Assembly (NCBI RefSeq): GCF_964355755.1
Contig: NC_092676.1
Span: 4,317,888 to 4,381,887, forward strand
Source: Antedon mediterranea
Taxonomy: Eukaryota; Animalia; Echinodermata
Direction: 5' to 3'
Length of the DNA: 64,000 bases
Positions within the stretch are counted from its first letter, which is position 1. Each line of letters begins with the position of its first letter. The notes beneath the pieces are model-generated. The model ran no database searches, was not told the DNA's origin, and saw nothing but the letters and a program-made list of their open reading frames with translations. Below are positions 1-64,000 of the stretch, in pieces. Both the position numbers and the translations under genes were made by a program.

Positions 1-524
1 TCTTCCTCTATGGTTGTAGTGAATATTTTTGGTGATATTGTGTCCCCTTGTCTGACACCTCTGTTTATGTGGATGAGTTTAGATACATCTTTGTCAAGGT
101 GTATTGTTGCAGTGGCATCTGTATAAATGTCTTCAATTATCTGAACATAGCCTTCATTTACTACAGTTTTCCTCAGGGCTCTAAACAGATCAGCATGTTC
201 TACTGAGTCAAATGCCTTCTCGTAGTCTATGAACCCTACGCATAGATGCAGTTGGTATTCATTTGACTTCTCTATTAATTGGTTTAAAGAATGTAGATGG
301 TCTGTTGTTGAGAATCCCTGCCTGAATCCAGCCTGCTCTCTTGGTTGGTTTTCATCGAGGATTTGTTTTAGTCTGTTTTGAATTATCCTTGTGAATATCT
401 TGTATGCATGTGATAAAAGACTGATTGGTCTATAATTCTTGATATCGGCTTTGTCTCCCTTCTTGTGTAATATTATGATTTTTGCCTCTTTCCATTTTAC
501 TGGTATTCTCTTTTCTCTCAAGAT
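1..524 (-). mobile_element. RTE-clade LINE, reverse transcriptase domain (runs off the window start)
   Basis: Minus-strand translation ILREKRIPVKWKEAKIIILHKKGDKADIKNYRPISLLSHAYKIFTRIIQNRL...EQAGFRQGFSTTDHL...FIDYEKAFDSVEH...RGVRQGDTISPKIF gives non-LTR RT motifs of RTE type. Confidence 0.9.
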
Positions 525-1461
525 ATGATTGCACAGCATAACTTGATAGTGGCAAACACACTATTTAAGAAAAATAAGAATAAATATTGGACCTGGGAGA
601 GCCCAAATGGAAGAACAAGAAATCAAATAGACTTTATTTTAACCAGCCAACGGGGAATTGTAGAGGACTGCAGTGTAATAACAAATGTAGACATTGGTAG
701 CGACCACAGGATGGTCAGAGCAAAAATACATCTGAAAAGGAAGCTTGAAAGACTAAAGATCATCAAAAACCAAAAGAAACCAAAACTGAACATATTGAAA
801 CTGAAAAACAGAAAGGAGGAGTTCCAGTTGGAACTTAAAAATCGATTTGCAAGTCTAGACATTGAAGATGCAGATATAGACACCAAATTTGATCTGATAT
901 CTTCAACAGTGATTGAGGCAGCTGAAGAAATAGCACCTTTGAACAGAGAGACAAAGCTGACATCTGAGGAGGACAGACTGATTGAGGAGCTTGATATAAA
1001 ACGAAAAGAACTTAGAGAAATTGAAAACAAATCAACATCACAACGAATAGAATATACAGAGTTAGTAAAAACAGTGAGAAAGATGAGAAGAACTAGAAGC
1101 AGAAAAAGGAAGAGAGAGCAAATTGAAACCATCTTGGAAAGTGGTAAAGGACCAAAACAGATCACAAAACTGAACCATAAGAAAACTAGAATTAACCAAA
1201 TGAGGAAGAAAGATGGTAACTTAACCACAGATAGAAAGGAAATCCTAAACATATGCGCAGACTTTTATCAAGAGCTGTACAACTCAACCAAGACAGAAAC
1301 CACAATGGATATCAAGAATAAATCTGTAGATGAAACAGAACTTCCAAAAATAACAGCTAGGGAAGTGGAAAAGGCCATCGAACAGATGAAAGATAATAAA
1401 GTACCAGGCTTAGATGACTTAGCCAGCGATATATTTAAGATAGGAGGGGAGGAGATAAACA
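525..1461 (+). mobile_element. Inverted 5' segment of the same RTE LINE (APE endonuclease C-terminus, linker, start of RT)
   Basis: ORF 525..1490 has WTWESPNG..RNQIDFIL...GSDHRMV (APE endonuclease end) and ends at KVPGLDDLASDIFKIGGEE, just upstream in element coordinates of where the minus-strand piece begins. Confidence 0.85.
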
Positions 1462-1463
1462 TT

Positions 1464-3044
1464 ATTAGTTATCCGCTTAGTAGCGGATAACTCCTTGTAA
1501 TCGTCCTGTTACTTTTTTTTTTTTTCTTATTTCTTTCTCCCCCATTTTTGTGTCTCACGTATCTCAAAAACTTGTAAACATAACATTTCATAATTTTGTC
1601 AACATATGGGCATATACGTGAAGTTGTGCACCTCCTATTTTTGAATGACGTCAGAGTTGCGCAACGTGACTTACGCGCGATTTTATGATTTTTTATGATT
1701 GACCATAGATTAAAAACCAAGCGTAATTTTGTTTTGACACTTTGTGAAAATTTAAGTCATATCAAGTGCAAATTTTCTATGGATTAAAAATGGCATGTTT
1801 CACAAGAAGTTACGCGCGCACGCGCATTTAAAATTTCAAAATGCGCAAAATTAATTTCTAATCAACTTTCTACGCTGATCATGACATTTTGAGCTTGTCA
1901 AAAATTCCCACGCGCGCGAAAAAAATTACGCGTAAGGTGCGCACGGAGCATGAAAATCATGTGTTTTTATCTTGAATTGTAATTTTCCAGCCTTTCCTAG
2001 TCATTTTAAAAAAGATTGACATCATTTCAAATTAAAATGACGTCATACGAACACGTTGATTTAGACAATTTGCGTGCGTTTTAGTTGCAAAAGTGACAAA
2101 ATATTGTCAAAATTATGCCTACTTTGAATCTATTATAGCTCCTCAGGATCAACCGTTACCCCAATTTTTTTAATTTAATATGTAAGCAGATATGTTGTAG
2201 ATATGAATTCATGCAGAATCTTTACCCCTCGGATGTTATGACGTCATCGTATGGCCACACGAATGTAAAATATTGGATTTTTGACTGTTTCGTTATTGCT
2301 CATTACATTAAATAGAGCGCATATCGCTTATACGTATTCCATTTCCTCATATATTTTAATACTGTCTAGGTCAATCAACTATCTTTTGCATGAGTAAAAA
2401 ATATCTTAATTTTTATGACGTCATCATGTCTAAAAATGTAAATAATGCGGTTCACCTATTTTCATCTTTACAGTAAGTTTCAATCTGTTATAGCTCGTCA
2501 GAATAAAAAGTGATAATTATGATTAAAACGTTTTCTGGAAGCTATTGGATTGTAGATACGAATTTATGTAAACATTTTCCCAATCGGATCTTGTGACGTT
2601 ATCATATGGCCAGTTGAATTAAAAAAGTCGTATTTTCATATTTTTCGTCATAGTTCATTATATTTAAAAGAGCGCGCATCAATATTAAACGTATTCAAAT
2701 TTCTTCTACACGTTAATATGTTGTTGCTGAGATAATTTCCTTCCGAAATTGCTATCTTAGTGTTTCATCTTGATACCGTCGCCATGTTACAAATTTGAAT
2801 AAATGGCGGGTCCCGTAATTTCACCTCTTCTACACTGTATGTAACATGTATACAGATTATACTGTTTTCATGTATATACTATATGACACAAAATTGACAG
2901 AATTCAGCACTAACATATCATATTCTTCAGATCAGGTCATAATGCCATAATTTTTTTCTGTGTGCAATATTCTAACGTATGACGTGCACGTGGCGTTTGT
3001 CGTGCGGATAACTAACTCGTCAAAGTGACGAGTTACATGTCTAG
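1464..3044 (+). mobile_element. Non-autonomous Helentron/DINE-1-like element (HINE)
   Basis: 5' hairpin AGTTATCCGC-ttagta-GCGGATAACT (1467-1492); 3' subTIR GCGGATAACT (3004-3013); 3' hairpin AACTCGTCA-aag-TGACGAGTT (3014-3034); ends CTAG in a TT site; no ORF. Confidence 0.7.
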
Positions 3045-3943
3045 TTTACAGTAAAACCACTTTAAAAAGCATATTTTTTAATGTATCAACTATGATTGAA
3101 TTATTTATTTATGTAAGATATAACAATTGAAAGTGAATCTGTATTACATATTAGATAATACATTTATTATATGGTTGCTAACAAAGAATTACATTTGGTG
3201 AAGACATTTTATTTTAAGAAAATAAGTTATTAAATTATATTTACCACATTTTTATAAAAAATGACAAAATGTTTTTAAGTAGGCCTAATCAATATTTCTT
3301 TATGTACTAATTTTGTCTTGAGAATATAAATTATTAAAAAATTGATACATAATAATTAAAAATTAATCTGAAATTGTAAAATTTCACAATATAAATATCA
3401 TCATAATGATTGTTATGCTAAATAATTAGTATTTGTTTATGTAGTGATTTTGTTTTATGATAATACAAATTATTAAAATATAAATATATATTTTATATTT
3501 TGACATCATTAAAATGTTGATACAATACAATGCATGTATTGTAGGATCAATTGTAATAATGGATTAATAATATGTATCAACATTTTTAAAATATATCCAC
3601 CATGATTGAACTATTTATTTTTGTAAGATATAACAAAAATGAATATGTATTACATATTAGATAATACATTTATTATATGGTTGCTAACAAACAATTTGAA
3701 TTTGTTGTAGACATTTTATTTTAATGAAATATAATAAGTTATTAAAATATACATTTTTACTTTAACATAGTATATTTTGACATCACTAAAGTACATACAA
3801 TAGAGTACATGCAGTATAACTACTGTATAATGTACAGGAATGTAGATATTTCAACATTTGAGGTGACAGAAAAATTAAAATAATTTTGAAACAGCTTGGA
3901 TATTGTGATTATACTTATACTGTGCATTCTTTTTACTTTTAAG

Positions 3944-4015
3944 GTCTTTGGGCAGGAACCAAATAAGTACATTACAAGCCAATGCATTTGCTGGTTTGAC
4001 AGCATTGGAAACACT
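3944..4015 (+). CDS. LRR cassette exon (LSLGRNQISTLQANAFAGLTALET)
   Basis: ttttaag|G...CT|gtaag, 72 nt, open frame. Confidence 0.85.
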
Positions 4016-7000
4016 GTAAGTGTATTGCTTATGTTTGCTTACTTTTACAATTTGGTTTTAATATAGAAATTAAATATAAAATTATTTTACATTGTTGGTT
4101 AAGCAATGATAATGGATTATTATTGTTACTTAATTGTACACTTTGTGATCTAATAAAAATATCTTTATAAATCACTAGTTTTTAGTTCATCCACCATGAA
4201 TGAACTTTATTTTGGTGTAATACATAATAATTCAAAATTAATATTAATTGTAAAATTGTATAATATAAATATCATTATAATGATTGTTATGCTAAATAAT
4301 TAGTATTTGTTTATGTTGTAATTTTGTTTTATGAGAAAAAAATCATCAAAATATAAATACATATTATATATTTTGACATTATTAAAATATTGATACAAAC
4401 AGGTGTGCTTGCATTAATATTATTATATAATTTCACAATTTGTGATCATGTAAAAGATATCTTAAAAATCACTAGTTTTTTGCTCATTCACCATGAATGA
4501 ACTTTTTATAATATATAATTCAAAATAATTGTTATTGTAAATATCACAATATAAATATCATTATAACAAATGTTACTAAATAATTAATATTTGTTTATGT
4601 TGTAAGTTTGTCTTATAAGAAAAAAAATTATTGAAATATAAATATATATTGTGATCATCTTATACAAAATCAATAGTTTTAGTTCATCCACCATGAATGA
4701 ACTTTATTTTTGTGTAATACATATTAATTAAAAATAATAATAATAATTCAAAATCAATCACTATATAAATATCATTATAATAATTACTATTTGTTTATGT
4801 AGTGATTTTGTTTTATGAGAATAAAAATTATTAAATATATATTTTATATTTTGACATTAAAATGTTGATACAATACAGTGCATGTATTGTAAGTTCAATT
4901 GTAATAATGGATTAATATGTACTTTATGATTCAATGATTATTTACAGTAAAACCATTTTAAAAAGCAACAATTTTAAAATGTATCCACCATGATTGAACT
5001 ATTTATTTGTGTAAGATACTAAATATGTATTACATATTAGAAAATACATTTATTGCATGGTTGCTAACAAACAATTTGAATTTGCTGTAAAATTTTCTTT
5101 TGTGAAAATAAGTCATTTAAATATATTTACCACATTTTTATTTTAACATAGTATATTTTGTACATGACTAAAGTACATAAAATAGAGTACATGCAGTATA
5201 ACTACTGTATAATGTACAGGAATGTAGACATTTCAACATTTGAGGTGACAGAAAAACTAAAATAATTTAAAAACAGCTTGGATATTGTGATTTACTTATA
5301 CTGTGCATTCTTTTTACTTTTAAGGTATTTGAACACTAACTTAATAAGTACATTACAAGCCAATGTATTTGCTGGTTTGACAGCATTGGAAACACTGTAA
5401 GTGTATTGCTTATGTTTGTTTACTTTTACCAATTTGGTTTTAATTTCGAAATTAAATGAAAAGTTATTTTACAAAGTTGGTTAAACAATGATAATGGATT
5501 AATATTATTATATAATTTCACAATTTGTGATCTTATAAAAAATAACTTAAAAAATCAGTAGTTTTTTGCTCATCCACCATGAACAAATTTTAATTTTTTA
5601 AATATTATATAATAATTCAAAATAAATTTTTATTGTAAATGTCACAATAAAAATATCATTATAACAAATAATACTAAAACTAAATAATTAGTATTTGTTT
5701 ATGTAGTGATTTTGTTTTATGAGAATAACAATTATTAAAATAGGAATATATTTTATATTTTAACATTAAAATATTGATACAATACAATGCATGCATTGTA
5801 GGATCAATTGTAATAATGGACTAATCATATGTACCTTATGATTTCATGATTATTTACAGTAAAAAGAATTTTAAAGTCAACATTATTTTTATTTGTAATT
5901 TATCCACCATGATTGAAGTATATATTTTTGTAAGATATAACAATTGAAAGTGAATCTGTATTTAATACATAATAGATAATACATTTATTATATGGTTGCT
6001 ATCAAACAATTACATTTGGTGAAGACATTTTATTTTAAGAAATTAAGTTATTAAATTATATTTACCACATTTTTATAAAACTGACAAAATGTTTCTAAGT
6101 AGGCCTAATCAATATTTGTTTATGTACATTTTTGTTTATTTTAACAAAATAAGTTATTAAAATATACATTTGTATTTTAACATAGTATATTTTGACATAA
6201 CTAAAGTACATACAATAGAGTACATGCAGTATAAACTACCGGTACTGTATAATGTACAGGAATGTAGACATTTCAACATTTGAGGTGACAGAAAAACTAA
6301 AATAATTTAAAAACAGCTTGGATATTGTGATTTACTTATACTGTGCATTCTTTTTACTTTTAAGGAATTTGAGATGGAACCGAATAAGTACATTACAAGC
6401 CAATGCATTTGCTGGTTTGACAGCATTGGAAAAACTGTAAGTGTATTGCTTATGTTTGCTACTTTTACAATTTGGTTTTAATCTAGAAATTAAATTACAA
6501 ATTATTTTGAATTGTTGATTAAGCAATTATAATGGATTAATATTATTACATAATTTCACAATTTGTGATTGTATAAAAAAATATCTTTATAAATCACTAG
6601 TTTTTAGTTCATCCACCATGAATGAACTTTATTTTTGTGTACATAATAATTCTGAATTAATCTTAAATGTAAAATTTCACGATGTAAATATCATTATAAT
6701 GATTGTTATGCTAAATAATTATTATTTGTTTATGTAGTGATTTTGTTTTATGAGAATAAAAATTATTAAAATATAAATATATATTTTATATTTTGACATT
6801 AAAATGTTGATACAACACAATGCATCCATTGTAGGATCAATTGTAATAATGGAGTAATATGTACTTTATGATTTTCTATAATTTCACAATTTGTGATCTT
6901 ATAAAAAAACTTTAAAAATCAATAGTTTTTTGCTCGTCCAACATTAACAAACTTTATTTTTTTGAATAATATTATAATAATTCAAAATACATTTTTATTG

Positions 7001-10000
7001 TAACTGTCACAATATAAATATTATTATAACAAATGTTACTAAATAATTAGTATTTGTTTATTTAGTGATTTTGTTTTATGATAATAAAAATTAATAAAAT
7101 AAAAATATATATTTTGACATTAAATATTGATACAATACAGTGCATGTATTATAGGATCAATTGTAATAATGGACTAATAATATGTACTTTATGATTTCAT
7201 GATTATTTACAGTAAAACCAATTTTAAAATCAACATTTTTAAAATGTATCCACCATGATTGAACTATTTATTTTTGTAAGATCTAACAATTGAAACTGAA
7301 TCTGAATTACATATAGATAATACATTTATTATATGGTTGCTATCAAACAATTTGAATTTGTTGACATTTTGTTTTCAGAAAATATGTTAATCAAATAAAT
7401 TTACAACATTTTTATTTTAACATAGTATATTTTGACATAACTAAAGTACATACAATAGAGTACATGCAGTATAACTACTGTATAATGTACAGGAATGTAG
7501 ACATTTCAACATTTGAGGTGACAGAAAAACTAAAATAATTTTAAAACAGCTTGGATATATTGTGATTTACTTATATTTATTACCAGCCAATGCATTTGCT
7601 GGTTTGACAGCATTGAAAACACTGTAAGTGTATTGCTTATGTTTGCTTACTTTTATCAATTTGGTTTTAATTTAGAAATTAAATGAAAAATTATTTTACA
7701 TTGTTGGTTAAACAATGATAATGGATTAATATTATTTATAAAATTTCACAATTTGTGATCTTGTAAAAACAAACTTAAAAAATCAATAGTTTTTTGCTCA
7801 TCCAACATGAATGAACTTTTTATAATATATAATATTTCAAAATGATTTTTTATTGTAAATGTCACAATATAAATATATTTTTGTAAATCAACAATTTCAG
7901 CCGTCGGGCTGCATGTTTTTTATTATATAAACCTGAATAAATAAATAAATAAATTATTACAATTGATCCTACAATACATGCACTGTATTGTATAAACATT
8001 TTAATGTCAAAATATAAAATATGTAATCACTACATAACAAATACTAATTATTTAGTATAACAATCATTATAATGATATTTATTGTGAAATTTTACAATTA
8101 ATATTATTTTTAATTATTATGTATTACAGAAAAATAAATTTCATTCATGTTGGATGAATTAAAAACTAGTGATTTATAAATTTATTTTTTATAAGATCAC
8201 AAATTGTAAAATTATGTAAATTATGTAATAATATTAATCCATTATCATTATACAGTTGTTGTACTGCATGTACTCTATTGTATGTACTAGTGATGTCACA
8301 ATATGATATGGGTAAATAAAAATGTATATTTTAATAACTTATTTTATCAAAATAAAATGTCTACAAAAAATTAAAATGTTTTGATAGCAACCATATAATA
8401 AATGTATTATCTATATGTAATACAGATTCGGTTTCAATTGCTATGTCATGGTGGATAAATTTAAAAATTGTTGATTTTAAAATTAGTTTTACTGTAAATA
8501 ATCATGAAATCATAAGGTACATATTATTAGTCCATTATTACAATTGATCCTACAATGCATTCACTGTATTGTATAAACATTTTAATGTCAAAATATAAAA
8601 TATATATTTATATTTTAATAATTTTTATTCTCATAAAAAAAATCACTACATAAACAAAATACTAATTATTTAGTAACATTTGTTATAATGGTATATATAT
8701 ATATATGGAAACACAAATATTTAAAAAAATACCAAAATTTATACAAAATATAAAAAAATTTGAAAAATTCAGTTAAAAAAATAAAATTATGTTAAAAAAA
8801 TTACAAAATTTATATACAAATGCATAGGCCTATATATGTAAATATTTATAACATAGCCATCTTCAGCGTGATCAGTTTAGGTACTGTTTAAATTAAGGAT
8901 TCTACTTATAGTAAGGGCAGGCGAGGTCTTAAGACGGTTAGTTCTACAAACAGGTATATTAATTAGGGGTTTATGGACTAATATGTACTTTATGATTCCA
9001 TGATAATTATTTACAGTAATTTTGTTTTAAGAAAATAAGAAATAAGTTATGAAAATATATTTACAAAAGTATATTTTGACATACTAAAGTATACAATAGA
9101 TGGATTACATGCAGTATAGTGTATTTACTGTACTACAATTTAGTTTTAATTAAAAAGGTAAATTAGAAATTGTATTTTACATTGTAGAACAATTATAACA
9201 AAATATTTAATATATAATTTCATTATTATGTGATTATAAGTTTAAACCCCACCTCACCAAAAAAAACCACAAACAACTGGTTTTTCGTATATGATAATAT
9301 AGGCCTAATAAATCAAATATCAATTTTCAGTTGTTATTTTACAATATAAATATCATTTAAAATATCATTTAAGTTAATTTTACTACATTTAGTATTTGTT
9401 TACTTTAACCAGAAAACAAACAAAAATAAAAGGGATAAATGCAGTGTTTATATTACCGTAAATCAATAGATAATTGGCAACTAACTTAATTAACTGCTAA
9501 AGCCCAAACTAGCAAGACCATAATGTGCATTATTTATCATATACTGTGTATTTTTTATCATTTAAGGTGGTTCATGAATGGTAACCAAATACACACATTG
9601 GAAGCCTATGCATTTGCCGGTTTGGAATCATTGACAGAACTGTGAGTATTTTTTCAATACTTGTACAAACTTCCTTATTTTTAAAAGAAACTTTATTTAT
9701 TGTTGTTTTAGAACTATTCTAATTACTAGATGGTACGCTTGCTTCGCTCGCGTACCATCTAGGTCGTGCCCACAGATGGTTCTCGAATACATAATAATTT
9801 CAGCGTTAAAAAACTGGCGATTTCAAATGTACGTACCGCAGGACAATAATGTCGTTTACAGGAACGGATAAATAGACACTGTGATTTATGTACTAAACTA
9901 AAATTAGCACCCTGGGATTTACTTCCGAAAGAGAAACTTGTCACAAAATGAGACCAATTGTTTAAGTCAAATTTAAACAAACTTAATTTGTGTTTTATAT

Positions 10001-13000
10001 GTAACATTAGGGTTGAGGGATGGAAGAGGAACAATTTTTAAATATATTCTTTATCCATTTAGTAACGAAATATTAATTGTTTTCATGTTTTACAAATAAT
10101 GTACCACTAAACCATGGAGGTATTTATACCCCCATGACTAAACACAAGTAAAACATTGCGATGTAATACTTTGTTGAAACTATCACCGTCCTAGTCGATT
10201 GAAAAGTACAGTACGTATAACGATACATCACTACGACGTGTATATGTTTATATAATGTAAAACAATTTGTGAAAACCACCTCTATTCGGGGCAAATCATA
10301 AATTCGATTTAATCGTCAATAAATATTAAATTATCTAACTCAACTTAATTAGTAGGCCTAATGGTTTTCAATTGTTTCTTAGAGCTAATTCATACTTAAG
10401 TTGGTTCCTACCCTACCCACCAAAGTTGTTCTGCGTTTAGGGCATGTGATGCACTGTAGGCCTATCCTCTACTAAACATTCTAGAAATAACGCGCTATTT
10501 ACCGAATTTTGCCCTTACGTAAATTTATATATAGATTCCAGTTGATACTGTATGTCATACTGCCCTAATATTGCTGTAACACCGGTGCCAATCAATTTAC
10601 ATCTAACAACATGAATTATATTATTGTTTATATACATGAAAATTTTATTCAAAGATCTCTTTTGTCAATACATTTTTTATTAATGAAAATTTACAATCAT
10701 ACAGTATCAAAACAACTTGGATGTATATGATTTTAATTACTATGAATCATTTTATTTTGAAGACGTTTGAATGGTCACAAAATCAGTACATTGCCAGCTA
10801 ATGCATTTAATGGTTTGACAGCATTGACAACACTGTAAGTGTTTTATTTAGTTCATAATACTTTTATAATTATTTTTTTTAATTATACATTTTAAAATAA
10901 AATTTAATGAGAAAAAAGATAGATGCTGTTAATTTTACTCATTTGTTCTTTAGAATGGTTCCGAAACGTTGATCTTTTTTTGTCATTACATTTTATTTTA
11001 AAGTTATGTAGTAAACGTCTCTTAATTTGTAATTATGAATTCCTTTTTAAATTATAGTTAAATGTAAATCATGCAATTTTCTAAATGCAAATTTTAATGT
11101 AATGGTCCTATAGAGTAATTGTTTCACTTCATTTAATAATTAATATTTGATTAAAACTCCGAACAATGGGTCTTGATGTCCCCTTAAGGAGGTCCAGTAA
11201 TATCATTTTCAGTATTTCTATCAAAATTATATTTACTGTCAAAAAGTATTTAGGTAACCGGTTACGGGATTATAAATACATGAAAAACCCCTTATTGTCA
11301 AAAATTGTCTGTGTGCCTATGGTACAGTAATATACGTTTATACAAATGTATTGATTTGCAATGAATGGAACATTCCAAATTATTTGGTTTAACCATACTT
11401 GCATACCTCTATGGTTTAACACAAGTAGGTAAATTGATAGACCCTTGGAGAATAAACAGAAATAGTACTGTAATGCTATACAATACTGCAAATAGGTATT
11501 AACCACTTTTGATCGCCATTTGAATCAAAAGTGTGTTGTACTGTTAGATATAATATAAACAAATATACTAATAAACTTTATCACTTATTATAAACACATA
11601 ATAATATAATACTTTATTACTGTCAGTTGTTTCTCAACGTTTGTATTAATTAATAATTACAAAAATATAAACGTATTAGTGGTCTTTAAATGTACTTTAC
11701 TATTTCAATCGACCATGAGACAGTGACAGTTTATAAAGTATTAAATCGGAAATGTTTTACTCTAATTAGTGGTATATTATTTATAGTATTAAGTAATGAA
11801 GGAAGAAAGTTTGTGGAAACAAACATATTGAATTTGAATTTAAATAATAGGTGTTTAAGACTATCTTCTGTTAGTTGAGGAACATAGATTTAAGTATTTT
11901 TAAAAATTGTATTTATTTTGTTAATGCAAATTTTTAGAATTGTTAATTATACAAAAAAAATTGTTTTTTTTTCCTGTCCTCTTTTGGAAGTCTGTTTAAT
12001 AAAAGGCCAAGTAATTAAATAGAAAAGACACACAAAGACTTTTGGGCGAGTGTCCGTTATGAGAGTTGTCCATTTACGAATGGTGTCCACACAGGGAGTT
12101 TTGGACCATTACTTAGGAAAGATAAAGCATCAAACTTTACAGTTTATTCTTTATTCTTTGTAGAAGGTTGGACGATAACCAAATAAGGAAATTGCCAGCA
12201 AATGCATTTAATGGTTTGACAGCATTAAAAAAACTGTGAGTGTATCTCAAATTTATCCCAATTCATTAATTTACGTTTTAGAATAATGACAGATTCATAT
12301 TATTTAGTTTATCATTTCATAATGTGATCTTGTAACAAACAATTAATGAGAGGCAATGATCACCCAAGATCCATGAAATAACACCTTTGTACCAATAGGG
12401 TTACATGCTCTAGCATAATTTTAAAGGAAAAAAATTCACAAGAAAAGTTTAAGACTAATTAGCCGTGGATGGAAGAAGAAATATAATCAGAAAAATAAAG
12501 GGGTAAACACAGTGTTTATATACGGTAAGGTGTAGAAATCAATAGATAATTCACAACTAACTTAACTGCTCAAGCGTAAGCTAGCAAGACTATATACTAT
12601 GCATTATTTATTATTTAAGGCGAATGAATGGTAACCAAATACACACATTGGAAGCCTATGCATTTTCTGGTTTGGAATCATTGACAGAACTGTGAGTATT
12701 TTTTCAATACTTCACTTTACCAACTTTCTAATTTCAAAAGAAATTGATTATTGTTTAGAACCATTATAATGTCAAATTATTCCAGTTAATACTGAATGTC
12801 ATATAGACTGCCCTAACAAACATTGAGTAAACAGTGTCAGTCAATGGAATTACAATGAACAACATGAATTATATTGTGATCCTTTTGATTCCAAGATATT
12901 TTTTGTCACAAAAAAAGAAATAATGACATTTTACCATAATACTGTATCAAACAACTACTATATATATATATATATATGATGTATATATTATATGATTTTC

Positions 13001-16000
13001 CTTAGTATGAATTATTTTATGTTGTAGTCAGTTAAGAAAATAATATCATAAAGTAGTTAAGTGTACTGTAGATTTGAATCCAATTTGTTTGCTAAATATA
13101 AACGAAATATTTAACAAAGACACTAAGTTAGGGAAGGGCCGGACATATTGATAACCTTTGTAAAAATACAAAGAAAACAAATAGGTGTTTTATATAAACT
13201 AAGATATTTGGTTTCTTTTAAAATAAATATTAATTTTAATATATAACTTCTTTATTTTACCGTTATTATTTATGGTATAGAAGTCTGGGGAAACACTCAT
13301 ATAATGTTACATTTTCTGATTTCATTTTATATAATTGTTTAAACAACTTAATATTATAGATGTTTAAAAGTTATGTTATATGTTTTGTGTTTTAATTATT
13401 ATCATTTGTATTTATTATTTATATGCTATATTCATTTAATAACTATATCGGCGTCTATTAAAAAATTATTTATGTGTTACATTTCGAAGGCCAAATCTCG
13501 CCAACCGAAAGCTTTTTATTTAGTCGTTTTGTCAAATAAGTAAATCATGTAATTATTATTATTTTACATTTTGTAAAAAAAGTCAAAAAGACTATGCATT
13601 ATATTAAATAAAATAAACAGAAGGGCGTGAAAGATTACTGCAATTTTTGACTAAAAATCATGATCCTAATACATTAAAAGTTTTAATTTCTTTTGTGAGT
13701 TGTTGAAGCTTCCATAACATGAACAAGTGTTCGTTGCTATAGGTGTTTAGACAATCTCCTGTTAGTTGAGCAACATAGATTTAAGTAGTTTTAAAAACTG
13801 TATTCATTGTGATAATGCAAGTTTTTAGAAGTTAATAATACAACAAAAAATGTTTTTTTCCTGTCCTCTCTTGAAAGTCTGTTTCAATTATTAAATAATA
13901 AATTATTTTACATTGTTGGTTAAGCAATGACAATGGATTAATCACAATTTGTGGCTTATAAAAGATAATTTTTAAAAATCACAGTTTTTAGTTCATCTAT
14001 CATGAATGAACTTAATTTTTTTTTTAATTATTCCAAATCATTTATCCCCAAGTCAATTACAGTTTTCAACAACACCATTACTAGATACTTTGGTTCTGTT
14101 TAAGTAAATTGTTGTGTACTAGATGGTACGCTCGCTTCGCTCGCGTACCATCTAGGTCGTGCCCACAGATGGTTCTCGAATACATAATAATTTCAGCATT
14201 AAAAAACTGGCGATTTCAAATGTACGTACCGCAGGACAAATACATGTCGTTTACAGGAACGAATAAATAGACAATTTGATTTATGTACTCAACTAAAATT
14301 AGCACCCTGGGAATTACTTCCGAAAGAGAAACTTTTCACAAAATGAGACCAATTGTTTAAGTCAAATTTAAACAAACTTAATTTGTGTTTTGTATGTAAC
14401 ATTAGGGTTGAGGGATGGGGAAGAGGATGGGTGCAAAGAGGAACAATTTTTAAATATATTCTTTATCTATTTAGTAACGAAATATTAATTGTTTTCATGT
14501 TTTACAAATAATATACCACTAAACACAGTAAAACATTGCGATGTAATACTTTGTTGAAACTATCACCGTCCAAGTCGATTGAAATAGTACAGTACATGTA
14601 ACGATACATCACTACGACGTGTATATGTTTATATAATGTAAAACAATTTGTGAAAACCACCTCTATTCGGGGAAAATCATAAATTCGATTTAATCGTCAA
14701 TAAATATTAAATTATCTAACTCAACTTAATAAGTAGGCCTAATGGTTTTCAATTGTTTCTTAGAGCCAATTCATACTTAAGTTGGTTCCTACCCTACCCA
14801 CCAAAGTTGTTCTGCGTTTAGGGCATGTGATGTACCGTAGGCCTATCCTCTACTGGTTTTACAACGCTACTCATGCCAGTGAGAGAAGGGTGATGATGTG
14901 GGTGGTTTAATTGCAATAATAAAGATTTGTACATAATATACGGCGAGTGAAAACTCTAGCTCATTATCCGTTTAAAAAAAAATGTATATCCAACCACTGC
15001 AGCACAGATTGAAAAAAAAAATGGATCGAATTTCTGTTATGAGTATACAGTACTTGCCTTTACGACGCCTGAGGGAATAGACACTTGAGGAACAGAGATT
15101 GGAATGTTCCATTCATCGCAAATCAATACATTTGTATAAACGTATATTAAATCTATCAAAATAATATTTTTTAAAGAAAATCGGCCTTTCTTCAACATTA
15201 TGATGCTGTACTCGAGCTGTTCAACCGGTTTTCAGCTATTAAAAACAATTATCGTAGGAGGAAATAGGAAAATGCGAAGCATCCTCGTATTATTGTGTGC
15301 GGGTATTTTTCAAGACGGAAATCCATTAGACAGTGTATACCACGATCGAAAAACACCCCTATTTGGGGCAAATCGTTGAACCTAAATTCGTTTTAATCGT
15401 CAATAACTAATTATCGAACTCAATTTAATTAGTAAACAGGGTTACATCAAGTGGTTAAAATCAGTACCGAAAGTACGAACCAACTTTATATACCATCGAG
15501 TAAACATTCTAGAAATAACGCGCGATTTACCAAATTTTGCCCTTACGTAAATTTATATATAGATAACGTTTATGTGTAGTTTGTATAGCGTGTATAATGT
15601 TCTCATATATTTATTCATTTCTTAAAATAGTGTACAAAAAAAAACAGATTTCTGATTTGTTTTATTGAATCCAATTAATGCTGTGAGAGCAGCGAATTAT
15701 TAATGTTATTATAAAGCAATATGTAGAGACAGCAGACTTTCTTCATCGGCATAATACTACTACTGTAGTTGGAAGCAGGAGTACTTGTTACTCAGTATAA
15801 CATTTTGATTTTCAATCATTCTGGAAGTATCCATTCATAATGTAATAATAATTTTACATTGCAGGTTAAACAACTATAACAATAGATTTAATATTATTAT
15901 ATAATTTTATTATGTGATTTTATAACAAATTAGTTACAAAAAAAAAACCCAAAAACAACCGGTTTTTAATTAATTCATAATGAATTATTTTTATTTTTTT

Positions 16001-19000
16001 GTAAGATAGGCCTAATATAAATATAATTTAAGTGAGATTTTCTACATTTAGTATTTGCTTATGTAGTGATTTTGTTATCAAATTATAAATATATTTTTTT
16101 AATATTAACAATTACTTTGTATTTCTCTTACTTTGAAGGATATTGCACATCGGGCAAGTCATTGGATATCGGTATTTTTTTTAAAAATTATTCTTATGAA
16201 TTTCTTTTGATTAATAATTCATTAGTTCAATATATGTACTGCAAAAATGAATTCATATATGCCATGCAGTTGTTTGAAATGTTTAATTTTGATAACACAT
16301 CTAAGTATAGCATTTAAATATTTCCATTCCGTTCAGGGTTAAGTGGTACTACTATCACTACAGTTTTCCTTAAAACAAATTAGTTTACGGCCATTGCGGC
16401 TCTTCTCCACGTTCAAACATTTGAGAGACATCTATTTATTTCCTTTGAGACTTATTATAGGCTAACATTGGCAGAATTGTAAATTGTTATAGAAATTTGT
16501 CTTGCGACATCAACATAAAGTCTAAAAAAAGCACAAAAAAAATAAGTGTAATGACAAATATGCTTAATTTTGTATAAAATTTAAAGTAATTGAGTAAACA
16601 ATTTTTTCTTTCCTTTTCACAACATAATTTAGGTGGCTCTGAGAACAAATTTGTAATTGTTTACTTATAATATTAAATATCAATGAATAAATGAATGTGA
16701 ACAAAACAAGGCTATCAAATTAAATTAATGAAATCACTTTTTCTAAACCTTAAACCTATTCTTAAAAAAACAAGGCCAACATCCATTAAGTCGCGTGCTA
16801 CAATGCATAGTGATACCGGACCGACCGACAGACCGACCGACCGGCATAGTGAACAATAGAGTCGCGTCCACGCGACTAAAAAGGCATAATTTTGACGAAT
16901 TTTTGAACTTTTTCATCAAAAACGTGCGCAAATTATCCAATTCGACGTGCTCGTATGACGTAATTTTAAGTCAAAACTGTTTAAAAGTTGGTAAAATTAT
17001 TAGAAAAGGCTGCAAAAACATAAATCCCGCGAAAAAAGTATGTATTTAACGCTACGTGCGCACCGCGCGCGTAAACATTTGCGCGCGTATGGGAATTTTT
17101 GACATGCTCAAAATGACAAGAAACGCGTAGAAAGTTGATTAAAAATTAATTTTGCGCATTTTAAAATTTTAAATGCGCGCGCGCGCGTAACTTTGTGTAA
17201 AACACACATTTTTTTTCAACAGAAAGTTAGCGCCTGATATGAATTAAACTTTTGCAAAGCTTCAATTTAAAATGTTATTTGGTTTTTGCCCTATGTTTAA
17301 TACGAGAAAATCGTTAAATCGCGCGTAAATCACGTTGCGCAACTCTAACGTCATTCAAAATAGGATGTCCACAATTTCACGTAAATGCCCACATGTTGAC
17401 AGTTCAAAAAGTACAGAAAAGCAATAAAACCCATAGTAATACCGGACCGACAGACCGACCGACATAGTGAACTATAGAGTCGCGTCTACGCGACTAATAA
17501 ACTTGCCTAACATTATTCAAATTGCTTCTTATACTTCTACCTTTTTACTAATTCATTTCTTATACTAATGTATAATCTTGTTCCAATAAGCATGATTATT
17601 TTGTGTAATCTTCATAATGAAACTTCATTCAGTACCATTTTTTTGTAAAGACCTGTTTCATTTATTGAGTTGCAGGCTGCATTGCAGCGGTGATAACTAA
17701 TGGTTTTAATATATTGTAGTTGAAAACATATAATTTACATCAAAAATTAAATACTGCAATTTTTAGTCGCGTGGACGCGACTCCATAGTTCACTATGTCG
17801 GTCGGTCGGTCTGTCTGTCGGTCCGGTATCACTATGCGTTTTATCGCTTTCTGACCTTATCTTGATATCAGTTTAATCTAGCTAAGTCAATTTTTCACAG
17901 TATATTCCTTATGGCCAGGAATCGATGTGGTTATGTTTTCCCGGTGCGCAATAACAAATTACGCGGTCTACGCACGACGATTTAACGAAATCACGTTTGT
18001 AATCATATCTTCAAAACCATGAATCACAATTAAATAAAATTTGGTACTTGTAAATTACAGGGCATAAATCATCATATGGCAATACAATTACATGCGTAGC
18101 GCATGTAACGCATGCGTACGCGCGCTTACAATTTTCAAAATTTATTTTCGATGAAATAAGAGTACGTTTCAGGCAATTTTAAGCGTTTACAAAATTGCCA
18201 TGAGTGCGCAGATTTTTGCGCGTTAAATGTTATTGCGCACTCTATTTGCCCGATTTCTGTTTTCTTGACTTACTTTTCAACTCGAAATTATGTTATACGA
18301 GCACGTCAAAAGTGTCAGGCTACGCACGTGTAAATTAAAAAAATATAAATGTTTTTAAACATTTCAACATTTTTAAACATGTTCAGTAATTTCGGTCAGT
18401 TGGTAGGTTGGTCGGTCGGTAAACACTAATGAGCACGCGACTGCAGCCATCTATATGGCCTTGTTAATTCATACTGAACTTTTTCTTCAGGCCTGGCGTG
18501 TGGGACTCTAATCAAATACCTACAATAGAAGCCAATTCATTTAATGGTTTGACATCACTGCTACAACTGTGAGTATTTTTTCAATTTGTATACTTCTACA
18601 AACTTCCTAGATTTTTCAAATACAACATATCATTTTAGAATATTTTTCAGTAGATTTTGTATCAAACAAAAATCAGCAAAACATGGCCAATCACAAGATG
18701 GTATATAAAACATCAACATCATCCATGGGTTACCAATGACATCAATCAATTTATCAATATAAAGCATAGACTGTTCAGAAAAGCCAAACGTATTGGTTCT
18801 GTATCTGCATGGGATGACTATAAGTCTATTTGTAATAAGGTTAAGCGTCTATGCAATAAGTCGTATTATTCATATGTCAACAAATTATTTACAAGTGACT
18901 CTACTCGTAAAGCTTTCTGGCGTTTTGTTAGAGAACGTAGAAGATCACCAGAACCCGTTATCTTTTAATATTAACGGTGTGAATGTTTTGTCACACCCTG

Positions 19001-19069
19001 TAATTGCTAGTTCATTTAATTAGGTTATATGCATGATATGCATATAACCTCTTGATTCTGTCAAAATCT

Positions 19070-19112
<43 letters not shown>

Positions 19113-22100
19113 TTCTTTCCTTAGCACTATTTGTCCGTGAATTATCTTGGCATCAGTTTCATCTATCTAAGTCAATTTTTCAGAGTATATTCCTTATGGC
19201 CAGGAATCGATGTGGTTATGTTTTCACGATGCGCAATCAAAAATTACGCGGTCTACGCGCGATTTAACGAAATCACGTTTGTAATCATATCTTCACAAAC
19301 ATGAATCACTTTTAAACAAAATTTGGTACTCATAAATTTCAGGTCATATTTCATCATATGGCAATACAATTACGTGCGTAGCGCATATAACGCATGCGTA
19401 CGCGCGCTTAAAATGTTGAAAATTGTCAGAATTTATTTTCGATGAAATTAGAGTACGTTTCAGGCAATTTTAAGCGTTTAAAAAATTGCCATGAGTGCGC
19501 ATATTTTTGCACGCGCACTGCGCGTCAAACGTTAATGCGCACTGTTTGTGTCCGATTACTGTTGTATAACCTTTCTTTAATAATATCATCATATTTTATT
19601 CACTTTTCAACGCGAAACAGCGTTATACGAGCACGTCAAAAGTGACGGGCTACGCACGTGTAAGTTAACAAAATGGTGAAAATATGCTAAATTTTAAAAT
19701 TAATATATATCGTTAGAATGCTCGGGAACACCTATTTTTTATTTAATTTTCTTGAAGGTATGTATCATATGTATGATTTATTATGAAATTAGAAGAACAA
19801 AAGTTGATTAAGTCATCATTAATGGCATATTAAATTTAACAAAATTAATTTCGACAATCAAACAAATTATAACATTTTCTTAGGCCAAAATAACAAACTT
19901 AACGTTAACTTTCTTCCTTAAGAATTTCATATATTAAAGTTAAAAGTATATAGTTTGACAGTGCATCATTTTTTTAAATTTTTAAAGATATCATCATAGT
20001 AAAACATTTTAATTCATTGCGGTATGTAATAATCTATCTGCACCAAAGTGGTTACTGCATAGTAAATACACGGTGGAATTTTTCTCCAACTTTTAGTCAG
20101 TTGTGTATGGCTCGATGGTCTGTGCTCGTGTCAATGGCATTCAAGGTACCGAGTTCAAGTCTCACCTTGGGAAACGAAATAAGATTTTTTTTTTATTATC
20201 CGTATTGTTCAAATTTATTTCTTAGTGTATAGATTATACACATGATTTATAATGAAATCTAGATAAAAAGTTACTTTATGTCTTTATTATTATGTAACAA
20301 CAAATGCGGTTTATGACATTATACGCAGAGGGATCTTTGATCGGATTGTGATACCGGCTATGGTGTTCGCGTTAGCAAGGTCCTATCATATATTATAAAT
20401 AATTAAAGATTCTGAGAAAATCAATCAATCAATATATCTTTTAAAAATCAATTATCTTTATTTAAATCAATGCATATAACCTATAATTCGTCATAGTGAC
20501 GAATTAAATCTAGTTATTTTTTTGTTTCTGTTTTTAACCCACCCATAATTCCCAACTGTGAACCTCCGGTTTGTAATGTCCCAATCCCTGAACTTTCTCA
20601 ACTTAACTTTAACGTCTACAATGTTGAGAAGGTGATTAATGGACTTTCGTCTAATAAATCTCCAGGTCCTGATTCCGTGCATCCATACATGAAATCTGCT
20701 TCCGAATTTATTGCTCCACCATTATTTAATTTGTTTAACTTGTCCCTGCGTATGGGAGAAATCCCCGCTAAGTGGAAAATGTCCCATATTACTCCTATAT
20801 TTAAATCTGGTGATACAAATGCAATTTGTAATTACAGACCAATATCCCTTACCCTATATGTTCGAAACTGCTTGAAAAAATACTGTTTTCAAGTATATCT
20901 GATCACGTTGCTTATAATTGTCCAATTACAGAAGCCCAGCACGGTTTTTTTCCCTCCCGTTCCTGTGTACCCAACTTACCAACCTAACACCAGAATTGAT
21001 GTTATCTTTCTCGACTACGCCAAAGCGTTTAATAAACTGCCCCACCATATTATTTTAAATAAGCTGGCTAGTCACTTCAATATCAGAGACAATGTCTGGA
21101 AATGGATCAAGTCATTTCTATTGGGACGTTCCCAAAGAGTCTTGTATCAAGGATCCATTAGCCCATCATCCCCAGTTACCTCTGGAATACCACAGGGCAG
21201 CGTACTTAGACCCCTTCTTTTTAACTTGTTTATAAATGACCTTCCCTCATCTATTATTTCTCAATGTGCATTGTTTGCCGATGACCCGATAATTTATAGA
21301 AATATATTTACTGTAGACGATGAAGTTGTTCTTCAGTGCGATCTGATCAGGCTTTCCTCTTGGTGTGATCTAAATGAAATGGAGCTTAACTTAAATAAAA
21401 CCAAGGTTCTCCACATTACAAGATCAAGGAAAGAGTATAGACATGTTTATCGTATAAATGACTTGCCTATTAAATCCGTATCTAGTCATTGTCATTGTCA
21501 TCTGGGGGTCACGATTAATAGTGAACTTACTGGGGATGACCATGTAAACTTAATTATTTCTCGTTCAAATCGAATGTTGGGTTTTATTACTAGTATTGCA
21601 GGAGGATCATCCCCTTCAGCTATTTTCTCACTCTATAAAGCTCTCATTGTCCCCATCCTTGAATATGGTGTCCCTGCGTGGTTGGGTGTCACGAAACCTA
21701 AAACCACGAAAGCTAAGACCCCCTAAGACCTAAGATCACGAAAGCTAAGACCCAAGACCTAAGATTACAAATATTTATCTTTCGCACCTGCCTTGTATTT
21801 TAACTCCCAACATTTATTCTGAATACCACACCTTAGAATTGGCACTTTTATGAAAAAGAATCACATAAAAAGTAACAAATACATTTTTAAATTGATGATT
21901 TTACAGACGTTTTTCTCGCACACAAACTGTTTGCGAATTTCGCATGACTAGCCTACAGTACAGTAGCAGTAGGCCTTCCACCATGTTCAATGTTTTTGTT
22001 TCTATGGAACGTCAAAAGAGCAAAAATTATATAGAGGGCTGAAAACTCTGTGGAGTCCATCTACAGTGTGGATGGAACAATGTAATATTAAAATTGTAAT

Positions 22101-24912
22101 GATAATAATATAATCATGCAAGTACGAAGAAATAAATACTGGCAAATAAATTTTAATTTAAAAATCATGATTTGTTTTGTTTTTCTTTCTGTTTTTATAC
22201 TTGTACTATTATTGTAGCTCTTTTGGCGCTCCATAGAAACAAAAACATTGAGCATGGGGGGAGCTCGAGGAGTTACAGTATACAAAGAAACATGTCTGTA
22301 AAATCATCAATTTAAAGGATTTATTATTTTTTTTTTATGTGTTTCTCCGTCTGAAAGTACTTATAAATCCTAATTTTAAAGTGTGGTATTCAGGATAAAG
22401 TTCGTCAACAAATTTGGAGTCAAAATACAAGAAAGGCAGGTGCGTAAGAAAAACATCCTCTGAACCAACACAATGGAGTAAATATATACCAACAAACAAC
22501 CCGTCAAGTTTGTTTGTTGTAAAGAAAAAAATATACATTTACTCAACGGGCGAAAATAATGTGAGTTTATCTATGTTTTGCGGTAGTATTTAATTATATT
22601 TATGGTAATAAATGAAACCTACTGTGTTTAAAATTATGTATGGATAAACAAGTATTGTTTTTAAGCTGTAGTATATCTTAGAATTTGTAATCTTAGGTCT
22701 TGGGTCTTAGCTTTCGTGATCTTAGGTCTTAGGGGTCTTAGCTTTCGTGGTCTTAGGTTTTGTGACACCCCTGCGTGGTTGCCTCGAACCAAAAAACTTA
22801 CGGAACGTATCGAGGCAGTCCAGCGAAGGGCTACTAGGCTTGTCCTTAAACAAACAAGAGGTGAAATGGAATACGAGGAACGTCTCACTAAGCTAAATTG
22901 ACCAACAGTACTCTCTAATCGAAGAAATTATCTTCTGTTATCCTTTGTTTGTAAATCACTTATGGAACGGTTGATTGTAGTAGGCTAGTATTCGTCAATC
23001 TGTAGTTGTTAATGGCCGTCATCTTGATACACTTAAGTTCATTCATCACTATGCTCGAACCAATTGTCTTCATCATTCCGCTATTAACATATTCCCTAGG
23101 TTATGGGAAGAAATTCTTTAATTTTAGACAGTTTTCCAACATTTTTAAATTCACTTAAATCCCATGTTTTATATTGACTTTGTTGAATCGACTATAAAGT
23201 ATTTTATCCTTTTATTTTATATTGACACTGTTGATTCGTCTATTTGTTATATAAATATTTTTATATAGTTTTTTATATATCATTGTTGTTACATTTGGGA
23301 GTAGGTACGGAACCTGAACTCTTATTATAGTGATTAGGTTCACTTTTAGGTTCCTGCCTACTCCCTTAGTTTCTGTGTTTTTGTATGTTTGTAACTGGTT
23401 TTTGGCAATAAATAATAATAATAATAATAATAATATTTCTTAATACATGGTCTGCTACTTGCTTAATACTACATTGTTTTACCTTGAAGGTGGTTGAGAG
23501 ATTTCAAGATAAGTACATTGCCAGCAAATGCATTTTTTGGTTTAACTGCATTGACATTACTGTGAGTATTTTTTCATGTTATATACTTTATAATTATAAT
23601 TGAATTACTTCATAACATTTTAATTTATGTTATAAGTAAATTTAATATAGTGCTGTAACAAATAATGTATAACATCTAATTCCTTGATATAAAGACTATT
23701 TTAACGTAACAAAGATTTCTGTATTTAAAAAATTGTATTTTATACAAACAAAATGTTTTCCTGTCCTCTTATGGAAATATTTGAGATGATTTAAGATGGT
23801 ACCAGTACAGGGAAAGTAATTTCAATCTTCCCTAATGGTACATACCAATGCACTATATTGAATAAAAAGGACGCACAGACTTTTACGTGAGTATCCGTTA
23901 TGAGGTGTCAATTTACAGGTGGTGTCCACAGAACGTTTTAACTGTATTATGGACCATATCTGAATAAGGCATAGGAAAAGTAAAGCGGACACAATTTCTT
24001 GGATATTTTAATTTCTTTTTGACTGCGTATTCTTTATTGTAGGAGGTTGGACAATAACCAAATAAGGAAATTGCCAGCAAATGTATTTAATGGTTTGACA
24101 GCGTTAACAGAACTGTGAGTATAATATCTTAACCAATTTATCCCAAATCACTACATTGTACAATAAACATGCATGTAGTTTATCATTTTATAATGTGATC
24201 TTGTAACAAAGTGTAATTGAATTTTAATGAGAGATGATGAACCTGGAACCACTGGTCAACTTGCCTGAAATCACACTTTTTACTATAAAAGGGTTAATAT
24301 TCTCTAGCATAAAGGCTAACATTTACATGGTGGGCAAGTAAAGCTTAAAACTACTTAGCGTAGTGGTTTTGGTTGCCAACAAAGCTGTAAATGGAAATTG
24401 AACTTATAAAAACTTTAACCTGAACCAAAAATAAAAGGGGTAAATGCAGTGTTTATATTAAATAATTAGATAATTTGCAACTAACTTAATTAACTGCTCA
24501 AGCCCAAACTAGCAATACCATACTGTGCATTATTTATCATTTAAGGTGGATGGACGGTAACCAAATAAGTACATTGGAAGCCTATGCATTTGCCGGTTTG
24601 GAATCGTTGACGGAACTGTGAGTATTTTTCAATACATTCTAATTTCAAAAGAAATTGATTGTGGTTGTAGAAGCATTTTAATTATTCCAATTAATATTGA
24701 ATGTCATATGGACTGCCCTAACAAACATTGAGTAAACACCAGTGTCAGTCAATGGAATTACAATGAACAACATGAATTATGTTGTGATCATTTTGATTCC
24801 AAGATATTTTTTGTCACAAAAAAAAGAATGAGATCTTACCATATACTGAATCAAACAAATTATATAAAAAAATTCTTTTAATTGTCACATAAATATTTAA
24901 ATTCAATTTGAC

Positions 24913-24955
<43 letters not shown>

Positions 24956-27894
24956 GCAAAAAAAAATTTGTCTTTTTATAAAGTGAAAACATTATTTTTT
25001 TTCACTTTTTTTTCCTACAGAAGTGAATAACTTTATTAAAATTACAAAATGGCCTATTCAAAGACTGATATAGGGGACAATTACATCTTTAAACAAAACA
25101 TATTTTTCAATAAACAAATATATAATTAATTGTCTATTTATTCATCTTTTAACAGGAACTTAGAGAACAACGCTATAACTATCATAGATGCTGAGGCATT
25201 CTCTTCTTTTGCTTCATCACTTTTAATTTTGTAAGTTAACATTATGTAATATATAATTTGCATGTTATTGCCTTCCTGAATGTCCACAACACATAATTAC
25301 GATGACTTGGTTTGTATCAGGATCAGGGGGACATTCCCCTTTGACTGCCTCAGTTGAATTATTTTTAACAATATTGGTGCGTGTGATTTACCACTAAATT
25401 AAAAAATGTTCCCCATTCCATATATCATACAGTAGATGCACACCTGAGAACACATGACTCCGCTACATGCTTATATAATCAGAGCAATGTGTAACTATTA
25501 AGCAATAGTAGAATTATAGAAGAAAGGATAATTGTAAAGCTTGGCACTCTTGCCCCTACCGGCATAAATGTACAATTTAGATCTTTTAAACATTAATTTT
25601 GCCAGAGACATTCACATATTAACAAAATTCACACTTGAAGTTTTTGTCTTTGTTTAAATGTCCTGCTTTATAAGCAACCATTTCTGCTTTGTACCCCAAA
25701 GCTTTTGGAGGCGTGCATTTATAACTATGCCTTTTGTTTTGTTAACATCTTTGATTGGCTGATTTGTTTTATTATGTAATTTTGTGAGTTATATATGTTA
25801 TCCTTTGTTACAATTCTCTTCGCTATGCCCGAAACATGTCGTAAAAATAAACTTATATTGAGGCAGTTTTAGCTTACTTGATCTTGATTTTTTTTCTATA
25901 TCCTGCCTATATACAGCTCTTTGATTTATATTAAGCAATAGTGTTAGTTATCTTTACATGGTCATGTGACAAAACACCTTTCAAACTACTGAAGCTACCA
26001 AAAACTAAAACTCTGTCTACACTATCAAACTAGTTCAAGAACAAAATGTGTCATGTGCCCAAATATGGTAGTAATATGACATAATCGTGTCCACATGGGC
26101 ACATCAAATTGTTTTCACATAAAGTTTGATAGTTTAGCTTTAACCTATTTTGTGTTGTTCACCCACACAAATCTAAATTATTATTCGCTCTGAATAGTAT
26201 TATAATATTAATATGTACATCATATATTAAGTAATGAAGGAATTAAAAAGTGTGAAAACAAACTTATTGAGTTTGAATTTATTGGTTTTTTTTTAGAAAC
26301 TTAAAAGGTAACAAGTTACAGGTTTACAGGGACAGGACCTTTCAACAATTGATAAGCTTAAACGAATTGTAAGTAATGATTTATTAAAATTTGGGCAACC
26401 CAAGTAACTCCCTTGTAAAAATAAATTAATTTATAAAAAAAAAATATTTTACTAATCCCAAAACCATCTGTGAAAGACGGTTACCACACTCACTAGTTAT
26501 ACAATCAACATGATGATTGTGGAAACTTACGATGATAAAGATCTGTCTTGTTTTTCAAAATTTAATTTTGCATGTTTTTTAAATTCACAAATGCGCCACT
26601 AAATTTGTGCTTAAGTCACATGAGCATTCTGTTAATCTAGTCGCAGTGCAGGACTGGAAAAGAAAAGGGAGATACATAAACTTGAATTAGTTGCGTGTGG
26701 GTATTTCAAGAATGCAGGTGGTTGACTAAAAAATGTGCACAAATTTCAAACCTTGAGAATGTTGGTTCTTGAGTATTTAAAAATTTCCCAAAATATAATA
26801 ACATTTTCTTTTAAGATACAACAAAATAATAACTTGGCACTTATTATGTTGCTATATTTGATTCTTTTAGGTACTCGGAATACTCTAGTCTCTGTTGCCT
26901 CGTTGGCGCCATCGATGTCTGCGAGCCTTCAGATGCATTTGCATCGTGTGAAGACTTGCTAAAAAATGAACTTCTCCGTGTGTTGATGATGATTATCGGG
27001 TTATCTTCGGTTATTGGGAATGTTGTTGTTATCGTTTCACGAAAGTTTAAAAAAGATAATGATATTAACAATGTTAACAAAGTCCAAACTACACTTATCA
27101 CCAACCTCGCCGTGTCTGACCTGCTGATGGCAGTCTACCTGATCATCATTGCCAGTGTGGATATACATTACAGAGGAAGATACGGAAAGGTTTCCAGAGT
27201 TTGGAGAAATAGTGTCCTTTGCAGTTTTGCAGGGGCTATTTCTACACTCTCTGGGCAATGTTCAGTGTTTACACTGATGCTGCTTAGTGTGGATCGAGCT
27301 ATTAACATTGTTAATCCATTTAGTACGAAACGCCTCAATCGTACAAAATGTCGAATCATTATCAGCTTCGGATGGCTATTCTGGATTGTGCTGAGTTTTC
27401 TTCCAGTGACAGCCAATGAATTAAGCTTATCGTATTTTGGTGACAATTATTATGGAAAGGAAAGTGTGTGCCTTGCACTACCTTTAACCAGAAGTCGGTG
27501 GCCAGGTTGGGAGTATGCTGTTGCCATTTTTGTTGCCTTTAATGGCGTCGGCTTTTTTGTAATTGTACTTAGTTATCTGACAATTTTCTTGTCAGTGAAG
27601 AGATCGGGGGCCACTGTCAACAGAAGACAGCAGAGAAAAGAACAGTTAAAAATGGCGAGAAAACTAGGCCTGATAGTTTTCACTGATTTCTGTTGCTGGG
27701 CCCCGATTATAGTAATGGCAATTGGTTCCGAGACGGGTTGGATGACGATTCCTGATGAAATATATGTTTGGGCAGCGACATTCATCATACCCATCAACTC
27801 CTCAGTCAATCCGTATCTTTACACAATTGCTTATATGTTTAAGTGCAAAGTGCGTCAACCGGCACCTGTACAGATTCCACTTAATACATTGTAA
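3944..27894 (+). CDS. LRR-containing GPCR, type C LGR (GRL101/RXFP-like); 5' end lies upstream of the window; exons 3944-4015, 5325-5396, 6365-6436, 9567-9641, 10763-10834, 12164-12235, 12620-12691, 18491-18568, 23490-23561, 24043-24114, 24546-24617, 25156-25230, 26297-26368, 26871-27894
   Basis: 13 AG/GT-bounded phase-2 exons of 72/75/78 nt, each one LxxLxLxxNxIxxLxxxxFxGL repeat, joining in frame to a hinge (SLCCLVGAIDVCEPSDAFASCEDLL) and a rhodopsin-type 7TM (NLAVSDLLM, SVDR, FTDFCCWAP, PINSSVNPYLY). Confidence 0.9.
5325..5396 (+). CDS. LRR cassette exon (LYLNTNLISTLQANVFAGLTALET)
   Basis: taag|G...CT|gtaag, 72 nt. Confidence 0.85.
6365..6436 (+). CDS. LRR cassette exon (LNLRWNRISTLQANAFAGLTALEK)
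   Basis: taag|G...CT|gtaag, 72 nt. Confidence 0.85.
7579..7623 (+). pseudogene. Dead LRR exon copy: acceptor and 5' half deleted, donor kept
   Basis: Only ...LPANAFAGLTALKT|gtaag remains; the polypyrimidine/AG and xLxxN codons of sister copies are missing; the cryptic AG at 7585-7586 would give a frameshifting 37-nt exon. Confidence 0.75.
7953..8690 (-). repeat. Inverted segment of the intronic repeat unit
   Basis: Reverse complement of upstream blocks (e.g. ATTATTACAATTGATCCTACAATACATGCACTGTATTG); the right end read on minus continues the sequence broken at about 7879. Confidence 0.85.
9567..9641 (+). CDS. LRR cassette exon, 75 nt (LWFMNGNQIHTLEAYAFAGLESLTE)
   Basis: tttaag|G...CT|gtgag. 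Confidence 0.8.
9726..10535 (-). mobile_element. Non-autonomous Helitron, copy 1
   Basis: Minus strand starts A|TC(TATATATA), ends hairpin+CTAG|T; no TSD; the paralogous empty site AATTATTCCAGTT is seen near 12776. Confidence 0.85.
10763..10834 (+). CDS. LRR cassette exon (LRLNGHKISTLPANAFNGLTALTT)
   Basis: ttgaag|A...CT|gtaag, 72 nt. Confidence 0.8.
11328..11560 (+). repeat. Internal fragment related to the Helitron family
   Basis: Reverse-complement match to about 48290-48515 (AATACTGCAAATAGGTATTAACCACTTTTGATCGCCATTTGAATCAAAA). Confidence 0.6.
12164..12235 (+). CDS. LRR cassette exon (LRLDDNQIRKLPANAFNGLTALKK)
   Basis: ttgtag|A...CT|gtgag, 72 nt. Confidence 0.85.
12620..12691 (+). CDS. 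LRR cassette exon (LRMNGNQIHTLEAYAFSGLESLTE)
   Basis: tttaag|G...CT|gtgag, 72 nt. Confidence 0.85.
14119..15563 (-). mobile_element. Non-autonomous Helitron, copy 2 (longer)
   Basis: Same TC/CTAG termini and hairpin TAGATGGTACGC..GCGTACCATCTA as 9726-10535; extra internal segment about 14855-15500. Confidence 0.85.
16769..17497 (-). mobile_element. DINE-1/HINE-like element(s): short complete unit 16769-16880 plus a longer unit to 17497
   Basis: Terminal hairpin AGTCGCGT(G/A)GACGCGACT, (GTCG/GTCT)n microsatellite, 3' subTIR CACGCGACT; body similar to 1530-1960. Confidence 0.65.
17762..18465 (+). mobile_element. DINE-1/HINE-like element
   Basis: TTTTAGTCGCGTGGACGCGACT 5' hairpin, (GTCG)n, 3' CACGCGACT then GCCATctatATGGC hairpin and TTGTT end. 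Confidence 0.7.
18491..18568 (+). CDS. LRR cassette exon, 78 nt (LPGVWDSNQIPTIEANSFNGLTSLLQ)
   Basis: cttcag|G...CT|gtgag. Confidence 0.75.
19021..20513 (+). mobile_element. Non-autonomous Helentron/HINE-like element inserted in the LINE
   Basis: 5' hairpin AGGTTATATGCAT-gat-ATGCATATAACCT, (TTTA)n, 3' subTIR ATGCATATAACCT, hairpin AATTCGTCA-tag-TGACGAATT (20485-20505), CTAG|TT. Confidence 0.75.
21684..22770. mobile_element. Mutator/Foldback-like non-autonomous TIR element with 10-bp TSD
   Basis: About 90-bp internally repetitive TIRs (GGGTGTCAC...CTAAGAC repeats); TSD CTGCGTGGTT at 21674-21683 and 22771-22780; removing it restores the LINE frame. Confidence 0.85.
21780..22450. mobile_element. 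Long-palindrome MITE nested in the Mutator-like element
   Basis: Arms GCACCTGCCTTGTATTTT...GTTTCTATGGAACGTCAAAAGAGC and GCTCTTTTGGCGCTCCATAGAAAC...AAAATACAAG..GGCAGGTGC; same family at 54435-55262. Confidence 0.7.
23490..23561 (+). CDS. LRR cassette exon (LWLRDFKISTLPANAFFGLTALTL)
   Basis: ttgaag|G...CT|gtgag, 72 nt. Confidence 0.8.
24043..24114 (+). CDS. LRR cassette exon (LRLDNNQIRKLPANVFNGLTALTE)
   Basis: ttgtag|G...CT|gtgag, 72 nt. Confidence 0.85.
24546..24617 (+). CDS. LRR cassette exon (LWMDGNQISTLEAYAFAGLESLTE)
   Basis: tttaag|G...CT|gtgag, 72 nt. Confidence 0.85.
25156..25230 (+). CDS. LRR exon, 75 nt (LNLENNAITIIDAEAFSSFASSLLI)
   Basis: aacag|G...TT|gtaag. Confidence 0.8.
26297..26368 (+). 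CDS. LRR exon (LNLKGNKLQVYRDRTFQQLISLNE)
   Basis: ttttag|A...TT|gtaag, 72 nt. Confidence 0.8.
26871..27894 (+). CDS. Terminal exon: hinge + 7TM + short C-tail of the LGR/GRL101-like GPCR
   Basis: ttttag|G TAC TCG..., in frame with ORF 26956..27894; seven hydrophobic segments; stop TAA at 27892-27894. Confidence 0.95.
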
Positions 27895-29364
27895 TTTGGC
27901 TATTTATTGAATTCAATCTTTGATCAGAGAGTTTCAATTAATTAACTCTCTGCTTTGATCTTGTTTTATTCACATTTTTATCTACTGTAGACCTGTAAAC
28001 TTTTTACTAATATCATTTAAAATCATTTTCTTGTACAATTCATATTTTTGTTTGCGCTAAAAAAGAATTTATTTATGTCAAGATTGTAGAAAGTTAATGA
28101 ATTCATCAATGTAGTTTGATAATTTTAATAAGATTTCAGTATATTTATATGCCCATTTAAATTATTCATCAATGTATTTTGGTAATTTTTTTTATAATTG
28201 TCAAGATTTTAGTATATAATTCATTCAATTTATTTTTAAGTTTTGCCATGATTATATTATATATTATTTGTAATTTCATTATTGATATGTGGATGTTTCA
28301 TAGATTCAAACTAATTTATTCATTAATAGTTGTAAATTATTGTTAATTGGTAACTAGTTTGGTGAATAACGCGAGTTTTATCTAAACCATCTATGGTAAT
28401 TTGGTTTTTATAAATATTTTTTGTCTGAAAAACTTTTAGTATCTTCTAAATACATAAGTCAATCTAGTCAAGTTTTAGTTTAAACAATGTTAGGAGTTAA
28501 GTACTCCATTAAACATGGTTAAAGTTGTCTAACATTGTTTGAAACATGAAAAGAAATCTGATTTTATCAATAAAGTAAAATTAAATAATATTTGTTGAAT
28601 CCCAGTATTTCATTTTTGTTTGGGAATTTATAAATGCGACAGCCAATTCGTAAACTTCCATTGGTGACAATATGACCAACTTTTACTTTCAAAACTTTAA
28701 AATATTAATACTGGAAATGAATGTTTCATGAGGACTACTTCTAAAAGCAAAATTTATATGGCTACGACCTATGACAGACAATTTTGAAAGACTTGATTTG
28801 GTGTTTTATACAGATAAGAAAATGGCAGCCATTTTGAAGTATATTTTAACCCATCTTGGATTTTAAAAAGTTGATCAATTTATTTTTTAAACATCTCCAG
28901 TGATTTTCTTGCAAAATATATGTTTTAATGACTATAGTTGAACAAGCATTTGCCAAAATCGGATGCTTTAATACTGATATTTGGGTAAAATTGAGAGAAA
29001 ACGGCTATATTAGTTATCTGCAAATTAGCAATTTTTCTTCCTTTTCTCCTTGATATATGGTTCAGATGGGTCTTACTGTTAGGAGCACAACAAAAATAAA
29101 TTCTGTTCTAATTTTGTCTAGGTCAAACCGTAGTTTGACCGGACTAATGAAAGGTCTTTCACACCTTCTCCAGTCTGGTGTGGCAAATTAAACCATGTCT
29201 CAATGTTTCATTTTCACGACGAAAACGCGATCAGTGCGTAGTCGCATGTCTCGTGTAAACGAATCATGCATGGAAAGCAGCCAGCAGAACATGATGAAAA
29301 GGAATTACAATATTACATTATTATACTAACATTTTAAAATGAAAATTGTGTTTAAATAGAAAAA

Positions 29365-32300
29365 TTAAGAATTAGTCACAAAGGTTAACAATTGAGGCTT
29401 AAACATTGTATACATATGCCAGTCCTCAGTTGCTGTTAAATCTATTGAGTTGATTGTTTTATACATATTAATTGCTGGTTTATTCCAACCCAGCACTGCC
29501 CACTGCATTCTCTGGCAACCTTTCTCTAAACCAATCTGAAAAAATAAGAATGTTGTTATATGAGTTAGAAATTATTTATATTATTATTTATTTATATTTT
29601 GCAGTCTGGCTTGCTCTATGTGTGTGTGTGTCAGACTGAGAATGAAACACAATAGATGATATAATGATTTGGATAAATATTTATTCTGAAAAGTCCCGTG
29701 AGCACGGATCACGGCAAAATAGAAAATATACCTATTGGGATAAGTGATTAAGTAGAAAATACTGGGATGCTACAAAAGCCAATGGATGCCACTGAAATGG
29801 CATCCAGCTGCCCAGCAAGTGAGGCGTGGTATCGGGACTTTTCAGAACAAAAAATGTGTTGAGCTATAATGCGCACAATAATGATTATAATGCGCCTACA
29901 AGTGTAGAGCGCGTAATTGCACTGGTGGTCTATTTGGTATAAAATACTTTAGAAAATAAAAGCTACGATGCAACTATAAGTGTAGAGCGCGCAATGACAC
30001 TGGTGGTGTCTGTTATAAAATAATTCGGACAATAACACTATAATTCGCCTACAAACATAGAAGGCGTAATGACACTGGTGGGCTATTTGATATAAACTAG
30101 GTCAAGATAAAGTCATTAACAATATGAGAAAGCTGCTGTTGTGCTGACGCATAAAGATCTCCTGTGGCCTGACCCATGTCATTTGATTCTACGTCTACTA
30201 TAATGAATGTGTGGTTTATTTATTACTCGCTTAAACAGTATGGGTAGGTCAGAAATGTGTATACCCTGTTTGCCTACAATAACCACATCAGTGTTAGGCT
30301 AGTCAATCTAGCAAAAAAAAAACAGCCCAAAGTGAAACAAATTGCAAACAGAGATTTTTCTTTTTTAAATGGTCATATATGATGAGGAGATCAAAATTTG
30401 AGCATCACACCTCTGTCACTCATTCCGATGATATGCAAATTAGCTTAAATATGCAAATTAGGGTGAAATTACAGGGTTACCATATCTCAAAAACTACTAG
30501 TCCGAGAGAGTTGATTTTTTCACTGATCTATTCACAATGTATATATTTATATTTACTCTAATGAAACATTTTACGAAAAAATGACCGGAAGTACAACATT
30601 TGACCTTCGACCCCATTTCTCAATGTTTGCATATACAATGTGACTAAAATGTCTGTAGAGACTTTATTTTGCCCTCAAATGACCCAGACATGGGTTCCTA
30701 ATAGCCAGCATAGGATCTCTTTGTAATTCCCAAAATCACACCTTTGTCACACACCTCGAAAGTATGCAAATTAGTAGTACAATTTAAATAAAATATGCAA
30801 ATAAGGGGAAAAAATTACAGTTGTCCTATATCTCGAAAACCACTAAATGCTAGAGAGCTGATTTTTTCACAGCAGTATTCAGAATGAACATATTTCTATT
30901 TGCTCCAATGAAACATTTTACAAAACATTGACCGGAAGTATGACATTTGACCCTCGACCCCATTTCTCAATATTGCATATAAATGAAACTAAAATGTCTG
31001 TAGAGACTTTGTTTTTCCCTCAAATGACTCCGATACAGGTTTCTAATAGCCAACATAGGACTGTTTAGTAGATCTCAAAATCACACCTGTATCACTCACC
31101 TCCAAAGTATGCAAATTATTAGTACAAGTTACATGAAATATGCAAATTAGAGGGTGAAATTAAAGGTTCCTATATATCGAAAACCACTAAGGCTAGAGAG
31201 TTGATTTTTTTCAATAACTTGTTCAGAATGTACATATTTATATTTACTCTAATGAAACATTTTACGAAAAAATGACCGGAAATACAACAATTGACCCTCG
31301 ACCCCATTTATCAATGTTTGCATACATAATGCGACTAAAATTTCTGTAGAGACTTTGTTTTGGACTCAAATAACTCGGATACATGTTTCCTATAGTCAGC
31401 ATTCGTGAGGTTAATTTCCCGATTGATCGAAATCAAAACGGTACTGGGTATGGTCTACTAGTTTTTCTGCTCCCAACCAGTACATCCATTCATAGAAGCT
31501 TTGATGAAGTAAGCCTACCTGGTGGTAACCATAGAACGGTTCCGAGATAACGACTATACTTCGGCTTTAGTCGACAGAAGTTTGAAAAAATTGTTAGAGA
31601 TAGAGTATACGATGTTTGATTACGTACGTGTAGATGTGTGATTTGTTCTTTTTATTCAAATGATGTTATGTATTTAATAATATTCGTGAGGTTAATTTCC
31701 CGATTGATCGAAATCAAAACGGTACTGGGTATGGTCTACTAGTTTTTCTGTTCCCAACCAGTACATCCATTCATAGAAGCTTTGATGAAGTAAGCCTACC
31801 TGGTGGTAACCATAGAACGGTTCCGCGATAACGACTATACTTCGGCTTTAGTCGACAGAAGTTTGAAAAAATTGTTAGAGATAGAGTATACGATGTTTGA
31901 TTACGTACGTGTAGATGTGTGATTTGTTCTTTTTATTCAAATGATGTTATGTATTACTTTTTTAAAGCAAAAATGTATAATTTTGGCAAAAAAATCAGCA
32001 AAATCTGTGATATGCAATATTTATTATGTTAATTAAGACAAGAAGCCATAATTATTTTTTTTTTACCCAATATATACTAGAAATAATGTGTAAACTACAT
32101 GTGCTTGTGAAAAGGCAAACATAAGTTATTAACGATTACGTTTGGGTACTTGTAGCAGGGATTTAATAATGTTTAGTAAAATTGTGAAGTTGAGGGCGCT
32201 ATTTATGTAAGATACAGGTACTCTATTTTCGGTTGTAACTCATTAAATACATAACCGTTTATGATGAAAATTGATTTATTTTATAGATAATTAAACCTTC

Positions 32301-35300
32301 TTTCTTATTAATTATTTAAAAGTTATGTTAGATAATAAATACCTATGAAAAATGTGCAAAAATCAACAAAAAAATTGAGCCTCATTTCTAAAGAACAATA
32401 TCATACTCAAACTCAGAACATGGTGTAGTTGGGGAGCCAGAAAGGGGTTACCTGCAACCTCTAGCAAACTATGCCAACAATTTTTTTTGCTTCCTTATAT
32501 CAAAACAATTTTTTGCTATTGGCCGAAAAAAATTGGGATGCTTGGTCAGTACAGGGGCCAAAATGTCAATATGGTCAAAGTTAAGACTGTGCGTAACTTG
32601 GTAAGTACTGGGTGTATTGGAATATTACGGGTCTGTGAGATCCAAGGAGGTGTCTCATGCTCGCCCCTAGCCCATGTTTGAGGGTAAATGAGTCCGCCAA
32701 ACCGCTGAACTATGGCCTATAATTTCTTATTTTTGGCGGCAATGTTTCTGCCTTAGGCGTAGCCATAATGGTGGTCAATCAGTCAGAATATAATGTATGA
32801 ATATATATTTCTGTAAATCAATTTTTAAGATACTTTATTAGCCTACTTATACCATGAACATTAAGTGTTAAAGTAAAATTTGTGACGAAAAACTATTGTC
32901 GGGTATAATTTAAAAAGTGAAAAAAGAATTAAACTTTAAGAACCTGAGCACAAGCGTGCGTTGCGACTGGCAATGATTTAGAAAAGGGTGTTATATTGTT
33001 TATTTATATTAATTATTCACGTTTTTCAGTTATTTTTTGACATAATTACCTCAGCAACCCTTCTCATCAAAATTCTTCCGTAACCTCTTTCTATAAAATT
33101 TAAGCAAAGAATAACATTGATATTTTCTTTTTTGGTGACATGCTATTGACTTTTTATTGAAATTTGGCTTATATTACCAGAAAGCATTTTTAAAATATTA
33201 AAACCATTTTTTTGGTTTTGGTTGGATTTCAACTAAGAATGTTCAGTTTCCGCAGAAAAAAATAATAATAACATAGTTAGAAATACACATCACTTTAATT
33301 TTAACTGATTGCAACCAATCAAAATCTTGGGATGCATTCACATACATTAAAGGTCAGTTAGAAGTAGGTCATAGGTCAGTTAGTAGGTCATTTACCTCTG
33401 AACTCTTTCATGATATATAGGTCTTCCATATAAACCACCTTTCCCTTCCAAGTACTGTATGTATAGAAGAAAACACTGTAACCAATTACTTCAAATATCT
33501 CTACTTCTGGTCTTTTATATTCCGCTACTATGCAAGACACAATGCTTCCTGGCTCAAATATATCCTTCTGTAGACCTGAAAAAAAACAAGAGTTTTAACA
33601 AGTTCAATAAACATCTCACAGGAAAGCTACATTTCAGAAAACAAGTGTGCAAGTGGGCGCTTATAGATAGATAGATAGATAAATCTGCGCCGTTGATACT
33701 AAATTGGATCTTCCTATGTTTACATTACAGCAGGGTCATACTATAAGTTGGTTCCAGTCCGTGCGTAAGACCCAGTAGTCATATGTAACCCGAGTTTCTA
33801 GCAAGAAACTAAAATTTCCAAGAAGTATTAAATAATCAAATCAAGGAAAACGCCTTATAAATTAAAATGTAGATTTATTCCTTTGACATCAACTTGTCAG
33901 AATTTACATAACCAATATTATTTATTCACAAGATAAAACATTAAAGTGTCCACAAAACTAAAAGTTTATATTAAAATTGAGTCTTCAGTTGAAACAATTC
34001 CGACTTGAAAGGTTCCACAGTAGAGTAAATGTTATCAACGAAATGTTCCGACCAATGGTGTAATAATTGCAATAATGATTCGTAAATTTCAAAAGTAGTG
34101 TTTTCTCATCTAAGAAAAGAGAAAATATATACATATACTATATAACTATAAAACAATTTAAATCAAATATCATTTGGTACATAATTAAAATACCACAATG
34201 TTTGCAAAATAACCTAGGCTATGATAGACAATTAAACAAAATAAAACATAATCCGTCAATACCGCCAGGTTCGATTAACACTGATTGGTATATGATTATT
34301 CACACTACTCATTAAAACATTAGTTACATTATATAGTTAGAGGTACTTCGTTTGGTAAGTATGCTAATACTTGATACCAATATAACTACATTGCAACTCA
34401 ATGGATAATAGCAATAGCTATTCAAACGTGTGTCTATCAACATATTAACCTGACTATTATAAACTCAGGATGGTTAATGCAGCGCATCCATTCAATAAAC
34501 TAAATTATAAACTAAAAGGTAATTAAAGGTATAAAAATAAATGTCGCATAAAGCGGAAATCAAAAATAAGTGTATAATACAATAGTCTCAATTCTACAAT
34601 CACACTCCAATTGTCTCTAGGTCAATCAATACCAAGAGTGTACTGCCATCTAGTAAATGACCCACATTTACCAGAATCGTCCTGATACACTCATACAATT
34701 AAAAGTATTAGCAAAAGCAAGTTAATCACTTCAAGACCCTTTAACTTAAAACGGGAGAGAACAATGTGTGATTGCAGAACCTTACTTTACAGTAACATAA
34801 ATTACCAAGCGCAATTGCAAATGGTATCACAAAAGTTATAAAATATAATCAAAAAGTTAAGTATCACATAACTAATCTAAAGCATTGAGCCAATGCAAAC
34901 ATAATGCATAAACCTAATCTTCATAAGCTTAAATCTCAAATTAAGTTATATTAACAAATTTGTTAAACATAAAATAATACAATTGATAGTTCTTACCTAA
35001 GAAAAGAGCCAAAATATGAAAAAGTGACTTCCTTTAAAGTTGTTAAAAATGTATAGATGTTTCTTGTGAGCAGGCACAAGTGGAAGTGAGGTATAATCAT
35101 CAGAAATGAAGATAATCACCTTAGTTGCCTAGCAACTTGGCAAAACACATTCCTTACTTCCCAAACATTTGTCACTATGACCCACTTGGGGTAACCTTTG
35201 TTGCAATTAAGCTGCATTCTTTTCTACTGACCTATAAACTATATTTATATACAGTACATTGTAAAAACAGATACATTCAAATGAAAAAAATCAAACAGAA

Positions 35301-38300
35301 AGATATAAGAAAGATATAAATGGTAAAAATATATTCATAAAAATCATAGGGTTACAACCTCCCCTCTTGAACTCTGCGTTGTCCCTAACGCACTTAGAGA
35401 ATTTGCCAGACCATAGAGACTGGTGGCTACTCTGCTATACCAGGTTGGATTTCCAAGATGATCATAGTTGAGTCTTCGAGGCACTTGACGGTTTCTGACT
35501 GGCCTGCTGTATTCCTCCGTTTCTACAGTGATGTCGTCACCTTGTTCTGTAACACTTTCTGGTTCATTGGTTGTTTGATCACCATCATCAGACTCGGACC
35601 TCGTTGTTGTGTTAGTATCACCACTAGCTGTGTCTGCAGTTTCTACAGGCACTTCAGTATTGTTTTCACACTGAACTTGCTCCTCTTGTCCACTACTAAA
35701 ATCTGTGATTCTCTTTATAAGTGTTCTAGGCGTGTATTCAGAGGCATCCGTATTTGGAAATGTAGAAGATACTATTATAGGCCTACTTGGAGTTTCTTGT
35801 AGATACGGTGGTGTAAGTGAACCAGCTATGCTGCTATCCTCTATTTCAGAATTATCATTTTGTACAGGAGTAGCATTGAGAACATCAATGTGCTCAGTTT
35901 CACTGGCCTGATCATTTGCATTATCTACAGGAACTGATATAGTTACATCTACAACAGATTCATCATCTTCATCACTGGAACAAGAATTTTCATTCTCGGT
36001 TGTATTCTTTGTTTGTGATCGGGTTTTTGGTCTTCTAGCCTTTTCTGGAACTGGACTGGGTAGTCTCACTTCTGTGATGTAACCAACAGGAAGAATATGA
36101 TCCCGATGCAAAGTTTTAGCTTGTTCATTACCTTTTTCTGGTTTAAGTCTGTAAACTGGAAGGTCTGCAAATTTCTCTATAATAATAAATGGTTCAGGTT
36201 TCCAACGGTCTGCAAGCTTATTCTTTCCTTTAAGTCCTAAGTTTCTGACTAGAACTCAGTCTCCTGGTTGCAGAACTGCATTAGCTATACGGACTTTCTT
36301 ATCGTACCTCCTTTTGTTAGCATGCCCAGCCTTTTCTGACTCATTTCGTGCCATATCATAAGCTTTCTCAAGACCTTGACGAAGATCTTCCACATATTTG
36401 CTATGACTACGATTTTGGTTTCCATCAGGGTGCAAGTCGAAACAAATATCAACGGGCAAGCGAGCTTCCCTTCCAAACATAAGAAAGTAGGGTGAAAATC
36501 CGGTACTGTCATGCTTCGTGCAATTATATGCATGCACTAACGAGCTGACATGCTTACTCCAATTTACTTTCTTTTCATTTTCTAATGTTCCCAGCATGTT
36601 TAATAGTGTTCGGTTAAATCTCTCAGGTTGTGGATCTCCTTGTGGGTGATAAGGAGTGGTATGTGATTTGTGAATTCCTAATAGACCAGTGAGTTCTTTG
36701 ATCACTTTACTTTCAAATTCTGGTCCTTGATCAGAGTGGAGCCTTTTTGGTAGCCCATAGTGTTGAAAGTATTGTTGCCATAATACCTTCGCAACTGTAA
36801 GTGCTGTTTGGTCCTTTGTCGGAAAAGCTTGGGCATACCTGGTGAAATGATCGGTCACTACCAGTATCGACTTCTTACCACTGCTATCTGGCTCAAGAGA
36901 CAGAAAGTCCATACAGACCAACTCCATAGGTCCATTTGTTTTAATATTGTGTAGCGGTGCACTTTTTGAAGGCAAAGATTTACGTGCTAGGCAACGACCA
37001 CAATGCTTGACCCACTCTACCACCTCTGTTGACATCTTCGGCCAATAGAATCTCTCTCTAACTAACGCTACTGTGCGTTCAGTGCCATGATGTCCTAAGT
37101 CATTATGGAGCATTGTCAAAGCCTTCACTCGGTAAGCCTTTGGTAAAAGGAGTTGTTCAATTTTACTACCGTCTTGAGGTCTGGTAATAGCGAGCTTTCG
37201 TTTTAGTACGGTAAACGTGCAGTACGGCCGGTTTAACCAACCGTGACCGTACTCATTTACTAGGTTCCCGTCATGTCTGTTTCTGTTTCGTTTTGTTCAC
37301 GGGCGCGACGGGAACATGTGCGCGATGTATCAGGTACCATCATCAGTTGACTCGACTTTCAGCATCTTACAACATGGCGAACCTACATAGGGTACGAGAT
37401 GCTCTTGTTGCTGCCTATATATCAGATGTTCTGGACGAGGAAGAATTCATTATGTTGTATAGTATGAATTCCCCAAGTAATCCTGATTTTCAGTATAAAA
37501 GTGATGAATATCAATTCAACTTGGATAAATTCAACGATGATGAATGCAACAGCTATTTCAGGTAAGCCGACCATCAGGCTAAATCAGGGTAGCACTTTAT
37601 TTATCAATTTATAATCTACTACTAGGTAGGGCTAGATAACGTTAAGGCATTATAAAGCTTAAATACATTTAACATTGGTTACTAACAATTATACTTCCAT
37701 ATACCTTGAAGGTATTGCTTTCTTTTATGTATAGCCCTAGTAGGCTACTATACTATCTACAGAAGCTACTATTTAGTAATAAATGTTGATTAAATATTAA
37801 ATTAATATATGATGCCCATAACATGTCCAGTATCATGTATGTTATCCATTATGAGATTTAAAATATACTGTGTATTATTATTTCCCTTAGATTCCAGAAA
37901 AATGATATCTACCGGCTGAAACATGCTTTGGGGGTGCCACCAACTGTAATTCTGGAGAATAAGTCGAAAATTGATGGAGATCTTATCAAGGACTATGGAC
38001 GTTCAGTACCACAGCTTTACTTGGCGTTTAAGTGGATGACCAACTACATCTTCGACATCCATAGACATCGGATCTCATCCTTAGATCAGCCATGGTTATC
38101 CCCACAACATTTACAGGAATTTGCTGAGGCAACACACACAAAGGGTGCTGCTTTGAGGAACTGTTGGGGGTTCGTTGATGGAACCGTAAGGCCAATATGC
38201 CGACCAAATCAGCATCAACAAGTTATGTATAATGGTCACAAAAGAATCCATGCCATGAAATTCCAGTCAGTGACAGCTCCCAATGGCCTCATAGCTCACC

Positions 38301-41300
38301 TATATGGACCTGTGGAAGGGAGGAGACATGATGCATTTCTCCTTCGTGAATCGGGTCTGTTGACAGAGCTTGAGGCCAGATCACATGATCCACAGGGAAA
38401 TGTATTGTGCGTGTATGGTGATCCTGCGTACCCATTGCGCCCACAATTGCAAGCACCTTTCCCGACGGTACGGATAACACCAGAACAAGTGGCCTTCAAC
38501 GCGGCAATGTCCAAAGTCAGAATTAGCGTTGAATGGCTATTTGGTGACATTGTAAATATATTTAAATTTACAGACTATAAGAAGTCTCAGAAAGTGCAAT
38601 TGAGTGCATGTGGCAAAATGTACATTGTTTCTGGAATACTTACAAATGCACATACATGTGTGTATAAGAACAATACATCTGCCTATTTTGAACTTGAACC
38701 GCCATCGCTGGAAGAATATTTTCAATGAATGTATTTTTTTTCTAAATTATTGTAAATAATTGTGATAGAAGTGATATTGAATTTATTAAAAATTGTATAA
38801 ATTAAAAAGTAAATAACTGTTTCCATTTAAATTTAAGAAGTTATTCATATAAATATTTTTATTGTAACCATATACATTCATAAACATCTAACTGTAATAC
38901 AAGAGAACCTTTAATAGATTAAAAGAAATAAAATGGTTCCAGTTTAAATAAAAATCCTGGAAAACTCTTAAACACTTAACTGTATATAACATACCAACAC
39001 TAAAGATACACCTGCAATAGAACAAATATTTAGTGTATTTTTAAAATGTAAATTATTGTAATTGTGACTAAAGTGATAGCTGAATTACCGGTATTATGTT
39101 AAAACGTCGTAAGGTAAATAAATGTTTCTATTTATTGATATTGAAAAGCATGTATTAATTATATTTTGTTAATGCTCATTCATATAGAAACAAAACTTCT
39201 TTGATTTAAACTACATATTCTTTGGCATCAATGGTATTCAAAACATTCAAGATAATAATTAATAGATTGAAAGAAACAATGGTATAAGTATATATAAATA
39301 AAGGCATGCATTAATAAACACATAAATATATATAAAAACAACTATAGTAGAAAGTATATTGCAGAGATTAGCACAATAAAAAAATATATCAAGGATCTAG
39401 TTTTTCTTTTCCATGGACTTAAGAAATGCCATCATCAGTGTTTGCGTTTGCTGGTTTTGATGTTGCAAGAGTTGCTGTTGTTGAAGTATTTGCTGCTGCA
39501 TTTGTTGTTGTTGTTGCAGTTGTTGCTGTTGGAAGGCCTCAAATCGTCTTTCCCTTCCTCTTTCTTCTGCCCTCCTTCTTCTGCCCTCCTTCGTTCTTCT
39601 TCCTCTTTTTTTTCTCTCCATCTCCTCCCTTCGAAGTTGCTGATCTATCTCCATTTTTTTTTGAATGATACCGATTGTGTCATTCCCACTATTCCTTCTT
39701 TTTGGTGTGTTACTTTCAACATCAAGCCTAAAAATAAATTTACAAAAATAAGAACTAAACTAAGGAAGAGGGGGATAAAAAACACTTTAATCTGCCTCTA
39801 CATTTTACATAAATTTGGTATTACCTTTTCCGCGTTTCTCCAAATGTTTCACATGCACGTTTTCTCATTTCTGCACCATCAGCCTTTTTCTTCTCTTCAT
39901 CTCCTCTTTCCTTTGGTAACATTTCTATATCCTCCTCTTCTTGGATGAATTCTTCAATACTTTCCCTTATTCGTAAGTACCTTGACAAAACATCAACTGA
40001 ACGTCTTGTTCATGCTTTTGTTTCATCTCGTCTGGACTGTAATAACTCGCTTCTGTACGGCCTACCAACTTCTTATCTGTCTCCTCTTCAACGAATCCAA
40101 AATTCCGCCGCAAGACTTATCACTGGCACTAAACGACATGAACATATTTCTCCCGTTTTACGTGACTTACACTGGTTGCCTGTTGATCAGCGCATTCGTT
40201 TTAAAATCCTGTTGCTGACATATAAGGCCATCAACGGATGTGCTCCAGCCTACATATGTGACATCATTACTCCGTCAACCAACTCTTCGCTTCGTTCATC
40301 CAGCAGACTTCTTCTAAAACCTGGACCCCGTTCCAGAACTCGGTTTTACGGTGATCGTGCTTTCGCTGTCGCAGCCCCAAAACTCTGGAACACTCTACCA
40401 CTCGAAATACGCTCATCAAAATCTGTTATCACATTTAAAACTAAACTCAAAACTCATCTCTTCAGAGAAGCATAATCGCACGCTACTACTTGCACTGATC
40501 TTGGAAAACACAGCGCTTTGAAACCTTTGTCTCTTGCGCTTTATAAATGTTATTTATTATTATTATTATTATTTGCTTTTCCTCATCTGTCTCCTCCACT
40601 GCAATTCCACTGGCTGCCTTTTCTTTGTTATTTTTTCCTTTCACCTTATCCATCAAATTAGATATGCGATCTCGCACTGCCCGCCTGTCAACTTTGTATT
40701 CACGGGCCTTCATTGCATCAGCAACAGCCTGCCATGCCTTTCCCCGCTCAGTTGTGCCCTTCTTGGACTGAAAAGGTCTAGCCAAGATTACTTCTCCTAT
40801 TAGGATTTGATCCTTTTGGTTGTCCCAGATCATGCTGAAATAAATAATAAAATCACATAATTTATGATAGTGTTTTTTAATGTAATATTTTTCTCATCAA
40901 TTCAGTGTAGGAGTTTTTAATCTAATGAAGTAATAAATGAAAATAAATAATATAGCTTGAATGAACTATCCACTTTATACAATTAATCATGCTAATATTG
41001 ATTGACATTGATAACACATTTATTTCAGACTGAAAAAAGCATACTATTATATAATATTATATGTTTTATGCATACAAAAAAAAAGTTTACAATAATAATA
41101 ATATATTAAAATAAATGTAAAAAAGTGAGCACTATTGAATTATCTAACTAACCGGTTTGTACTCTTTTTTGTCTTAATTTCTTCTGCCTGTTTTGAAAAA
41201 AAAAATTAATAAAAAATCAAGATAAAAATAATAAAATGTACACAAGCTTATCTACATATATCTTATATTGTATGACAATAAGATAAATACTTTAAGCTAC

Positions 41301-44300
41301 ATTGGCAGGGAGTTGTTATAAATCTAATAAAGTAAACAACTCCTTTGTTTTAAGCAAAGCAGGATTGAATTGAAGATAATTTGATTAGCTAGTTTTTATC
41401 AATATTATTGAACTTGTCATTTTCTGTCATCTTTTGAGTAGGGGGTCCTACGTATCTAGACCTCCTATTTGTGCAAGTTGTGTTTATTTGTAGGACCGTG
41501 TAGGGATAGCCTAAATGCCAGCAGCTAGGGTATCGCAGCTAGGCCCTAGGCTAGTTAGTTCGATTAGGCCACTGGTTTGCCCTCTATTATACTACTACTA
41601 GCCTAGGCTAGCTAGGGCTAGGCTAGGCTAGGCCCTAGGCCGAATCTCTAAGCCAATTTTTTTATTTTATATTTGGCATCACTGATCTAGAGCACTACAT
41701 TAATGAACATTCATTTAATATGCTATAGCCTAGTCTATGTTTGATTACATAAAGCTAAAATAACGACTGATTAAACTGCTTTACCTTTGACGATACTGCT
41801 TCCATCGTGTCCTTCGTATTAAAATACACAGCTGAATGTTCGTTTCAGACAGGACGCTATTTCTTCTCACTACCGTTCTGAAATTTAGCGCTACGGCGAG
41901 TCTTAAATTTCTGCGCATGCGTAGATCACATTTCGGTTCAAATTACCGTACTGAACTACTTCCGTACTAAAACGAAAGCTCGCTAATAATACGGTACAGT
42001 ACATTATCTTTCAATGTTAATTTGGCATATTCTCTGCAATAACGAGTAAGTTCCTTCGACGCGTTGTTTGTTATCTTTGGCTTCTGACCTGATTTTACCA
42101 TTTCTTTCAGTTCCTTTAACACATAATCAGCATCCTGTGCTTCATTCCAGTTAATAACATCAGTGAGGGATGTTTCATTACTATACATCTCTGGAATACA
42201 CTGACTACTACCACCAAGACAATATGCATAAGGTAGTGTGTCACTTGAATTGGTAACAGCTGAACGTATCCCATATACCGCATTTATGACTTCTTTAGGT
42301 GAGATTTCACTCACTCGCGTTTGTAGATTCTCTTTAATTCTCATCTGATCAACTTCATCTGCCGCATTAGCATCAGAAGCGAGAGGTCTGCGGGACAATG
42401 CATCCGCATCTTGATTAGTTCTACCAGGTTTATATTGAATGGAGAAGTCAAAGTTAGCTAACGCGGCCAACCATCGGTGACCTGTAGCATCCAATTTAGC
42501 TGAAGTAAGAACATATGTTAATGGATTACTGTCAGTCATTACCTTGGTACCTTTTGCATGGTACAAAAGATCCTTAAATTTATCAGTTACGGCCCATTTT
42601 AATGCCAGGAATTCAAGTTTATGTGCTGGGTAATTTCTCTCACTCTGGCTCACTGTCCGACTAGCATATGCTACAGGTTTAAATTTGTTGTCAACTTCCT
42701 GTAATAAAACTGCTCCAAGACCATCACGGCATGCATCGACATGAAGTTGGAATGGCTTGGTGAGATCAGCATATGCTAAAACAGGTGCAGATGATAATCT
42801 AGTCTTAAGTTGGTTAAAAGCCTGGTTACATAGATCAGTCCATTGATTTGAGAATGGTTCAGAAGACTTCTGTAACCCGTCATGACGTACTTTCTTTGAC
42901 GTTCGACCACGCTTAGGTGAGAAGGCATATTTACTGGCTAATGAGTGAAGCGGAGCTGCAATTTTCGAGTATCCTTCAACAAATCGTCTATAATAACCTG
43001 TTAGGCCAAGGAAACTTCGTAAGTCCTTAGCATTCTTTGGTGTAGGCCACTCTTTAACGCTTGAAACCTTTTCAGGATCAGTCTGAATTCCCTCTTCGCT
43101 TACTATATGCCCAAGGTATGTTACAGATTTGCAAAAGAACTTGCACTTCTCTGGAGAAACCTTGAGGCCAAACTCTTTTAAGCGATCAAATACTTTGGTG
43201 AGACGATTTTCCATCTCCTCTACTGTCTTAGAAAATACGATAATGTCATCCATGTATACCAATGCTTCAATAAAATTCATGCCGGACATACAAGATTCCA
43301 TTAATCTTTGAAAAGTAGACGGTGCACCTTTAATACCTTGAGGCATCCTTTCGAATTCATAAAAACCAATTGGGCAAGTGAAGGCGGTTTTCTCCTTGTC
43401 ACTCTCGCGCATAGGAATTTGATAGAAACCGGACTTAAGATCAATTACAGAGAACCATTTGGAACCACTGAGACAGTCGACAGCATCTTGTATCAGGGGT
43501 ACTACATACTGGTCTGGCACAGTCCTTGCATTCAACTTTCTGTAATCGACGCACATTCGTAAGGAGCCATTTTTCTTTCTGACCAAAACAATTGGTGAGG
43601 CATATCTGCTCTTTGATGGTTTGATAATTCCATTACTTAAAAGTTCGTGAATATGTGTTTGTAAGTCAACTAAGTCGCCTGGGGATACCCTTCGTGTCCT
43701 CTCTCGAAAAGGAGTAGTGTCGTTCAAGTTGACTTCATGCTCAGCATTAGAGGTCAATCCAAGGTCCCATTCATGTTTGGCAAAAACATCAGCCTTTTCC
43801 TGGAACCTGCTAAGCATTCGGCTTTTAACATCTACGGGCACTTCAGATCCCCATTCAAACGGTAACTTACTGATGTCATTTAATTGCTCTGGGATTTGAG
43901 AAGAATTAGTTGAACAAGGGTTAGTAATGCTGCTAGGGATAGTGGCTTCTGCTAGTATATTATTTTTATGTACATAAATATCTTTTGAACTGCTGTTTTT
44001 AACATCTATATTTACAGTGACACGTTTTCCTCTGGGTAATTTCTTAAGGCAAATGGTTGAATTTAAATGTGCATTGACTTTGTTATTTGTATCAATCAAT
44101 ACTGTGACTTCATTGGTTGGCTTTCTGACTACCGCTTTAACGCTCTTGGTGGTACCAGCAGCAATAAGCTCACTACCAGCTGACCGTATAATCATGGTTT
44201 TCTCTTGGTTATCAGCATTGCGATATATAGCTGCACAACGTGTATTAATGAAGAGTCTTCTCAGGTATTGGGAACCAGCCCTTTTCTTACATTCCTGACG

Positions 44301-47300
44301 GAGTTGATTGAACAATCCTGTGTTGGTACCAATAATTACTTCATGTGAATTTTCAGTGTCTGGAACGACTAAAACTAGAACTTCAAAATTCTTATTGGTG
44401 CCAGCAAAAGTTTGAGGGAAAGCAATTCTAACCTTGGTCCATCCGAGATATGGTATTTTGCCACCACCACCATGCCATAAGACTAAATCTGACAAAAGAT
44501 GCAATGTCTTTGTAAGCTTCATAAAGACTGAATTATTAATTGTAGTGACTTGTGAACCACTATCCAAAAGGCAATTATGTTTTAACCCATCAATGAAACA
44601 TTCTTCAGTCACACTCTCCCCCACCAGTCCATTGGGAATATCGGTAAAATTTGGAGCTAATCGTTCTTCTTTGACATCTGACTGCCCCCCTTCAAATGTC
44701 CGTTGGAGTTTCCCTGGTTGTGCAGATGGCTAATCAATTTCTCGTTAACTAATGCAGCATTTACTTCTTTGGCACAATTACGTTTAATATGGCCATTTTC
44801 GCCGCAGTTGTAGCAGAATTTAGGGAAGTCAGATGGTTGTCGTCGTCCCCTACCTTGCCATTGGGTCTTTTGTTGATGTGGTTTTGATTCTGGTTGAGAT
44901 TGTTGACTTTGTTGCTGGGTATGAGTACTGCCTAGAGTCGATTGTTTTAACATTTTCTCAATTCTGCTCATTCGCTCAATCAAATCGTTATTTTGGACTG
45001 AATGAGATGCAGCCACTGCGTTGCGGCTTTGCCCTTTAGCCTTCATCTGTCTATTTGATGTTTCTTCCTCCCATCGTCTCACTTTTCCTAGTAGGGTAAG
45101 ATATGTTGGTGGTGCTTCTTGTAATTCTCTTAAACGCAAGTCCACTAACAGCAATGGTTCGAAGATGTTGCCCCTTATGAACTGCTTCAGAATTGCGGCA
45201 TTCATCCTGTCTTCTGATATACCTCCCTTTTGCAGAACATGTCGTAAAGAATCCTGCAGTCGTGTGAGGTAATGTGATGGCGTTTCCCCTGTCTTTTGCT
45301 CAATCGAAAAGAATTGGTGGAACAATTCTTCACCTGTAAGCGTTGAGCCATACACTACCTCCATAGCTTGGAGATAATCTTTTGCTGAAGCTGATGGGTT
45401 TTCTCGCCGGAGGTCATCAATAACATCCAACGCTGGAGAACGGAGTGCTTCACGTAGTCGCCTTTTCTTTTAAGCTTGTGAAACCTCTGTCTCCGATTCT
45501 TCAATAAGGGCCTTTGCCTGTGTCCTCCATACATGATATGGGTCTTCGTCTTTCCCTTTGTCAGTTCGGCCAGAGAATACTCTAAGTTTTCGGTAGTTTA
45601 CTGACAGTCTAGCCACATTTAGCAATTCACTGTGATGAGTTGAATGACTTGGTTCGGGTGACGTGGAGGGAAGTAATGATGAAAACTCTTCTACCCGTTT
45701 GACTATAATCGTAAAATTAATCGTGTCATCTTCTTCAGAGATTTCAAATTCTTCTGGAATGTTCATATCTGCTGTTTTCAATGACAGTCTAGCTAATATG
45801 AAAGTTTTCTTGAAGTCATGTTTGTCGATTTCATCTCTTCGTTTTATCTCTTCGACTGGCAGAGCACCACACAACTTTCTATATAGCCTGTGAGTAGCCA
45901 CTGTTGTTCTAGGCGCAGACAGTAAAATTGGGTAACCTACAAGATTAGCCCATTCTAAGGCATACTCTATTAATTTCGACATCTTGGCTCTTTTTAACTA
46001 CTTAGAAATAAATAAAACCTACTTATCAGAATACTGTAATTACAAGACGTAAATAATGGTGATTAACCACACACACAATAGTAATAAAATATATATTACG
46101 TTTCCCGGACGAGCCCCCAATTTGTAACCCGAGTTTCTAGCAAGAAACTAAAATTTCCAAGAAGTATTAAATAATCAAATCAAGGAAAACGCCTTATAAA
46201 TTAAAATGTAGATTTATTCCTTTGACATCAACTTGTCAGAATTTACATAACCAATATTATTTATTCACAAGATAAAACATTAAAGTGTCCACAAAACTAA
46301 AAGTTTATATTAAAATTGAGTCTTCAGTTGAAACAATTCCGACTTGAAAGGTTCCACAGTAGAGTAAATGTTATCAACGAAATGTTCCGACCAATGGTGT
46401 AATAATTGCAATAATGATTCGTAAATTTCAAAAGTAGTGTTTTCTCATCTAAGAAAAGAGAAAATATATACATATACTATATAACTATAAAACAATTTAA
46501 ATCAAATATCATTTGGTACATAATTAAAATACCACAATGTTTGCAAAATAACCTAGGCTATGATAGACAATTAAACAAAATAAAACATAATCCGTCAATA
46601 CCGCCAGGTTCGATTAACACTGATTGGTATATGATTATTCACACTACTCATTAAAACATTAGTTACATTATATAGTTAGAGGTACTTCGTTTGGTAAGTA
46701 TGCTAATACTTGATACCAATATAACTACATTGCAACTCAATGGATAATAGCAATAGCTATTCAAACGTGTGTCTATCAACATATTAACCTGACTATTATA
46801 AACTCAGGATGGTTAATGCAGCGCATCCATTCAATAAACTAAATTATAAACTAAAAGGTAATTAAAGGTATAAAAATAAATGTCGCATAAAGCGGAAATC
46901 AAAAATAAGTGTATAATACAATAGTCTCAATTCTACAATCACACTCCAATTGTCTCTAGGTCAATCAATACCAAGAGTGTACTGCCATCTAGTAAATGAC
47001 CCACATTTACCAGAATCGTCCTGATACACTCATACAATTAAAAGTATTAGCAAAAGCAAGTTAATCACTTCAAGACCCTTTAACTTAAAACGGGAGAGAA
47101 CAATGTGTGATTGCAGAACCTTACTTTACAGTAACATAAATTACCAAGCGCAATTGCAAATGGTATCACAAAAGTTATAAAATATAATCAAAAAGTTAAG
47201 TATCACATAACTAATCTAAAGCATTGAGCCAATGCAAACATAATGCATAAACCTAATCTTCATAAGCTTAAATCTCAAATTAAGTTATATTAACAAATTT

Positions 47301-49859
47301 GTTAAACATAAAATAATACAATTGATAGTTCTTACCTAAGAAAAGAGCCAAAATATGAAAAAGTGACTTCCTTTAAAGTTGTTAAAAATGTATAGATGTT
47401 TCTTGTGAGCAGGCACAAGTGGAAGTGAGGTATAATCATCAGAAATGAAGATAATCACCTTAGTTGCCTAGCAACTTGGCAAAACACATTCCTTACTTCC
47501 CAAACATTTGTCACTATGACCCACTTGGGGTAACCTTTGTTGCAATTAAGCTGCATTCTTTTCTACTGACCTATAAACTATATTTATATACAGTACATTG
47601 TAAAAACAGATACATTCAAATGAAAAAAATCAAACAGAAAGATATAAGAAAGATATAAATGGTAAAAATATATTCATAAAAATCATAGGGTTACACATAT
47701 AATGGTAGTTCATCCAGTGATCAAATTACAAGTTACTAGATGGTACGCGTACCATCTAGTTCGTGCCGCGCCCACAGAGATGGTTCTCGAATACATAGTA
47801 ATTTCAGCGTAAAAAGACTGGCGATTTCAAATGTACGTACGGCAGGACTATAATACATTGTCGTTTACAGAAACAAATAAATAGACACAATGATTTATGT
47901 AGTCAACCAAAATTAGCACCTAGAAACTTGTCACAAAATGAGTCGAAATTGGTTATTTGGACTCATTTAAACAAACCCAATTTTGTTAAATTATTCTTTA
48001 TATTTCTTTATTATCCAATCAGTAACGAAATATTTTTTTTATATAAGCCTATAAATAATATACCACTAAATAGAGTAAAACATTTCCGATTTAATACTTT
48101 ATTAAAACTGTCACTGCCTCATGGTCGATTGAAATAGTAAAGTACATTTAAAGACCATTTTTGTAATTATTAATTAATACAAACGTTGAGAAACAACTGA
48201 CAGTAATACAGTATATATTATTATGTGTTTATAGTCTAAAAGTAGGGGCTACCCACACTCACAGTGATGACGTTTATTAGTATATTTGTTTATATTATAT
48301 CTAACAGTACCAACACACGTGTTGTTTTGATTCAAATGGCGATCAAAAGTGGTTAATACCTATTTGCAGTATTGTATAGCATTACAATCCATTTCTGTTT
48401 ATTCTCCAAGGGTCTATAAATTTACAGTACCTACTTGTGTTAAACCATGGAGGTATGCAATAATTTGGAATGTTCCATTCATTGCAAATCAATACATTTC
48501 TATAAACGTATATTAAATCTATCAAAATAGTATTTTTTAAAGAAAATCGGCCTGTCTTCAACATTATGATGCTGTACTCGAGCTGTTCAATCGCTTTTCA
48601 GCCATTAAAAACAGTTATCGTAGGAGGAGATAGGAAAATGCGAAGCATCCTCGTATTATTGTATGCGGGTATTTTTCACGATGGACATGTATTAGACAGT
48701 GTATACCACGATTGGAAAACACCCCTATTTGGGGCAAATTTAATTATCTAACTAAATTTAATTAGTAAACAGGGTTACATCAGGTGGTTAAAATCAGTAC
48801 TGAGATTCTAACCAACTTTATATACCATCGAGTAAACATTCTAGAAATAACGCGCGATTTAGCGAATTTTGCCCTTACGTAAATTTATATATAGATGAGC
48901 ACTGAGTCTTAGTGGTCAAATTATTGTCCATGGGTTAGTTCCAGTGGTCAAATCAATGTGCAAGTAAATTGAACAAGTAAATCTCAGTAGAATATTGATT
49001 TTTATGGTAAATTCCTTCATGAAAAAAATATTAGAAAACTCTCCAGCTTAAAGATGTATTGTCCATTTGACTAATTCCAAAAATTTGTCGAAAAAAAAAA
49101 TCATTTAACTGAAATACAGACATTTTTTGTTAAAAAAATAACTTTAACTTGTTGCTTTTGGCTTGAATTTTCGACTTAAAAGTGAATAACTTTAATATTA
49201 CTTTGATATGGCTAATTTAAATTTAGAATATTTTGACCTTTATTTTTTTGTGTTTCAAGGGACAATACATCTTTAAATTGTGTACATGTAATAATGTTTA
49301 ATCTGTAAATAAGCATACATTCTAAGTTTGGGATTTCTGCTGGCTTGAAATTTCCTAAATATGACCCCAATCTCCAACCCCCTGGGTCAAAACGCCCAGA
49401 GCCAAAATGGTCCTGGGATGAAATGTTTCTAATTCATTAACATACTACTATACTCCACAAAAAGTTGATTTTTAAGTTGTTGTGGCCAAGGATCGGTGAT
49501 TCATTCTAGGCATCAAGTAATTTGAAAAAAAATATTGAGATTATGGTTTTAAAAAGTGCAAGATTTTAGTTCAGTGGCATGAGAGAGCTTGCAGTTGGGT
49601 AAAATTGAAAGCCTCACTAATCCATACTGGACATGTATGGGTAATTTGTGCTTTATTCTAGTAATGTTACAATAGTGTACCCTATTACCTACACCTACAC
49701 TACTCCTTATTTTGTATATGTAGTGTGCAGTATACCTTCAATAGTGTTTTCTACTTGATCTTCTGAATTTTCAAACACTGCCAATTCCACAATCATCTTC
49801 ATTATCGCAGCGCAATCCTCCGGTCTTGCATCTCGTATACAGAAGTTGTCATCTTCCAT
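29365..49859 (-). CDS. SAT2: Spermidine/spermine (diamine)/thialysine N-acetyltransferase, SAT1/SAT2 family GNAT; exons 49859-49736, 33575-33396, 33090-33050, 29535-29365
   Basis: Spliced 516 nt = 171 aa: MEDDNFCIRDARPEDCAAIMKMIVELAVFE...IGYSVFFYTYSTWKGKVVYMEDLYIMKEFRERGYGRILMRRVAEIGLEKGCQRMQWAVLGWNKPAINMY...EDWHMY; canonical GT-AG, phases consistent; SAT1 versus SAT2 cannot be resolved (likely co-ortholog). Confidence 0.9.
30405..31400. repeat. Three diverged tandem repeats of about 330-350 bp (probably internal to a non-autonomous element)
   Basis: TCACACCT...ATGCAAATTAG...AATGAAACATTTTAC..AAATGACCGGAA...TGTAGAGACTTT recurs at about 30405, 30736 and 31081. Confidence 0.75.
31401..31955. 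repeat. Near-perfect 281-bp direct tandem duplication
   Basis: ATTCGTGAGGTTAATTTCCCG... starts at 31401 and 31682; two substitutions noticed. Confidence 0.9.
33784..35356 (-). repeat. 3' LTR
   Basis: TGTAACCC...GGGTTACA; abuts PPT AAGAGGGGAGGT (minus strand, 35357-35368). Confidence 0.95.
35344..37188 (-). pseudogene. Gypsy pol 3' part: integrase (HHCC, DDE, GPY/F-like) plus acidic S/T-rich tail; in-frame TGA at 36256-36258
   Basis: HNDLGH..CGRC, CMDF..HSDQG..PERFNRTL; PGD*VLVRNLGLKGKNKLADRW reads through in frame into ORF 35344..36111. Confidence 0.9.
37374..38728 (+). CDS. HARBI1/DDE_Tnp_4-type transposase; exons 37374-37561 and 37891-38728; possible in-frame deletion near 37980
   Basis: MANLHRVRDAL...CNSYFR|FQKNDIYRL; CWGFVDGTVRPICRP, YNGHKRIHAMKFQ, GRRHDAFL, YGDPAY, RISVEWLFG. 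Confidence 0.88.
39397..41805 (-). pseudogene. Transposon accessory protein (Myb/SANT-trihelix-like N-terminus, coiled-coil and Gln-rich C-terminus), disrupted
   Basis: Predicted exons 41805-41785, 41187-41153, 40834-39824 (split by L2), about 39727-39397; MIWDNQKDQILIGEV..ERGKAWQAVADAM..RAVRDRI; EKQ|IRESIEEF rejoins across the insertion. Confidence 0.7.
39971..40570 (+). mobile_element. 5'-truncated L2 LINE (ORF2 C-terminus + 3'UTR + (TTA)n tail)
   Basis: RKYL..LVHAFVSSRLDCNNSLLYGLP..LQRIQNSAARLI..HISPVLRDLHWLPV..APKLWNTLP..FKTKLKTHLF; tail 40549-40570. Confidence 0.92.
41985..44714 (-). CDS. Gypsy pol 5' part: protease, RT, RNase H
   Basis: LLDSGSQVT; ASPIVLVRKKNGSLRMCVDYRKLN; YMDDIIV; DAC..GLGAVL; KLEFLAL; ADALSR. 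Confidence 0.95.
44657..45982 (-). pseudogene. PNMA-like gag with CCHC knuckle; in-frame TAA at 45470-45472
   Basis: YRKLRVFSG..DPYHVW..SQA*KKRRLREALRSPALDVI..EQKTGETPSHYLTRL..CYNCGENGHIKRNC. Confidence 0.88.
44660..44714 (-). promoter_or_regulatory. Programmed -1 ribosomal frameshift signal (G GGA AAC + downstream stem/pseudoknot)
   Basis: Slippery heptamer at 44714-44708 in the gag frame; the -1 frame is open into pol (KLQRTFEGG...GLVGESV); stem GACATTTGA/TCAGATGTC starts 7 nt downstream. Confidence 0.8.
46103..46119 (-). promoter_or_regulatory. Primer binding site complementary to tRNA-Pro
   Basis: Minus strand TGGGGGCTCGTCCGGGA, 3 nt inside the 5' LTR boundary. Confidence 0.9.
46123..47695 (-). 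repeat. 5' LTR
   Basis: Same length as the 3' LTR; no differences found by eye in the parts compared; identical 64-aa spurious ORF in both. Confidence 0.95.
47736..48895 (-). mobile_element. Non-autonomous Helitron, copy 3 (more diverged)
   Basis: CTAGATGGTACGCGTACCATCTAG end and ...CCCTTACGTAAATTTATATATAGA|T end shared with copies 1 and 2. Confidence 0.85.
49052..49272. mobile_element. Kolobok-like MITE with TTAA TSD
   Basis: TTAA|AGATGTATTGTCC...GGACAATACATCT|TTAA; related fragments near 25020-25092, 60990-61400 and 62705-63040. Confidence 0.7.
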
Positions 49860-51204
49860 TTTCCTGCTACTGTACTACTGTACTTCTTTTTTATATATAG
49901 GATATCAGAATGTTTGTAAATGTTAACAATGCATGACAGCATTAGACATTGAATTTCATTATGTTATTTCCATAAACTCTTTAATACCTTACTTTATACT
50001 GTACAGCATCGCTCTATGCTCTTACAGGAAGATAAACTGAAACAATATTTATTTCGCTTACCTGCTAACTAACGAACTCCTGATTTTACAGAATAATGCA
50101 AAATATTTAATAACTAGATGAATGATGGGTTTATTTTGATGGATCTTTTATCTTTATAAAAGAAAACTAATAAAAATCTGGCCTACAGTAGCTGCTTTAA
50201 ACCAACCAGAAATAGGTAAAAATCAGGAGGCGATAGAGAAATACTTACATTAACATTTTTACTAATATTAGCAGTCCTGTCCAAATAATGGTGCACATTG
50301 ATGACGTTTAGTCCATACACAAATTCATCATTAGTGTGCCGCTGATGAAATATTTATTTTCCTCATTTTGACAATGCGGTATGGAAGAATATAGGATAAC
50401 TACCAAAACCGCAAATGGAAGTCATCTAATATTATATGATGTTTGTCATGAAAAGTGAATCATGAAGTACTGCAGGTACTGTATTTTGGGATATATTTTT
50501 TTCTTTTTTGCTTCTGCTGCAGAATCCAATTTAAAAACATTCACCTGCTCGGCGGTAATGCTGAGTGACTGTGAAGTCTAATACTTACAGCAGCGATTTC
50601 AAGTTACGAGAGGTGACCGCTTATGGGAGGTTCTGAAGATATTGGGCCAAAATCACGTATTATGGCTATGCACAATATTTTTCGCCATTCTTAACGCAAC
50701 AGGCCTCTTCCCAATATTCTCCAGCTAATTGTATTTTATTGTTTATGATCAGGTCGTTTATTATTATTTATGATTTTCAGACAAATTGGTCAGTCAAAAG
50801 CTGTGTAGTTTTCTCATCGCATCTAAAAAACACAGGAATGTTCTTCACAGAAATATATTTAAAACCGCTTCGAAATAAAGCTACTGTAATATAATAATTA
50901 ATATATAAAGCACAAATGTATCAAAATTAATACCAATTTTTCTGATGGCCACTTACGGGAGGTAATTTACCATACAAAAATCTAATTTGTAGTAAAAAAA
51001 AAAAAAAAGTGGCCGACGCCGTGGCTGCTTAGGGGGGTATAGGCCTAGTCGCTTAATTACAGGAGGTATCAAATGCACTAATTAATTAGATACGAAGAAT
51101 AAACAAGCTTTTGAAAGCCTCCAAGGAGGTTCAACTGGTCTGTAGGTGCAAAAGTATTAATGCCAAACTCAGTAAATTATTACTCTTTCTGCGTGTCATA
51201 CATG

Positions 51205-52750
51205 GGTCATTCTTCAGTAAGTGTCTAAAATCGTGTCCCGATACTTTGGTGGGATAGAGACTGAAAATTCATCATTAAAAAATAAAAATTCTTGACTTAA
51301 ATCATAATCAACATTATTGTAAATATAATTAATTACATAAAATAAAGATAATTACATTGATATTGTTAATTTTTATAAAAATGGTTCAGGCAACCCCCTA
51401 AAATCCTATGTCCCGATCGTACATCTTCAATTTTATGATCGCCGTATATATTTGATAACAGGACTTTTGTTATCGAAAATATTGTAAAAAGTTAGTTAAT
51501 CATGATTTCATGCGATTATATTCTTCGAAATACATCTCTACATACATTAAATCTCAAACTTTAAAGTTTTTGTTTGGAAAAAGCTTGTCCCGCAGTTTTG
51601 TGTCATTTCCGTCACATTTAAATGTACCGTCTACAGTTTAATGAACGGCGGTGAAAAAAATTGACTGTGCGTTGTAAACATACGAAGATATTGAAATTAA
51701 ACTAGCAGCACATCATTTTCAATAAAAGAGGAAAAAAACTAAAAAAACGAGGTTTTAGAAAAATTACAGCTGGCTGCGTACCTTTATTGAATGTCATATC
51801 CGAACGGTATAGAACTCATTAAATAATTATAATTTCTGTTTTTTTTCAACTGGAAGTACAAGTTATTCACGGTATCTAGAAGTATGCAATCCGTCTCCGC
51901 TGTCAGACATGCCTACGATGTGATCCTAGGTTGTCCAATGCTAAATACATCATCTCCGTCACGGTCAGCTCCGTCACATTTCCCAATGTTTCGTTGTGAC
52001 GGCCCGTGACGGATATGACTTTTTGTTATTGCCAGGGCCTTTTTTTGTTGTACATTTTGTTTTGTATATCTTTATTATGTTATTACATTGTATATCTATG
52101 TGACTCTGGTCAATAAACATAATCAAATCATATCTTAAAGTCATCTCCGTCACATGATTTTTTAGGTTCGTCATATCCGTCACGGTTTCATCTCCGTCAC
52201 ATGGATATTTTATCCTTTTAAATCCTAAAATATTTAAATAATGAACGCAATTATGTGGTATATTGAAATATAAACAATATTCTTCTACTATGTCAATGGA
52301 TAGTAATATTAGTTCAATTCAACAGAATTTTGTAAAACATCAGTGACAGTCATACTATTTTCTGAAAATTATTATTTTTTGGAATAGTAAATGGTTTTGA
52401 ACGTATAACATCATACTTATAAATGTTAAAACAATCATTTTGTGATTAATAGAGACAAAAATAATATATAGTATCAAAGAATTAATAATGGAAATAATTT
52501 TATAATTCCTGAACCGTTATTTTTTCTATCTTTGTATATCCCATAAATGTGACGGAAATGACAGTAACATAGAACCATGTATTTATAAATACGAATAAAA
52601 CACGAAATATATAATAAAGATTGCGCCAAACATACGCTTGCCATGTAATACATGTTCATTTATCTGAATAAACTTTTAAAATTTAAAAAATGCAAATTTT
52701 AAAATCGATTTTTTATAAACCTGAAATTAGACACTTACTGAAGAATGACC
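51205..52750. mobile_element. Non-autonomous TIR DNA transposon (about 1.55 kb)
   Basis: 24-bp TIR GGTCATTCTTCAGTAAGTGTCTAA / TTAGACACTTACTGAAGAATGACC; internal TCCGTCAC motifs; TSD not clear. Confidence 0.7.
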
Positions 52751-53408
52751 TACACACATTCAGTCACTTTCTCCTATCGGAAATATAAACCAGAAATGTA
52801 TAGAGAGGGAAGCTGCAGGCCTACCTACTAGGCTGATATGGAAGCAAACACTTATGTACTTTTCTTTATGATATTTTATAAGTCAGAAGCCTTTACTTAC
52901 TCTACTACTTTTATTTCCTTTGTGTAAAGGGTTCTTTGGTGGTGGGAAGGTGATGGTGGAAGTATACAGTTTGAATAAACTGCCACACTACTGCGCGTGT
53001 GTCACACGCAAAAGGAGAAGTCTTGATCAGGTGATCAGAACACTTGTCGTATCACGTGATATACTCCACAAACAACAATAAATTTCATCCACGATCTGTT
53101 TTTTTTTGGGAATTAAATATAAAAATGCTTTTGATGCTAGAAGATGAGCATAAGGACCATCTTAGCTTTCTAACCCAAGTTGAAATAGATGGTGTGTTAA
53201 TAGTCTTCAGTTTTCTATTAGTATTAAAAACTGAACTCTCTAGCTAGCCTAATTAAAACTAGAATAGAAGGAAGATACAAACATAGCACTGCAGCCGGCC
53301 AGCCAGGGTCTCATTCATTGATTGGCTAAACTCTATTAAGCTGGGCTTACGAGACTAAATTATAGGCCTAGCTAGGTAGAGCTATATTTAGGACTTAGTA
53401 CTGAAATT

Positions 53409-55457
53409 GAGTGTTGACAAAGTGCGAGGCAGCGAGGCACGCGAGGCAAGCCAAATATTTGTGCGAGGCATCATTTTATCATTTCCAAAAGTGCGAGGCA
53501 GGCGAGGCATATAGTTTACAATTTCAAAAAGGTGCGAGGCATATCTTAACGTGCTATTATTATGCTATATTATAGGCCTAATAATCAATCGATACAAGCG
53601 TATCTAAATAGATTCGTGTATACACTCATCATATTGTTTATTTTTATGTAACGATTGTTTTTTCATTCAAGTCATATCGTGTCAAATTTTACTTTTACGA
53701 AAGTGCCCAAACTACGGTTAAAAAATCTGAACTTTCGATAAACAATAATTGTTATAGCGACACACTCATCAAATGACTGCAATGTTTGTTGGCATTTCGA
53801 GCGTGTTCACTCACATGTCTCTCGAACATAGCAGAGTGAAAATAATATTTTGTCACACCCCTGCGCCTAGATCCGGTAGACTCGAGAGATGGAAAATCCC
53901 TCTTTACTATTTAGCAGGTAGCGGAATGATTCAGCTCTCAGCTCAGAGGATTGTGGTGCATTTCCCTCCTATAGCACGTGGTTTCAGCAGCAACGCACAG
54001 ACTTCTCTCTGAGCGGCGTGCCAAAGACATTTTTGACATTCCATTCTCTAGGAACAACACGTGTACCTCTCTCGCAAAGGTGAACAGCGATTGCCAGGAC
54101 ATGTTCAATAACTGGCGGTGAATAAAAGGTAACTGATATGCCGATCCAATAACAGCATGCCGCAAAGAAAAAAATTGCGACAGAATTCTGGAGCGCGTGT
54201 GAAAAAAGACTTACGTCCGACAATTGTAATACTAGGCCTAAAATTAAACTTTAGCTAATATGCTTAGCCCTAACCTAGATAAGAGGCCTATGTAGAAAAT
54301 AATTTAATCAATTTTGATAAAATAATAATTGGTGTAATATTTAATAATGATACACTATTCCTGTTTTAGTAAGCTAGGTATATTACGAACGATTTTTATT
54401 TATTGTTGTCCATGTACGTACTAATAAACCTGGCGCTAGTTTCCTTCGCTTGTATTTTTACTCCAAATTTGATAACTAACTTTATCGTGTGAATACCACA
54501 CCTTAGAAGTATACCTCATGAGTACTTTAATGAAAGAATCACATAAAAAGTAACAAATAAATCCTTAAATCAATGATTTGACAGGCGTGTTTCTCGCACA
54601 CTGTTCGCGAATTTCACTTATTCAATGTTCAATATTTTTGTTTCTATGGAGCGCCAAAAGAGCGACGATAATAGAGGACTAAAACTTAGTGGAATGCGTC
54701 AATTTCTCATGCATTTATTGGTGAAAAACACGTTTTATTTCAATATATTTGTTAATTTGTCAATAAAAATGTTGTAATATGTTACTGCTGATACTGTTCT
54801 GTTTTCAAAGAATAATAATCGATCCTAAATCAACATCACTACCTAGTCTAGACCTTGGACATCCTACTAAGGATATTATGATGAATTTTTCTATTTTATT
54901 CTTTAAAAGGTTAACGAAACCGTGTACATTATCAACAGTAACATTTTTCCTTACTGACAGTGACAAAATCTATTGAAATTGTACTTGATTTTCACCAAAT
55001 AATGCGTTAAATATAAATGGATTCCACAGAGTTTTTAGCCCTCTAATTAATTTTGCTCTTTTGGCGTTCCATAGAAACCAAAATATTGAACATTGAGTGT
55101 GCGAAATGTGAGAAAAACAACGTCTGTAAAATCACCAATTTAATGGATTTATTGTTACTTTTATGTGATTTTTCTTCATTAAAGTAGGCCTACTAATTCT
55201 AAGCTGTGGTATTCAGGATAAAGCCTTGGTTAAAATACAAGGCAGGTGCAAAAGGAAACTAGCCTAGCCTAGCGGGCCTAGGCCTAGGCTACTTCAATTT
55301 CGGTGATTTCCTGCCTTGCAATTTTGAGAAATGATAAAATGATGCCTCGCATTTTTTGATGATGGTAAAACGATGCCTGCCTCGCATAAATTTCTGACTT
55401 GCCTCGCATGCCTTCCCTGCCTCGCGTGCCTCGCTGCCTCGCACTTTGTTACTACCC
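53409..55457. mobile_element. Mutator-like non-autonomous element with 9-bp TSD in COMMD2 intron 1
   Basis: TSD ACTGAAATT (53400-53408, 55458-55466); TIRs built of GCGAGGCA repeats. Confidence 0.8.
54435..55262. mobile_element. Long-palindrome MITE nested in the Mutator-like element
   Basis: CTAGTTTCCTT...AAGGAAACTAG ends; arms of several hundred bp; same family as 21780-22450. Confidence 0.75.
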
Positions 55458-56119
55458 ACTGAAATTGTAAGTTTTAAATCACTGCCTCTTTAATGTCACT
55501 AAAAGTAACTTGAGTACTAAATAAAAGGTAAGCATCAATCCCAGCCAGATACCATGCTTTTTTAAAACGAATTTACTTTTTCAGTGGTACAAAAGTTCTG
55601 CCAGATTGCTCTGGATTTTTATCAAGAATGGTTCAAATTCAAAACTGTACCAATCAGCTGCTCGTAAGTTGCCCTATCTACACTATCGAACTTTATTTTA
55701 TGTAATGTGCCCATACTATATCACTACCATATTTGTCCACATCACACTTTGACAGTGTAGACAGAGCTTTATATAAATTCATGCATTTGATTAAAAGTGA
55801 AAATATTACTTTGTTTTATTACAGTACCTATTATGTATTATACTTCAAATATCTAATGTGTTTGCCTGAATGATGATATAAAAAAAATGAAATAATCTTT
55901 ACTACAGAAAAACTATCAGTTGATGCTCTCACAGTTCAGAATGGAGTTCAGGGACTTATGTATTTACTGACAGAAAGTTCTAAATTAATGGTAAGTGTGT
56001 TAAGAGGTACAGTATTGTACCCCTTGGTGCCCCTCCCCACTTTAAACTCTTATATCTATCATTGTCGTAGAGGAACCTGTAAATTGAACATTTTCTATGT
56101 TAAGAATTGAAAGCTAACT

Positions 56120-56426
56120 TTTATGGCCGACTTCTGTCGTAAACGACAATGTCAACTAGTCTTGCATTGATCTGAATGTCCAGTGCCCACCTTAACCAGA
56201 GGAGAGGCATAAGCCAATATGTCTGAGGCAGATACTAGATGCAGGGGCTGCCATAAGAGTCGGCAGTGCTGATTTCAAATGCCTAATGAGTAATGGTACC
56301 CCAGCTCTATATACAGCACCCGGTATTCCCAGATGGTCTCCCATCCAAACTCTAACCGGGCCCAATGTTGCTTAACTTTGGTGATCTGACGAGAACCGGT
56401 GTTTCAACGTGGTAAGGCCGTATATC
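56120..56426 (-). mobile_element. 5S rRNA-derived sequence (56309-56426): SINE3-like element or 5S pseudogene
   Basis: Minus strand TACGGCCTTACCACGTTGAAACACCGGTTCTCGTCAGATCACCAAAGTTAAGCAAC...TTGGATGGGAGACCATCTGGGAATACCGGGTGCTGTA; diverged, no oligo-T terminator, followed by a GC-richer body. Confidence 0.7.
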
Positions 56427-57869
56427 TATATAAGATAACTTGCCTATTACCATATTAACTTGCATTTAAGCCCTTAAAAAAAATATCTCTTACTATAAAA
56501 AAAAGCAATAACATCAATGAGATTTGTCTACGCTATCAAACTAGTTTGACCAAAAAGTGTGATGTGCCCAAATATGGAAGTCATATGACATCATCATGTC
56601 CATATATGGGCACATCACACTTTTTTGTCACATAAAGTTTAATAGTGTAGACAGAGCTTAAAAAATGGAAAGCTAAACAAACACTGACTTGCAGAAAACC
56701 ATTGGCATAACCCATTTCATGTATGATCAAACTTACGTAATTTATGCCATAATTAATGTCATGCATGCACACGTTGAGGATAAGAAATAATGCTTCCTTA
56801 AAAAACATTTAATTAATGTTAAATTGTCATCTAATTATGTTGCTACAGTTGAATGCATGCTTTACAAATAAGTTTATATTTGTGAATAAAAATGTTCCAT
56901 TCGTAACAGGTATCAGAAATCGACTTTCAAGACTCTATTCTAGTTCTGAAGAACTGAAAAAAGAATTGCTTCAGATGTACATGGAAAATCGGAAAGAAAT
57001 CCGGGAAATCATGTCGGAAATGTCGATGGACTTTTCCCATTATCACGATTTGGAATGGAGATTGGATGTCGAGGTAGGTAATAAGAAAACAAAATGAAAA
57101 TGTATTGTTTTTTTTCTGAATCTTTAGAATTAAAGAAATTGTATCGAGGTTCGAATATTTAACGAATTGTCTACATGATTAAAATACCAGTCGAGCGGTG
57201 TGATCACTCACCTACAGTAGTACTTAAATTTAAATTTAGTAAACGACACCAAAATACAAACAGCACACCTACAGCACCCCTGAACGTATTAAGGAGTGCA
57301 ATTTGTAGCACATCTACAATTTTCATACTGTAAGACCAGGCCTGCACCTTACTCCACTTTATGTCTAATATCACAAACAGGCATATCCTCAGGTATAGTC
57401 TCAGTATTGACGTTTGGTCTGGATGTACTGTAGGCCTCTCTCTAGCCAGTTCAGATGAGTTTTTACAAAAAGAAATGCTTCATAATCAGTTTTTCCCTGA
57501 ATTAGGGATTCCCTGGGTATAGTCCCCACCCCAAAGTGGGCCAAATTTCATTTTCTAGGGGATTGGGATTATATCATAGGATATACGGTAATTTTTATTA
57601 AATTAAAAACTCAAAACAAACTACATAAATATTGTTAATTAATAATTTTACATAGAGGGAAAGTTTTGATAACAAAACAATAATTGTAAAACATGATCCA
57701 AATTAAAAATGACATTTTGATATGGTTCCTTCATAACTGGTAATTGATATCAACAATGAAACAAGTCATGTAATATTAAGTGAGTCATATACAAATAGTT
57801 TGTTCACCTCGCATATCTTTCATACAAAATACAAATACATACAAGGCTTTGATCTAGGAATAAACCTTA

Positions 57870-58050
57870 AGCTTTGTCTACACTATCAAACTATTTTGAT
57901 AAAAAAAAAGGTGTGATGTGCCCTAATATGGTACAGTAGTGATATGCCTAAATATAATTAGTGATACATCATCATCATGTCCATATACAGTACTGTATGG
58001 GCACATCACATTTTTTCTTTCACATAAAGTTTGATAGTGTAGACAGAGCT
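57870..58050. mobile_element. Tourist-like (PIF/Harbinger) palindromic MITE
   Basis: TTA|AGCTTTGTCTACACTATCAAACT...AGTTTGATAGTGTAGACAGAGCT|TTA; further copies near 26011-26135, 55675-55768 and 56524-56658. Confidence 0.75.
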
Positions 58051-58505
58051 TTAAAAAGAATCTATAAATAAATTATGAAAATGACACACAAATTAACATA
58101 CAAATTAATGTATAATAATAATGTATTCATGTAAAACCCTTGGTCGATGATTCAGATTATTTTTTAATTAAACTCAAAAAATATCTTAATAACATCTTTG
58201 TGGTCACAAAAAAAGAAAGGTTGTTATTATACTGTAGTAACAATTTCATTTATATTGCCAATGCAGGGAATAATTGTGTTATACTACATACAGTGATTAT
58301 GACAACTGTATTTATATTGTACAGTATACTATACTTATTCATTGTTTTTTTATAATGTTAAAACTATGTTAATTGTGGATACTTTAATTAAATAAATAAT
58401 TTTGAAAATCCATCATATCTACCTACATTTTATTTATAATTATTGATTTTATTATATATCTTAATAATATGTCTTTGTGTTATTATTTTTACGTGCTTTA
58501 TATAG

Positions 58506-61500
58506 GATATGAAATGTCTACATATATCAGAAGATATGCTAAATACGTGAATCAGAAAGCGGTCTCCTACAGACAGGTCGCGTTTGATTTTTGTAGAGTG
58601 AAAAGAGGGTAAGTATAAAAATAATAAGACGGAAAAAAAAGTGGTGATTGTGACCATTAAATTTTCAGTGCAGTCAACTCTTTTAATACTGGGCTGTCCA
58701 AAAACTGGAAACTTTCCCAAAACCAGACTTTTGTTGAAAGAACCCATTTTCTTTGTTACCATTAAAAACAAATTTAAATTAGGCCTAATAATAATATTCT
58801 GGATTTATATACAGTAGCGCCTAATGTTGTGAAACCTCTATTAAGCGCTGAAAGTTATTACCCCAGTCATTTTTCTTTTTATCAAACGTGTATGGAAACA
58901 TACTCCCATAATGCAGCTAGTAATCAGCGCAAAGTTGTGTTTTGATCTAACCGGTTTCCCATTTATACACCTTGGTGGAGAGAGGCAAACATAAGTATCT
59001 TGCTTAAGGATACAAGCAATGCGGCGAGAGTTGGATTCAAACTTCGATCTCGCGATCAGTATGAGAATGTCCAACACACTGCGTGACACGCCCTTGGAAA
59101 CCTGACAAAATTAACTTGAAAACCATACATATTTGGTCAGCCTAAGGGTGTCCGGTATTGGGAGAGTTGACTGTACTACCATTTTCATTTTAACATGGCT
59201 CTGTTTAGTGCCATCATATCTTCTGAAGGAAAAAAAAAATGCTGTGAATTTGTGTAGAAAATGATCAAGTGATGAAATGGAATAGTTAATCAATGAGTGG
59301 ATTGTAATGAAAGCAAATAGCAAGCTGAGCAGACACTTCATACGTATTCCTATCTTTAGACACAATGCGATGCTTATTTGTATGATATCTCAAGCTGTGA
59401 ATAACTACGGTACTGCACAGTATCCTCTTCAGATTCCACTGTTGCAGCCAGGTTTATTTCTGTTTAATTCTCAAGATTTCTACTTACCATTTTTTTTATG
59501 TGTAGTTTTAAATTTAATGTTGTATTCAATTTTTATCATATTTGTTTTTATAGAAAAGAAGATGGATTGTTGAGGTCCATGCATACAGAAAAGGTACATG
59601 ACTTTATATTTTAGTATACCATAAGGGATCATATCAACATTATGTTACTACGCGAGAAAGCTAAATCTAAAGCTACAGGTATTCCGCTGCAGTCCCTGGC
59701 AAAATTTGTTTACTGTACATGACTAATAAAATCAGTCTTTAAAAAATAAAATTGATGTAAATTGATAGCAAGCAATTAAACCTATTGAAATTAAGGTTTT
59801 GTTTCTGCTGCATAAAAATAACCCGTTTAAAAACGGTGTGAATAAATTAACCCAAATTTCTTGGACAATTTTTGGTAGCCGGTTAGATGGCAGCGCAAAA
59901 TAACCGGTTAAAAACACCCATTCAATTCGGTGTTAGGATACATTTAACTGGTTATCACTGCGCAATTTTGAGCTGCAACACAAAATAACAGTTATTTGAT
60001 TGAAAGCTGCTTACCATGAGTCAACTATACTGCAGTAACGTTTGAATTAACTGCCAGGACCAATTGCATTTTGGGTAATTCTAATGATTTTTGTCAACGA
60101 CCACCCACTGATTTAAACGGTTATTTTGCAGTAAAAATTTAGCAGAAATGCAGTCAATATAAAAATTACATTTTAAATAAACGGTTTATTTAGCGCTATG
60201 CAGCAGAATCAGACCTAAAACCCCCTGGGATTATGCTAATGACAGGTGTTACTTTTTTGCAAACAGTGTTATTGAATTTACTAATTAAACATCGGCCTGC
60301 TACAAAATTACTAATCGGAAAACACAGTGCTGTATCTCCATATGACATTTGACCAGTATCATAGAAAAATTCTGTAATACAGTGTCCCATGAGTATCACA
60401 TGTGCTGCCTATATCGTGGAAGGTTAGGTTAAACACATGTGATGTTGTATCACAGGAGTTTCTTTGATACTGGTCAAATTGTAGATATAGCATAATCGGC
60501 TATCAGAAAATGTAATATTTAACTGATTATGTTTTCAATAGAATTGAAATGAAATAAATCGTAATAAAGTTACTCGGTAATTGAAATTCATTCTGGTTTA
60601 CCTTAGCCTTAAATACGATACTCAGATTTTTCTCACTAGGATGGTAATCCGTAACCTTAAGCCTTGCTAAAATAAGATTAATTTCACAGATTTATATGTT
60701 TGCTACGGCAATACACTACTGTATAATAAAACCATTGTAGACATTTATATAGAGGTCCATTAAATTTAGACATGGTTTTAGTATAGGTTTTGTCATTTAA
60801 ATGCTGATTGGTCACTACAGGGTCATAGGTTAAGTGAATTGATGATAAAAAAAGAGTAACAGATTTTTTTTTGATTTTTTAGCTGTTGAAAACACTACCC
60901 ATACTACAGGACCAGCTGGACTGTCTACTGGAGTTTGAGGTCTGTTCAAATATAATTTATTGTAATTTTCTTTTCTAAATTTTACATTATAGATGTATTA
61001 TCTCCCGAAACATGAAAAAATAAAGATGAAAAAAATCAAACTATGAATAGGCCATTTTGTATAGTTTTAATAAAGATATTCACTTAAAAAATGTATTGTC
61101 CCCCAAAATCATGACAAAATAAAGATTTATAAAATCAAACTTTTAATAGGCCATTTGCTGTTTAAGAGAAAAAAATATTTCACTTTTTTTTTCACTAAAT
61201 TAATTTTAACCAAAAACCATTGTATGACAGACAATTTAAGTACTTTTTGCTTTTAAATTACATTTGTTTCAGGTAAATAATTTTTTTTTCTGATCTAGTT
61301 TTTTGTCAAAGTGAATAACTGTTAGTGACATTAAAATGGCATATTCATCAAATTTTTTAAAATTTTTAAAATAGTCGTTTTAAGAGGACAATACTGTATT
61401 TTTATTTAAAGCAAACACCCTCCTTTCCTCCAGACAAGGCGATATTTCTGTAGATTAAGGTTTTATCAGAAATAGTTTTGATCCAATTTTGTGTCAAAGT

Positions 61501-63527
61501 AAAATAATAATGTGATAATTATACAAGATACAAGATAACTTTATTGTTTTTCTCATGGCAACTTAATATAAAAATAGATAAAATCAGTATTAAAATGTTA
61601 CAACACAAAGTAAAATGCACAGTACTGTAAAATATGTACAGATAACGGATAAATGCTATCAGGTGTTCCCAGGTGTTCGAAAATACAATTATTTGTGTTT
61701 GTCATTATTACAGTATATTTAAATATGCATTGTGTTATGTAATAATGGCCTGTTTAATACAACATGATGGTAGCTACAGTGGTAGCCACTTTTTTTGTTA
61801 CTCACTTTAAGTCTGAAATACTGTAGACCTTAACAATTCTAAAGCCTTGCGTACTACATTAAAGTTGTATCCTAGCAACAGGATATTTATGCATTATCAG
61901 TACTAAAAGTGTCTAATGCTCGTTTATTCATAATAAGTAATTTATTAAGGTTACACAGAATGTTGTTGACATTTGTATGAATGCTGTATGTCGAAATAGA
62001 CAAACTGTATGGCGTTTTGATTATTTTACAACTTGTACTTTATTTATTAGAATCGTAAAAGTAAATAACATATTAAAATTGAATAGGCCTATAGCAAATG
62101 GTAATTCATGGAAAGAAAACAAAAATCTATATTGTGCCTAGCTTACCTGGATAAATCGAAAATTGCCCATGCCCTTCTAAAAGGAGAGCTATGATATGTA
62201 TAGCGTGTTGATTATTTTATTGCTTGTACTTTATTTATTGGAATCGTAAAAGTAAATAACAGATTTAAATTGAATAGACTTATAGCGAAGGGTAATTATT
62301 AATTGAAAGAAAAACAACAATCTATATTGTGCCTAGCTTACCAGGATAAACCGAAAATTGCCCATGCCCTTCTCAATGGAGAGCTATGATCCATGAACAT
62401 CCTTCTACAGTGCATTTTCATAATGATCATTGAAGATTTGAACCCAGTACTATAAGGCTGAAAGGCGAACATCTACACCAAGCATTTTGAATGCAAAAAG
62501 CAGAAGTACATCTGAGTGTACTGTAATTATTGGATCATACCGCTTTTACAGAGTCATGTGTTCTGTTAAGATCAGGCTAAGTGCTTAGAATATGTCAGGG
62601 TTTTCTTCGAATGTTCGCTTTAAAAAAGGGGTTTGAGTAATTCACACTCTTTGTGTATGAACATTACAAACATATAATGGTTTAATGCATCTAGATACAT
62701 TTTAAAACTAAAGATGTACCCCCAAAAACATGAAAATTAAAGAATAATTTATTTAGACTTTAAATAAGTTGTTTTGTAGTCTTAATACATTTAATCACTT
62801 CTATAGGAAAAAAAAATGTTTTCACCTATAAAATGACAAAATAAATGGTTAAACTTAAATTCAACCAAAAACCCATTGGCTGGCAGCCAATTTGAATATT
62901 TTTTGCTTTAAATTGCATTTTTTCAGGTAAATAATTTTTTTTTTATTCCAATTTTTGATCAAAGTGGTTGACTATTATGAGACATCAAAATGGCATATTC
63001 AACCAAACATTTTTTTAAGAATTATTTTTTCAGGATAATATAATAATGTAACGTTTTTATCATTTTTGTTGTTGCAGGTAAACTCATCTCAACTTTCGAA
63101 TGGCGTTATTACTGGTTGTTTCATGCTACTTTTTAAAGACTGTATTCGATTGTTTGCTTGTTATAACGATGGCATCATTAATCTTCTAGGTAAGACAACC
63201 CGAAAGATGAAAATAACAGAATTTAAATCCTAAGTGTCAACGCATTTTGTCTGTAAAACTTAAGAACATAACTATTATTCCGGTGAAATAGGTTTATTAA
63301 TCTTACCTGGATTGATAAAAGAAAACATTAGTCTGAAATTCGAGAAAGATACTCCTAACAGCCATTTAATAATTTAAACAAAACAAGTAGAATTAACATA
63401 TTTTTACATTTGTTTTGCAGAGAAATTTTTTGAAATGTGTAAAAAAGATTGTAAAGTTGCATTGGACCTATATCAGAAATTTCTCATCAGAATGGACAAA
63501 GTTTCCGAATTTCTAAAAGTAGCAGAG
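58506..63527 (+). CDS. PICALM: Clathrin assembly protein PICALM/AP180 (ANTH domain), internal exons 58506-58608, 59554-59593, 60883-60939, 63078-63189, 63421-63527; continues past the window
   Basis: [35 protein letters not shown]|[13 protein letters not shown]|[19 protein letters not shown]|[37 protein letters not shown]|[36 protein letters not shown]; all in frame, GT-AG. Confidence 0.92.
58808..59095 (-). mobile_element. tRNA-derived SINE with CORE/V-like centre and L2-like tail
   Basis: Minus strand: B-box-like GTTTGAATCC, TGTATCCTTAAGCAAGATACTT..CTCTCCACCAAGGTGTATAAATGGG, tail AGCGCTT..AGGCGCTA..TATAAAT. Confidence 0.6.
62005..62392. repeat. Tandem duplication of about 195 bp
   Basis: TTGATTATTTTA..CTTGTACTTTATTTATT.GAATCGTAAAAGTAAATAACA...AATTGCCCATGCCCTTCT..GGAGAGCTATGAT occurs twice. 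Confidence 0.8.
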
Positions 63528-64000
63528 GTAAATAATTTTTTTTGTTTTGAAATTAATTTTTTTTTTCTCCAGAAAAGAAAAATTACAATAAAGAATTCAC
63601 TAAAGATTTAGATATGTTATGCTTTTGGTACAATTATTTACTTTGTGTATTAATGCTCACATTGCATGGTAAATGAAATTCAGTTATAATAATTATTTGG
63701 TAGTTTCTAAGTTGAAAATGGAACATTGACCGTGTTCGTACGGCGATTGAAATACACGTTTATTTGGTTTTTACCCTTGGGGTAAAACCCATACGACGTT
63801 CGTACGAATAAACAAAGTACCGGTAAGCTGACACGAAACCAATTAAGATCGGAATTCTTAGTTCAAAAAGCGCCCTCTGCGTCGACCCATATCAATTGAC
63901 ATGGCGTGTTGACAAATTCAACCGGATATCATGTCGTTTCGCGCGCGAATCGTTCAATTATTTTTCAATCAACAACCAGACCTAGGCTATATAATAATAC

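Follow-up and report, generated by a model that had tools for sequence, protein, structure and literature searches.

The gene described here raises the question of how a GPCR of the crinoid Antedon mediterranea has come to carry a long run of one-repeat LRR exons in front of its 7TM exon, and whether that run is a rearranging repertoire comparable to the lamprey VLRs or an inherited one. The gene lies in a window (the whole stretch of DNA analysed) of 64,000 nucleotides. The sequence-only reading of this window had reported 13 in-frame LRR exons of phase 2-2 ahead of the 7TM exon, and all 13 do occur on the + strand in that phase, each flanked by AG and GT, measuring 72, 75 or 78 nt and keeping an open frame throughout; spliced to the 7TM exon (26871-27894), they yield 656 codons whose sole stop is terminal. 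A regular expression recovers 10 of these exons, and the remaining three were identified separately. As a control for chance, 13 matching AG..GT segments occur in positions 1-28000 against 0 in 50 base shuffles, a rough comparison given that the pattern had been tuned to these very exons. An exon profile search returned 12 copies (E<1e-13), all on the + strand between 3916 and 24626 and including a dead exon, while strong matches were absent from the - strand and past 28 kb. A LINE fragment is located upstream of the array. The features are the following:

3345..7876, + strand: four tandem exon-plus-intron units of ~1.0-1.4 kb each, 79-86% alike overall
3944..4015, + strand: LRR exon e1, class A1, SLGRNQ, 72 nt; omitted from the RefSeq model P0119
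5325..5396, + strand: LRR exon e2, class A1, YLNTNL, 72 nt
6365..6436, + strand: LRR exon e3, class A1, NLRWNR, 72 nt
7579..7623, + strand: dead A1 exon; donor intact, acceptor and first codons deleted
9567..9641, + strand: LRR exon e4, class C, WFMNGNQ, 75 nt; strand with one extra codon
10763..10834, + strand: LRR exon e5, class A2, RLNGHK; His in place of the ladder Asn
12164..12235, + strand: LRR exon e6, class B, RLDDNQ
12620..12691, + strand: LRR exon e7, class C, RMNGNQ
16139..16171, + strand: 33-nt mini-exon of the RefSeq models P0119/P0122; doubtful, and modelled as disordered in the predicted fold
18491..18568, + strand: LRR exon e8, PGVWDSNQ, 78 nt; core Leu replaced by Trp and two additional codons, likely decaying
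23490..23561, + strand: LRR exon e9, class A2, WLRDFK; Phe in place of the ladder Asn
24043..24114, + strand: LRR exon e10, class B, RLDNNQ
24546..24617, + strand: LRR exon e11, class C, WMDGNQ
25156..25230, + strand: constant penultimate LRR exon e12, NLENNA, 75 nt
26297..26368, + strand: constant last LRR exon e13, NLKGNK
26871..27894, + strand: Cys-rich hinge, rhodopsin-class 7TM (PF00001, E 6.8e-31) and stop codon, in one exon

All 11 strand motifs quoted in the earlier reading occur in these exons. Their interpretation as surface variants holds only in part, since four of them damage the LRR core: RLNGHK by N>H, WLRDFK by N>F, PGVWDSNQ by L>W with two extra codons, and WFMNGNQ by one inserted codon. 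The core is broken in 4 of the 13 exons (e4, e5, e8 and e9), and the four look decayed. Neither are all 13 exons part of a variable array, as the last two (e12 and e13, starting at 25156 and 26297) are constant cap repeats kept throughout the receptor family and not variable cassettes.

The fold model of the encoded protein shows an LRR solenoid, whose strands straddle the exon junctions, and a seven-helix 7TM, its top fold matches being LGR4, TSHR and FSHR. Solenoid and 7TM are linked by a Cys-rich hinge, and the motifs of hinge and 7TM are all retained. By sequence, the best match among solved structures is 7tmw, a relaxin receptor (E 5e-75). The proposal of an LGR-type GPCR is borne out, but its direct comparison with RXFP1/2 is replaced by a better fit to GRL101-like (type C2) receptors: RXFP1/2 (type C1 LGRs) are single-copy hormone receptors in which one LDLa module is required for signalling (PMC4561518), whereas LDLa was not found in the window receptor. 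The 7TM of the window gene groups with the GRL101-like receptors, nested among LDLa-bearing crinoid paralogues, within an Antedon clade (30 gene models, support 1.00) that is devoid of LDLa and whose sister is an independent Anneissia expansion of 11; this tree comprises 136 of 139 proteins (P0001, a duplicate of P0119, and two short fragments were dropped), carries FastTree local supports only and was built without type A, B or C1 LGR sequences. LDLa was detected in none of the 30 Antedon and 11 Anneissia models, many of which are partial, and it is also absent between the signal peptide and the LRRs of P0129, P0088 and P0004. The window gene is not a GRL101 orthologue in the strict sense: no LDLa repeats precede its LRRs within the window, and it falls in a clade separate from mollusc and arthropod GRL101 and is not single-copy, one GRL101 orthologue having been described per ambulacrarian (PMC8286064). 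It is one member of a young crinoid (Antedon) family of GRL101-like LRR-GPCRs, and nine of the 30 clade models are 92-100% identical in the 7TM.

The GRL101-like LGRs, including the SudRes2 cluster of Biomphalaria sudanica, have the 7TM and Cys-hinge family in common with the window gene, and the SudRes2-type cluster resembles the Antedon genes in its lineage-specific clustered expansion, haplotype gene presence/absence and candidate immune role (PMC12297450). Described members carry LDLa repeats (in the snail, also a C-type lectin) and a short LRR block. In contrast, the Antedon clade has LDLa in no model, an LRR block grown exon by exon, and codon-level diversification.

How the block grew is suggested by its 5' part, where the four tandem units are near-identical beside the exon. 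Sister genes differ in the exons that they hold: P0122 (two accessions) equals P0119, the model of the window gene, from e3 to the C-terminus and has three different A1 exons in its 5' part, and the pairs P0080/82 and P0081/120 carry different exon classes ahead of the constant cap, although these strings were taken from automated gene models, in which exons can be overlooked, as e1 is in P0119 itself. Ongoing exon birth and death, which had been proposed from the letters of the window, is supported by the tandem units, the dead exon and the differing exon sets of the sister genes.

The youngest copies also indicate where change has accumulated. Among e1-e3, the columns that vary amount to 10 of 12 in four concave-face codons (1, 3, 4 and 6; in e3, positions 6366-68, 6372-77 and 6381-83) and to 2 of 60 over the remaining exon codons, while 105 of 532 intron columns vary between A1 units (Fisher p 8e-9 against the rest of the exon and 6e-6 against introns). 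Within these codons, first- and second-position columns all vary (8/8), third-position columns do so in 2/4, and the interleaved Leu and Asn codons are spared. A fixed-site codon model over 11 exons gave an omega of 3.74 at concave and 0.60 at other sites (LRT p 2.2e-5), and the A1 exons alone gave a concave omega >1 (p 1.2e-5), with non-concave omega at 0.4-0.6; omega may be inflated here, since multi-nucleotide mutation and gene conversion raise it and neither is taken into account by the model. The dN/dS check that had been suggested is positive over the 11 exons taken together but not in the eight non-A1 exons, where concave omega is 1.71 (p 0.13), and class C exons show no excess of concave change. 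Surface-focused change, claimed for the whole array, stands for the A1 exons and is not supported for the remainder, in which those eight of 11 exons are not significant and four look decayed.

In contigs from four public runs compared with e3, 14 of the 24 listed variant rows fall inside the four concave codons and none in the core Leu/Asn codons between them, and the pattern recurs across runs from two organisms. P0131, a separate subfamily member with its own scaffold, has 11 parsed repeats with an identity of 0.78 on the convex and 0.31 on the concave side. At the protein level, concave divergence between repeats exceeds convex divergence in all 19 proteins with at least four repeats (21 examined), and conserved GRL101 orthologues likewise show it. 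Because every LRR protein tested shows this protein-level excess, the difference between scaffold and strand residues was not accepted as evidence on its own, and only the nucleotide-level test is informative. At that level, the comparisons support diversifying change that appears confined to the youngest exon family (e1-e3 and their paralogues). Since differences between the most recent exon copies are nearly restricted to the predicted binding surface, the gene is likely an inherited, fast-diversifying recognition receptor and not a lamprey-style rearranging one. With a confidence slightly above even, we regard it as a germline-diversifying GRL101-like LRR-GPCR with one-repeat exon turnover, likely directed at variable non-self ligands.

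Another account, which we consider unlikely, is that the gene is a 5'-truncated, decaying segmental duplicate, whose exon array expanded as an AT-rich repeat slipped neutrally and whose variable codons are gene-conversion patches from diverged paralogues. It draws on the beginning of the gene: a signal-peptide or N-cap exon was not found in positions 1-3943 and may sit upstream of the window, and tblastn of ten family models against the window returned no signal-peptide exon, N-cap exon or second 7TM. P0129, P0088 and P0004 do have a signal-like N-terminus with a Cys cluster. The window copy may be 5'-truncated, because no N-terminal exon was found and a credible N-terminus is also missing from all nine closest models. 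The LINE fragment upstream, the dead exon together with the four core-breaking ones, and the non-concave omega of 0.4-0.6 also fit such a duplicate, and sister models with identical proteins could reflect haplotypes left uncollapsed or duplications of very recent date. Against decay, no stop or frameshift interrupts the 13 exons or the 7TM, and the hinge and 7TM motifs are all kept. Neutral slippage and conversion, in turn, are at odds with the concentration of A1 change at first and second codon positions, with the sparing of the interleaved Leu/Asn codons, and with the recurrence of the concave pattern in P0131 and in runs of two organisms.

Germline diversification, which we favour, also has to be weighed against diversity generated within the individual. 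The window receptor resembles lamprey and hagfish VLRs in its 24-residue LRR modules, constant scaffold and variable concave face, and matches a VLRA chain (2o6q) by sequence (E 2e-27). The stalk of a VLR ends in a GPI anchor or a single TM. The window gene, in contrast, consists of spliced exons in a contiguous gene with a 7TM end; in VLRs, an incomplete germline gene is completed somatically with cassettes through deaminase-driven conversion (PMC13428168). A VLR-like mechanism, as once suggested for this locus, is not supported, since the modules are in order, have canonical splice sites and form one open frame instead of being germline donor cassettes; the window gene is not a VLR.

Many isoforms per gene could still arise by combinatorial skipping of LRR exons (or by somatic rearrangement), giving a cell-level repertoire on a 7TM, an idea that we judge very improbable. 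The frame would survive skipping because all LRR exons are symmetric, and skipping could rescue the four damaged ones; LGR repeat exons are 'sometimes skipped' (PMC8286064), and brown-algal ROCO single-LRR exons are reported to be alternatively spliced (PMC11378527). Nevertheless, symmetric single-LRR exons are the usual state in LGRs (PMC8286064), isoform tags are missing from the RefSeq names given to the nine closest models, and the LRR exons all have ordinary splice sites, follow the coding strand and show no donor-cassette layout. In addition, no splice junction of the window gene was seen in the runs compared: in a probable RNA run (X7), LRR coding sequence is joined in frame at a predicted exon boundary, but these junctions belong to paralogous LRR exons, and in four runs compared with 9000-28900, where transposon repeats dominated, none of the 15 joints listed out of 894 had GT..AG ends. 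The broader proposal that dozens of LDLa-less crinoid GRL101-like genes combine arms-race exon rebuilding with combinatorial skipping into a VLR-like, directly G-protein-signalling repertoire of an invertebrate deuterostome appears quite improbable.

Under germline exon turnover, unequal crossing-over between repeated introns would create new exon copies, selection would then alter the residues of their concave beta-sheet face, and older repeats would drift or decay. A ligand bound at this face would signal through the conserved Cys hinge and the 7TM with no LDLa module, and diversity would reside in a large number of genes and haplotypes, the exons of each being joined mainly in sequence, with no somatic rearrangement. 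An immune role, with microbe or parasite ligands, would be the likeliest driver; snail GRL101-like clusters are located in a schistosome-resistance region (PMC12297450). The same turnover and selection might instead serve environmental or conspecific proteins as ligands (chemosensation, settlement or gamete cues) and not pathogens, which we deem rather unlikely. GRL101-like transcripts are enriched in the sensory tentacles of Acanthaster (PMC6267866) and tentacle-restricted in the snail Charonia (PMC13403566), and the 7TM output of the window receptor fits sensory signalling. However, those reports cover LDLa-bearing or unspecified GRL101-like genes, and repeated turnover of a concave face resembles receptors of host-parasite arms races (PMC3341825).

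For a receptor that diversifies in the germline, the closest working analogy is found in the brown-algal ROCO LRR-GTPases. The likeness includes one 72-nt exon per LRR, the gain, loss and inactivation of exons, near-identical paralogues with differing LRR strings, and candidate immune receptors (PMC3341825, PMC11378527). It extends to positive selection on concave residues, significant here for e1-e3 and for all 11 exons together. The two also differ: ROCO proteins have an intracellular GTPase (ROC-COR) output, whereas the window receptor couples an extracellular LRR domain to a rhodopsin-class 7TM; ROCO loci often contain inverted exons on the non-coding strand, whereas the profile search found no strong match on that strand of the window; and alternative splicing of LRR exons is reported for ROCO (PMC11378527), whereas for the window gene it would be a hypothesis.

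Sea-urchin TLRs use TIR signalling and diversify between genes, and are not known to do so by single-repeat exon turnover. Their multigene families are an echinoderm germline expansion of LRR receptors too (PMC3367398). TLRs, NLRs and scavenger receptors are the germline-expanded groups from which echinoderm recognition diversity is known (PMC13428168). The literature searched, mainly open-access articles, contained no report of exon-level diversification in crinoid or echinoderm GRL101-like receptors. The Antedon family would bring GPCRs into this list, and a relative of hormone receptors would have become a diversifying sensor via repeat-exon turnover, converging with the brown-algal ROCO genes. 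Expanded GRL101-like genes, as in snail parasite resistance or starfish sensory organs, would gain a testable signature of four codons per exon, and the structural question arises of how signalling by a type C LGR works when LDLa is absent. A protein search that used four A1 repeats as its query, which gives no guide to whether other receptor types share these cassettes, yielded mainly generic LRR proteins and only one crinoid protein among the best 120 of 289 matches.

Thirteen small exons, numbered e1-e13, lie on the forward strand of the window (3944-26368), all bounded by AG and GT and all of phase 2-2, with lengths of 72, 75 or 78 nt; after this LRR array, a single exon (26871-27894) encodes both the Cys-rich hinge and the rhodopsin-class 7TM domain. 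Spliced in order, the 13 LRR exons and the 7TM exon give 656 codons with zero internal stops. The sequence-only reading had described the array accurately in these respects, and the feature is real. A pattern fitted to the same exons matched 13 times in 1-28000 but not once in 50 shuffles, and a nucleotide exon profile revealed a dead copy at 7579-7623, whose acceptor and first codons are missing, with no strong match on the reverse strand or downstream of the array in the window. A search of 1-3943, a region with a LINE fragment, yielded no signal-peptide exon, and all nine of the closest models lack a credible N-terminus. LINE endonuclease/RT fragments occupy 3-1490, upstream of the first exon, and this LINE may have interrupted or replaced the 5' part of the gene. 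In three models with a plausible N-terminus (P0129, P0088 and P0004), the order is signal peptide, Cys cap, LRRs.

By descent, the receptor is a GRL101-like LGR, its nearest 7TM relatives being feather-star models of GRL101-like type, from Antedon mediterranea and Anneissia japonica. Among the 136 proteins of a 7TM tree, it falls within an Antedon clade of 30 LDLa-less models (support 1.00), whose sister group consists of 11 Anneissia models. Both clades are nested among LDLa-bearing crinoid paralogues and are separate from the conserved mollusc/arthropod GRL101; the exon layout is ordinary, while the expansion is distinct from that conserved orthologue. Elsewhere in the same tree, GRL101-like receptors that are LDLa-poor and LRR-rich form a clade of their own (P0052-P0070), P0053 from Amphiura filiformis (17 parsed repeats) among them; with P0002 from scallop, these likely represent parallel expansions in other phyla and classes. 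The Antedon model P0007, probably a fused gene model, begins with a long unrelated region at the N-terminus and ends in a tail resembling a LINE endonuclease.

Between e2 and the stop, the RefSeq model P0119 agrees with the window at 100%; it leaves out e1, adds a 33-nt mini-exon and starts inside an intronic repeat. Its predicted fold (mean pLDDT 83, pTM 0.69) shows one strand per repeat, each spanning an exon junction, followed by seven helices, with the mini-exon region disordered. The fold matches are LGR4, TSHR and FSHR, the best sequence match is RXFP1, and the hinge and 7TM motifs are intact.

Exon turnover is visible both within the array and between copies. Tandem units of ~1.0-1.4 kb contain e1-e3 (class A1) and the dead exon, and e6-e7 and e10-e11 belong to a block duplicated earlier (73% over 907 columns). 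Nine models spread over three contigs share 92-100% 7TM identity. From e3 to the C-terminus P0122 (two accessions) and P0119 are identical, but in P0122 the 5' exons are three other A1-type exons (DLGSNQ, NLYSNQ, DLRGNQ) in place of SLGRNQ and YLNTNL. The exon ahead of the two constant cap exons (e12, e13) is of class C in the window, an RLNGHK exon in P0080/P0082 and of class B in P0081/P0120. Judging from these automated models, which can miss exons and whose protein-identical copies could be uncollapsed haplotypes, the exon string varies between copies with an unvarying 7TM, whether these are paralogues or haplotypes. An inverted A1 intron unit lacking the exon lies at 7900-8700 on the reverse strand. 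The ~170 nt of intron 5' of each A1 exon (3770-3943, 5150-5324, 6190-6364) are far better conserved than remoter intron, the last 80 nt at 94-100%, reflecting either conversion or a splicing element.

At the protein level, repeats differ more at concave than at convex positions in all 19 proteins that have enough repeats (of 21 examined), conserved GRL101 orthologues among them. This contrast is generic, and the nucleotide test is sharper. Among e1-e3, codons 1, 3, 4 and 6 (the x positions in xLxxNx) have 10/12 variable columns, compared with 2/60 in the rest of the exon (Fisher p 8e-9), 23/287 in the nearest intron (p 4e-9) and 105/532 in all aligned intron (p 6e-6), with no synonymous change in the scaffold. 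A fixed-site codon model on 11 exons gave omega 3.74 at six concave positions against 0.60 elsewhere (p 2.2e-5 against omega 1), with p 1.2e-5 for e1-e3 alone and a concave omega of 1.71 (p 0.13) for the other eight, p-values that are optimistic because the model ignores conversion and multi-base mutation. Independent support comes from contigs of four public runs (two organisms) aligned to e3: among the 24 variant rows listed, 14 fall in the four concave codons, 8 elsewhere in the exon (60 bases), 2 in intron and none in the interleaved Leu and Asn codons. In P0131, a member of a different subfamily, the 11 parsed repeats have variable strands on a near-constant scaffold of their own.

The surface-focused variation proposed from sequence holds for e1-e3 and is not significant in the other eight exons, and uniform hypervariability of the array is not supported: class C exons (e4, e7, e11) show no excess, and in e4, e5, e8 and e9 there is damage to the strand register, to the core Leu or to the Asn ladder, a stabiliser of the LRR solenoid according to PMC4561518. 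These four exons and the dead exon would also suit a decaying duplicate with conversion patches, a reading that we consider rather unlikely.

These data demonstrate that exons are duplicated and die in the germline, that copies differ from one another and that change in the youngest exons is focused on particular codons. Unequal crossing-over between repeated introns would extend the array by new repeats at its 5' end, selection would change their concave residues, older repeats would drift, and ligand binding would signal through the conserved hinge and 7TM without an LDLa module. A germline-diversified non-self or immune receptor family is the reading that we favour, as slightly more likely than not; GRL101-like clusters sit in a snail schistosome-resistance region (PMC12297450, in part). 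A sensory or reproductive ligand seems improbable, although still worth weighing, given that GRL101-like genes are expressed in sensory tentacles of other animals (accessible portions of PMC6267866 and PMC13403566).

The gene does not qualify as a VLR, being neither an incomplete germline gene nor accompanied by donor cassettes, the VLR features set out in the available text of PMC13428168. The nearest likeness in way of working is to brown-algal ROCO genes, which, in the portion of PMC3341825 available, share the coding of each LRR by one 72-nt exon, the inactivation of exons, paralogues that are nearly identical but carry recombined LRR strings, and positive selection on the concave face. 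Alternative splicing of ROCO LRR exons has been reported (PMC11378527, in part); combinatorial splicing or somatic change in the crinoid gene is distinctly improbable. In X7, a public run taken as RNA by guess only, 4/6 of the loose ends listed and one joint (depth 0 in three other runs) carry in-frame LRR coding sequence over an exon boundary (for example LDLRNNKI, LWLYKNQ, LYLSDNQ). For the three other runs, not one of the 18 listed rows does so, a further 71 rows lying beyond the listing. The X7 sequences suggest transcription of paralogous exons and their splicing at the phase predicted; intronless paralogues may be the source, and none of the X7 junctions listed belongs to the window gene.

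No description of this expanded crinoid GPCR family was found in the literature searched; PMC4079206, PMC6408891 and PMC11863921 cover LGR classification and octopus GPCR expansions and, in their available parts, hold nothing on it. Exon-shuffled, positively selected LRR modules are known from algae; here they are carried by an expanded crinoid GPCR family.

Mobile elements and other repeats in the window are as follows.
20500-23100: LINE RT fragment in the e8-e9 intron, interrupted by a 1.1-kb insertion
30404-31402: three older ~330-nt repeats, preceding the 274-nt pair
31401-31955: two tandem 274-nt copies, 99% identical
33781-47695, reverse strand: young Gypsy-type LTR retrotransposon; LTRs 33781-35356 and 46120-47695 (1576 nt, 99.94% identical); gag with PNMA and zinc knuckle, RT/RNaseH and integrase, on the reverse strand
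37862-40893: DDE_Tnp_4 transposase and Myb/SANT ORFs, between RT and integrase of the Gypsy-type element

The ORFs at 37862-40893 are likely a transposon nested inside the LTR element, presumably of the PIF/Harbinger family. The 1.1-kb insertion (21672-22768) has inverted ends and is skipped by contigs of three runs.

Follow-up and report, generated by a model that had tools for sequence, protein, structure and literature searches.

Leucine-rich repeat cassettes with divergent predicted binding residues in an LGR-type receptor gene of the crinoid Antedon mediterranea

Architecture of the receptor gene

The window, i.e., the whole 64-kb stretch of Antedon mediterranea DNA that we analyzed, contains a plus-strand LRR-GPCR gene that reaches upstream to 3944 at least and ends at 27894. 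Self-searches together with a scan for splice sites found 13 intact LRR exons, all frame-keeping and in phase 2; ten are 72 nt long, two have 75 nt and one has 78 nt. One LRR per symmetric phase-2 exon is the architecture of an exon-shuffled LRR receptor. The 5' part of the gene carries the exons U1 (3944–4015), U2 (5325–5396) and U3 (6365–6436), each of 72 nt, in phase 2 and AG/GT-bounded. They belong to a plus-strand array of exon-plus-intron units (3045–7876) with AT-rich introns made of shuffled sub-modules, and whole units align at about 81–86% identity. This array also holds a broken fourth copy, U4 (7575–7623), in which the acceptor and exactly the hypervariable 5' segment are gone (48-nt gap), while the 3' part and the donor are retained; its flanks are about 95% identical to those of the live units. 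The intron modules of the U units recur at 7945–8720 in inverted and rearranged form, without an exon.

Downstream on the same strand follow the LRR exons B1 (9567–9641, 75 nt), C1 (10763–10834), A1 (12164–12235) and B2 (12620–12691), an irregular 78-nt exon (18491–18568), C2 (23490–23561), A2 (24043–24114) and B3 (24546–24617), a divergent penultimate LRR exon of 75 nt (25156–25230) and the last LRR exon (26297–26368). Within these older exons (10763–24617) a C-A-B triplet occurs twice, and both C exons have lost the ladder Asn, which is replaced by His in C1 and by Phe in C2. Another Antedon gene model, P0002, likewise has a duplicated three-repeat block. A single exon (26871–27894) completes the gene and encodes a cysteine hinge and a rhodopsin-family 7TM domain (Pfam 7tm_1, E = 7e-31; 108 bits versus a cut-off of 30.5), which forms seven long helices in the AlphaFold2 model.

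All coding exons except U1, i.e., 13 of 14, match the Antedon mediterranea RefSeq protein XP_071956203.1 (P0258) letter for letter and in order. The translation of U2 is found at residue 22 of this model, and that of U3 occurs both there and in a second gene model, P0261. P0258 starts at an ATG within a repeated intron near 5025 (5025–5090); from the sequence, this start is probably a prediction artefact. As the model begins at this intron-repeat ATG and lacks U1, the public gene models of the family are probably truncated at the 5' end. Searches for signal-peptide, LRRNT and LDLa exons, with queries that included the N-termini of two complete-looking relatives, gave no match within the 64-kb window, and the 5' end of the gene may lie outside it or be lost. 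Before the irregular 78-nt exon, the RefSeq model includes a short degenerate LRR-like exon start at 16139–16171. Residues 172–181 of P0258, which correspond to this irregular stretch, have pLDDT values below 50, and the model thus suggests that the stretch may be a broken repeat.

By domain content and fold, the gene encodes an LGR, i.e., an LRR-containing class A GPCR. Pfam LRR_8 was detected, and the hinge cysteines are invariant across 54 aligned proteins. The AlphaFold2 model of P0258, built from this 54-sequence alignment (mean pLDDT 85.6), had LGR4, TSHR, FSHR and LHCGR as its best Foldseek matches. Members of this receptor class are mostly familiar as conserved hormone receptors.

Divergence of the cassette exons and their introns

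The original prediction had counted 8 nucleotide differences between U1 and U2 and 7 between U1 and U3, and we obtained the same numbers, at exon positions 3, 8, 9, 12, 13, 17, 18 and 42 and at positions 2, 3, 8, 10, 11, 18 and 69, respectively. U2 and U3 differ at 10 nt. Clustering of the differences in the first 19 nt was confirmed as well, with 11 of the 13 minimum three-way changes located there (P = 2e-5). Every changed codon, as originally listed, alters the residue, and there is no silent-only codon. The sample behind these values consists of 13 changes in three exons that were selected post hoc as the most striking ones. The description of U1–U3 as the youngest LRR exons was not substantiated, as identity between whole units is about 81–86%, and B1 (9567) and B2 (12620) differ less from each other beyond the first codon.

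We assigned LRR x positions with a consensus taken from the passages of PMC11378527 available to us. The exon boundary splits the strand leucine; exon codons 1, 3, 4 and 6 correspond to x5, x7, x8 and x10, and codons 22–23 to x2 and x3. The six concave-face codons, i.e., 18 of 72 nt, contain 12 of the 13 minimum changes (0.67 per nt; binomial P = 6e-7), whereas the exon scaffold has 1 change in 54 nt. Divergence peaks at the strand positions x5, x7, x8, x10 and x3. In the P0258 model, DSSP strands E20–24 and E44–48 cover x3, x5 and x7 of U2 and U3, and the changed codons are, in the predicted structure, exposed x positions in or just after a β-strand. It is established from LRR structures that the x positions of the strand are oriented to the concave, binding surface.

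Taken alone, the lack of silent changes is a weak argument, because P is 0.024 if none of the changes was silent and 0.33 if two were; two of the 13 affect the third position of codons with several changes and could be silent steps. By the Nei-Gojobori method, pS and pN are nearly the same in the concave codons (1.5/4.3 versus 5.5/13.7 for U1/U2, 1.5/3.8 versus 7.5/14.2 for U2/U3), since two or three bases are changed in several of them. We hence rejected dN/dS as stand-alone proof, the changes being too few and the codons multi-hit. The older pair B2/B3 (12620/24546) has 6 silent versus 5 replacement changes, i.e., no replacement excess. Deaminase-type hypermutation was also rejected, as transversions account for 8 of the 12 changes in the concave codons.

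According to the original prediction, the flanking intron was more conserved than the variable codons. Strong conservation is confined to the intron next to the exon, the distal intron having about 0.24 changes per site. Among U1–U3, 8 of 169 sites (0.047) changed at -170 to -1 and 1 of 42 (0.024) at +1 to +43, whereas further out the values were 14/55 (0.255) and 46/192 (0.24); intron beyond -230 was left out because U3 is non-homologous there. Divergence thus drops roughly five-fold around the exon (core intron 9/211 versus distal intron 60/247, Fisher P = 5e-10). The conserved core of unit 1 (3774–4058, plus strand) comprises about 170 nt of upstream intron, the exon and about 43 nt downstream; equivalent plus-strand cores of the other units lie at 5155–5440, 6189–6478 and 7429–7667. 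Inside this core of about 285 nt, the concave codons form a sharp divergence peak. The proposed check, a comparison of substitution density in exon and intron, placed them (0.67) above even the distal intron (0.24), at 12/18 nt versus 46/192 (Fisher P = 3e-4). In simulations, this excess had P = 0.0008 at the distal-intron rate and P = 0.03 at a neutral rate of 0.39 per site.

Such a pattern might also arise under relaxed constraint, if the units were old and exposed strand residues drifted while purifying selection for folding and splicing held the scaffold and the near intron. The units are indeed 15–20% diverged in their distal introns, and the core intron is slightly GC-richer (0.27–0.29 versus 0.11–0.21), so that its mutation rate may be lower. 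Drift, however, would not explain concave codons that diverge nearly three times faster than the distal intron (P about 0.001), nor the complete lack of silent changes at about 12 silent scaffold sites. Moreover, conservation of the core is just as high around the dead copy U4, and the older pairs A1/A2 and C1/C2 have no such core, which argues against a general splice-signal constraint; B2/B3 have it downstream only, and B1/B3 show a milder form upstream. We therefore regard relaxed constraint as improbable.

The units also have a traceable history. All ten two-against-two sites in the distal intron support U1 with U3 against U2 with U4, which indicates duplication of a two-unit block. In contrast to this grouping, the exon scaffold of U2 agrees with U1 and U3. 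The U4 remnant is the Pro/Lys version, and its 15 residues all match a repeat that is intact in P0261. On sequence grounds, the incongruence between the U2 scaffold and U4, which concerns one or two sites, fits conversion of live exon cores. The U exon differs from the B and C exons at 4 versus 8 sites in nt 14–52 and at 9 versus 2 sites in nt 53–72, which suggests that it may be a B/C chimera; the flanks did not discriminate.

Relatives of the gene and sequencing reads

Eight Antedon mediterranea models, located on three contigs of chromosome size, are 97–100% identical to the 7TM exon. We built a quick ML tree from 66 7TM regions selected by hand (35 from Antedon, 15 from Anneissia and 16 others, without three Anneissia members that were short or isoforms). 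In this tree, 28 of the 35 Antedon models, including the present gene, form one species-specific clade (SH-aLRT 100), which is nested in a crinoid-only clade of 42 rows (SH-aLRT 99). Crinoids are the earliest-branching living echinoderms. The database label of the family is "GRL101-like"; Lymnaea GRL101, however, falls apart from the present gene in a canonical clade of 7 rows (SH-aLRT 100). No Ldl_recept_a match was found in P0258, P0261, P0267, P0003 or P0199, some of which are 5'-incomplete models, as compared with nine stretches in Lymnaea P0036. The complete-looking relatives P0199 and P0003 have a signal-like leader, a cysteine cap, LRRs and a 7TM domain. By tree and LDLa content, the gene is thus not an ortholog of canonical GRL101 (LGR type C2). 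When the LRR region of an Antedon relative served as query, the 104 matches were all generic LRR proteins.

P0261, which is recorded under two accessions on the same contig, equals P0258 from U3 through the C-terminus (619 of 619 residues) and has three other U-type cassettes upstream. In the six U-type repeats of P0258 or the window and of P0261, positions x5, x7, x8 and x10 take 4, 4, 5 and 3 states, respectively. By pattern, we extracted 72 LRR repeats (59 distinct) from 20 Antedon models plus U1. The 29 nearest-neighbor pairs that differ at no more than 7 positions have 113 differences in total, of which 68 are at the 6 concave positions, 42 at 10 other variable positions and 3 at framework positions; the non-concave positions 8 and 16 also vary family-wide, 8 and 10 times. 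P0267, with a 7TM domain 65% identical to that of the present gene, has 14 of 23 columns invariant over 11 repeats and six states each at x7 and x3, and its subfamily, as judged from these sequences, repeats the pattern of concave variability independently.

We compared the contigs of four public sequencing runs with positions 3700–6600. In the three DNA-like runs, 412–636 contigs per run fell on this 2.9-kb stretch. Among the 40 of 189 read differences listed, all six exon rows are in concave codons, one of them with a letter absent from U1–U3; several of the rows may be due to cross-mapping between units. At 5342 and 6382, the entire listed depth of run X1 shows a letter other than that of the U2 and U3 patches of the window. 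Summed contig depth in this run peaks over the exons at about 1100–1800, compared with 20–53 per listed contig, a sum that is not a copy number. In the presumed RNA run, the contigs include intron and those listed contain no exon-exon joint, so that this run is uninformative on expression.

An assembly or sequencing artefact in collapsed repeats could mimic variation of this kind. The region is highly repetitive, none of the contigs listed spans U1–U3, the window's letter is missing from X1 at two patch sites, and P0258 and P0261 could be uncollapsed haplotypes. Nevertheless, none of the differences shifts the frame, framework residues are spared, and the affected positions are those of the strand; U3 recurs letter for letter in P0261, and the same positions vary in unrelated subfamilies and independent read sets. 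Even if P0258 and P0261 were haplotypes, the cassette differences would be allelic and hence still real variation. We consider an artefact very improbable.

New residues might also reach the patch by templated micro-conversion, the alternative named in the original prediction, in which tracts of about 20 nt would be copied from diverged LRR exons at other places in the genome into the exon 5' ends, would produce patches of several bases at once and would then be sorted by selection. This would be compatible with our preferred explanation and differ in the source of the variation. Many codons differ at two or three bases, and copying from a diverged donor would give the near equality of pS and pN inside the patch. 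Framework codons are near-constant among the exons of the window (TTG in 7 of 9, AAC in 7 of 9, ATA in 8 of 9), and a donor from the family would therefore leave them unchanged. The reads suggest many related exon copies, and U4 is missing just the segment in question. On the other hand, the exons of the 64-kb window contain no donor patch for the variable segments of U1–U3, one concave change (x3, nt 69) sits at the opposite exon end, and the patch often differs only in part between paralogous repeats, e.g., solely at x5 and x8 between U1 and the first P0261 repeat. As far as the exons of the window show, copied tracts of this kind are rather unlikely as the origin of the differences.

Cassette diversification and candidate roles of the receptor

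Concave codons that exceed the distal-intron rate (P about 0.001) are best read as the result of conversion that homogenizes the core and of selection that keeps the binding codons apart. We therefore favor, at a probability of roughly two in three, U1–U3 as duplicated one-repeat LRR-GPCR cassettes in which conversion homogenizes the cores and positive selection preserves differences at the predicted binding residues. Unequal crossing-over would duplicate, lose or swap whole cassettes, for which symmetric phase-2 exons allow gain, loss and exchange without a frameshift. Gene conversion among many near-identical cores would wipe out differences in scaffold and near intron. Selection would favor novel amino acids at the binding face and act against any conversion or reversion by which the patch is erased. 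The product would be a germline receptor repertoire with one signaling module and many predicted binding surfaces. The diversifying selection of the original prediction is supported by a divergence peak inside a homogenized core that exceeds the distal intron and recurs at the same positions family-wide; as a clean excess of dN over dS it does not hold up.

A divergence peak in a converted background is described as the signature of selection under gene conversion in the passages of Fawcett and Innan (PMC3924837) available to us. There, red and green opsins likewise have highly divergent selected sites amid a conversion-homogenized background, with the difference that whole genes and kilobases are concerned, compared with exon cassettes of about 285 nt in Antedon.

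The VLRs of lampreys and hagfish consist of LRR modules of 24 residues, in which the scaffold is constant and the concave residues vary; their intronless genes arise by somatic assembly from flanking cassettes and encode no 7TM domain. The Antedon cassettes resemble these modules in their constant scaffold and variable concave residues, and the PDB matches to exon U1 include VLR chains. The present gene is nonetheless not of the VLR type, since it ends in a 7TM exon and its cassettes are intron-bounded spliced exons. Tentatively, and with the odds against it, one may picture a crinoid LGR-type GPCR as a VLR-like non-self repertoire, in which tens to hundreds of interchangeable LRR cassettes genome-wide would be diversified solely on the binding face, recombined, with alternative splicing perhaps involved as well, onto a near-constant 7TM domain and wired directly to G-protein signaling.

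Brown-algal LRR-ROCO genes were reportedly studied by Zambounis et al. in 2012, a work that Teng et al. 2024 cite. In the passages of Teng et al. 2024 (PMC11378527) that we consulted, these genes have 72-bp phase-2 LRR exons, intense exon shuffling and four positively selected concave sites. They share with the Antedon gene one LRR per 72-nt phase-2 exon and diversification of the concave face, and are proposed there to be immune receptors. They differ from it as intracellular algal ROC-COR GTPases, compared with an extracellular domain on an animal class A 7TM receptor; moreover, the exon boundary lies inside the β-strand in the Antedon gene, and alternative splicing is reported in these passages for ROCO. 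By analogy, exon shuffling of brown-algal LRR-ROCO genes is the closest parallel to the Antedon cassettes.

Canonical GRL101 is single-copy in each ambulacrarian studied, according to the part of Veenstra 2021 available (PMC8286064), and a single copy has been described for crinoids. It shares the LRR ectodomain, the cysteine hinge and a 7TM domain of the same GPCR branch, but has many LDLa domains, whereas the Antedon model has none and belongs to a crinoid-only expansion outside the canonical clade. A GRL101-like multi-gene cluster is also found in Biomphalaria, where, in the available passages of PMC12297450, the schistosome-resistance region SudRes2 contains 12 tandemly clustered GRL101-like genes that vary in presence or absence. 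These genes carry C-type lectin and LDLa domains, and the same passages do not describe repeat-level hypervariability; the validated variants of SudRes2 are placed there in a neighboring Zn-RING-IAP gene. In the literature outside subscription papers and supplements, we found no report of the crinoid expansion or of cassette- or repeat-level selection in GRL101-like or LGR-type GPCRs. Two features go beyond the original prediction: the exon core looks homogenized by ordinary conversion, and the gene is part of a large recent family.

The family likely comprises fast-diversifying recognition receptors and, by analogy with these systems, possibly acts in immune defense. The usual cause of such a signature is an antagonistic partner, e.g., a pathogen or parasite. 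For the ligand, we would give pathogen, parasite or other non-self proteins an even chance on this analogy. Chemosensory or conspecific cues are a less probable but live alternative, as the passages seen of PMC6267866 and PMC13403566 describe an enrichment of GRL101-like transcripts in the sensory tentacles of Acanthaster and Charonia. Other roles for the receptor appear unlikely. A young species-specific family with constant signaling domains and hypervariable cassettes points to an arms-race role for the LGR class, and its way of building LRR diversity parallels that of brown-algal ROCO genes and agnathan VLRs. It further offers a system in which to test the immune role that has been suggested for the GRL101-like clusters of snails resistant to schistosomes.

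Mobile and repetitive elements occupy further parts of the window. LINE-type reverse transcriptase/endonuclease fragments lie at 1–1490 and at 20500–21726, the second in the intron before exon C2. Inverted copies of a non-coding repeat (77–80% alike) are found upstream of the U array (1639–2102) and inside the gene (16899–17360). An LTR-retrotransposon-like element occupies 33781–47400 on the minus strand, with reverse transcriptase/RNase H at 41967–44729, an integrase-like ORF at 36256–37296 and a 300-nt repeat that is 100% identical at 33781 and 46120. Inside this element lie a DDE_Tnp_4 transposase ORF (37862–38728) and a LINE-like fragment. An open frame at 56813–57097, for which Pfam gave only a weak unrelated match, has an end that resembles a COMM-domain (COMMD2-like) exon.
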